NCBI GenBank assembly: GCA_023231475.1
Contig: JALJEE010001081.1
Location: forward strand, 62,001 to 126,000
Length of the DNA: 64,000 bases
Direction: 5' to 3'
Source of the DNA: Seison nebaliae
Lineage: Eukaryota
Every line of letters starts with the position of its first letter. Within the stretch, counting starts at the first letter, position 1. Under the pieces are notes generated by a model. It was not told the origin of the DNA and did no database searches. It saw nothing but the letters and a program-made list of their open reading frames with translations. This document shows, in pieces, positions 1-64,000 of the stretch. The position numbers were made by a program, and so were the translations under genes.

Positions 1-417
1 TATCATCGGAGTAGTTTCGGAACGAGATCCAGGGAATTGAGAGATCGATATGAACATCTACTACTTCAGAAAACAATACCATCTTTCGTTCAAGATATCG
101 TTCAAAATGCTGATATTAACGATTTGGAACCATACCTCACATCACATCATAAACATACGCAACAACTACAAACACGAGTATTTGAGTTTTCCCGACGAGA
201 ATTGACCACAATTGATCGTTTACATTATATTTTGAAAGAATTGACCAGATGTCTATTAGGCGACATGAGCTATAAGAGTGTCATAGCACAACGTGCTGAT
301 CCCAGTGGTATAAACGCGTTAAGTTCGTTGGATTCGTTTAGTCAATGGTTCTTTCCCACTTCCTTCATTATACTCCAAATCTTCTTCTGGTATCTGTTGG
401 ATAGTGACCATCATTAA
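1..417 (+). CDS. 3' end of a Cys-loop ligand-gated ion channel subunit (GABA-A/GlyR/GluCl-like), 5'-truncated by the window
   Basis: Frame open from base 1. C-terminal LDSFSQWFFPTSFIILQIFFWY resembles the TM4 motif (ID..SR..FP..F..FN..YW) that follows the intracellular loop. Confidence 0.65.
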   Translation, partial: YHRSSFGTRSRELRDRYEHLLLQKTIPSFVQDIVQNADINDLEPYLTSHHKHTQQLQTRVFEFSRRELTTIDRLHYILKELTRCLLGDMSYKSVIAQRADPSGINALSSLDSFSQWFFPTSFIILQIFFWYLLDSDHH

Positions 418-715
418 TAACTTTAAATATTTTCTTTCATAAACTTAAATTTTTAATTCTCATTTCTTATTCTTCCACAATATTCAAATACAATAAAGTC
501 GTTCTAACGTATTGGTTTTCGGCAAATTGATGAAAAACGAAAAGTTTGCTAAGTCGTCAATATTCTAGGAAGCTTAGAATTTTGAAATAAAAAAAGTTGT
601 TTAAGTGATTTCTTTCAGAGTTTACAAAAAATTATTTTTTTAAAAAATTTTTTAAATTCTTCCTAAACTTCCAAATTGCTGACGTTGTATAGCACATGAG
701 TATCTCTCGGCACTG

Positions 716-3700
716 ATGATGGATTCTCAATTATTCGAGTGTTCGCCACTCGTACATTACGAATGTCAAGAAGAAAAGAAAATAGTTAAATTTATTTTCG
801 AGTATAAATAAATAAATTAATTTTCATGATAGTTGAAGAATGAAAATAATTCCATATTACGATTCGTCGATAATTTCGTGAAGTTGAAATACATTTAAAA
901 ATTTTTATAATATTTTTTTCAGTTCGAAGAATTTCATTGAAGATTTGATTAGTTATCGAAAGAAAACTTTTTTCAAATTGATCGGAATTAATGAATTGAA
1001 GTTTTCGATTTCTATTTCCCATTATCATCAATACAATTTGTAGCGATATCGTTTATGTGAATGGAGAAGGATTACATATCGTGAGGAATTGTGGTGATAG
1101 GAAAGTAGTGAGTTTATGGGGAGAGAGTTTATTATCATTCGATCAGATCGTTTTAGAATTATTCACATTAAATTGGACGAACGATAATCAGTTTATTGTC
1201 CTCACTGATAATTTCGGAGATGTTCATCTTTTCGATCGATCGTCGAAATATCTCAATAAATTCTCTCATTCGATGAATGAAGGAGAACAAATGAATTTGA
1301 TGAATTCAGTCGCCTCTCTTCATTCACTCGCTCCTCAAACCAATGAGAAATGTCATTTATTTTATTTGACATATTCCGGTCTACTAATCGAAACATCTTT
1401 AAAGTTTTTTTTTAAATTTTGAAAAAAATTTTTTTTTTTAAAATTTCTTAGAAATAATAATGAATGGAATATACATCGATTATTTTGTTTACCAACCGAT
1501 TATGTGATGTTCGGAACGAATCGATTAGATTTGATTTTTCACAAATCACTTCAATTATCGACGTCCATTCAATATGTGATGGTTTATCTACCTTCCACAT
1601 TCGACGATTATCAGAAAGATCCACATCATCGTCCAATTTATTCGACGAACAATTTATTCATGTTATTGGAAACGACAGATGAATCATTTCAATTGATTCA
1701 TTCCCCAAAGAATAAGTTGGAACGATCCTGGTCATGGTTTAGTAATAAGACATCTTATCAATATGTTGTCGATTCAAAATTGAAAGAGAAGTCGAGTGTA
1801 TTCGTAACGAATAAAGGAATTATCGCCATTTATGATTATGAGAAGAATGAAGAATTATTTAATTTGAATTTAAATCGAGTGAAATTATCGGAAAATTTAT
1901 CAATTTCGACTGATGTACAAACGAAAAATCTTCTCGCTCAATTATATGGTAATTCGAATTTTATTTATTCAAATCATCCAATTTCTATCAATTGGTGGAG
2001 AGATGATGAAAATATCATTTTCTTATCAACATGTAATGGAGCATTGATTTTTATCGATATCGATAAATTGAAAAAAATGGAATTGAATGTGGTCGCTTAC
2101 GAAAAGAAAGATGATGATGATGTTATCGTCAATTATGATTTCTATGCGAGAAATCAATTAACAGATGATGATCTTCGATTGATGGATACGTTCCATGATC
2201 GAGAATTGATCGATCTTACAATGCTCCGATCATCGCCAAACGGAATTTTTCTCGTACATCATTTTCTTCCATTCTCTTTCATTCTCACCCAATGGAATGA
2301 AATGAAAATGTTTAATCTTCTCCTCAAATGTAACGTCATTCAAAAATTCAAAAAATTAGTACCTAATTCAAATCGTTTCATTCGATTATTGAGATATTTG
2401 AATATTCCGTTTTTGTCTGATTTCGTTTGTCCACCAAATGAAGCGACTGTTGAAATGAAATGTGAATTGACAATGAAATCCATCGAATGTATTGGATTGC
2501 AACAATTATTTGAGAGGAAACTCACTCATAAAATGTTCGATGAAGCGTTCGATCTTGTTCAACGATATCCACAACAATTGAACAAAGATATTCTTTTCGT
2601 TAATATCTGGCAGAATTTGGAGAAACGGAAATCGAGTGACATCAACAATTATCTTTTCCATATTAAAGATGTTCGTCTATTAATCGAGCAATGTTTGTGC
2701 ACGATCGATAATAATTTGAATATTATTGGAAATTTGATCGATATCGGAATTGAAAAAACGAATTTCCAAATAATTTTAACACAATTACAATTAGAGGAGA
2801 ATTATCGAAGAGAAATCGACATAATTCATTTGGAATTGACAGAGACGATGGAGAAGAGATTTGGAGAGGAGAAATTTCGGACACTACTCAAATTGGAGAA
2901 GAAAAAACAATTGAAATTTGAAAAAGATTTATTCGAATTAAATAAAAATTGGGAGAAATTAAAAATTGTAAAAAAATGGAAAAATATTTCGAAAGATGAT
3001 ATTGATTCGTTGAATTATTTCATTGAGAAACGTTTGAAAATTTTTCGATATTTCGATTATTTCAAAACATTTCTCGAATTACTCGACGATGTCAATATAT
3101 CGATCGGTCATCAATTAAATGAATTAAGAAAGAAAGATTTATTCGAAATCGCTTGTCAATTGGCAGATAAAGGAAATTTGATTCAATTACGTTCAATTTT
3201 CCAAAATCATCTGAAGGAATTATCATCGAATTATTTCTCCATTCTCCTACACATCAACATGGACAGATGTGAATTGAATGAATTACTTCACGTTATTCCA
3301 CTCGTCGAAGAGAACGATCGAATTGTCATTCCAAAATTTTCGCCTCATCGATCCATTCCTGATTGGACGGAAATTTTGATGGAAATGGGAGACGTCGAAC
3401 GGATCGATGAAAAAATGATTTCACAATGGAATCGTCTCGATCCATTCGATTTGAATGAAATTTATTTATTTTATGTAAAATTCATTCGACACATTCTCAT
3501 CACGAACGGAAATATCGATTTTTCTGATCAATTTTTAAAATGTCTCAAATTGTACGAAATAACAAAAAATGATAATTATCGTCGAATGGAAGAAACTATT
3601 CGATTGATGCATCGATTAACATATGTCAATTATTATTTGGATGATGAGGAATTAGAACGACGATGGTATGTCGTTTATGGAATGAATGATGAAGAGGAAT

Positions 3701-6700
3701 TGAAACGAATTCAAATTCACAACATTCTACCCATCGATTTATTCGATCATTTGATGGAATTGGATCGTATTGATCAATTTATATTTTATTTGAATTTTTT
3801 GGAAAAATCGAAAAATATTTCGAGTCAAATATCATCTCTAACTTATTTAACGGATATATTGGAAGAAAATGATTTTTATGAACGGTTTTTTCCCGTTTAT
3901 CTTCGACATCGATTCGAATCGTCAAATTCTCAATTATTCGAAACGATGAATGAAATTTTGAAAATTTTAAATTATTTCGATAAATTTAATTCAAATCGAT
4001 GTGATTTATTGATCTCTTTCATTTTCTCCAAATATCATCAACATCTCACCATCAATTCCATGAATATCGTTCAGATGGAATGGATTCCATTCATCAAACG
4101 TCAATATAATCATCAACATCAAATTCGACCGTTCCATTCACCGTTTTTCTTCGAAAATTCCGTTTTTAACATTTCTTCCATTTTTGAACTGTTGAAATTT
4201 CTGGATAATTTAAATTTTGATGATGATATTCTCCGAGATTGTTCTCCATTCAATATGTGTCGATTGATGATGAATGAGAATGATTTCCAACAATTCATTC
4301 TCACCATTCTTCAAGTGAGTTGTGAGAAGAGAATTATTAATTTCTCTCTCATCAAACAATTGAACGATATAATTGTTAATATGAAAAAATCATCAGGATT
4401 TATTTTTCCGTTTTATGTCGATTGGATTGTGAGGAATGATGAGAACATATCGGAAGTTTCACTTTCAATACCGTTCATGACGGAATTGGATTTGGAGAAA
4501 TTGAAAGAATATTTTGTTGATATTATTCACGAATCGGTCGATGTTAACTCGATTTTGAAAGATTCAAAAACTTTCATCCAAATTCTTTATCTGTTGAATG
4601 TGAAGAAGAAATCGACGACGAATTGGAAATATGTGAAATGTTTAATCGAAATTCTCCAGAGTGTCATTTTGAGGTATACGAGATCGATGAAATCAATGGT
4701 GAAATCGAATAAGAAAGCGTCCGTTCTATTCTCACAATATTTGAAACGATTAACGGAATTTTCAAAAATTGAACTTTTCACATATCGTATCATGCAATGT
4801 CCATTGATGAGAAATGAAAAAGTTCAGTCGTTGGAATCTCTCGATCAATTGACATCACTTCTCCTTCGATTAGTTAATCGAGTAGATAAATTTGAAAATT
4901 TTTTATTATTCAAAAAACTAATAATCGTTTTTCATGATCTCATTTCCTGTAAATCGATCGATTTGAATGATTTGAATTTGATTCAAAAAATTTTCGGAGG
5001 AAATTCAATTGGAAAATCGATAAATTTCTCTGAATTAACAATTTTAATTAATTTGAAAATTTCCGTTTCACTCAAATGGAAATGGTTATTCGTTCAGGAA
5101 TGTCAATCATTTGTGGAATTGGATGAGAGGAATTATCCAGAGATTCTCATTGGAATCATCAAAATGGAAATGGTAAATTGGGAACAATTGACGGATGATG
5201 TTGGATGGATGAATTGGTTGAAATTTATCGTTCTCTCTATCGATATTTCATCGAATGAATCGATGGAAATTATTGATAAGATAAATGAGAAAATTAAATT
5301 TGAATTTGGTCGTGTCGAATCTAATCCGTTAGCGAAGATAACGAACATTCCAATTATCGATAGTTATCGGAAATTCGTTAGAGAAAATTCTTTAAAAATC
5401 CATCCGGAAACCGTCGTGGAACAGATGGTGATGAATGATTCGAAATGTCCAACGGAAAACATTTACGAAGAATTGAGAATGTTTTGTATTAATCGAATTG
5501 TGGAATTGGGAAAAGTGGAAGATGATCTTGGAATTTATGATATTCCATTAAGAAATTTAATCGAATATTATTTGAGAGTTGATGAAGATAATACGAAATT
5601 AGATGAATTTATGAGAAGAATCGATGACGAACAATTTATACAGAAAATTAACGATATTTCCATCGATATCAATAAATGTCGTCAGGATATGAATTATTTC
5701 CAATTCACGTTAAGTGGATTGGCTTATTCAAAAGATGTGGATCAATTAGAAATTGCTTTATTAATTTTAGAACGATTTGTTGGAGAACATTCGAATGAAA
5801 CGGAATATATGAATGATCGTTTAACTGATATTTATGTCGGTTTCTTCGAATTCTTCTTCGTTAATCGATTAGTTGATGATTTCCCATCAAATTCTTATCA
5901 ACATCTTTATTTAGCTCTTCAATCTTACACGGAACAATTCATCAAATTAAATTCTCTCATCGATCAATCAATTTATCCTATTGGAAAAATTTATGAATCT
6001 TCTTTCAATTTTCTCACATTTGTCTCGTTCAAAGGAATTTTAACGAGTCAAATGGACGAGGAAATTGAAAGAGAATTAACTCGAATTAAAAATGTTGATC
6101 ACATTCTCTCGATTGTCATCCTTCTTTATTTCAAATGGACGATTAGTGATAATGATTCGAATGAATCAGGTTTCCTTCATTGTTTGGTGAGGCTGTTTGA
6201 ATTGAACTCTCCAAATCGCATCATCATTCTTCGTCAAATGAAGAAAGCAAATCAGAAAATAGAAAATATAATTTTCGCACTAATCAATCAATTTCCTAAT
6301 CAGTTACAATTCATCGATATTATTCAATTGATTCCATTAATTGGCGATAAAATTCTTCTAAAATTAACTTTCGATTATATGGTGAATCATGAAAAGGTTT
6401 CCTTTATTTTATCTTTAATTATTTTATTATTTCTTCTTTATTTTTTAATTTATTTATCTTTTAATTATCATCTATTTATCATCTATTTATCCTTTATTAT
6501 TATCGGTTATAGTGGGAAGAATATGAGAGAATATTTATTCATAAATATCTCGAAGATAATTCTACAAATTGGTCGTTCTTCATTAATAACCGAAAATTCT
6601 GTTTAGCTGCTGAACATTATTTCTGGTATAGAGAACCGGTATCATTGTTCAGTTGTGAAATGAACGAATTGTTAATGAAAATGAAAATTGACAACGAAAC

Positions 6701-6983
6701 TAGACAACGTGAAGAGAAGGAGAAATTTCTCTATAAATATATCGAGCTATTGCTAGAGGAGGATGGATCAGACGACATGAGACTTTATTGTACTAATCTC
6801 TTACATCGATTTTTCACCTTGGACAATCAGATGAATGAGAATAATAAGGAGATCTCAAATGACGATACGAATTGTGAAGAAATTGGAAAGATCGATATTC
6901 ATCATCAATTGACAGGACAATCAGTTCGTTTTTTCGATCGATGGTTAACGAATAAACGAAAAATGAACAATTCCATTAATTAA
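716..6983 (+). CDS. NBAS: Neuroblastoma-amplified sequence (NBAS/Sec39-like NRZ tethering subunit); exons 716-784, 833-882, 923-1000, 1044-1403, 1452-6396, 6513-6983
   Basis: MFDEAFDLVQRY...DILFVNIW...INNYLFHIKD...IEQCL and DINKCRQDMNYFQFTLSGLA match remembered NBAS motifs. Five GT-AG introns (785-832, 883-922, 1001-1043, 1404-1451, 6397-6512) join the ORFs in frame. The first exons rest on frame only. Confidence 0.85.
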
Positions 6984-7103
6984 CTCAATAAAATCTTATT
7001 TATTCATAATTATCATCAAACATAAAATCACCATTATTAGATGAATTTTTTCGAAATTTTGAAAATTATTTAATTTTATTCAATTCATTTCCTCTCCTCA
7101 TAT

Positions 7104-7601
7104 TTAACTTTTATCATTCCAAATTGATGAGGCAAAATCACCAGCACTATCCTTCCGATAATTGGCGACAGGATAATCTGATGAATATGTCGTTTGATAT
7201 TTATTCCGCATTAATTCCACACTATCCAATTCATGTCGATTCTTCTTTGGCACTTCAGAAAGTGCTACTGGAGTAGATTGTTGATTTTGATTCTGTAATT
7301 TCGTCAACAATGAAGTGAGTAATTCTTCCGCTTTCACTGACATCCATTGGAGAGCGGTACGTTTAATGGAATGAGAGGAAGTGGTGGGTGTTTGTTGTCG
7401 TCTTATCAAATCCGTCTCAGTTTGACGTGCATTGAACGAGTTCTTCTCTCGACTTGCAGAGTAGTTAGAACGACTTGAAATTGGTTTATTTCCGAATGAG
7501 TTTACTGAAAGATTTTTAGGTTCCGTGTCCGATTGACTCTCATCATCGCTGTCATTAGCGAGACGATGATTGAGTGTGGCAGAGATGTCACAATGAAGCA
7601 T
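7104..7601 (-). CDS. Hypothetical 165-aa protein with one YQTTYSSDY motif reminiscent of SAXO/ciliary microtubule-inner-protein repeats
   Basis: Uninterrupted ATG-initiated ORF with coding-like composition. The family is only suggested by one short motif. Confidence 0.5.
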   Translation of the reverse strand: MLHCDISATLNHRLANDSDDESQSDTEPKNLSVNSFGNKPISSRSNYSASREKNSFNARQTETDLIRRQQTPTTSSHSIKRTALQWMSVKAEELLTSLLTKLQNQNQQSTPVALSEVPKKNRHELDSVELMRNKYQTTYSSDYPVANYRKDSAGDFASSIWNDKS

Positions 7602-7893
7602 TGGGAGTATTGGGAATGGTTCAAACGAAAATAGATTAAAAGGAAAAAACTCGAATGAACAGAAAATTTGTTTGAGTTCGAATTCGAGAATTAAATTTCA
7701 TTAAGAAATTGAAATGAAACTAAAGAATAAACAGAGTATTTACTCACAATTACAATAAACTCAAATCCATCAAAACTAATTTTCTATTCTTTTTATTTCA
7801 GTTTTAATGAAATTATAATAAAACTTTTCGAACCAAAAAAAAAATAATGAAATAAAATATATGGAAATTAATGAAAGTCGTTCGATTTGCCGT

Positions 7894-8436
7894 TCAACCG
7901 TCACGACGGTCAGTTACCGTTCTTGGTAAACGAATGACAGATCCGTCCATCGTCTCATCCACATACACTTGACAACCAAGACGAGAACTGAAAGAAATTT
8001 TTTTAAAAATTTGAAAAAAAAAATTTTTAAAATTTTGCAAAAAAAAATTTAAAAAAATTTGAAACGTTTCCGTCAATTCCGTAGCTAGATCGAGCATATC
8101 TAATTCTTCGTCTAATGCTTCGTCGATGCGAGTGAACAATTCCTTGTCCAAAATGAGGTGACATGTACTGCAAGATAAACTTCCTTCACAAGCTCCAAAA
8201 CCATCAAATTCGATATTATTATCAACAATAACATCATACAATGATGCACCTGTTATCGCCGTCAGATTTTTATGATGTCCATCTCTATCGATAAATGTCA
8301 ATTTAACTTTCCTTCACATCAATGGATGAGGAGTGATGAGGAAGAAAAGGAACTTCGTATTCAATTTGTTAGAGACGGTGAGTGAACGAGATAAATGAGG
8401 TAAAAGTGTTCGAACTGTTCGTTGTAAGAGTGACAT
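7894..8436 (-). CDS. FDX1: Mitochondrial adrenodoxin-type 2Fe-2S ferredoxin; introns 8312-8353 and 7988-8065
   Basis: DGFGACEGSLSCSTCHLI, EELDMLDLA and SRLGCQV motifs. Spliced N-terminus MSLLQRTVRTLLPHLSRSL looks like a mitochondrial presequence. Confidence 0.92.
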
Positions 8437-8609
8437 GTTTTCTTGTGAAATGATAGAGCAGAAATTTGGGTGAAAATAAATATTTCACCATTTCCATGTT
8501 CGAATGATTAAGGATGAGGATTAAAGAAATGAGAAGAGAATGACGAAATGATATTGAGATGGAAAAAAAAAGAATTTATAATTTTTCGAAATGAAAGCAC
8601 AAGAAGAAG

Positions 8610-10136
8610 ATGAGTGAAGAAAACGTGAATGTTTCTTTACTCCAAGAAAATGGAGAAAGATTATCCAATCAACTTTATTCACTTCCTATCACTACTAATG
8701 CGAAAGATTTACGTCAACTTTATCGTCATTTAAGATTGGAAGTTGAAGGAGATGATGAAACTGAACGAATTGATGAAGAATCGAAATTATGTTCATTTCT
8801 CATTGAAAATAATGAAATAAGTGATTCAATCGAATCGGCTTATTATCAATTGGGAAAGAAAAGGAAATCACTTCAAGAAATTCAATTGAATATAATTTGT
8901 GTACCGAAATCTTTATTAAGAGTACGTCCAATTACTCGATGTTCATCTACTCTTAATGGACATTCATCTGCCATTATTTCATGTTCTTTCTCGCCAAATT
9001 CAAAATTACTCGCAACAGGTTCAGGAGATACAACACTCCGATTATGGGACATGAACACTCAATTGATCGATAACGTTTTTCGAGGACATAAAGAATGGTT
9101 ATTAGTAGTGGAATGGGCATCAAATGGAAAATATATTGGGAGTGCGTGTAAAGAAGGAACGATTTGTGTCTGGAATTTGAAGGAGAATCGTCTCCAATCC
9201 AAAAAAATCATGGCTCATAAAAAATGGATTAATTCGTTGTCATGGAAACCATTACATTTAATGAGGAGTGAGGAAGATTATCAATTAGTGAGTGGAAGTA
9301 AAGACGGTGGTCTCATTATTTGGAATGCGGTCGATATGACATGTGGACGACGGTTAAACGGTCATAAACAATCCGTCACCACTGTCAAATGGGGAGGGAG
9401 TAATTTGATTTATTCTTCTTCTCAAGATTGCTCCATAAAAATTTGGAGAAGTACAGACGGAACTTTATGTCGTTCACTCTCAAATCATTCACATTGGGTC
9501 AATTCGATTTCACTCAATACCGATTATTTATTACGTACCAGTTTCTATGATACGATTAAAGAAAAAGAGGAAACGATAATCAAATTGGAAAAGGGTTCGT
9601 TGAATGAACAGATTTTATATTCGAGAAAACGTTACGATTGTGCCATATCAAAATTGAAAGGATCACATTCGATTGATGGAGAATTATTAATTTCGGCATC
9701 CGACGATTTCACTTTATGTCTATGGAATGGAGAACATTCAAATAAATGTATCGAACGTCTGACCGGACATCAACAAGCGATTAACGACGTGAAATTTTCG
9801 CCCAATATGCGATTGATTGCTAGTGCTAGTTTCGACAAATCCATCCGCATTTGGGACGGTTTCACTGGGAAGTTTTATATGACGCTACGCGGTCATATTC
9901 GTCCAGTTTATCAAGTGGCTTGGAGTGTCGATTCACGAACAATTGTTAGCGGAAGTGCAGACTCTACATTGAAAATTTGGAGATGTGGCGACAAAATGAA
10001 CGACGGAGATAAGAAGAGATTGATGATGGATTTACCAGGACATGCGGATCAAGTATATGCCGTCGACTGGTCAACTGACGGTTCGAGTATCGGAAGTGGA
10101 GGTAAAGACCATATGGTGAAATTGTGGAGGAATTAA
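8610..10136 (+). CDS. NLE1: Notchless/Rsa4 WD40 ribosome biogenesis factor, intronless
   Basis: N-terminal NLE domain, RVRPITRCSSTLNGH, ATGSGDTTLRLWD, SASDDFTLCLW and DLPGHADQVYAVDWS...GGKDHMVKLWRN. Confidence 0.95.
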   Translation: MSEENVNVSLLQENGERLSNQLYSLPITTNAKDLRQLYRHLRLEVEGDDETERIDEESKLCSFLIENNEISDSIESAYYQLGKKRKSLQEIQLNIICVPKSLLRVRPITRCSSTLNGHSSAIISCSFSPNSKLLATGSGDTTLRLWDMNTQLIDNVFRGHKEWLLVVEWASNGKYIGSACKEGTICVWNLKENRLQSKKIMAHKKWINSLSWKPLHLMRSEEDYQLVSGSKDGGLIIWNAVDMTCGRRLNGHKQSVTTVKWGGSNLIYSSSQDCSIKIWRSTDGTLCRSLSNHSHWVNSISLNTDYLLRTSFYDTIKEKEETIIKLEKGSLNEQILYSRKRYDCAISKLKGSHSIDGELLISASDDFTLCLWNGEHSNKCIERLTGHQQAINDVKFSPNMRLIASASFDKSIRIWDGFTGKFYMTLRGHIRPVYQVAWSVDSRTIVSGSADSTLKIWRCGDKMNDGDKKRLMMDLPGHADQVYAVDWSTDGSSIGSGGKDHMVKLWRN

Positions 10137-11434
10137 TAATTTTTCTTGTCTATAATTTTTTTTCTGAAAATATTCTCTTTAAAATTAAAGTTTCCATATC
10201 CATGAAAATTTTAATGATGATAATGATAATGATGATGATTAGTAGAAAGATAAATATAGGATTGAGTATTCGAATGAGAGGAATGGAACCAATGTCAGAA
10301 AGGAACGAAAATAACATTTGGTCAAATTGGGAAGAGGTGGAAGAAGGAAAAATGAGAAAGAAGCGGAAGTTGATAAGAGGATTGATCACAATGAAGAAGG
10401 ATGAGAGAAAGGATATTCAATTGAATGAAATAAATTTATTATAAACGTTCATTTTCCACATCTTTCTTTCTTCTGTTTCATTTTTTCCTTCTCTTCCACC
10501 TCTGTCCCATCACTCTTTTTTCTTCAGTCACTCGTTCATAGATTGATCCATTCACTCAATTTCTGTTTCTTTAGTTTCTCCTTTTTTTCATAAATTCTTT
10601 CTCATCCTCTTATGAGAACTGGATTTATTCTTTCCTGGAATGAACACGACATGGTAATGTGATGAAGCGGAAGAGAGGTCCATCTCGTAACATCCAATTA
10701 ATTCGATTAAACTGAGTCCGTTTTCATATTCCGATCGACGTTATCCTGATAAATTGATCAAAACTATAAATTCATTTTGCTTCTTTCCTTCCCTTCAATT
10801 ACCGACTGTCCTCTTTTACTTTTCGTCTAATCATTCGTACGTATAATATAATCATCTTCTATCTTAATCTTCCACTAATTAATTGAGGAAGAAGATGAGA
10901 TGATTAATTCTGGAGGAAGTGGCACAAACATCGACGACTAGTTACCATTATTTGTAAGTTTAATCGTAACGTTCGTGGGAGAACGAACTAGATGAATCGT
11001 TATTGTGGAATGGATTTAAACTGAAATGAAACTTCAATCTCTCCTCCGTCTTCATTCAATTCAGGAGATAAACATGATTATATTCATTTTCATCATATTT
11101 GACGTAATCAGATGTTATCGGGAATCCCGTTCGTTTGTTTGTTTATTCGACAATTGAGAAAGAAAGAGCTCCGTTAAGTCGTCTCTCTTGCAACGACGTC
11201 ACATTAAAAGAATCAATTGAATTACATATGTAACAACATTGAACTGCGACAAACGTCAATCTCTCCAGAACATACGCTGACACAAACACACACACACACA
11301 TACACACACATCTATATCAATTCGTAGAATTTACCATAATTCTTCTTACTGATCATTTATTGTTCGACTTCTTCTTCTTCCATTATCATCATTGTAATTT
11401 TCGATAAAAGTGAATTAATTCGTTACCATCAATT

Positions 11435-11498
11435 CATCATCATCATCATCATCATATTAATATCCGTTTATTTGAATGGAAATCGTCTCCAAATATAT

Positions 11499-11531
<33 letters not shown>

Positions 11532-11550
11532 TACGTAAGAAGAAGAAGAA
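11435..11550. repeat. (CAT)n and (AAG)n microsatellite cluster
   Basis: CAT runs at about 11435-11455 and 11500-11531, followed by an AAG run. Confidence 0.9.
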
Positions 11551-12718
11551 GTTAAAAGTAATTATCACTATTTTGGAACGATATCGTCTAGTAACAATTA
11601 GTTAACGTGAGAGAATGGGTCAGGATTAATATATGAATGGCATTAAGATGATAGAAAAGGAAATCTTTTAAAGAAAGGAGTGAAACTTCAGTTCAGATAC
11701 ATCTCCATCTTTTTCATAAATCGTTTCCATAAAAGACATAATCACTTAAGATCCACATCACTTGCATCATACCGATCCATTCATCACCTTTTAGTTCTAT
11801 CAATTTCGGTGGGAGATTGCGAGTCAGTTCAAATTTACAATCGACCGACATCAGTTGACATACTCTCACATTGCTAATTATGAGTAGACGTAAGAAAGAT
11901 GAAGATGTCATCATGATTGAATGTCAAATCATCAGATTTCTTCTATTATCATCGAAATTCCAAATGTAACTCATCTCCGGAATTTTTAGAACAGTAACAT
12001 GTCGTGAATTTCATCATTCCTTTCCATGGACGTAATAAAGAATGGAAGAAATCTATGATGCTCTAATAGACATAAGAATTGTAAGAATGAAAGGAATATG
12101 TTTTAATAAAATTTATTAATTTCATTACACCAACTTCAAATACAAGTTGCATTGTTTTCCCAACAGATACGTCATGTTCAGCCATGTCGATTTGACTGAC
12201 CTTTCATTAAAAGGAGAAAATCGTTCACATAAGCCACTTTCTTCATCATTTCCCCTGATTTGTCGCCCATACGTCGTTGTTGAATGAACGATGTTACGAA
12301 CGTGTTTAAGGCGGGAAACTCAAATGGTTTTCTCCCCGACAAATCCATTTTTTCCATTTCCAAATTTGTATATATCGAATGTAAAATAAAATAATTCCAT
12401 TTTCCCATCTTGTTCGACCTTCCCAGGAATAAATGGAAATTATTGAATGAAACTGAAAGGATGAGTCCAATTGTCTAGTCTTATACAGAATGATATTGTC
12501 ATGTTTCATTTCTTTGCTAATCTCTAACCTTTTTTCTTCCAATAAACGTACGACACAGTAATAGAGAAAACTTTCGGTAGATAAATCAATTTGTTCCCAA
12601 AATTTTCTTTCGTATTAAAATGAAAAAATTTACAATGTCTTCTTTCAAACGATTAATCTAAATTCTCCATCTCTCTACGAATCGACGAAAAAAAATTTGA
12701 CAATTGACATTTCGTAGA

Positions 12719-15700
12719 ATGAGAACGATCTTCTCCGTTTTGCTCGTGTGTTGGGTGGAAAGGAGTCTCGGAACATTTGACGCTCGGAAAAAACCGCTTA
12801 TACAATTACATTATCATTGTTTGACAAATGAGAATAATGACAAAATATTTATAGATTGTGCTTCGGATGAGAATTCAAAAATTCATATTTTATCCGCATT
12901 CTATGGACGACATTTAAGGAAGCGAAATCAATTCAATTTCAAAAGTAGAAGATGGAAACGTCACACATTAAATACGAATAATGAAATTGATAAGACAGAA
13001 TCGAGAGAAAATCGTAGGACCATTTTACAAAATATGACAACATGGCAAACGCCGTTTAATGGAAATCAGAAGAAATTTCGTCGATTCGCTACTCAATCAT
13101 CGAAATATTTCCATTGGAATTATGAGAAAGAGAAAGAGGATCTGGAGAATAATATGAATGGAAAAAAACGATCAATTTGTCTCGATAATCGATTATATGG
13201 AGAACCGAATGAATTGGATTGTATCGAATATATTAATTTACAGAATGCGTGTAATGGTAAATATAGTTGCACAATTCGTCCACCACCTCGAATTCTTCAA
13301 CGACTCGAGAAATGTGAGAGATTACGTGTCCATTTGAAGAGTCAACGATTCCAATATTATAATTATAAAATGAAAATTAATAAATTTCGTTCGACTCTCG
13401 AACATCTCAAATATTTGCCATTAGTCGATTATCTCGCAATTTATTATCGATGTATACCAAAGAAACAAATACTTTCCATTTGTTCGGTGGCCCCGTCACA
13501 AATAACGTCGTATTGGGGATCGATAATGTCGCCCAATTATCCGTTACCGTTTAATTATCAGAATTTGTTGAATCGTCAAAAGAATGAAATGATGGATAAG
13601 AAGAAATCGTGTTGGTGTCGATTAATATCGAACGAGAATATCAGATTGAAATTGAAAATTATTAATTTTGAATTGGAGCAACCAAATAATCAGAATTGTG
13701 AGAATAGTGGTTTCCAGATTTATACGATCGCCAGAAATTCGATGGATTCAAATACCATCCTCTCCGCTTTCAATCACAATTCGTTAAGAAAACATCTAAA
13801 ACGATCGGGAACTACAACGAAGAATTCGACGAAGAAACTTGATAATTACTTCTCGTTTCCACACGACAATCCGATAAAATATAACAGTGATCGAAATTGG
13901 TATTATAATTGGAATGAACATTATAAGAAATTCGCTGAGCAATTGCAATTCCAATCTTGTACTTTCCTTCAACCCAACAAAGAATGGATCACACCAGATA
14001 ACGGTGATGTCGTTTATCTTCACTTTTATACAAATATCGGTCCATATTCATTACCGAGTGTACGCGGCTCATTCTGGATCTCATACGAAACTGACTCTGT
14101 CACTTATCCGATTAACACGACCTGTAACTGTTCTGTTCCTTTTGACAAGTCATTCTCGTCGTCGAACGACGATTTACACGACTTCGATAACCAATTCCAT
14201 GAATATGAAGAGAACATTTATGGATTGTGGAGAAGACAAGAGAAACAATTGGAAAAGGAACTTCCTCACACGGAGGGACGGGAAAAAGTCAATTATTTCG
14301 AAAAAGCTCATCGACGAGACACGACGACTCCTAATTATGATCCCAAATTAATATTTGCCATCTTGCACGAACAACCCGATCATCAATCGAACGAAGAATT
14401 GTTGAATAAACATGTCCATTACTCGACCATTCCAGCAACTAACCATATTATCGACAAATACGAAACACATCAGTTCTCAGATTCAAATAAATATCTTTCC
14501 ACTTTTCCACCACAATTCTTCACAAAACCACATAAATTCTTCACTAAACCACCACAATTCTTCACTAATCCAACACAACCTTTCACAAATCCACCACAAC
14601 TTTTCACACATCCACCACAATTCTTCACCCAATCACCACAATTTTTCACAAATCCGACACAATTCTTGCCCACTACATCCGAATCTTCTACTGTTGTAAC
14701 AGCGACTTCCACGGATGATGGAAACATTATGATCGACAATTACATGTTCAATGATTCTGTGTTAACTAATGATGATTATTATTTTTTGACTAACCTATTA
14801 GAAATGACGAATGAGGACGATATTGAACTGAATTTGAATGAGATAAATGGAACGTCTTTTCTCACCACAACCCAATCGACAATCGTTAGAGATACAACTG
14901 CCATTTGGAGAATACAAAATTCATCCATCTCATCGACGTTAAAAGAGACTTCCGTTTCCGTCCCAAGTCATCTTCCAACAATTGACTCTACATCAAATGT
15001 TCATAAAATTTATTCAATCGATCAATCTTCTGTCATTCATCTTCCAACGAATTCACCCGAGACATCTTACACGAAACCGTCAACTTACTTTATTAATGAT
15101 ATTCCTCCAATAACCACCTCATACTTCTCCACGACTTCTCCCCTCATTAATTCGACTTCATCCATCGTTCCTTCCATTCCTTCATCCTTCACTACCACCA
15201 CAATTCGTCGTCGAAAAGAAATGGAAAATTCAAAATTCCATTCGAAACGTCTTCCTTCGTCCACACCATCAGCGATGATGAACTTTACGAAACTCACTCG
15301 AATTCAAGTAGATTCAACAACATTCAATCTTCCAATTTATCAGACACAAGCGAACTCGTTAAGAAACCATCATACGCTCCTCAATTCCACCATCATTCCA
15401 ACTAATAGTCAAACACCAAGTTCATTTTAATTTGTTATTTGACTTATTTTTGAAAAAAAATTTGTTTCTAGAAAATAGTTTAATTATTGCTGGATGTCTC
15501 ATCGCGTCTCTATTAGTCATTGGCAATATCATTCTTTTGTTATTGAGACGGTTTTTTTCGATTTTTCAAATTATTTTAATAATTTTCTGATAGACGATCG
15601 AAAAGGAATGGAATGACTTCCTCGTCTCACATAGCGACGACGTCAACTTCAGGAATATTTCCTGAACGTTGGAGCGAATATGCGAAACAGATCAAATCGA

Positions 15701-17769
15701 AACAGAAAACTTTATTTCGATGTCGTCAATCGAATAAGAGTGAACAACGGAAGAATAATGTGCAAATGTATCATCCAGGAAGAAGTTCCTCTACTCTCAA
15801 ATGTCAAAGTGAAATATTCACTTGTGGCAGTCAAATGCAATCGGAATTATCACTATATCAATTATATGGTCAATCGCATGAAATTGAGAATGATATGGAG
15901 AATCAGTTGAATACAACAAAACCTTCAAATTTCATTAATCAATTAATGAATAATGGAAATAAACAATCAACTGATGATATTCATCCAGCTGCTGGTGAAG
16001 TGATTATGTGGTCGAATGAGAATGATGAAGCACTCGTCACCACTGGTGATGGTGAATGGAATCGAATTGAATCACCTTCTTCATTCATCTCTAATAATAT
16101 CCGTTATACGAAATGTGGTTCAAATAATTATGAAATTAATACGACTATACCAGAAGTTATTAATTATAACTCCTCTCAATTATTGCACGCATCAAATATT
16201 AATTCGATGTCTCGATTTCCAACTGATGTCAATTTGAATTATAATAATAACAATAATAAAATCTCTTTCGATTCATCAATTCAACATGAAAGAAAAGAGA
16301 AAGAATGTAATGAAATCATCGTTCAAAATACTGGAACTTATCTCTCATCGTCCATGTCCACGTTGGATTGTCTGGTGAATAAACGGAAGAATTCCATCAG
16401 TAGTTCCAGTCATCCACATCTCAATGATCGTTATCGAATTGAAATCAAATCAAAAAATGGTCTCTACACAAAACATCAGGTGAATTTGTCAGAACCTGAA
16501 AAAAATCGAAATGATTCCTTCACCACCAACACATTCACTAACGTATCGTCAGGCAAATCGACAGGAAGTGATTACTTCCAACGAATTCCAATTAAGTTAA
16601 TTTCAAATTATGAAACTTCATCAACGAACGAATCGAATGATTCAAAATGTTTATTAATTATGGAACTCGATTCTGAGAGAGAAAATAATTCCAATTTCCG
16701 TTCTTGGGAAAATGATGGGAAATGGAAGAAAATATCAGAAAACTCACCCATATTTAACAAAGCCAATTTCCATAAACGACGAAAGAAGAAAAAAAATTCG
16801 AAACATCTTAAACAAAATTATCATTATCCGTTGTCATGGAAACAGAAGTGGAAGAAAAAAAAATCAATTTCTTCCCCAAAAACAATCCCGCGAGTATGGA
16901 ATACTAAATATTCTTCCTCTACAACAACTACTTCAACTGATAGTCATTTATCGATTCATCCGTTAGGAGCGGAATTTGGAACTTTGAAAAGATCTCATCA
17001 AATTCACGAAGAAGATATGATTTTCTACAACTCCATTCCCAAATATGAGCAGAGGAATTGTTCCTATTTTCAAATGACAGGAACAGAATCATCATCGCTG
17101 AGTTTAATATCGAATATTTCAAATTCAACGACGAAAACTGCACCACTCAACGAAATGAATTATCATGAGAATCCAATAAATTTTCATAATTATCGAAAAA
17201 GTTAATTTTCTTCTTTTCTTTCTTTCCATTTTAAAATTTTAATTGTAGATGTAAATCAATCTGATGATTTAGAGAATAATAATTCCATTCCCATCAAACA
17301 TTTTCTCCTCCATCAACATCAGTTGATCTCCTCCACATCCTCTTTCAGTATTTCACTCACTCAAACGAAGACGAAACAATCACCATCTAATTCCACAATA
17401 ACCTTCGACAATTCTCTCTCCGATTCTCCTAAACATAATCAGAAGTTAGTGAAAAGAGGACGTTCTTTTGCGAAACACAACGACAGTCAAACTATGTTCG
17501 TTAAAGAATTAAAGTCGCTAATCGAAGAAAGAAGATGTGACGGCAGAACACATTCCTTAAACACTTCCCGTCCTGAGGTGGAGACAGTTAATGAAATGAA
17601 AGAAATCGAATTTCAACATATTCAACTGAAACCGGTCAATCAACGTCGTTTCGCCTCAATTCCTGCCACAATGGATTCATCAATTATACAATCATCATTT
17701 CAGAAATCAATTGAAAATGAGGAGAAGAGTAACGTACAACGTTTAATTCAAAAATTCTCCAAAGAATAA
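12719..17769 (+). CDS. Single-pass membrane protein: signal peptide, SUEL/galactose-lectin-like domain, CUB domain, Ser/Thr mucin stalk, TM helix, long low-complexity cytoplasmic tail; introns 15420-15471, 15551-15593, 17201-17248
   Basis: IDC...IHILSAFYGR...CNGKYSC...YLAIYYRC (SUEL-like) and GSIMSPNYP...CWCRL...IINFELE (CUB). A short exon at 15472-15550 encodes TM LIIAGCLIASLLVIGNIILLLL followed by RRRSKR. Splicing joins the three ORFs in frame. Confidence 0.75.
14507..14668 (+). repeat. Coding 21-bp tandem repeat, about 7.7 copies (PPQFFT[K/N] heptad)
   Basis: Units such as ccaccacaattcttcacaaaa start at 14507, 14528, 14549, 14570, 14591, 14612, 14633 and 14654. Confidence 0.95.
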
Positions 17770-18593
17770 TTTAAGTAATTATATCATTATCTCTTACAAT
17801 TTTTAAGTATCGTTAGATTTAATAAACAAATATCTAATTCAGATTCAACGATTCTCTCTATTATTCCCATTTTACATTTATAATTACAAATAATTCAACT
17901 TAACTTAAGTTTACTTAATTGTCGAAAATAAATTATACAAAACCATCAGGTGGTTTACAGTTACTGGCAATCTTTTACACGAATTTATTTTACAAGAATT
18001 CATTGATTTGAAATTTCTTTTCGTTCAATTTGTTAATATGTTCATATCAAATTGAATTGTCAATGTTTCTCAATGATCAAATGATATTGAGAATGAAAAA
18101 AATATTGAGACAAAATTTAATTAATTTTACAAAAAAAAATACAGAAATGAACAAAATGGAAAATATAAATTTCTTTAAATTTTTTATTGTTTTTAACGAT
18201 AATATATATGATGGAAAATAATAATAATAATAATAATTTTCATAAATATAATTGAAATGAGAGAGAGAGAGAGAGAGAGTATGAAAAGAAATCGGATAGA
18301 TGAAATAATTATCTTTCGCGATCGAACATGAATTGATTTTGTCGTTCACAACTGACCTCCCCCCTGCACCCCTGGTAACCTTTTGTACAGAAATTTCTAC
18401 CAGATTTTATTGACAAAGTTAATTCCCGAGTTAATTTATTACAATTGTAATCGATCGTCCATTGATTGATTACCATTACACTCCACAATTTGAGTCATTT
18501 TGAAGTGAATTTCCTACAAAGAATTGAATAATTTTCTGTTCACATTCCATTTGACATTTGACTTATTAAGAGTTTTTTGAAAATTTGATCGTT

Positions 18594-21317
18594 TTAACAT
18601 ATAAGTAAATTGTCGATGGTGAAATTGGAGGAGAGAATGGAAGGAGATGAAACAGAAGATTTACACTGGTCGTTCGATACCTCTTTCAATTTGTCGATGG
18701 TCGTCAATAGAAGTTGTTTCTCGTTATCATTCTCACATTTCTTATTCCAAATTGAAGGAATTGTTAGAATGTTATCGATCTTTCTCGTCTCTTCTTCCAA
18801 ATTCAATTCACATCTCGATCTTTTCTTCGAAGATATATCGGAGTTCATTGACGATTCATCAGTTTTCCGACTCAATTGTTTCAATAACGGAAATTTATCA
18901 TCACACACCAGATCATTGACTAATGGTGGTGATGGTGGTTGATTGAAGAAAGTGGAAGCTGAAAGGAATGACGTGAACGCCTTCAAAGGTGGAGATAATG
19001 GAATCGGGAGATTTGTGGATGGTGCTGATGATGATAATGGAATTTTTTGATTTAAATTATTATTATTTTTCAATAATTCTTTATTTACTAATTCACTATT
19101 TTCGGAGGATGTATGTCGTCGTTTTCTTTTGTTTGTACAGGTATTGGGATGGTTGGTGGGAGGTGAAGTTGGTGGTGTCAATTGAATGAAAGATGATAAT
19201 TTCTTATTGTCATTATGAGGAAGGATTGGTGAATTCTTGTCCATATTCTCTCCCAACTTTTTGAACATACGATAATAGAAATCGTATTCTTTCTGATCGA
19301 AATCACCGTTATTGGCAGCAGACGCCACATTCTCATTACATGACATCACATTCTTATTGAGCGAATAATAGACGGTGAAGTAGTAGTAGTAGAATAAAGC
19401 AGAAAGATATTGTTCGACTGATTGACAGAGATTCGTGTCCTCACTCTCTGACATACCCGAGAACTTTTTATAATCATCGAGTTGTTTCGGGGAGATTAAA
19501 GGCGTTTCTGATCCAACTTTCATCAAATTCGAATTCAAACTCAATTCATCTTTGTCCAATAAATCCTGAGTTTTCGATGAAGTAATTGTTGAGTCATTTT
19601 GATTGATATCGAATTTTAATACACGGTACGATTTCCCGCACTCCTTATCGACGATCGATGGTTCTGATGATTTATTATGGTCATTCTCATCATCCGATAT
19701 GACGTGTTGATGTGTTGGAAACGAATTGACTTTCTTCACCGAACAATCATTAGAATTGGTGGATGTTGACGATGTGGTTGGTATAAGCCATTGGTCATTA
19801 AATTTCAAATCGTTTTTAGATAATTCTTCGAATGAGGAAGTGAATTTGGTGGAAGTGTTTCCAGTTGATCGTCGTTTTCTCTTATTCTTTGTCATATTTT
19901 CTTCGGTCGATTCGTTCTCTTTCGATTGAGTTTTAGATGAGTCGTGAAAATATTCATTGAGTATCGACCAACAGAACATAAATTGGAGGGCTTGAACGAA
20001 TTCATAAATCATTTTTTCTGATAATTCTGGTGGTTGATCTTTGGGGCCATTTGGTATGTTGAATGTAGATTGATTTTCATTATTTTTATTATTTTGTTGA
20101 ATGAGTGACAAGAGGAATTCGTGGAAGAAACTTTTAATTTTTCCATTCATATTAGTCGTCTCAGTCATTTCGTCATCATCTGTCGAATTGAGACGATTCA
20201 AATTCAACATCTCCTCCATCGATTCATTTAATATCAATTCTTTATTTTGTTCTTTTTTAGATAACTCCATTAATTCTTGTAGTTTCATGGCAATCAATTC
20301 TGATGATGATTTCGGACATGACGGTATTGTGGATGATGGTACAGAAGACGATCTCATACCACCAAATGTCGACGCCAAATATGAATCGGTGTGATTACTT
20401 CTCGTTCGACATCGTTTGTTATGATGATGGAGAGATGATGATACTGATGAATTGATAATCATATTATGATTTTGAGTTCCAGTTCCGTTGTTGATGACAC
20501 AACGTTTGTTGAGTGAATGATAAAATTTTCCGTTAATTATATTAATTATTTCTCGGAAATGTTTATAGAAAGTAGAAGTTTTTGATGAATGAACATTCTC
20601 TCCTTCTGTCATCTCTACGTCTGACGTCAATTCTTCTTTGTAGTAACATTGAATGAAATCGGCGTCGGAACAAATGGTGGAATTGTGAGGTGAATCGTCG
20701 GAATTGTTCGTCTTTTTTAAATGTCTCTTCAACTTTTGTGAGAAGCGTTTGAGTAAGACACGTTTATGGAGACAGTTTCGGGGAGTTGGTGGCATGTTCA
20801 TGAATTGACAGGTATCCATTTTGGTGGAAGTGACACAAACCGGCTGTAATGAACTGACATGCCCCTCACCGTTCTTCGTTGTCATCTGTTTGAATTTGTC
20901 ACATTCGGATATGAAGACGGTGGAGAGTTTGGTTCGTTGGAGAATGTTGGAAGATTTCTTTTTGGGACCATTTTTCAAATTTTGAGTTCTCCTCATGATC
21001 TGGTTGGAAAGTTTGTTAAGTGTGTAACATTTGCGAGCTGATTGATTAATATTCGTATTCGTTTGTTGTTGAATGGATTGAGAGGGTGTCTGCATATTTT
21101 TCAATATCGAATTATTCCCACTTGAATTATTATTGGGAGTTATTTGAGAATTATTCAATGAATTGGTGGCAGTACATGGATAATATCCTTTATTTCTCAA
21201 TTTGTTTATCGTCAAATCCAACAACAAATTCTCACAATACCGGAACATCGCCACCGTTTTCAAGTTGATGTCCAATGGAATATCCATCGATTTTTCGTCG
21301 TTCATCTTCTTGTTCAT
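18594..21317 (-). CDS. 907-aa low-complexity nuclear protein, putative transcriptional co-regulator (possible split SERTA/IER-like motif, C-terminal eh1 motif)
   Basis: Long intronless ORF with an in-frame stop just upstream of the ATG. NLS-like KNKRKRR/NKRKRR, C-terminal FTIDNLL and N-terminal PLDINLK. The function is inferred. Confidence 0.7.
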   Translation of the reverse strand: MNKKMNDEKSMDIPLDINLKTVAMFRYCENLLLDLTINKLRNKGYYPCTATNSLNNSQITPNNNSSGNNSILKNMQTPSQSIQQQTNTNINQSARKCYTLNKLSNQIMRRTQNLKNGPKKKSSNILQRTKLSTVFISECDKFKQMTTKNGEGHVSSLQPVCVTSTKMDTCQFMNMPPTPRNCLHKRVLLKRFSQKLKRHLKKTNNSDDSPHNSTICSDADFIQCYYKEELTSDVEMTEGENVHSSKTSTFYKHFREIINIINGKFYHSLNKRCVINNGTGTQNHNMIINSSVSSSLHHHNKRCRTRSNHTDSYLASTFGGMRSSSVPSSTIPSCPKSSSELIAMKLQELMELSKKEQNKELILNESMEEMLNLNRLNSTDDDEMTETTNMNGKIKSFFHEFLLSLIQQNNKNNENQSTFNIPNGPKDQPPELSEKMIYEFVQALQFMFCWSILNEYFHDSSKTQSKENESTEENMTKNKRKRRSTGNTSTKFTSSFEELSKNDLKFNDQWLIPTTSSTSTNSNDCSVKKVNSFPTHQHVISDDENDHNKSSEPSIVDKECGKSYRVLKFDINQNDSTITSSKTQDLLDKDELSLNSNLMKVGSETPLISPKQLDDYKKFSGMSESEDTNLCQSVEQYLSALFYYYYFTVYYSLNKNVMSCNENVASAANNGDFDQKEYDFYYRMFKKLGENMDKNSPILPHNDNKKLSSFIQLTPPTSPPTNHPNTCTNKRKRRHTSSENSELVNKELLKNNNNLNQKIPLSSSAPSTNLPIPLSPPLKAFTSFLSASTFFNQPPSPPLVNDLVCDDKFPLLKQLSRKTDESSMNSDISSKKRSRCELNLEEETRKIDNILTIPSIWNKKCENDNEKQLLLTTIDKLKEVSNDQCKSSVSSPSILSSNFTIDNLLIC

Positions 21318-24300
21318 TTCTCTTAATCAATTCGACATCGAATCAGATACTGATGAAGGAATATTGATCACGGATTGAATCTTCTAGATCAGTTTCGAAA
21401 GAAGCAAATCGAAATATCTGACGACTAAAGAGAAAAAAATTTTTTTTAATTAATTTTAATAAATAATTAATTAAAAATTATATCGATATCAATTAATTAT
21501 TAATCATTGTTAATCAATCGATTAATTGAATTGATGGTCTAATTAATGAACGAATTAGATGATGAATGTAATTCGTATAATTTGTGTAAATAGTCTACAT
21601 GGGATTGGAAGACATAAATAACATTTCCAGTTATCAGGAGTGGCTGGGGGAAAATAGAGAAATGAGAATAAATTAAGACATTCATAAAAGTTGTGTTGTG
21701 TCATGTTGATTTCTGGGACAGGAAATGGACGGAAGTAAAAATGAAGAAAGAAGTTATTTAATAGTGAAATGGAAGTAATAGGAATATTTCTCCCCCTCAA
21801 TCTTCGTACCAAATGAACAGAATAACATAAGCGGAAGGTTAGGCGAAAGCGGAAGAAGACCGAATAAGAGGATGAGGAAGAATAAATTGTAATGATATAC
21901 ACATTATATTTCCCTATAAAAAACATTTTGTTTCTATTAAAATACTTCTCTCTTCTGACTCAATTACCTTATTTCAGTCATCATCATCGATGAAATATTC
22001 TTTCTCCGTATTCTTATGTTGATGATTGTCATAATTGTTATGATAACAATGTTGTTAATAAAGCCGACGGTTGTGGTGATGGTAATCATAATTGTCATCG
22101 TTCACATGATCATAAATACGTAGATGATGTTGATGATGGTACATAGTGACAGGAAAGGCTGATTTTACACGTACCCTAAAAAACTACTCATACTTTTCTC
22201 ATTTAACAAATATGTAGAAGTTACTTGATTTCACTTCACCTAATAGGAATAATGAGGGGAAGATAAGAAGTCGTGAGAATTAAATTGCGCCCGCTAACGG
22301 ACGTAAAAGGACTGTTTGGTTCCCTTTGTTGGAATGGAGATGAGATGTACACATGAAATGAGTGGAATAATATAAAATGATTATCGTCATTCTAGCAAGT
22401 AAGTTATTAAGTTTCAATTGAGAATTAATCTGTTTGTATTCGTACATCGGTAACGGTATTAAGGGGGGAAGCCCATCTGTCGAAGAGAAGACGGATTTGA
22501 TATGATAGAGATAGTTAAGTAAATCGCTTTCATCTTCAGGTCGATTGTTTCTCTTCGTCTAATTCACTTCTTAATACATATTCGATATTTATGATATCTA
22601 GAAGGGAAAGATGATGCTACACGAATTAAAGAGTAGTATATGTATGTGTGTAAATAAATAGATATTACGACGAGAGAAGAAAGCATCAACATCGATTCAT
22701 TAATGTTTTTGTGGAGACGAATGTTCCCCCAATTATTTATCTTTCTACCTTTCTCCTTTGTGTTAAGCGATTGCTCTTTCTATTAAAGAAACTTTTCCTA
22801 TCCGAACATGTTGGCGGAGGTCTCTCTCTCCCCCTCACCATCTCCCTCAAATCGATTTGAATATAATAGAAAGATTTTTCGTCGCCTGTCGATTACCAAT
22901 CGGCATCAATGTAAAAACAACACGAAATGAAAAATGCATCATAACAATCATCATCATCATCGTTTAATTCCTCGAGTTTGTATGTACAAACATACCACCA
23001 ATTCGGAATGAGGATGAGACTGAAGGAATCATAATTATGATAATATCAAATGATTGTTGTTTAGGAATAAATGTGAAATTATCATAAAATAATTCTATTA
23101 CTGATCTTTAATCGTCTCGTCAATGATGAATGGCGAAGATAAAGAAAATATTAATAATAATAATTAATTACGTGAACAGTGTCAGGAAGAGAAGAAGATA
23201 GAACCGTTAAGATGGAGAGACGATACATGTCAATCAAACTAGAAGAAATTGATTATTTAGAAATAACTCACTTAGGGAAGAATAGTGTGAAAAACCTATT
23301 GACTTTAACACGGACACTAATTCACCCAACTACTACCATTTACTCCGATTAATATCACAGTGATATCGCAACTATCTTCATCTTACAAATCGGGTGGGGG
23401 GAAGGGTGCAACAAATGTGATAAAGAGAAAATTATTAATTCAACTTCAATTCATACTTGAAATTGTTTCTTTCCTTTTTTGAAGTATCACTCCTCTCTTC
23501 TCTCACCCCAAACACGGATTACTACCACTAATAATAACAACAATAATAATAATAAGAAGAATTTTGTCTCTCGTTGGAAGAGTGTGGCAACCAGATTATT
23601 AGTAAACACCCCGTAACTCCACTAAACCGAATTGTGTGAACTCGATTGAGAGTTTAATCAATTTTTATTATAAAATATTTGGTTTGTGGACTAGAGGGAA
23701 ATTAAGCTTATCTAATTCGAAATGAGACGCGACAATTCTATTGTCTCCAATCCCTGTTGTTGTTTGAGGGGGGACTGTTAATAAAAATGTCACTGATGCC
23801 ACCGAGTGATAATAGAGAAGAATAAATGGTGTGAACAAAGATGAATGGAAGATATTTCCGATTAACAGAACAATTGATTAAAATGAAAGAGGGAAGATGA
23901 TTCGAGAGTAGAAAGTTGAGAAAAGGTTAAATTGTATCTGTATCGCATCGCCGTAACCGTACGACGACAACAGAAGGCGGAATGTAAAACAAATAGAGGA
24001 ATAGGGAAATCAAAATAATGATGAATACTGAAGAATTGTTGGGGGAAGAAGACACAGAATGATGAGTTAGCTTTTAGTACAAAAGGTGGAGCGGTTGTTG
24101 TGTATGATACAGTCTTCGATCTGTACTTAATTATTGTGGAGGAAATGTGCGTGTCGTGTTAAAGAGAATAATATGAAAGAAGATCTCTACTTATTGCGAA
24201 TTATCGTTATTAATAAAAAGAAAGATAAAACATTTCTGAAAGTAAATATACATATCTCTCCTATTGATTAATATAAAATAATTGCCTGCCGAATTGATAT

Positions 24301-27300
24301 GTACATTTGTTGCACTCGCGAGTCGCCACCAGAAAGGAATGTGATGAATCATGAAACTCTTCGAATGGATGTAAGAGAAATGGGTTGAAATGGGAGTGAA
24401 AAGTCGGTAATAAGTCAAATAAGAAACAATTAGGGAGCAAAGCAACATGTGAACGATAACAAGAAAAGAAATGATGTTTCGTATAAATACTTATTTCTTC
24501 ATCTAAATGACTTGTTGAGGAAAAAATCATTTAAGAATTAATAAGAATAGCAATAAATCGAAGAAGGCGAGGAAGAAGAAAGAGAAGAAGACTAAATCAA
24601 ATGCCTCTTATAGATGTGGGATATCATTGATAATCATCTATCAATATAAATATGAATACATGTGTATTTATCATTATAGGCTGATGAATGAAGTCTCAAA
24701 TAAAGTATCTCTATATCTGCATATGTAAACGATATGAGAATCGTTAAGAATTGGTCTGGACATCTCCTCCGAGGGGAGAAGTGGGACGACTCACACATCC
24801 TATTCGTTTCCATTACCGAATCATTGATACGGGTCTCATTGATCGGGGGAGGAGAGGTGATAGATCTACGATGAATTGAAAGTTTGTCCCCGTGCGATCA
24901 TCTGTCCAACTTCAATAAAAGTATGTAGAGAAAGTATGTGAGTATGAGAAAGGAATAAATGAATAAATAGGAAAAATCATTTATTCACATTAAGAACAAC
25001 ACAAACTATTTGCCTGGTTATGGCGATTAAAACAACTATTTACTAATTTGTCATAACGGATGCGGCTGTCTTTCATTCACTTCGATTCACTCCTTTTCTT
25101 TACACTTTCTTCTCTCTGTATCTCCTCCAATCTTAACAACTCATTCCCTTCTTCGTTTTAATTTCATCAACATTTTTCACTCGACTACTTTCGTGATATT
25201 TTTATTATTCCTTTCGAAATTCATATCAATTGTATTTTTACTCTGCCTTATTATCATTAATGTATTAAAGTAATCATTCGAAGACGATGTAGAGAGAATC
25301 AAACAGTTATCGACTAACTAAACAAATAAATTAGTAAGGAGAGTGAAGTGACTGAAACACCGAAAGAAAGAAAGAAAGAAAAAAGATCGAACAGTTGAAA
25401 AGATAATGCGTGATGATATAAATCGAACAGATGGGTTAAGGAAGACGAAACTGAAAGAAATGAAAGAACTGTTTACAAGTCTCATAAAACTATAATTTGA
25501 TTCATCTCTTTATATCGACAATCATCATCATCATCATCATGATTGTTGTTGTTGTGGGTATGATGAAAAGTGAATAAAGGGCGAAAACAATACAAATTGA
25601 AATTGTTAATTATAGAGATCGGAGTAACGGTGTGGAAGGAAGAAATCATTTTAGTAAATAGAATAGTTGATGGATTTGTTGTCAATGAGAGAAAGTAATG
25701 AAGAGAATGTTCCTTAGTATGCAGTATGATAAAATAAGTACGCGGAAATAAGAAAGTTGAATGATTAATAGTTTTTCTTCTAACAGAGGTATCCATGTTT
25801 ATTATTCATTTGTATGTATATTGATGCTTCCAAAATAATTTCTAATTTTATTATTCTTCTTATTATTGAGAAATGAATTAATGATTTTGAAATAATACTT
25901 CTATCAACTCAAATCATGTTACACGTGAGAGTGCTGACGTCTCATTCTCCACTGTGGCTGTGTGGCGGTGCGTGTCAGAACCTAAACGAGTTCTTCCATA
26001 AAAATTAATGTTATTGTTCCCATTAATATTACACTATACACAAAAAGAAAAGTAATCGGTGGATATGTAAGTACCAATTCAATTTACATATATATCATTC
26101 GAATTATTTAACTTCCATCATCATCATCATCATCATCATCATCGTCAATATAACAAAGAGAAGGGAATTAAGAAGAAAAATAAATGATTTGTATGACATA
26201 TTTTTGGCAATACTTCCATTTTTAATGAATATGTACGTATCATCATCATGAGCATCATGATCAGCAACTAAGAGAACAATGTGGAGAAATAATGGTTAAA
26301 GAATTTTTAATTAAATATTTTTATTTTTCAAAGACATATCATAATCAACAGGAACAATAACATCGGAACACATATTTGGAGAATGTTGTTTTCCTTTCAA
26401 TTCGATGTACAACTTAATTCCCTCTTCTGCCTCAATTACCTTTTAGACAATTGCCTGTAACTATAAATCGACTAACAATTAAATTTATTCACATTAATGT
26501 TAGGGAAGAAGGAGTACTATGTACTTAACTGCTTTCTACATGATAATCATGACTGCGAGCTAAAGAAATACTAATCCGACGGATGGTTGGATGTTGAGGA
26601 AGAAAGAAAAACTTTCTTCGCCTAATTCCCCTAATTAATTACATTCTCATTCTGAAACTTAAGCACATTATCTAATGGTACTTACCTAGAAATGGCTCGC
26701 ACATTATTGAAATTCAAATAATTGGGAATAAATCCCAATGATCTTTGAATGAAATTATACAACTTTTTGATAACTTTCTAATCGAATGACTGGCTTATCA
26801 TATTCTATCACATGCTATCTCTGTTTTGGGATAAACAGAAGAAGATTTGAATCAATATTTGAAATTGAGAATGATTTCAATTGAATCTCCTCTTTGTTTT
26901 ATGAGCGACCTTCCTCATCTCATTCGATTAGGAGTTAAGTTGCGATTAGTGTGTGAAGTGGGAAGTGATTGTATTTATATTAACATGAATCTTTGTTTAC
27001 CGATAGGAATGTTTGATTATTATGAGAAGATTGATGGTGTGTGTATGTGTGTGTGAGTGTGTGTGAGGAAAGAATGAACCTTCAACTAGTCGACGAAGAC
27101 GAATGTACGTTATCCGTTGATGGTATGTACATGTGGAACGGGTCGTATAGAAAGAGAAGTCAAATGGAATAAAAATTCTAATTGGCATTGGAAGAAGACG
27201 TCGGATAAACCGTTCGAACGGAAATATGAAGAATTATTATGAATGGAACATCCGATTATTGACGAGTAGATATGAGGAATTATCGACAATATCATCAAAA

Positions 27301-30300
27301 TAAAGATTGGAACGACAGACAAATAAAAATGAATTAAATTACTTGTCGTTGTTGTTGTTGTTGTTAGTTCAATTAGTTTCCACTTAACATCTTTTCCACA
27401 CTTACAATTCTCATTCGATGGAAACAATGCCACATAAGAAGATTGATTACATAATGATGGATGAATTTAGTGAATGAAATCATTTATGTAACTAGTCTGA
27501 TGCCAAATGAGATTCATCACGTGAACATAATTCTTTAGATGATCATTAATGTATCTGGAGGTTTTTTCCCTCTGCCCGCATGGGAGAAATATGTAAATGA
27601 ACTTGTTTTATCATTTCAATTCAAATCGTCTGCTTTCGGAGAACGAGAAAGAGAGAGAGGAGAAGGAAGACAAGACAAGATGAATCAGATTTGCTTCTTC
27701 ATCGATAGCATGCTCCTCCATCATGGTGATAATGGAGAGAATAAGTTGTTGTTTGAAGATGAAATGGAGAAGGAATGAAGGAGAATGATTTGTATAAACA
27801 AAAATTATGTAGAGTTGAACGGAAAGACAAGAGCAAATGAAGTAAATGAAACGAATTGTAGTTGGGGGAAGGTGAATTTTATGGAACGAACGAAAAAACG
27901 AACCAAACAATAATAATAATAATAATAATAATAATGTTAATAATATTATGGAATGTAGTTGTAGTGATGATGGAAATTGAATCAAATCAAATACAGCATA
28001 AAGACGTGAATAATTATATGGAATATGTGAATATGGGGAAAGGTTCCACATTTTAGAAAGTGATGATGATAATGAGGAACTTAATGTAATAAATGAAGAA
28101 ATACTTATTATTTTAATATTATTTAATCAGATCGATCTATTATCAGACCATTCCGTACGTGTACATAATAGGGGAGAATGTCTTATTGAATATCAACAAG
28201 AGCCACCGCGCTAGAGTTTATTACACTCATTTATTTGTATACGAATTACTTATTGACAGATACGTGTGTAAATGTTCGTCGATTGATATTAATTCCGTTC
28301 AACTCTTCTAATTAAGTATGAATTGAATGGCATAGAGAAGATAAATGTTGGGATGAAAGAATGAAAAGTAACGGAGAATAACGACTCTATATTGCTTCTT
28401 AAACTCTTTTATTTCCATTCATCTTGCCGCATTCACAGCAATAATCATCATCTCTCTATGAATGATTTGGTGGGTTGATGGAGTGTAATATTCATCCGAC
28501 CCAACACGCCAGAGAAAGACACTTGTATATAATGTCGACTAAGCGACATCTAAGACGGAGAATAGACTATACATATAATCGACTAATAAATAAAAATACA
28601 ATTAGAAAAGAACATTGGAATTGATAGATAAAATGAGAAAGAAGAACCATTCCGTTCTCAATGAAGTAGAAAGGAAAATACATGGAAACATCACCGACAC
28701 TTTTCCGCAGTCGTCAGGGCACTTGTCTCCTCACTAGCCAACTATCAAATATGGTCATTTCGCCAATGACTTATAAGCTTAATATATTCACACTCAATAA
28801 TACTCATTGGTGGGAGTTGGTTGACACGTCGTCTTTATACGCCCGTCTAACTAATGTCATGAAAAGCTACTTGTCTCCATCATACAGTTTGTTTAGTGGT
28901 GGTTGCTGTGTGAAGATTAATGTCGAAATAATAAAAATAGTTATTGGCTCAATATAATTTATTCAATTTCTTCCTTTCGACAGATTTCTCCTTATGATAA
29001 TCGTTTTGTTTAACTTAACTATATATATCTTTTCTCACGTTCCTCATTCAATTAAGATTCCTTCTCCTTCTCTCCTCCTCCTCTCCAACTCGACACCATC
29101 ATTGTTAACAAGTCCATTATCTGTCAACATCCTCCTTAATATTCCTCGACATGTCTTACTAACTTGCCACGATTTAACGATGAAACCAACGAAGAAATTT
29201 ATTATAAAAATAAAGAACTGTCTTGCAAGACGAATTTGAACAGGTCATAAGTTCGATAAAATAACAACAAATTAAACGAGAAAAATAAGCATGAATGAAG
29301 GTATAAATGAACGAGAAATGAACGAGAAATGATGGCATATAATTATGTCGTTAATTGTTCCGATGTTAATTAATGACATTCCCATCTAACTTCTATTAAC
29401 TAAAACTATAAATTGATGATTGATAAAAAAAGGATAAAATTTGAAAATTATCTTCAAATTATGACGAAAAAGCAATGTCTAGTGAAAGTGGCGGATGGAG
29501 TGTAATTGGAATACGATTCGAAATATGTGGAGTTATGTTTGAAGGAATATCAAGGTGCTTCAATCGACGGAAATAAAGTGAAGAGTACGAGAAGTAAGAA
29601 TATTCTTCAAACGGAAATCTCCTCACTCATTTTCGAACATTTGAATATTCGAGAATAAAAGGCCAACTTCCTCACACACACACACAAACACACACACTCA
29701 CAAGAGAATCAAAGACATTTTTGAGGTGGTTGATGTAGTCGAAGTTTACTTGCGGTGATAGAAAGCGGAACAAATTAAGAAGAATAATGTGATGATTGTG
29801 GTGGTAATTGATCGATATAAATGAATCAATTATAAGTCTCCGATTGAATTGAAAGAAATATGTTGTAGTAGTTAAGGAATTGGGAATGAGACAACTAAAC
29901 TCCGACAAAGAAAAATTACTTCATAATATGAGAGATAGATAGTTTGGAGAGGAGGGGAGCGAGATCGAATGGAACGGAAAGAAGTAACACGGAATGGAAT
30001 AAGAAGAGTACAAGTAAAGTGGGGGGGAACAGTAAAAGAACAAGCGAATTAGAAAGAATGAATAAATGATTGAATGTCTCTTGCCTCCTTATCGTTCTGT
30101 GAATTATAATTTTCGTATTTATGATGAAAGGAAAACAAAAGTAAACGAAGAGGGAAACGATCAACATATATTGTTTCTCTAGTTAAAATGACGAAGAAAT
30201 AAAGAAAAGGACTTCGGAATGTATATATTGTTGATTATCTCATATCTTTATTGTTAAACGGATGAAACTCTTTGGGAGCATAATGAATTATGTTGGAAAT

Positions 30301-31254
30301 GATTTATTTTCCTTCTCTTACCTCTGCTCCTCTCTCCCGACGAACACGAACATCTATTTTGATGAATTCTCTTCCCTTCCCCCAATACCACCATTCCTTT
30401 CTATCAAACTAATCATTAATGATACATATTATGGAAGTATTAATGTACAAAATATCACACAATTCTCATCTTCTACAAATCTAACATTAGTGCCACCAAT
30501 TGGAATAGTGATATTGTCAATTCATGTTCGCATGAAGCGACAAGCTTATTCTTCTTATTCCTCAACATTATGAACAGCATCATTTACACAATAATCTAGG
30601 ACCTAGATTCTAGGTCCTTCGAGGATAGTCTCTTCAAATCCATTCATCGGAAACACATATACTTATTATCTGTTTCTAAACGCATATTTTATGCAAATTC
30701 TCTTTCTTTCAAATTTTTTCATTTGTCAACATAACTCGAATTCCTGCCAATTCAATTGATCTCACTTTAATAATTATTATTATTACTGTTGTTGTTGTTG
30801 TTATTTGAGAGAATCCTTCACACATATACATATCATCTATGTATTGTCAATAATTTCTGTCGTAAAAATTGAAAGGGCGAGAATGGATGAATAAATTCCA
30901 TTACTTTTGATACTTTCATTCCGAGAGCAATTTCAATCAATAATTCTCCGTCATTATTTTATCAATTCCTCCAAATATCTCGAACGTCTTTCATTCGTTT
31001 CATCGGAGAAAATATTTGTTCTAATTCTTTTCACGTTGTCACTCTTCTAATCGGTGAGATATTATGCTTGTTGAACAGTTTCTCTCGTCCACCATTAATC
31101 CAGGTCAATATAGATGAAATTGTTCTATTTCTTACAAATTCATTACGATAATATTAATTCGCGACTGATTTACTCCAAATCAACAATGACCCGTCTCGAT
31201 ATCTCAATCGTTTGACGTATAGACGCAAGTCGAATGATCGGGATACTTCTCCAC

Positions 31255-31551
31255 CTTTCCAGTTCTTCTATTCGAACCGGACACTTTCCAAATCTAATTT
31301 GAAGTTCGTAAATTTTTAAACAACCGCGAACTTTTTTGACAGTTCTTAACTAAATTTGAATTGAAATTTGAAATTGTTTTTATAGTTCTGAAGTTAAGAA
31401 CGATTTGATACTAAAGGAAACTCTGCTCAAAATAAATTATCTGGTGTACTAAAAATGTGATGTAATCTGATAGAAAATTAAAAAGTTGTTGAGAAAAGGT
31501 CGAATTTTTTGGATTTGGAAGATGTCCGGTTCGAGTCCAAGAATTGGAAAG
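31255..31551. mobile_element. Degenerate MITE-like element with ~40-bp imperfect terminal inverted repeats
   Basis: Left arm ctttccagttcttctattcgaaccggacactttccaaatc versus reverse complement of right arm ctttccaattcttggactcgaaccggacatcttccaaatc. Inner inverted pair gttcttaact/agttaagaac. No target-site duplication seen. Confidence 0.55.
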
Positions 31552-34450
31552 ATTGACTATTGTCCTCCTACGATAGAGTATTGGTAGTTAAATGTCTGTA
31601 CAAATTTCGATTGATCGTCGACCTAAACTTCTCCGATGATTGTTTCTATGAGAATTATGTCGACTCGAACAATTAATTGATATCTAGTAATTGATGGATG
31701 TGTACCTCTTATTTATGTTTCTTTTAAGAGAATTATAGATTATCGAATTGTGACACAGTTGGAGCATTCGACACAAAACTAATATGGAATTAAAAGAACT
31801 AGAAGTATTCCATCCTTGACTTGTAGCGGGGAGGAAAGAATTATAAGATATTACACAATTGGAAAAGACGTTTGGTTGTCGAGGAATTAGTGTGTTTGAG
31901 AGGAAGAGAAAGGTAATAATCAAATCAATAGTAGGGAAGTATGTTGATATGAAGTTAAATGAGGGAACCGAATAATATTAATAAGAACAAGGGTCATAAA
32001 AAAGAATGATTGTCGTAGGTAATTGAATATATTGGGGAGGGGGTTTTCTTCGATGAATTGACTCAAATATTTATGGGGGAAGCAAACTAACTTAAATTCA
32101 TAATAAATAATATTTCTGGGAAAGAAATTTCTCAATTGTGTTGTTGGTGATATATAATGGGAAAATTTTAACTTATGTCGTCGTAACCAAATAAAGCAAA
32201 ACTTAAAATTATTAGATATATTCTCCTTTTCGATTATCATGTTTCCTCTCCATCTACCTCCTCGTCCTCCATCTCTCTTACTTACTTACATAATAGTATG
32301 GGGAAGAGCTGCTTAAACTAACTGGAAATTGCATGTCGATTTGTCAATTGGAATGAATCAATCGTTATGTTTTCTTCTTTCTTTCTTTTTTTCTTTCTTC
32401 GATTACTTCTCTTTTGCACTTGGATGTGAAAAGATTGCATTGCTTCACATTAAATTACGTAATAATCAGTTTTTACACAAGTTAAGTTATTTTCGGAAGA
32501 AAACTTAAACAGAGGGAGGTAATTGCTTGCCTCCCTAATCATAATAATGAGAATAATGGTGGGTAATCTTCCAATTAATCATCGAATTATGATAAAAGAA
32601 AAATGAATATTATTCATTGAATAATAAAACGATAACTTCCATCTTAACACTTTGACATTTATGGTCGCTTTCGTATCGAACTCAATCAACTACTACTATT
32701 ACTACAATCTTACCTCTCTCCCCTACAATTGATTAAATCAATTTTTCTTCATCCATCTTCCACTCTCCCAACGGCTAAGGCGCGAAATTTCTGCTCAAGC
32801 GAAGAGGTGAAAGAAAGTATCATCATTGACATATGTTTACAACCGGGGAAGAATGTTGTAGAGGGGAGGGGATGAATTGAACGAAAACTTCATAGTTGGA
32901 TGGAGCAATTGGAATAAAATGAAAAATGGCTTAAATGAATATGATTTAATGACAACTTAAATTCAATCCTTTCTTTGACGATAGAAATAAAGAGATATAA
33001 TAACAGTCAACACAATCGACTATTCATCGACGAGCTACCGACGAAAAATAAAAGACTAACAAAGCGAGAAAGTAAGAATATTAGATAATATGAGATAGTG
33101 CATGTCTCTCTACTTTTTCGCTTTCTTTCTCTAACATTTGTATGATATATTTGTATAATTATGTTTACTAATATCATACGTCGAAGTAGAAAACAAAAAG
33201 GAAAGAATAATAATAATCATACTCTCCCCAACTGATTAGAAGGGAAGATTAATATCAATTTTTCTACTTGCTTCACTTTCATTATTATCCTCATCATCTA
33301 TCATTATATGATGAGGAAAATCTAACCTAATATACGCGATGATAATATAAATGATATAATTCTCCTACTAATAAATAGTTTCATTTCTATGAATAATTTT
33401 GATTTATTTATAATTGTACATATTATTATCTGATGCTTCGATTTGGCCGATCTCTGCCAATCCATTCACCATATACACCACAACCATATTATGTTACGCC
33501 AATTCATATTATGGCAAGTGTTATAATGATAATTAAATAAAATAATTTAACGTTTCGTAGAAGAAGATCGTATTCCTTCAACTTGTCACTCATTCAATCG
33601 TTCATTTCATGTCAACCAAATTCCTATCATCATCAATTCTCTCATTATTATCTTCTCATATCAATCCCCCTCACATTCATCACGATTGTGTTGATAGTTT
33701 TCCTCATTACACTTATTATATAATCGAGAAGTAATAACTATATCTAATTTCATTTAACAATGAATATCATCAACCATTTGTTTGACAATAAAACTCTTCT
33801 ATTTCTTCACTAAATTATTATGAAATTATCATCAAATTATCATTAAAGAAGTATTAGAGAATTTTAATTATGAAAATCAAGGAAACGATTTCGATTGATC
33901 GACAAAAGCAAAAAAAACTACTTTTTTCAAACATTCTAATTTGTTTACTCTACAATTTTTTTTCTACGTAGTCAACACTCGACTAAGTGGCTCGTAGACG
34001 AGGAATGTTACGTATTTATCAAATTGTTTGTTTCGAATTGAATTATTCGTTACCAAATCATGAAAGAATGACAGAGGAGTATCGAAAGAAATTATAATTG
34101 TTGCCGATCGATAACTTCTATGACAATCCCTAAATTTGTTGACATTACTTAGAGAAGATTCAAATTGACTTCTTCACAATCACAGTGCTCTTAAGACTTA
34201 CGGATATCTTAATAATTACTTATCTTAAGTGGGAACTTCATAGTTTTGTTTATCCTTAAGAAATGATCAATTATTTCTGTCCTGCTCCTAGTTAAGTGGA
34301 AAAGAAATGTACATTCGGTGTTATAAGTTGAAAAATAAGAAATATAAATAATACAACACACAGCATTCCAATTAAGAATAAACAAATACTTAAGCACAAC
34401 AACTGGAAGTTTGGAGAGAAGAAATACCTAATTTCCTGTAACTAATTTCT

Positions 34451-34480
34451 ACCGATTATTTACCGATTATTTACCGATTA
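34451..34480. repeat. 11-bp tandem repeat (accgattattt), about 2.7 copies
   Basis: accgattattt accgattattt accgatta. Confidence 0.8.
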
Positions 34481-36624
34481 ATTTTCAATTTGTCTTTTAT
34501 AAAAATTTTAATCATATACATAAATGGGAAATGTAATTTGGAATTGTTATGAAAAAATAAAACTGAAAAATATCGTTTGGTAATAACAAACTCGATGAAT
34601 TGAGAATCGCTGTTATGATAATATTCGTTCCAAAATCAGGTGAATTGATGGGAGAAGGAAAAGGAAAGAAATGGCGGAAAGGAAGAAAATTGAATGATTT
34701 AATGATTTTTCCGTTAATGATTTTGGAACTGGTAAATTTTTCATCTTCCCTTGATATGTTGTCAGGTTAAGTGCCTGCGTGTGAGGAAAAGATTGATGGT
34801 TGTTCATCCGTTCAAATTGATTCATCGACAAATGGAAATTAGTGTCAAATGAAATGTAATGGAAAGGGGATGGAATTGAATGGAAATCGAATCGTTTTGT
34901 TTAGGTATGTTGGACTGAAGTTTGAATGTTTATGATTAGATGAAGCAGAAGAAAGTATTAAGTGCATTGGAGGAATATTAGTAGGGAATTACATCGAATC
35001 AGCATCATCACCAACATTCGGACATGTCATTTATAAATAATGTTAATATGGTTTGACTTACAAGAGTTTGTTAGGGGGAATTTGAATGGAAATGAGAATG
35101 GAAATATTTCGGAGATTAACATTACGTCAACAAGTTGTTATGCATAATTTCTATTATTATTATTATTATTATTGTGGACATTGGGATGCATGAACGATTG
35201 AATGGATGGATGACTGAATGGATGTTCAGTTAATTAATTAAACTAATATTGGAAGTATTAGAGATGTTGAAGAGAATGATAATGTTTTGGGAGGTGATGA
35301 AGTCCGTAATAGAATTGAGTGAAATGAAGAATTGGAAGGAGAATGATTGAGAAAGTTGATATGTCGAGGAGTGTGTATGTAGCAGATGGAACTTAATTGA
35401 AAGTTTATTGTTCGTTGATTTAGTGACATGCTAAATAATCGAAATGTTATTCATCTTCTTCATCTTCTTTTCGTTAAGGAAGTACTCGATTCATTCGATT
35501 CATAATACGAAGGAGAAGAACATATTTATTAATTATGGCACATACCTCAACGCACATACATCGAACAGAAATGGCTGTTGGGTTGGGGTGTCCTCGACCT
35601 CGATACCGAGAAGAAAGGGATCGATCAGTTCGGAAAAGATTTATCATTCAATCATGAGAGAAGTAGGGAGTAATTGAGGAACATAAGTGTATTTTGAAGA
35701 TATTCCTACACATACACACACATCATACTCACCTGTACTACATAAACATTATTCGTATCACTTTGTCTCCTTTTCGACTTTTCCTTCCGATTCACTTAGT
35801 CAATTAATTGTGAAAGAAGTTCTCGATCAAATATCAGAATTTTGTCAATGTTAAACAGATTCTCTGTATCTTTCCTCTCGACGATGTTCGTCGAATTCGA
35901 CTACTTAAATTAGTTACTTAATCTGATGATTCGACTAAATCGACGAGCGATCAATGTAAAGAAAACAATGAAAATTTATGAAGAACCGAGAGAGATATCG
36001 GTAAATGTATTCGTTCGTTTCGCTTCATATTTGATGCTAATCTCAATTCTCTCGGATTATGTTTAGGATTCGAATGAAGATCACATACCCTTGAAATTAT
36101 TAGGGGGAGGAGGATGGGGGAGAAGAAGAAATGATGATTGTTCATCAATTATTTCAACATTGAAATAATCAAAACATTTCTAATTAAATTTCTCATCTCA
36201 AATAAGAGGAAAAGGAGGCATCATCATCTATGAAAATGATTTGAAGTGTCGATGACAATCGAATGAATTCATGTGAATCGTTACCCGATTAGGTGTGTGA
36301 ATCAATAAATGTAATAACGAAATGTGATGTTGATGAGTCAATATGGAGAAGATTTGACGGTGTATTGTAAATGTAAAGAAGAATATTTTTGTGATATTTC
36401 ATAATTGATAACAATTGATGGATGAACGATTTGAGTCTTTGTGGAATTGGGTTTTGTGAGAAGTTTATTGAAAGATGAAATTACTGCAACCTAATCGATC
36501 AATCAATCATTAAGAAAAAAAACGAGATACAATGAAGAAGAATAGTTGTTGAAAATAATATAGAAATGATTAGAAATGATTAGGAAAGTTATAGGTAGAA
36601 AACGGCAGAGGTTGAATAAAGATT

Positions 36625-36675
36625 CATCATCAACATCATCATCATCATCATCATCATCATCTTCTTCTTCTTCTT
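36625..36675. repeat. Compound (CAT)n(CTT)n microsatellite
   Basis: Directly visible. Similar CAT, TAA and CA runs recur across the intergenic desert, for example near 26117-26142 and 27910-27935. Confidence 0.9.
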
Positions 36676-39600
36676 ACATAATAATAAAGACACGCTAATG
36701 TCGATTAACGGTGAGTGGTGGGAGAAAGAGATGAAATTAGTTAACAATATTTTGGAGTTGAAAGAGAATACAAAAAATTACTTCCGTTTCCTGCTTAATA
36801 TTCGATTACTTTGGCGATATATGTACAATTTTTATGAATATTGAAGTTAGCTATTATCAATAATAGTTCGGGTACATTGTGTGTTGGGGATGAATAAGAA
36901 GTGTAAATATAAACTTTGATTGTAATTGAATGAGGAGTGAATGAGAGTGGAGGGATAGTCGACCGACCGATCGGTGTATAAGATAGATGACACTAACCTC
37001 CCTTATAGTTTTGATGACGATCGATTTGAGAGGAATTGCTATGAGGGAAATCGTAAGAAAGAAGTAACAGAAGAAGTTCGGTGGCAACTTAAACAAATAA
37101 AAGGAATACATTCTTTTGAATGTTGTATTGAAATATGGGAATAAATGGAATTATTCGTAATTACATGCGTAAACTTTATATTAAGCACAGTTCAGTGTTG
37201 ATTCGAATGTTATGAATAAAGTGGGTGAAAAAGCAAAAGTTATTTAATTCCTCTACGTGTACTATTGCTGCAGTTATTGTTGTTTTTGTTGCTGCTGCTG
37301 TTGTTGTCGTTGTTCGATCATCAATTACATTTTATAGATAATTGTTTTCATTGCCCCTCCCCATGTCTTCTGTGTTCATGCTTAACATTCAATCGAACAC
37401 CATTTAATAAATTATTTTGAGAAGATTTCCATTTCGGAAGATTATGCTACTAACAAATAAACCGAATTAGACATAAGCATATGGCAAGAGGCAAACGGAA
37501 TTCGATTAATTTCATGACATCTCATTTCTAGCATAAGAATTCTAATAAGTTACACAACAATTCTATAATAATGGAATTCTAACACAGAACAATTTTTAAA
37601 TAATTTCCCATTAATCATATAATCGGAAGTCGGATAAACAGAGTCATAAAAAATTCAAAAAATAATACATGTTGTTAAAACAATCGGATTACCGAATAAA
37701 AATTACCGAGAACTTCTTTCTCTTCTATAACGAATTAAAATCGATCGAATATTTTCTGCGCAATATCATCTTAATATGAGAAATATGTCGGTTATACAAA
37801 ATTATCGGTTTTCTTTTTAGTTTGACCGTGTGAAATTAAAACGAATATAAACAATAATAAACTAACAATCTAAAATACTCTAGTTTCCGGTCGTAACTAT
37901 TTAACAACACACTAACCAAAGTAGTCCATTATACTTATAATTACATAATAGTCTTCTTATAATTCGTTAAGTTTCTTTCTTCACTTTAGTGAATAAATTA
38001 TAATTGTAACAAGTTGATGACTAATCGTCAAGTGATTTTGAAAGTTTTATCTCTTATGCTCATTCGATGATCGATCATCATTATTATAATTATTAATATT
38101 ATTATTATGATTATTATAAATTTATTATGTGAATTGGAGGAGAAGTTTCAGTTTGATCAAAAAATTCAATTGTATTTCAAATAAACTAAATTTAATCTTA
38201 TTCAATCATCTTGTCATAACACAAGACACTATGAAACCTGATTGAAGTTACAGATAAAATTTTAATGTGATCCAAAAGAGAAATAATAAATTGATGATAT
38301 GTTCAACGATATTTTGATTATGATAAATTAAAATTATTTCGATTTTATTATTAACTAAAACATTATTATGATGTCAAGTCGCTTCAAATTTCCTATCATT
38401 ATTTTATCGAACAATCTAAAAAATCTCCCAATATCGACAACTGTATGGGAAGAAATAATTGAGACAATGGAAAGCATCGATGGGAAAGCTCACCATAAAT
38501 TATGATTCAATATAACAATAATGACAAATAAGAGATTATAAAAGGAAACTCAAATTATTAAAACTTAAATGTGTCGTCTTTGATGGTTACGCGCCATTTA
38601 TCTGACACTAAACATTCTTCTTTCAATTATTTAATGTTGAAAGTTTCTTTTCAACGTTTATCGAAAAGTTCGATGGGAAATCATTTTTTTCCAAACAATT
38701 AAGGAACACCTTGAGAGTGTTATTATTGTTGTATAAGTAAATCATATACAAACCTTTAATTTAATTGATCTCAATTGATATGTTATAAGTTTTCTGTCTG
38801 AAATTCACTTCTTAATAGTTGCTACTTCTAATGATACGCTTATTCTTGTTGTTGTTGTTCTTCTTATTGTTGTTTTTTGTCTGTCTTGTTTCGACAATGA
38901 TGTTTAGCTTCTTTGATTTGAATCAGTAATTGATTTTAAGGAATATTAACGTTTTCTCTTCGAACAAGAAAATATTTCTATCAAATAAATGGTGAAGAAA
39001 TTTGATTAAGTAATGAAGAAACGAAGGAAGGAAGTCAACTAAAGCGACATTAGAAGGCGAATGCAATACGTCAATTACTCTAATAAGATAGTCGAGTTAA
39101 CTCTATTTGATTTCAGCTAATCCGTCCTGATGTGTGAGAGAGAGAGAGATTCTTCTCTAATTTAATCAATTAACGGGAAGAGAGGAAGATGTTTTGAAGA
39201 TTTCTTTGATCGAATCATTTAGTGGAAGAAGATGAAAATGGAGTATTAGAATTGGAAATGTCGATGACGCCGATTAATTTTCAAATATAATCAATAGGAA
39301 ATATTAATGCGGAAGATTGTCTAAATTCTTTTTATTATTAATGAAGGAAAATTTAAAAATTTCATCTGATTACATCGTCAAACAACGAGTTTATTCTCTG
39401 TTTGAGCTGAATGGTGAGGCAGTTTAGAGTTGTGAAAATAATGTTTTTAATTTGATGTCAATATGAAATAATTTCATAGAATAATAGTATGTGAAGAATG
39501 TTTTACATATCTATCTGAATGAGAATGAACGGTGAGATTGGAGAGCATATCAACTGCAATATAAGTGAGTTGGATAATAATAAGAGGAACAATAACATGG

Positions 39601-42600
39601 ATGCATAATGATGTGTAACATGATTACAATGATAGATTATTACAATGGGTCGACGGTGGAGGGGAGTAAAGTTGGGTGAAGGAAGAAGAAACTGAACAGA
39701 TTTTATTCCAACATCAATTCCATCTCTAAATGAAAAAGGATAATAATAAATGTACGTAGTCATATCATCGTGCTGGAATGGAGAAGGAAGACCAAACAAT
39801 CAGCAAACAATACAGGAAAATAACATTAGATGGCAGATAGTTGTAAGAGAATTGGTGAGATGTGTCTTCTTATTATAATTTCAAGAGTAATTGGTGTATA
39901 AAGAGCAAATGTATTAATGATGAAAGTGGCAGCATAATAATAGACGATAAACTATCGTACGATTATCGTGAACATACGTATGTCAATTCGGCCACTTGCT
40001 ACTAACAAATGTTACGTATCTCTCCCCTTCTCTCTCATTAGACACCAAATAAACTTCTTTATTCGATTAGATTCCTAATAAAAGAACGAAGAAAGACATC
40101 TTCCTTCCTTCCTTCCTTCCTCTCTTCCTTCATTCCATCAATGATCTAATAACATCAGAATAATAGTCGAAATATGTTATTTATCATTAATAAATATTGA
40201 TATGAGAGAGTATTGATTGAATCTGGAGAGGTGAAGTCTCTCTTTCAACTCGAAACTTTCTACGACAATTTCAGAACGAATTCGTCACATCGACTTATCG
40301 AAGGAGATAAAATGATGATTAGGATGGAAAATGGAAATAATTTGAATAGTTTGTTACAGGAAAAGAAAAAATAATATCAATTCGTTGAATTATTGTCTCA
40401 ATTCGAACGATTGTTATGACAATGAAATTATTATCATTATTATTATTATTATTCATACCATCGTGATTAGAAACCGTTTTTTTTTATCTAACTTAATCAT
40501 TTGTATTGATAAGAAATGTTCTTCGTTACTTCCATCCTTCAATAGTTTTGAAAGGTGAGAGAAATGAAGAAAATTGATAATGGAGTGCAAATTGAAAATA
40601 ATCTCAAATTCTTATGTAATATTATGTTGATATATAAATTGTCACAATTATATTTCACTCTCCGTTTCGAACACGTTCTGAATTATACTTGAATATATTC
40701 AGACGATGATACATTAGGAAACGATGGTGGAAAATGTTCCTCGTCTTTCTCGAATACTTTTTTCTTGAAAGATTAACTCTATTCCAAAAAACTGATGGCA
40801 TTTGACAATAAATCGAGTGGGAAAACAACGAATTATTAATTTGTTCTTATGTTTCTCTAACAATTCTTCATCTTCATCATCATCTTCCTGTTTAACATAT
40901 CAATAAAATGTGAATGAGAAGAGTTATAATGTATGAATTACATAGAGCCTACATTAGCACTATGCATACTGATGCAGAAACGCCATTATGGGCAACGAAT
41001 TAAATGTAATCTCGATCTTGTGCCAAAATACAATAAGAAGAATTCCAATTATTTATTCATCCTTTTTCCTCCTATTTGTTTCACCTTTCCTCCTCCATCA
41101 CTTTCTCCTTCAATATTATCCACCGAATTACTTCGCCTAGCCAAAAACACTCACAACCAATTAATGAGAGACGCAACTAGCCAAAGATTGAATAATAAGT
41201 GAAATTATTAATCTTTTAATTTTAATAGTAGTAATTTTAACCGAACATAACTATGAGAGAAATGATAAAATATCAAAAGAAGAAGAAGAAGTAGAAGAAG
41301 CGATTTCCAATTAAAGGCGAATGCACAAACACACACACACATAAGCACGTCAATGAAAGAATGCTAATAATGGCAATATTCATAATGACTAGTTGGTAGT
41401 AACAGTAAATAATTCTCTCCCAAAACACAATGATGTTGAACGCAAGACTATTAAACTGATACTAGTAGTATGTGGCGATAAATGTATTAGAAATGAACTA
41501 TTTGATATTCAATAATAATAAACGAATGGGCCGAAGAATTCTCTGTTTATCTTTGATTGAATACATTAGATCAACTGAGAGAATATGGGTAGATGATTCG
41601 AAGTTCGATCGACAAACTCTAATTGCCAAAATCTGTATTCATCTCAATCCCTTCTCATTCACTACCATTTCTTTCTCCTCCCAAATTGCTTCATTTCATA
41701 TCTAATACTTTACTTTAATTTATTAACATTTCCTTCTTCTTTCCTTTGACTTTCCTCACTCAACTTTCTCATATCAAACAATCTTTTCTTCTTTTCTCCA
41801 ACATTTTAAGGAAATATATACGTGCATGTGTGCATAATTACATACATCCCATCAAACGTAACACTATCCCCCCCACTACCATCATTCATAAGACCATCCC
41901 AACTAATGGATGAGTATTACCTAATAAACTGTTAAGAATGCACATAACTTATGTCATTAATTTCCTTTCAATTCCATAACATTTAAAGTAATAACGATTA
42001 CTATAATCCTTCGACATCAATCGTAATTCTACACTCCATTTATTTACTTTCTTCTACTTAAACGAGCAAGTTGAATACAATCTGTATAACTCTCGTCTAT
42101 TTCACTCCGAACGAACATTGCATTTAATGACAATCTTCAAAATGAAATCGTTGTTTGATGATGAATCATTCTCAGTCTGATATAAAATCATCTTATGTAC
42201 CAAATCAAATAGAAAGATCAAAACAATTATCACGTGAAATTTCTGTGCAGTAAACATTTTTTACTTCCGTTCCACCAATGCGCATAATCAGCTCGTCGGT
42301 CTTATCTCCCCTATAAATTCAGTTTTGTAAGTATACGGGAATTTCCACAATCATAAAAACGGTATTTTCTCCATCCCGTTTTTCATCGTAATCAAAAAAT
42401 TTTTATTCATCATTTTGTGCATTTCACATTTGAATTTAAATTAAATTAAGAACAACTTTCCATTGACTGAATGCAAATCGATTTAGTGAAAAAATTTGAA
42501 TAATGAAAAATTCGATAATGAATGACGAAAAAAACATTCCTTTAAAAAAAATGGTATGGTGAAATTACCGTTTTGATGGCAGAAGAAATTACCATTTAGT

Positions 42601-42963
42601 AAGATAAAGAAGGATTGCGTAGAAAGAACGATTTGATTGCATATAATAAACGAAGAAAGGAAAAGATGAACTTTAAAATAATCAGTACATTTCTAATAAT
42701 CAACATCCTTTTTTAATAATCTCTTACCACCACTTTAAACAACTGCCATTATATCATCAATTTGAAATCTCTTTAGATAAATCTTCAGATTAAATTAGAG
42801 TTCATTTCCCAATTTTCATTAGTGAACAAATGTATTTTATTGAGGGAAATATCCAATAAAATTATTAGTCAATAAAAAAAAATAAATAATATCAAACAAA
42901 TGATTTTTAGTTCTGAAACATGAAAACAATTTAGAAAAATCCCATTGAATATTTAGATGATTT

Positions 42964-45900
42964 TCAGTTCGGTGGTCTCGGTTCCAATTTCAACGACATT
43001 TCATACAAGTCGTCTGTCCGAATAAATTTTGTGTCATCCAGAAGATAATTCGCCACCTAAACAACAAATAATTATTAAGTAAACTTTAATTAAATTAACT
43101 GTTTGATTATGTGTTAATTTATATGGTACTTCTTGGAAATTCTTAACATCTCGAATGATGAGTGAAATCTAAAAAGAAATTATTGAGAATATTAAAAGGA
43201 AAAATAACCAATCTCATTTTGGAGAAATTGATGAGATTATCATCAATGGTGTCTGGTGTTCCGTCTTCCAGGAACGTCAGATCATGAAGATATGTTCCCA
43301 AATATGGAACGGTAGGTGGATCATGTCTTTTCAGGAGGATTGACGAAAAAGAAAAATGAGAATGAACTTTTGTAACAACTCTCTCATGTTCTTGAACATT
43401 CCATCACTGGAGACAATATTTTGTAATTTTTGAATAGTTTGACGACACTAACAAATGGTGAGAAGAATTATAAGAGAAATGGTGAAGAATAAAAACGTGT
43501 AGATGAGATTCTAACTAATTTCGGTACTTTTTCCCAAGTTCGTTGAAGACGGAAAACTGCCGAGTTATTAAAAGCAGAAATGATTTGGAGAATTCCATTA
43601 TAATTCTGTAACATTCGACAAGTGTCTGCCACCTGTCATAACAACAACATCAATTTTCCGATCAAAATAATCATCAGAATTGAATTGTCCGATGGAAATA
43701 ATATTAAATAGAATTTAAAAATTATTTTAAAAATAAATTTAACTTGAGTCCATTTTTCTATGATACATATTCTTTCGCGAATATTCTTACTTTGTACGAC
43801 TTCGTTCACTACCAATTGAGACATGTGATTGAATCGTGAGCTAACTAATAAGACATGAGATGGTTTCTTTTCTTTATCATCTTTCTCCCATCTCTTACAA
43901 ATGAGTTCTCTAGAAAAGGAAAAATTTTGAAATTAGATCGCATCAAATTGAATTAACTCACTACGAATAAGAGAGAAGAGAAGATGATCCATCAATGTCA
44001 TTTGCTCGGCAATCTCGATGGGCGAGAAAGAAGGATAATTCTCACACTTCTTATCCAAAGTGAAGATTTCGATGGGCGAGATATCATATTTCGTTCTAGC
44101 GTTCAATAATTTCAAGGATTGAACGAATGTTAAATCTCCGGAACTATTTTTCGATTGTTCGTCTGGTCGTTTGGGTCGAATTCCCACGAGTTGTTCCAGA
44201 AGTAGAACTGACGTTCGATATTCAACTTCAGTAACTGATGGAGAATATAATAAATTTTCAAGGAAACTAAAGACTCGATCTTTCAATTCGATGGATTGTT
44301 CGAAATCCTTTATGAAAAAGTTGAGAGAGAGATGAAAGAAAAGAAATAACAACGGCATGTTTGGTGATCCAATGACGGAAAATGTTGAGAACTCTCATCG
44401 TTTTAGCAGTGGGATGTGTTTTCGTTTCACTCATAATATTTGGAGTTTCTATTTTAAATGATGGTTTCATTTGGTGATTTTGTTGTATTTCATTCTTGGA
44501 GGAATTGTCTGATCGATATTGTAATTGTGTTGAAATTGAAGAACCATAATTTCTCTTCGTTGAACGGAACATTGGAGAATCCATTCCAGTGGAAGAACTG
44601 TCGGCGGCTGAATATCTCATGTAATTCATTCCACTTTTTACTTTAGGTTTTGGTAAATTTAAATTATTTTCTATCGCTGATGATCTCTGTCCGGTATTCT
44701 CTTCTTCTTCTTCCTCCTCTTCAAAATCAAAATTTTCAGAAACCGTCGGTAACATGTTCGTTTTGAGTGGTTGTCTCGTTGGCATGTTGTTGTGGAGAGA
44801 TGATAAACTTGGCGATTTTTGAGATCCAGAAGTGGCAAGAGCAAAAGCTGCTGATGCTATTTGACTTGATGATCTGATAGAAAAAAATTTAAAATTGATA
44901 GAAATTAAAAAAATTTTTTTTTTGAAAAAAAAAAAGAACCTTCGACGTCCTATTCGGCCGGCTGTTACGACAACAGCAGGTGAAATTTTACAAGTGGAAT
45001 TTCGATCGGATTGTTTCGCCCGAAGTATCGACACTCTGGGCGAAATTAAAGTTTCGGTTAATCTTTTCTGGAAATCTTCTTGTATCTGCTCCTTTGGATG
45101 ATATTGACGATAAATGGAAGAAAAAATGAATTTTAACGACTTCCTCTAATGGTTTGTCACATCGATTACATCTCGGTCCGTCGATTGATTCGTCTAAATT
45201 AAATTCGATATTTATCGGACTCTCTTCTCTTTCGTCATTCGATGGATCGTTCGTCACTATACTACTGGAATCGAATGAGGCAACTGGTGCCAACAAAGCG
45301 TTTCTTTCATCGTCCTCATGTAACTTCATAGAATCATCTTCCTCTTCATTCTTCTCGTCATCTTCTTCTAATTTATCATCAGTGAGAATTGTTTCTTTAT
45401 TTTCATTTAATTCATTGAAACATTCTTCTTCTAAACTCTGATAAGTTAATGGACGAATAATATCTGCGAATGGAATTAATGAGAATGAAATTAAGATAAA
45501 GTAAAAGAACTTTCAAGTGTTATATATTCCGAATATTTAGTGGGACGTTTTAGAATATTCTCCAGAAATGATTTTCTCACTTTGACGAGATGTTGTGGAA
45601 AATCTTCAACATCTTTCAATTTATCATCCCGATGTTCTTTGTATCCGTAGGAATGTAAGACATCCACAATAATTTTCCCATGTGATTTCTTCGGATATTC
45701 GTACATATTGAATAGAATATCAACAATCGCATGTACGTAAATGTAGACGCGATATGTCAACAGGAATATGTTGAGATAATCGATCGATAAGAATCTCAAG
45801 TCGATTAGACGATCGAGAATTCTTTCAATTTTCCCATAACGAATCTAAACAATAAATCCATTTCATTCCAATAAATGGAAAACTTGTGGTACTTTACACG

Positions 45901-48900
45901 AGTTCAATGCTTTAGCATATTTTATATTGTTGTCATCTTTAAATAATTTCGAATCATTCCTGTTAATTTCAAATCAAGCAAATTATTTCTTCTTAAGAAT
46001 TAATGAGTGCCTAACCAAATAGCCGTATTATAAACACATCGATTCTTCCTTTTGAAAAAGATCAAGATTTAATTGAAAATTATATGAAGAACCTGGCTTT
46101 GGTTGATGATGTTGATAATAAAGCCGTTTCCGTTATGGCACCAGATAATAAATCAGAGAAATGGATATTTTCGATACACTGATAATTTTTAAAGTTTGGA
46201 ACAGAATTTATTATAGTGAGTAGTTAAAAATTGAACTTGAGCGATATCTGCACACCAAGCCTGTTTATCTTCTTCCGTGGCCGCCATGAAGATCATGGTT
46301 ATGGTACTTCTCTTTTTCGTTGATATGACCGCCTCGTTAGTGAATGAATCGGAATCAGTAGAACTTTCATTCGATCGTTTTCCATACTCTTCATTCTCGA
46401 ACACAATTCGAAATTCTCGAGAAACATTTTTACTATTAATTCAAATAATTTATTGGACAAATTAAATTATTTATTAATTAATTTAAATTATTTATTAATT
46501 AATGAAATTGAAGAGAAATTCACCTCAATGCCTTTATAGGATCGGCTTGATTGGTCTCGATCGCATTCTGTTTCAACACGTTAATTAAATGAACGGAAAG
46601 TCTTTGAAGAGAATTATTCTTCCCATTATGTAACATGTCATTACAATCGTTGAAATCTAAAGAATAAAATGATCGACTAAATGGAAAATCCGAATCAATA
46701 ACATAGACAAGATGATACGTCTTCGATTAAAGTGGCATATTTCAATGGAATGACTGCTCCTTCCTAATGGAAAATTTAATTAATTTTAAAGTTAAAAAAT
46801 CAATTTTGAAAAAACGGTAATTCTACCGTTTATTCAACCTTAGCCAATACGAGAAGTCCTTGCGAATTTCGAGTGGTTATAATCATATGATTCGTAAACA
46901 GATAGCATTGTCGAGTCACATCTTTCTTACACGTGATATCGATATTTCTCTCACCTAAAATATTTGCACCTAAAATGCACAAATTAAATTTGAAAAATAT
47001 TTATTTCGATGAAACATAACTGCTATTTGTCATCCGATTAAATGCTTGTTGGAATTTGTTACTTCGTTGACTTTTCATAAGACTACTCATTTGGTGGAGT
47101 GTACCGTTTCGAATCAACGTTTGTGATGTGTCCAATAAAGCCTCACATCCTCCGACGATCATTCTTTCGATACCTAAATTCGTACGGATATTTTCCGTTT
47201 CGGAAATTTCGTTCGACATCTGATTTGACAACTCTTCTAATTTGGCTTTAGCCGATTCCAAACTTTTCCGTTCGATATGTTGATGTGGAGTACGTGCTAG
47301 TAATTCTCCTAAAATGATGATATAATTAGGTATAATTTCCATCGGGAGAGCGAGATACTCCTCCAAAGAATTCCTCATACAATTCGATTGTATTCCTGAA
47401 AGTTTCATCTGACACTCAATTGGAGAAGATTTGGAGTTAAATGGAGAGAAACTTTATTAAAAAAACGATCGAGAGTTTGACGGAACATCGGATAAGTTTG
47501 TTTACACTCCGTCAATATCTGAAGTGAATAATGATGATTCCTGACATAATCTTGATAGATGTGGAGCATTGGTAGTAGCAAATCAAATAAATCACCTTTA
47601 TAAAAAAATTAAATTTAAATAAGGAAAATTTCATGTTAACCCAAAATTAATTTCGGCCAATTCTCCATTCGAACAAGTAGTCCTTTGAAGAAGATTTGAT
47701 GGAGGAATAACAAATGTTCGATATTGAGAAAGATGGAATTAATTTCTTCATGTGATAACGGAGGATTTCTGGAGGAAGCCGCTATACGTAACGGTCTCAA
47801 AATGTATAAGATCACAACTTCTAACGTTCCAACATATCTTATGATTTGGAGAATTTTTAAATTATTATTTTTAAATTATTATCAATAAACTTTTCTTCAT
47901 TCGATAACATATTGAAAACGATACGATTCCTTTGTCGCATGTTGGTGGCGTGTGGCGATTTAATATATTCTTCGACAATATTCTTCCATCTCTTCCGATA
48001 AAGCCAACCGCGACACAATGATTGTACCTTGAAATTGAGATTAGATCCAATCCCTCCAAAAAAGAACGAGAACTTTCTTAATTTTTCGAATTTCATCAAT
48101 CTCCGAATCAGCTATCGTCTTTTGTTTTAAGAGTTGATGTTGTTTTGAATATTTCTTCAATTCTTGTCTCAATTCCTTCACTTCATGTCCTAATTCTTCC
48201 ACTTGATGCATGTACTCCCAGATGGCACATTGAGCTGAATTATACAATTTTTGACAATGTTCATATTTATGAACCCATTGATGTTTCTGGGAGATGGCAT
48301 GATTATATCTATAAATGAAATGAATTAAATTATAAATTTTAATTATATAATTTGAAAGTTAAAAAATATGAAAATTTGAAAATTAAGAGATGGAAATAAC
48401 CCGCATAATAAGAGAGCTTCGGTCCATTCACTTCTAACCGAATCACTTTCAGCTGCGAAATCCAATTGCGATTGTCCATCTCGCGAATAGAGGAGACTGA
48501 AACAATACTAAAATAAGTGAATAAATTATGATCAGAATTATGATAATTGAAAAAATAACGAGATTCCTTTTATCGTTCAATTGTCCAGGAGCGATATTGG
48601 AAGAGTTGTTTACAGTGGAAGTTATGCTGTTCGTACCACTAGTGTTTGGTAAGTTGCAAAAAGGAACATTGAACTTCTCCGTGTACGTACTCTCCAGAAA
48701 GTAGACGTAAAGTAATTTGTTGAGATTGTCATGTTCGAAAATGAAAATGAGATTTTGAAATAGGACGATATGTTTGAGGGACCATTTGACGGAGGAGGTG
48801 GAAGCTTCGGTTGGTCGTTTAATGCGCAAGACACCTTTCTTCGTCGGTTCAAGAAGAGCTCGGGCCGACAACGATAATATTCTGGATTCATTAATTTTTG

Positions 48901-48910
48901 TTGGTGGCAT
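42964..48910 (-). CDS. RASGRF1: Ras-specific guanine nucleotide-releasing factor (RasGRF: PH, IQ, DH, PH, REM, CDC25), about 24 short introns; a possible extra 5' exon from 49090
   Basis: [18 protein letters not shown] (IQ), [16 protein letters not shown]...[16 protein letters not shown] (DH), [17 protein letters not shown] (REM), [13 protein letters not shown], and [22 protein letters not shown]...INFSKMR (CDC25). Ends LEPRPPN-stop at 42964. Confidence 0.93.
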
Positions 48911-51359
48911 AATTGGATAGTCCTGTTAATTAAATGAAACGGGAGAATTGTGTTCGATGGAGGAATAACATAATTCTAATATTTAAGAAAGAATAGACGA
49001 GAGTCGTTACTGGAATATTTTCTCTTTTATTTGTTTTGGTACGATCGAATTAGATGTTTTTCGACGAACATTCATCGACGACATGTTCATATGGACAGTA
49101 TCTTATTCTCGAACACTAAACTTATTAAATGCCCTTCGGAGATGAAGAAATTCATCAATTAGGAAAATGAAGTGTCAATTTCATTTTATTGATGACACCA
49201 ATAACAGAAATTTTCTAATATTATGAAAAAATGTTCCCCTTCTATTCCTGTTGATTGAGAGTGAATTGGTCGAATTATCGAATGGACTGACAAGAGAAGT
49301 TGCATCAACAAACATAATATGGAGACGGGAAAGATATTGTATGTTTGTATCTGCGATTCCTTTCTTTGAGAAAAGTGTTAAATGAAACAGAATAAACGAT
49401 TGAATGGATATCGTGTGATAAATGAAGAAATTATATTTTCTTTTATCAATAATAATAATCATCTTCCATCATTCTGATCCATAATCATATATCTTCCATT
49501 TATCTTTCTATTTTATCTCTCTCATTTTATCTTTTCTTTCTAGATACTTTCTCCAAAAACGATTATCCAACTTCAAATTACTTATTTTCACAATCCCTCA
49601 CAACAGTCGACTCAAGTTCAGAGAAGGAACATCTTTACGAGAAGAAAGGAACATCTCCCAAAGAATGTCAAACCGATAACAATTATTCCATTTTTCTTCT
49701 ACTTTTTTTTAGATGATTCGTCATTTCTACTTAAAAGACATGATATCGTGACATGATATTATCATAAACATTAAAATATTTGATTCAATTCTTCTAATGC
49801 AAGGAGAAGAAAGATATCCAGTTGTTTCTAGCGCATCGAGTATATCATGACATGTAATAGTTTTTCAGTCGACAAAACTGAACTAATCCAACAAATCGAG
49901 TTGAGAAACAAATGGAAAGTCTGTTTTGGATAGGATTTTCCATTATTGTCTATCGATGGAGAGAAGCGATTGAAAAAAAATGACATCATCTTTTCAGGTA
50001 CGTTTTTTTTGTCCAGAATTAGATGTCTAAATTCTCATCCATCTTCTTCTGGAAGATAAGCATTAAAATGAGCTTCAATGGCATAAATATCATTTGAGAT
50101 GGACATTTGAAAGAGAGACCTTTGAAATTCTAATTTTCCTGTAAACAAATTTAGTTGAAATGATCTTGTCCTGCATTTTATTAATGAGAATTCCATTAAT
50201 TAGTTTTATTTGAATGAATCATATCGATTTCTTGCTTCTCAATTATATCTTCCATTATTGCACGAATGATTTATGTCTATGTTTGGGAGAAATGTCAGAA
50301 ATGTGTTCGATGGAAATGTTGACGTGACGAATTCAACTTACATTCCACAACAATATTTGGGTGGCGTATTAGATAAGGAGAATTGGTCAGATGGTCATTC
50401 AATTTCAGAGACTCGTTCGCATAAGAAGGACACGAAGTTCGAAGTTCCACCTCTTTGTCTCTCCACCACTCAACACATTTATATTGTGTAATTTCTCTAA
50501 TCGATAAAATGGATAATGTCATGTTCGATGGAAATGGTCTTTCTTCCAATTGTCTGTATTCTCTGGTGGGCAGTTAAGGAGAAGAAAGAGTGGAATATTT
50601 ATGTATTTTTATTATCAACATTAGAAGTAGAAGAAGATGAAGAAAAAGTTGATTATTCATGAAAATATGTGTAAAAATTTTTTTGAACTGAATGAATTAG
50701 ATGGGAGGAAGGAGCAGTTCCACCATTAGAATGTGAATCGTCATAATAAATTATTATTCCAAATGAAAATAAGTGAATGGAAAGAAAGATGGATTGATGA
50801 TTGGCGAAGAGTGTGCGAACGAGTATCAAAGATGATGATGATGGTGATGAGTTGATGAGGAAGACAAAATAATTTAGGGGAGTTATACAACTATGAATAT
50901 GTCGCTCTGTTGTAGCCCGAGTTGTTTGTTCGATAAATTCCTTCGAAATTTATTTAAATATGACACGAGGAGCAAAAACGGAATTCTCACTCCATGGATG
51001 TGCATACTGAATGAAGATGTAGTTAATTCGATAAACGATGAAGAATTAATCTTTTCATTTGTCCTCTCATCGGCTTGGGAAGAGTTACATGCACATTTTC
51101 GTCGGTTGACATAATTATTTTTAGATGTGCATATTTCGTGCATATTTCATGCATAATTACAACAGCGTCAGATGAGGCTGAGAGGAGTGTGTGGATCAAT
51201 ACAAGGATAATAAACTTCCCCAATCACTGTGGCGTATTGGATCCATTGGAAATGAATGAGGTAGAGTGGTGACTAGTTTTTGAAAGAGAAATGTCATTTA
51301 TTCTTGTTAATGACAGATGATGGGCGATGATGACTATGAAAACGGAAATGATTAACTAA

Positions 51360-54140
51360 TCAAAAAATTGAATTTGCTGAAATATATACTGTGAAGTAGA
51401 GTATCGGTTGTATGAGTATAAGGAGATAAAGGTTATTCTTCAACATTAGTGACCTGTTGGGATTGAAATAAAATGCTTTCGTTGGTTTCGTCCGATCGAT
51501 GAGCACACCGTCCAAAGTGTAAATGATTCCATTATCTGCTCTCATTTCTTCTTTGACCGGTAGTACAATATTCTGCCATTTCACTCGAGTGAATGAACCC
51601 GATTCAAATTGTAACATAACACTACTCTCGTCATCCATCAGTAACGAGTATTTTTTGCTATTTCCCATTTTCTGCGGAGAAACTTCTCCTTGACTGTAAA
51701 TATGTCGCTTAGTGATCGAATCCCTCAATCGGTGGTGATCCGTATTGTAGATCTGAGAGAAAGCTTCATCATTTGGAACGAATATAGTGTACGATTGTCC
51801 ATTAGCAACATCTCTCAATTTGCGGTCATATCCTAAAGTAACGGAAAATTTTTTAAATTGATGGAAATTAAATAGAAAGGAAACCTAAAGCTTTAAGTCG
51901 TTGGAACATTGTAGAATAGTCGTTAGCCGTCGATAATAATTTCCAGATACTTCCCATCTTCAATTTAATCAACGGGTAATTGATGATGTGGAGAACTCCA
52001 TTCGAGGCTTCATAATTTCCTCGACGACTCACACTCTGTCCTATCAAGTGACTGTTATTGAAAGCTGTGAAAGTAGCTGAAGGTAATTTGAGTAATCTGT
52101 TCTCGAAATCATCTCGATTCTTATCAGTCAACGAATATGAAGCGACGTTGCTCTTTCTTATTTGAATTTTGACGGATGGTTCGAACGTATCATAATTCTC
52201 ATCAATTTGGTCATTATATTCGGTGAAAACGGCACCCCGAATAATATGAGATCGAATAAACTAAATATATTAAAACGATGAAAAAAAAGAGACAAATGAA
52301 AATATCTAACTGAATCAACTCTCGCTTGATTCTTCACCAGATTCGTATCATTTTCAATTTGATCGAACATATCAGCTGATGGTGCTAAAACGGTGATATG
52401 ACAACCTTGTTCACAGCCAATCATTCTGAATCGACTAATCATTTGTTCTTTACATCTGTTGATTAATTGTAAACGATGTTGATGTTCCTCTTGTTTATAC
52501 TACAAAATGATAATTCATAATAATCTTTTAAATTTGAATAAATTTGAAATTTAAACTTTCATTTCTAAAACGTTTTTGAAATCAGATCGTTTCAATTCCT
52601 CCTCACTCAACTCATTTGACGTTTGTAGAATGTTGATAATTGGATTGGGGAAAACTGAGAGAATATTTCGGACATTTGGACTTCCCAATTTATGAATAAA
52701 CGACAAAAAACGACGTGCATGACGGTCCATCGTCACTGTCATTGTTTCCGTGGTGAAATCAAGTAAACAATCGATGAGATGAATAACGGACGTGCGGAAC
52801 ATTATATTACCATTAACGATTTTACATCGACGATTGCCACTAATCACCAGAATCGTATCATCATATCGTTGAAAATAAATTTTCCTTTTCTTCGCTTCAT
52901 ATTTCGGATCACTAAACGTTTCATATTGTGTGTCATTCATCATATTCTCAGTGAAGACAGCACGTTCCGGTATGATACTCGCCGTCAAACTTTGTATGGT
53001 ATCGAACGTGATATTTTTCCATCCTAATCGATATCGATCCGCTAAGGAAACGGTCGAACAATCTTCGGGTATTTTAGCTTGACCTTTATACAAGAAGAAA
53101 TCGAGAACTGTCGTCATTGCGTGATCGATAGGAAGGAAATATGTTCCTTGTTGTTCGAGTGTTCTCGGGAAATGTTGATATAATGTGTTGATACTCGATA
53201 AATTAGTAATTAATAATTGATTCAATTTCGAAAGACTGGGAGTTTTACTGATATAAGTGAAAACATTATCCTCTTTCGGAATTTTCAATCGTTTGGAAAT
53301 TAAATACAAATTACCATTCTTCGTTTTGATGGCTGACGCACAAACGAGTGCATCATTTACTGTAAACAATTTATAGAAAGTGGAATATAATTCATTGAAG
53401 CCTTGATTGATCAGAATTTCTCTTTGCACTTTCACCGTTACGTTTTTCTTCTTTTTCTTATTATCCTTCGGATTTGAACGTCGATGAGAAATAAAACTTG
53501 GACGTTTAGAAATTCGAACTTTCTTTCGAATTCTCTCAACATTCTTCAATCTAATTTGATTCTTTCGTCGAATTTCCAATTGCTGATAAAGTGGCGATGT
53601 CTCGTCATATAAATGCCACAAAGAATCTTTACAAGAGGTCGATTCGAAAATTGAACCGAATGGATTTGTTAGATCGATATACTTCTTCGTTTCACCAATG
53701 GTGAGTGAGAAGGATTTATCTCGATAAAATGTCACTGGCTGGTTATTGTACAGTGCGTCTTTTCTGACAATTTCCGTTTGAATTTTATCGTCATCGAGAA
53801 CATTCTTTACTAAATGATAAAGATATTCATTTTCTTTATTCATCGCATACTGAAATTCGTTGGATTTGGAATCATCGTCATCCTCTGTATTTCCATCATT
53901 CAATTCGAATGCGTCGTTTATGGGAGCGAAGAATGTCAACATCGATGTCGTATCCTGGAGAGCGGCTTTGATGTGATGGAGATTCGATATGGATTCACGT
54001 AACTTCTCCAATTTCGGATGTTTCATCACCACATCATATAGAGTGTCACTTGACAATGAACGGGAGAGATGGATGATTGGAAAGATGAACAATATCAAAT
54101 GGAATATCCTCATGGAATGAACAGCAGTTGCCAAGAACAT
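51360..54140 (-). CDS. Fasciclin-1-like cell adhesion protein with multiple FAS1 domains, probably GPI-anchored; introns 52500-52556, 52261-52310, 51833-51884
   Basis: Signal peptide. H1 motifs TFFAPINDAF, TYFLPIDHAM, TVLAPSADMF, TIFVPNDEAF. H2 motifs TKNGNLYLIS, ASNGVLHIIN, ADNGIIYTLDGVL. Hydrophobic C-terminus. Confidence 0.88.
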
Positions 54141-57100
54141 CTGATGGAATGAAAGAGAAATGAGAAGAAAATATGAGGAAAGTAGAAATATTATTTATTT
54201 CGAATATTTTCCATTCTTTTCTCTGTTTCCGAGGTAACGAGAATGATTCATAGAGAAAGAAATAATGAAAATTAACATGAAACGGCGACGAATGACTAAG
54301 TCGCCAAATTGATGGAATGGAATGAGAAGGTGATGAAATGATGTTTGGAAACGAGGAAGAATAATTCGATCGTAATTATAATTAATTCGACTGATAACAT
54401 AATAGAATCAGAATTTCATGATGGAATTGATGGATGAAATCGAGAATCGATCCAGAAACCATCGAAGAGAAACTAACCATCGAATCAATAATACTTTATT
54501 TAGGAAGAAGAAAATGAGTTGGATGGAATTGTGATCCATTGGAAGTCGAACAGTTCCCCTCATTAATTTACATTGCAAACAAAAAGGTTATGGAATGAAA
54601 TTGAGTGGAAAACGGAGGGATAGTAAATGTCCTCCGATTTTCATGAATTTTGTCTGAGAAAGAAATATTAATTTTTTCCGACGAATATCAATTATGAAGC
54701 GAACACATTTTTCACATTGATTCTTTCATGAATCTGATTGTTCTCATAAATCGTGTTTATTCTGTAGTTGTGTTAGTTGAATAATGATTGTCAAAGAGAA
54801 TTTGCTTAACACATCGCTTCGACAATATCGGGGATGTTAGACGAGAAGGTGGAACTCGCACATACCACAATTTCTTCATTCTCCTAATTTCTCCTTCGAA
54901 CAATCTCTCCCTTTCTTTCTTTCTTCGTATTAATCATATGAGAATAATAATTAGAATAAAAATGGGATGAATCGCTTCAATGATTTCTCTTTGTGTGTCA
55001 CTTATTCCACCTTTTCCGTCCACACTTTTCCAATGAGATTGCACACAATCTCAAATTGACAATAATCATTCTCATAACGACAATCTCATTAAATTGTTTC
55101 TTAATAAACTAAACGAAAATTTTTTGAAACGATCAATTATTTGAATTGTTTTTTTTTTGTTTTTGTGGAGACAGAGAATTGTGGAGGATGATTGGGATTA
55201 GTTGAAATAAATTTTCTATTAAAACCTTCTCAGAACACAAATATACAAGTACTTCGAAATCAGATAGAAGATCGGTTGTGGAGTGTACCAACGGAAATCG
55301 AATGTTTATATTGGATTTGCGCAAATCTGTTCATTCTCCAAGAGAAACATCTCTTCTCATTTGAAGATCGAATGAACATGTGTAAGAGAAGGATTTGGAA
55401 TCCATCATCATATTTTCTTGCGGAAAACGGAAAATCGGCAGAACGGAAATGTGTATGATGGGGAATCGATTCATCATCGATTTTTATTATTTTGAAGGGA
55501 AGTGGATTTGGTAAGGATGTTAAAATGTTCAGAAGAAGAAAAACAATCGAACGGAAAACGTTTCGCTCATTAACAGATTGTGTCAATGAAAAAAAAAAGA
55601 AATTTGATCCCACTAATTTGATCGGCAAATAAGTTTCTAGACTAAAGGTAACAACTGTGGTTTGGGGGAGTCTCTAACGATTTGTTTATTCGAGTACAAT
55701 TCATTACTATCCGATGACCATTTCAAATGTGATTTCTAAGATTTTTTGTGACAGGCATAAAAGAAGAGACATCATAATTTATCCATTAATTCCTTACTAA
55801 GGAATATCGTTTGCACTTGAATAATTCCTTAGTAAATCCTCGAGGAACAATGGGAAGAAAACCATCATCCACAAACCATCATGATCAATGTGTAATGGTA
55901 TGGATGAATGAGATATTGAATATACACACAACAAACAAAAGTGAATTTGTCGCATTGATGGTGGGAGAAAGTGGAGAATGATTCGATGGAAACATATGAG
56001 ACATGTTCGATCAAAGGTCAAATTTTGTGTGTAGTCAAAGTGAACTGTCAATAGACGATTCCATCTGGAAAGATGCTTCGAACAGATAATGATTCGACAG
56101 AACGATTAAGTTGCTGAGTGAGTGAAGGTGGAAAAGATGTTTGATGAAGCGTGGAAGGTAATCAAATAAGTGAAGGTTTATCATCGTCGCCAATAGCGGT
56201 GAATAAAATCGATGATGCGTAATAAGATATTGAACGGAATGAATAAATCCTCAATCGCTCAGTCATTACAGAAATACTTATCTCAATGATATTTCTGCTA
56301 ATACTTCCCTGTCCCCAATATATTATCAGATGATGGAATTCAAAAACAACCACATCATTCCAATTTGCATCTTTTACTTGTCGATGCAGATCTGACTTGT
56401 AAGTGGAATCTCTCCGTCTAGTACATTCCAGCATGGAAGGGACGTATCAATCGAGACTTAATCTACATGAACATGCAACTTCATCATAAATGACATTCAT
56501 GAAGAAAGAAATTTGGCGTCTTTTCAGAAGGGAGGCTTAAAAGATTAAAATTTCTTTTTCACTTCCGCTACCGTCAACAATCTCTAGACGACTAAAACTT
56601 TTTGATAGTAGCGCGAAAGTTTACTTTGTAAGACCACAAACATTTTAAGTTTTATTCTATTTTTCTTCTCTCTAACGTCTAATGAGGATAAGATAGAATG
56701 ATAAGGATAAACAAATTCATTTATAAAACACACAAGAAAGGTCTCCAATTGGTCGTTTGTTTGTTGGAATAATAGAATGAAAATCTTCTTGCACAAACGA
56801 CTAATGCAACAGACAGATGTCGAGAGAGCCTGACGTGAGTTGTAATTAGAAAAGTAAAATTTCTTATATCGTTTCCACATCACTTTTCCGTCATACCCTC
56901 AAGAAATAATCTCATTTATTACATAAATATTGATCATTCAGTAACATAACAAGACGAGACCGCAAAGAAGTCAATCATCCAAATCATCCAAATTATTCTC
57001 CGAATGAATGGACGAATAGATGAATCTAATTTCTATCAATAATTCACTTGGATTTCACACTGAAAATACAAATTTTAGTCGGGACATTTTTGGAAGGTGA

Positions 57101-59074
57101 TTATCGTCAATTTCCATTATTGATGGAGTATTCTCACTTATTTCGCCGACAGATATAATAGTTATCTTAATGATTCTAATTGTTCATCTACGTGAAGAGA
57201 ACGAAACTCCACATAGATAACCACATTCCCATTCAAGTGATAACATGAATAATTTTTAATAGAGAACAAATTATTAACCGCTTGACCAGTAACAACAACA
57301 AGAACAATGATGAAAATTGAAAAGTGAATGGAGTGGATATGAGTGGAACGGAAATATTCCACTTTTCCAACGACAACATACTGTGTCCATCTCATCGTTG
57401 ATGGAGATATTATTTCTTATTTTTCCCCCCATAAAACGATTAAGTCCGTTTAACGACCTGCCACTGATGAATATTTTATAGACATTCTCCAAAAATTCAC
57501 TGGGCGAATTATTCGTTTCACATAGTCATATCCGAAAGATTTATGTTACTCTCATTTCTACTCACTCAAGATCATTATCATCGATGCAAGTCAGTTCCTT
57601 TTCAGATTATACGGATTCGTTTCATCCTAAGACTTTACCTATTTCCATTAGAAATTATACGACAAACAGAAATGTTTTGAATTCCATTATTCGATTAGAA
57701 TAATTATCGATATGTTCCACCCAAAAAAGAAGACAAATATTAATTGAAACATGAATTCTATTTTCCTTATTCTGGAAATCAGAATGATATCTCGGATGGA
57801 TTAGAAGGAATCCGATGCCAACCATCATTCTACTTCCTCTCTTCATTTACATTTCTTCTTCGAGAATGATGATACCGCTCTGCTTAATCGCGATGGCTAA
57901 CGAAGGAAATGATGAGAGAATAAATTCATTTGATGAGCCATAATAATTTTATTAAGGATTGAGAAGAATCGATGCTCTCATCTCGACTTCCATCGTGGAG
58001 GAAAGTCGACACGAGAAAAAAAATGAACAAGAATCCGGAAGAAAAGATAAGAGATAAATTCATTTTTAATATTATAAAGAATCTTCCCAATAATTATTTT
58101 CCGTTTTCCTGACACACACACTTGCTGACACTACGTAATGAAATTACCACCTGTCAAATCATAGGTTGACGAAAGTAGTGGCGGATGTTGTTAATAGTCG
58201 GTTCGTTTTTCGATTGCCTCAAATGCGAAGAGAATGTGCGACCAATATGGATTCGCCTCCCGTGTACTTTCCCAACTTTTCTCCCCCTTGTTCTTTTTGA
58301 AGTAATTGTATAAAACGAATCGAGTCATAACGGAAGTTTATTTCATTCATTTTCTCGTCAATTCCAAAACGAATCGGATCGATAATGGCAAAATAATAAC
58401 TATAATTCTACCATCAAATTTTTCTTTTCCATTCTCCCCCAACAGATAAACGAACACCATTCGAAAAAACCAGATCATCTCTCCAACATTACCCGACACT
58501 GAAGATAGAGAGAATAAGAAGAGATTAGAATGAAAATAGAATAAAATGTCATTACGAACTTTCGTTTCTTTTTAGGGAGTAACTTTTAATTTGAAGAACA
58601 ACTTCATGTCGATCTTCATTCATTTCGTTGATTGACCGAAACAGAACGTCCGAGCCACTTCACTTCAGTAAGTCCGATTCATAATCAGTCAATTGGACGT
58701 CATCCATCATTACCCACTTCGTTAATCAGACTCTCTTTCTTTCCCATTAGGCCATTTTGAAGTAGTTTAAATAATGTCAATGTGAAAAATAGTAAAGTTA
58801 TCGGAAATTTAATTAAAATCGATTTTCCTTCATACTCCAATGAAATATGATAAAATTTAATTAAAATATTCATGAACATTAATAACTTTTCATGCGAACG
58901 ACTAGTCCAATTTCTTGGAATTCGGCTTCATTGCACTCCGTTCGGAGAAAATCAATAAAAATATTATTGCGACAGAAGTCACTTTAGTTCGTTTGGGAGA
59001 AAATGTTAATTTAGTTTCCATATTTCATTCTAAAAATAAAATTTCAAAAAACTCGAATAAAGTTTTGAAGCCAG

Positions 59075-59512
59075 ATGAAGAATTTGTTCTTTCTTTTCAT
59101 CTTTCTCGTCCACGGACAATTTTGCGAGCAACATTTCGTGGTGAAAGATGGTTGGCAAGTCGAAGGTACTTTCGGTCGTTTCATGGATCTCTTACCAGAC
59201 AATGATCCTGTCGGTCATGAATATGATCGACAAGTTGGCGCTTCATTGTCATTCTCTTGGCCGTCGTCAGTCGTTAGTGCGAATATCGGATCATCCGATC
59301 TCATGGATTTACCGTACAATTTCCGCAATTTACCTGACTATAATGCCGCAATCGGTACCATAACCAAAGTGTGCATCGAAGCATGTTCAAAGGATATGAG
59401 TTGTCGTGCATTTAACATTAATTTGGATCGTTTCCGTTGCGCTTTCCTCCAAGACGTGAGACATTTGGAGAGAAAATCTTCTTCGATCAGTTTGGTGCCA
59501 AATCAATTATAA
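59075..59512 (+). CDS. Small secreted protein with a PAN/apple-like module
   Basis: Signal peptide MKNLFFLFIFLVHG and CIEACSKDMSCRAFNI...CAF cysteine pattern. Confidence 0.7.
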   Translation: MKNLFFLFIFLVHGQFCEQHFVVKDGWQVEGTFGRFMDLLPDNDPVGHEYDRQVGASLSFSWPSSVVSANIGSSDLMDLPYNFRNLPDYNAAIGTITKVCIEACSKDMSCRAFNINLDRFRCAFLQDVRHLERKSSSISLVPNQL

Positions 59513-59668
59513 AATTATTTGAAAAAAAAAAATTTAAAAGTTATTTTAAAAAATTCAGTATTGACTCTTTAAAAAGATGTTTGTGGAATGATGATGTTTC
59601 AAAATGTTTTCGGACAATAAAATTTATTTTCTTTTAATTACAAAATTATTAATTAAATTATATCCAAT

Positions 59669-60110
59669 TCATTTGAGGAGAAAGAAAGAAATTGCGATTG
59701 TTAAGATGATAAGATAAGATTGTTGACTAAAATTAGTCGCTGAGTTGCACAAATTCGTTTTACAACAATATGTCGCTTTATAGTATCGTTGTTCGTAATT
59801 GACCTCATTCAATTCGGCACAACTCGGTGCGTCACATGTTCTCTCTACCACTTCCTTCCCATTAAATCCGACGACGATCCTTTTCTACGAATAAATAATT
59901 AGTGTAGAAATAAGTGAAGGAATTACTAACGGCACATGCTCCTTTACACGGAAGAATTAATACGGAACTAGACGAGTTTAAATTTTTTTTTGCACTGCAT
60001 TCCTTACTTGCTGGACATCCGTAACAGTACAAACCGTCATTGAGCGAATTAACGAAATAAGGAAGAAGAGTGATGAAAATGAAGAGTAATTGAATGTTAT
60101 TAAGTTTCAT
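59669..60110 (-). CDS. Ly6/uPAR three-finger (quiver-like) GPI-anchored protein; intron 59885-59930
   Basis: Signal peptide, LYCYGC...C...CKGACA|KRI...ERTC...C...YCCKTNLCN, then a hydrophobic tail. Confidence 0.88.
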
Positions 60111-60576
60111 GGTGGAAAAATGATGATGTTGATGGTGGTGGTGATGATGGTGATGGAATGAAGGAGTTTTATTTAAGGAAAAGGAAAGTGGCTTACAAGA
60201 AGACGTTCATAATTCCACTTTCCCATCGAGTTCAGCTGTGAAGACATGGGTAAACAAAGAGGAAACTGACAACGAATAAAAAAATTATTTGGAATTGGAA
60301 TGAAAGTTTTTGTCTCATTTCCATATAACGGTTCTCCCCCATCCTCCTCTCAATTGTTAATCGAGTAAATTGTGAATAATACTACGCAATGATCTGTTTG
60401 TCTGATATGACACGCAATTATTGACATAGTCTCCTCTTCTACTTGAAGAGAATAAAGATAATATCGAATAATTTCAACAATTTCCATAATTCATTCGGTT
60501 CGGGAGAATCTCTTTGGAAAACATTTTTCATACTTCACTTACATTTCATAAAGAAAACTCATTTCAATATCGATTA

Positions 60577-61104
60577 ATGTCAATCCATCATTCCTATTTA
60601 TTTCTGTTGACGATTCTTCATTTGTCAAGTTTCACTTCTCTAAACAACTTCTCTAAACTTTTATCCTCTTTTGATAGTTAAATTTGGAGAAAGTGTAAGA
60701 TGTGTCGCTTGTGACTCCATGACCCAACCGACATGTACTGCCAATTTGACGTATTCGACATCTCAAATAGCGAAGACGAAAGCTGACGGAATTAGTTCGC
60801 TTGAATGTGGAGGAATTTGTCAAGTTACTTTATTTTCTTATTTTAAAATATTTTAAAAAATTAATTTTAGAAAATCATTTATAGAAAAGGATCTCAATAT
60901 GGGCAACCAATAGGAGCCAAACGATCATGTGGTACTGCATGTAATGAAGTGAGGAAACAGGAATCAGGAACATTTATTGAAATTAATTGTTGTAACGATA
61001 AGGATTATTGTAATGGCTCATTTACCATCAATTCATTGAACTTCATTCCATTATTTACACCAATTCTCATCATCATTACTTTTCTGAGAGAGATCATGAA
61101 ATAA
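60577..61104 (+). CDS. Second Ly6/uPAR three-finger GPI-anchored protein; introns 60629-60677 and 60824-60870
   Basis: Spliced product: signal peptide, VRCVACDS...C...CGGICQ|KII...KRSCGTAC...NCCNDKDYCN, then a hydrophobic tail. Confidence 0.88.
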
Positions 61105-61202
61105 ACATGAAACATTTTTCAATAATATATACAATGAATTGAAATTTAAAATGAAAGATTTTTTTTTTTTAACGAAAATAAATTGTAGAAACGAAACGAA
61201 AT

Positions 61203-62151
61203 TCATCCATCGTCTCCATAACGCGCTTTTTGTGTATCCGATAAATTCTCTTCTTTTTTCAACGACAATTTCCAATTACGAGAACCGACCGAAAATTGGT
61301 TAGAATCGACTATGAGATTACTTAAATTTTTTAATGATCGATTCTCCACATTATCATGTTGACGGAAACTTCGAATTTCATCATCGATCTCTTTTAAATT
61401 TTCTGATTTAATTTTATCTAAAGAACAATTTGTTAACGGAGAGAATTAGATCGAGGAAACTTTCAGTATTTTTGAAAAAATGTTCTAAAGAAATTTGTTT
61501 GTCGATTTGTTCGTATTCGAACGCCTGAACGATCATGTCCATCACATCCAATTCCTTCACATATTTCGCTTCAGCTGTCGATTGATTCTCATATTCCTTT
61601 AATGAATTTAATTTAAAATTAATTTGGAAATTAGTAAACGAACTTGCCAAATGTCGAAAATATTTATACGAATATCTTCATTCGGTATTAGAGATATGAT
61701 ATCTTGAAATGATTTCTGACAAAATAATTTTATAAAATTATTTTTTAAATAATAAAAATTAGAAACAAATTCTCTTCGATGTTTTTCTTCTTTTTTGATG
61801 TGATCAGCTGGAATGAGATCTCCAGTGAGACATTCGGCCAAATCGTGAACAACGGCCATTTTCATACATCTAAATCAGGAAAACGGTATAAGAACCATCA
61901 AAATCGATTAACTTCGTCATATCGATGCCTTTGGGATTATCGAGTGTCAATGTCATCAACGTCATTCGATACATGTGGGAACTGATTGTTTCCACATTAT
62001 CGTACACATGAGAATGAATCCAACCACTTCTTAAAGTTCTCTGGAAAAGAAATGGAATAAACAGGAAATGGAAGAGAAATGGAAAAAAAACTTTCGTTTG
62101 ACCGATAACTAGAAGGAATTCCAAGATATCACTAATCCTCTTTTTTGACAT
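61203..62151 (-). CDS. HDDC2: HD-domain 5'-deoxynucleotidase, 5 introns (including 62041-62091 and 61870-61912)
   Basis: K|RTLRSGW, ETISSHMYRM, MKMAVVHDLAECLTGDLIP, EEKHRRE and EYENQSTAEAKYVKELDVMDMIVQAFEYE. Confidence 0.93.
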
Positions 62152-62254
62152 GGGTTTTGGGAGTCGGTGGTGTCAAAACAAATACCTGAGATTGTGAGCT
62201 CTTAATTTGAACGGTTCACAACTTTCTTTAATTTGTCGATTAGAATTATAGACA

Positions 62255-64000
62255 ATGATTCAAAATTACCATGGTGACGATTTTTTTTATGAATCTAAAT
62301 TCTCCAAAAAGAAATCAAATATGGATCCAAATGACAAAGTGGATTTGTCGACAGTGTTGGAGGAGGATGAACCAGACAGTTCCATGGAGAATGAGGAGAA
62401 ATTCTGTGAGGGAATTTTGAAAATTTCACAACGAAGTTTGAAAGAAACTGAAATTCATTTGTCAAGTCATTCGTTCGATTGTGGCGATGGATTTCATGAG
62501 AGGAAAGAAGATGATGAGAATTATCGATTATCAAATGAAGTGAATAATATGGAATTGGAAGAGATGGATGAAGAATTTGATAAAATGAATATGTCCATCG
62601 AATTAGATGAAGAGGAAAAGAAGATTTATGAATTGTTACGAATGGAACATGATGCAACAATTCAAAGAATTAATCGTTTGTGTGAAAATGAAATCGAAGA
62701 GAGTTTTAATGGGAAAAAGAATAAAGAGGAAAATGAGAAAGTTCTCAATAATAATTTGAATGATCTGGAATTCGATAAGGAGAATCGAACGAACAAAATC
62801 ATCGAATCTATCGATATTGAGAAAGATGAGAGAATGAAAGAATTGGAAAATGAAACAAAGAATTTATTAGATTGTTTAAATAAACAAGCAATTGAACAAT
62901 CTGAAAAGGAGAAGAATATTGAAATGATGGAAGAGAATTTGAAAGCGATCAATTCTAATCAGATGAATGCGGAAGTGAAACAGAAGAGCCTCGAGGCCCA
63001 ATTGGATAGTGTGAAGCAAATCCTTAAAATGGAAATGAAAAAGCAAAAGAAAAGTGAAAATGTCAAAGTGAAAAATTTAGAGGAGAATTTAAATCGAGTT
63101 ATTCATAGTCATCGATCTAGTCCCAAAAGTAATCGATCCATCGATCAACTACCACCAATCCGAAAATCCATCGACATATCTCGAGAACTCTCCAAAATCT
63201 CTTCCTCCTCTGATAATAACACCATCGACGATAATATTCGAAAGACAAATCAAAATTTATCCACCCAAAACACTTTCAACACTGTCTACGAACACCAACA
63301 ACAACAACAATCGAGTGTTAATACTTCCAGTGATGGAATCGTAAAATTAATAAAGACAATTGAAATAGCGAAATTGGGAGAAAAGAGATTGATTAAATCA
63401 GCAAATTTCGATCCGGAAAGTTTCGTCACTGTCTCCGATCAACGACCAAATACGGTCGGTGATTTGGTTATAAAAAAAAATTTGAAAAAGAAAACCGAAG
63501 GATTTGATGTCAATCGAGAAATATATTCCAAACAAAAACAAGTCGCCTCTTCCGACACAGCGAACGATATGACTTTATTCTTAGATTATGGTGAGGAGGA
63601 TGATGAAGAAGACGATGATGATGACATAACAAACGATAGAAAATTGACGACTTTATCCATCAGTCGATTTTCGGAAGATCGATTGAGTAGTCGAATTCTC
63701 TCTTCATCGAACCAACAGAAAACCGTCAAATTTTCTTCTTCACCATCACGAACTAATGAGGATGATAAACAGATTTCTTATTATACTCAATTTATTAAAT
63801 CGATTAATAAATGGAAATCCGAACAAGAGATCAATGAAAAGATTCAATTGAATTTAGACAAACAACTCTTCAAATTGAAAGAAGCGAATGAATATCTTTT
63901 TAAAATGGACGAACTAAATGAAATGAACATACCAATCGAACAACATCAAGAAGAAAATTCAAATATATGGAACGAAGAAGATTTTTGGATAGTGAACGAG
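62255..64000 (+). CDS. Acidic, coiled-coil-rich hypothetical protein, 3'-truncated by the window
   Basis: ATG at 62255 opens an E/K/N-rich frame (MIQNYHGDDFFYESKFSKKKSNMDPNDKVDL...). It is absent from the ORF track, consistent with no stop before the window end. Confidence 0.7.
   Translation, partial: MIQNYHGDDFFYESKFSKKKSNMDPNDKVDLSTVLEEDEPDSSMENEEKFCEGILKISQRSLKETEIHLSSHSFDCGDGFHERKEDDENYRLSNEVNNMELEEMDEEFDKMNMSIELDEEEKKIYELLRMEHDATIQRINRLCENEIEESFNGKKNKEENEKVLNNNLNDLEFDKENRTNKIIESIDIEKDERMKELENETKNLLDCLNKQAIEQSEKEKNIEMMEENLKAINSNQMNAEVKQKSLEAQLDSVKQILKMEMKKQKKSENVKVKNLEENLNRVIHSHRSSPKSNRSIDQLPPIRKSIDISRELSKISSSSDNNTIDDNIRKTNQNLSTQNTFNTVYEHQQQQQSSVNTSSDGIVKLIKTIEIAKLGEKRLIKSANFDPESFVTVSDQRPNTVGDLVIKKNLKKKTEGFDVNREIYSKQKQVASSDTANDMTLFLDYGEEDDEEDDDDDITNDRKLTTLSISRFSEDRLSSRILSSSNQQKTVKFSSSPSRTNEDDKQISYYTQFIKSINKWKSEQEINEKIQLNLDKQLFKLKEANEYLFKMDELNEMNIPIEQHQEENSNIWNEEDFWIVNE

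What the first reader, a model, noticed from the sequence alone, without database searches (positions are those of the whole stretch)
785..62091. Near-universal GTT 5' splice sites: a possibly rewired spliceosomal donor code in an animal
Seen: I placed about 45 introns in 8 genes (NBAS 5, FDX1 2, lectin-CUB 3, RasGRF 24, fasciclin 3, Ly6 1+2, HDDC2 5). 44 begin GTT, for example gttaaa 785, gttgaa 883, gttttc 1001, gttttt 1404, gtttcc 6397, gtttca 8065, gttcct 8353, gttcat 15420, gttaat 17201, gttaat 43099, gttatt 43208, gttcat 43367, gttctc 48073, gtttaa 52556, gttagt 59930, gttact 60824 and gttttt 62091. The one exception is GTGAAT in RasGRF, and none is GTA. Many junctions are fixed by conserved residues on both sides (ELTET|SRLGCQ, IKK|VQSL, KVPQ|IRYG, FSKMRL|ISLII), though a few in poorly conserved segments had alternative GT choices. 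Known: the animal consensus is GTRAG, with a +3 purine pairing with U1 snRNA; a U at +3 consensus is known to me from Entamoeba (GUUUGU), not as the rule in animals. Inference: this lineage has an altered U1 5' arm or U6 ACAGA region, or protein-based (U1C/Luc7/Prp8) recognition of +3U.
Basis: partly seen in the sequence, partly recalled or inferred. Interest (0 to 1): 0.92.

Follow-up and report, generated by a model that had tools for sequence, protein, structure and literature searches.

The report
GTT intron starts in a rotifer
Nearly every intron checked in this DNA from the marine rotifer Seison nebaliae starts with GTT instead of the GTA or GTG used by other animals, likely because its splicing machinery (most likely the U1 RNA, untested) has changed the letter it reads there.

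Summary
The window matches Seison nebaliae (96-99% protein hits). In its three public gene models 31 of 32 introns begin GTT, 1 GTG, none GTA. An aligner blind to +3, with non-Seison profiles, puts 13 of 13 well-supported junctions at GTT. AT bias does not explain it: an unnamed, equally AT-rich, short-intron animal clade from metagenomes has GTT at 7 of 70 donors (3-4 of 14 per species). Twelve intron positions are shared with other animals, 11 mostly GTA/GTG there, so old donors appear converted in place. +5G is nearly lost (4 of 32), and AAG acceptors are common (7 of 32). No RNA reads, genome, snRNA or splicing protein could be examined, so the junctions rest on homology and the mechanism is inferred: most likely U1 has A opposite +3, as in Entamoeba. 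Unlike Entamoeba, +4U and +5G are missing and genes are intron-rich. Ten literature searches found no report for this animal. The scan noted GTT donors before in protists (Bonamia, foraminifera); my look-ups showed no animal case.

The parts
42967..48910 (-). RasGRF gene (public model SNEBB_007626), 24 introns of 39-111 nt: 23 GTT donors, 1 GTG
   Evidence: vertebrate-profile tests
46433..46523 (-). The one non-GTT intron: GTGAAT after exon end AG, 91 nt, in a stretch without homology; an in-frame GTT lies 54 nt upstream
43448..43515 (-). RasGRF intron whose GTT start is also seen in a divergent low-depth copy (letters differ from +4 on)
   Evidence: tables 7 and 8, runs X1 and X2
51363..54140 (-). 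Fasciclin-domain gene (SNEBB_007627), 3 introns, all GTT (52556, 52310, 51884)
61206..62151 (-). HDDC2 gene (SNEBB_007632), 5 introns, all GTT (62091, 61912, 61766, 61643, 61460)
   Evidence: (ungapped against human HDDC2 at all 5 junctions)
7897..8436 (-). Adrenodoxin-type ferredoxin gene, 2 introns, GTT at 8353 and 8065; the second is fixed by homology
716..6979 (+).
12719..17769 (+).
59669..60110 (-). Small cysteine-rich Ly6-like gene, 1 modelled intron with GTT at 59930; non-GTT alternatives exist
60577..61104 (+). Ly6-like gene, 2 modelled introns with GTT at 60629 and 60824
   Evidence: weak UPAR_LY6 match, below cut-off

Best explanation
The introns of this Seison nebaliae window start GTT instead of GTA/GTG, likely because the spliceosome now selects U at +3, most likely through an untested change of the U1 snRNA base opposite +3 from U to A. 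Shown: ordinary short GT-AG introns at old positions, with a donor reduced to GTT plus weak traces (-2A 19 of 32, +4A 16 of 32). Inferred: an A in U1 pairs only with U, which would explain why one letter is used rather than the A/G pair that the usual U allows, and why GTC is absent. Pairing stays weak, so the short T-rich intron body and proteins would supply the rest (intron definition). Inferred route: relatives already tolerate GTT when -1G or +5G compensates, so a variant U1 copy could have spread and T-biased mutation moved the remaining donors.
For: 31 of 32 public-model donors are GTT; the blind aligner gives 12 of 12 in RasGRF and 1 of 1 in ferredoxin. The control clade has the same interior GT-to-T rate (65 of 96) and intron length (median 54) but GTT at 7 of 70; per species 3 of 14 and 4 of 14, P = 5e-5 and 2e-4 against 12 of 12. 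All 7 of its GTT donors carry -1G or +5G, against 11 of 31 in Seison (P = 0.003), so GTT here is not a tolerated weak site. 0 GTC of 31 pyrimidine donors (P = 4e-4) fits A, not G, opposite +3. A at U1 base 6 raises mean pairs from 5.5 to 6.4 of 11. Precedent: Entamoeba and Mastigamoeba U1 changes (10.1101/2022.06.08.495308).
Against: No U1 was seen. Even with the changed base the modelled duplex is weak (-2.7 kcal/mol, against -4.6 for the control clade with ordinary U1), and G at that base scores as well or better (-3.1); the gain in pairs follows by construction. +5G is 4 of 32 and +6 is at background, so U1 pairing as a whole looks eroded. Most lineages with atypical donors keep an ordinary U1 (yeast, Giardia; Fritillaria has two U1 versions with identical 5' ends and its change is laid to U2AF and m6A). 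Frequent AAG acceptors (7 of 32 against 2 of 70) point to protein changes as well. By position, 5 of 15 positions in the control clade already have a GTT donor.
Confidence: 0.5

Rival explanations
1. The GTT rule is real but U1 and U6 are ordinary; proteins (U1C, Luc7, a TIA-1/Nam8-type U-rich binder, Prp8) or changed base modifications select +3U.
For: Pairing beyond +3 is at background; acceptor -3 is relaxed, a position read by Prp8 Gln1594 (10.1101/212811); about 35% of BUSCO metazoan genes are missing in this species (PMC8351084); Fritillaria precedent.
Against: I know of no protein that selects U at exactly +3 (recalled); +3 is 97% T while +4 is only 25% T, unlike a U-tract binder.
Confidence: 0.3
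2. U6 decides: its G opposite +3 has changed to A, or the ordinary G prefers a G-U wobble once U1 matters less.
For: +3 purines pair only weakly with U6 G44 (PMC11732430); +3U could add pairing to an ordinary ACAGA box.
Against: U6-led selection should keep +5G (4 of 32 here) and an ordinary G should accept GTC (0 of 32); this box is highly conserved (recalled).
Confidence: 0.1
3. No selection at +3: T-biased mutation in T-rich introns has drifted the position to T.
For: Intron interiors are 49% T and GT is followed by T in 21 of 31 interior cases.
Against: 31 of 32 exceeds even that rate (P = 6e-5); neighbouring +4 and +5 are 25% and 38% T; the control clade with the same composition uses GTA at 62 of 70.
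Confidence: 0.04
4. Artefact of gene models or of one window: predictors and readers chose GTT, or long introns elsewhere use GTRAG.
For: No RNA junction was seen; 3 of 24 RasGRF junctions are unresolved by homology, one slightly favouring GTC; 8 of my 13 own models have alternatives; all introns tested are at most 116 nt.
Against: 20 of 24 RasGRF donors are fixed as GTT by frame or vertebrate homology; the same blind aligner finds GTA/GTG in other animals.
Confidence: 0.06

Closest known systems
Entamoeba GUUUGU donors with a co-evolved U1 (ACAAAC); Roy and Bowser preprint 10.1101/2022.06.08.495308
   Same: Near-universal U at +3 in GT-AG introns that are AT-rich.
   Different: Entamoeba also fixes +4U and +5G (96.9-98.5% GUUUGN), is intron-poor and has a position-constrained branch point. 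Seison has +4T 8 of 32, +5G 4 of 32 and 4.0 introns per kb of coding sequence in the three public models, and is an animal. Its U1 is unknown.
Fritillaria borealis non-canonical introns (PMC13326754)
   Same: An animal whose splice signals were reshaped genome-wide.
   Different: There 95% of introns escape GT-AG and the change is laid to U2AF duplicates and m6A. Here all 45 introns are GT-AG and 12 RasGRF positions are shared with other animals.
Two-class animal donors, AG//GUNNN and NN//GURAG (PMC11732430)
   Same: GTT donors occur as a minority, helped by -1G; seen in the control clade (7 of 7 with -1G or +5G).
   Different: 20 of 31 Seison GTT donors have neither -1G nor +5G, so they fit neither class.
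GTT donors noted earlier by this scan in Bonamia and in foraminifera (unchecked AI notes)
   Same: GTT as the main or a major donor; one Bonamia note also mentions AAG acceptors.
   Different: Protists. The foraminiferan type is a one-base shift of the usual signal, which is absent here.

Membership tests
U2-type GT-AG spliceosomal introns | GT start and AG end, with the reading frame restored on removal | tested here: met
   45 of 45; only GT or GC starts were allowed in the mapping, and all 32 public-model introns mapped with GT and no mismatch
U2-type GT-AG spliceosomal introns | No U12 donor motif (motif recalled) | tested here: met
   No donor has A at +3
U2-type GT-AG spliceosomal introns | Removal shown in RNA | not testable with these tools
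   No RNA holder listed; the runs laid were contigs without joints
U2-type GT-AG spliceosomal introns | Usual animal donor consensus GTRAG | tested here: not met
   +3 purine 1 of 32, +5G 4 of 32
Entamoeba-type transformed donor system | Near-universal +3U | tested here: met
   31 of 32
Entamoeba-type transformed donor system | +4U and +5G (GUUUG) | tested here: not met
   +4T 8 of 32, +5G 4 of 32
Entamoeba-type transformed donor system | Low intron density | tested here: not met
   32 introns in three genes, 4.0 per kb of coding sequence; genes were chosen for having introns
Entamoeba-type transformed donor system | Compensatory change in the U1 5' end | not testable with these tools
   No genome held; no Rfam match in the window
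Entamoeba-type transformed donor system | Strong branch-point motif | tested here: inconclusive
   YTRAY in 20 of 32 introns against 13.9 in shuffles, P = 0.018, the best of 7 patterns tried
Shifted-register donors (GTT then the usual signal one base on) | G at +6, GTTRAG-type starts | tested here: not met
   +6G 2 of 32, GTTRAG 0 of 32
Fritillaria-type non-canonical introns | Non-GT/AG ends at new positions | tested here: not met
   All GT-AG; 12 positions shared in place and phase with other animals

The most novel reading that the evidence does not exclude
Seison is the first animal known to have rewritten its donor code: a changed U1 snRNA reads GUU, and the introns of an intron-rich genome were converted in place, leaving a three-letter donor with almost no other signal and a relaxed acceptor.
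Probability: 0.45. Interest if true: 0.9.

Novelty: new variant of a known kind. Interest (0 to 1): 0.78.

Why it matters
The +3 purine is among the most constant letters of animal splice donors. Reshaped donors have been tied mainly to intron-poor protists, on the argument that few introns can co-evolve with the machinery (10.1101/2022.06.08.495308). An intron-rich animal whose old introns switched to GTT would break that link. It makes one question directly testable with existing public assemblies: does U1, U6 or a protein set the +3 letter, and how can such a change spread over thousands of sites? Comparing Seison with bdelloids, monogononts and acanthocephalans would date the switch. In practice, gene prediction for this lineage needs its own donor model.

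Tried and rejected
No whole genome is held, so no genome-wide logo and no snRNA or splicing-factor search. Rfam finds nothing in the window. No RNA holder was listed; four runs laid on 42500-43700 were contigs with no joints, which says nothing on expression. A second loose end (run X3, last exon) stops 34 nt before the acceptor at the contig end, so its donor cannot be read. A 36-letter piece in X2 is probably chance. A codon-usage scan for further exons was too noisy to use. Pfam did not name five of the long or short ORFs tried and gave only sub-cut-off or near-cut-off hits for others. Branch-point patterns were at or near shuffle level. A shifted-register reading was rejected. The blind aligner's 10 poorly supported RasGRF junctions (4 GTT, 3 GTA, 3 GTC) were set aside by the same filter used for the controls. 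The control clade could not be named. Scan look-ups by place, relatives and sequence were empty.

Full report
Source. Three window stretches hit proteins of Seison nebaliae at 96-99% identity: RasGRF SNEBB_007626, fasciclin-domain SNEBB_007627 and HDDC2 SNEBB_007632. The window is about 33% GC. A genome paper gives 31.9% GC, compact genes and two genetic lineages for this species (PMC8351084, passages).

Observation. All 17 cited donors read GTT. Mapping the public proteins with +3 unscored gave 32 introns without a mismatch: 31 GTT, 1 GTG, 0 GTA, 0 GTC; lengths 39-111 nt, median 51. With 13 introns of my own models the count is 44 of 45, but 8 of those 13 have non-GTT alternatives. I therefore rest on the 32. 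How the public models were made I did not see; two isoforms differing by a tandem acceptor suggest transcript support but do not show it.

Independence from annotation. With a profile of 40 vertebrate RasGRF proteins (the first 40 of 89 long hits) I scored every frame-keeping GT-AG pair within 30 nt of each of the 24 junctions. 7 have one solution (6 GTT, 1 GTG). 5 have only GTT options. 9 have a non-GTT option but GTT scores best. 3 are unresolved, one favouring GTC by 2.3 bits. A spliced aligner blind to +3 placed 22 junctions; the 12 with both flanks at 5 bits or more are all GTT, and the 10 weaker ones are 4 GTT, 3 GTA, 3 GTC. The ferredoxin junction is GTT with a profile of 45 other ferredoxins. 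HDDC2 aligns to the human protein without a gap at all 5 junctions.

Chance and composition. T follows GT in 37-40% of the window, intron interiors are 49% T, and interior GTs are followed by T in 21 of 31 cases. Against 0.68, 31 of 32 has P = 6e-5. The next positions are not T-rich: +4 is A16 C7 G1 T8, +5 is A12 C4 G4 T12.

Control. A metagenome scan gave 44 related loci; I aligned 38, leaving out 6 that looked like duplicates of others. 126 of 209 junctions passed the same filter. Fifteen AT-rich loci gave 70 distinct donors; 14 of them form a clade (100/99) that joins Seison only weakly (94/55, long branch). That they are rotifers is my inference from composition, intron size and tree, not shown. 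They have median intron length 54, interior T 44% and GT followed by T in 65 of 96, yet +3 is A62, T7, C1. These 70 are not independent: they fall on 15 positions, 5 of which have a GTT, and the best-covered species have 3 of 14 and 4 of 14 GTT (P = 5e-5 and 2e-4 against 12 of 12). Ten other loci, some in the vertebrate clade, gave A14, G12, T3 of 29. Three passing junctions of divergent paralogues (2 GTA, 1 GTT) are in neither group.

History. Twelve Seison RasGRF introns share place and phase with these animals; at 11 the others are mostly GTA/GTG, at one both relatives are GTT. So the GTT donors sit at old positions; conversion in place is inferred. In runs X1 and X2 a low-depth divergent copy of one exon (17 differences in 122 letters) aligns over exactly the acceptor AG, the exon and GTT, then departs. 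That is one site at depth 3-4, read from an alignment end: weak support that a second lineage shares the rule.

Other signals. All 7 GTT donors of the control clade have -1G or +5G, against 11 of 31 in Seison (P = 0.003). +5G is 4 of 32 against 29 of 70 (P = 0.006). AAG acceptors are 7 of 32 against 2 of 70 (P = 0.004) (the 70 are not independent). Branch-point motifs are barely above shuffles. There is no shifted register.

Mechanism, all inferred. In the usual register U1 base 6 faces +3 (established knowledge; U1 end as in PMC3033335, one passage). A there would pair with U alone; G would also accept C, and GTC is 0 of 31 (P = 4e-4). The change lifts mean pairing from 5.5 to 6.4 of 11 but leaves the duplex weaker than in the control clade, so proteins and the short T-rich intron must help. 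Entamoeba and Mastigamoeba show that such U1 changes occur, while yeast and Giardia show that atypical donors often keep an ordinary U1 (10.1101/2022.06.08.495308; parts 1-3 of 9, passages and one discussion section). U6 G44 faces +3 later (PMC11732430, passages), but U6-led selection should keep +5G. Prp8 Gln1594 reads acceptor -3 (10.1101/212811, passages), so AAG acceptors hint at protein change too. Fritillaria, the other animal with reshaped signals, is explained by U2AF duplicates and m6A (PMC13326754, abstract and first part of the discussion). I put U1 at 0.5, proteins or modifications at 0.3, U6 at 0.1, no real rule at 0.1.

Novelty. Ten searches of the held library (listings and abstracts) found no description of Seison donors. 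'Seison' with 'spliceosom' and 'Syndermata' with 'splic' and 'snRNA' gave 0 papers. The genome paper's passages on introns concern gene length only, and its two supplements hold none of the four terms searched. A lamin paper mentions only alternative splicing in Seison (PMC10125929, passages). A 30-species donor survey (PMC10599564, passages) showed no such case in what I read. Subscription journals and bioRxiv supplements were not visible, so a remark in an annotation paper could be missed. Nematodes have a raised but minority +3T (recalled). The scan's notes on Bonamia and foraminifera are unchecked parallels in protists.

Verdict. A real, lineage-specific GTT donor rule in an intron-rich animal, shown for one window of short introns by homology, not by RNA; mechanism open and testable with public data. 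New variant of a known kind; interest 0.78.

Noticed in passing
window, acceptors of the 32 public-model introns: AAG at 7 of 32 acceptors, with no clear pyrimidine run or branch motif beyond the T-rich background; 2 of 70 in the control clade.
   Followed up: partly
window 45086-45092 (-): Tandem acceptors 6 nt apart (AAG and CAG) give the two public RasGRF isoforms P0122 and P0001.
   Followed up: partly
window 42974-43634, runs X1-X3: Low-depth contigs of a divergent copy of RasGRF exons (about 86% identical) occur beside the exact copy; its acceptor before one exon is AAG where the window has CAG.
   Followed up: partly
window 21500-42500: About 21 kb without a recognised coding stretch in an otherwise compact window; it may hold long introns or untranslated exons, whose donors are untested.
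   Followed up: no
window, interiors of the 32 introns: GTA is rare inside introns too (1 of 31 interior GTs, against 31% A).
   Followed up: no
window 18597-21326 (-), 7107-7697 (-), 62252-64000 (+): Long open frames (910, 197 and at least 582 aa) with no Pfam match; 59069-59509 (+) has a weak PAN-domain match.
   Followed up: partly
L004, L016, L020-L022, L024-L027, L030-L033, L036, L041: Unnamed AT-rich animal clade with introns of about 54 nt, donors mostly GTA with +5G in only 29 of 70, and TAG at 63 of 70 acceptors.
   Followed up: partly
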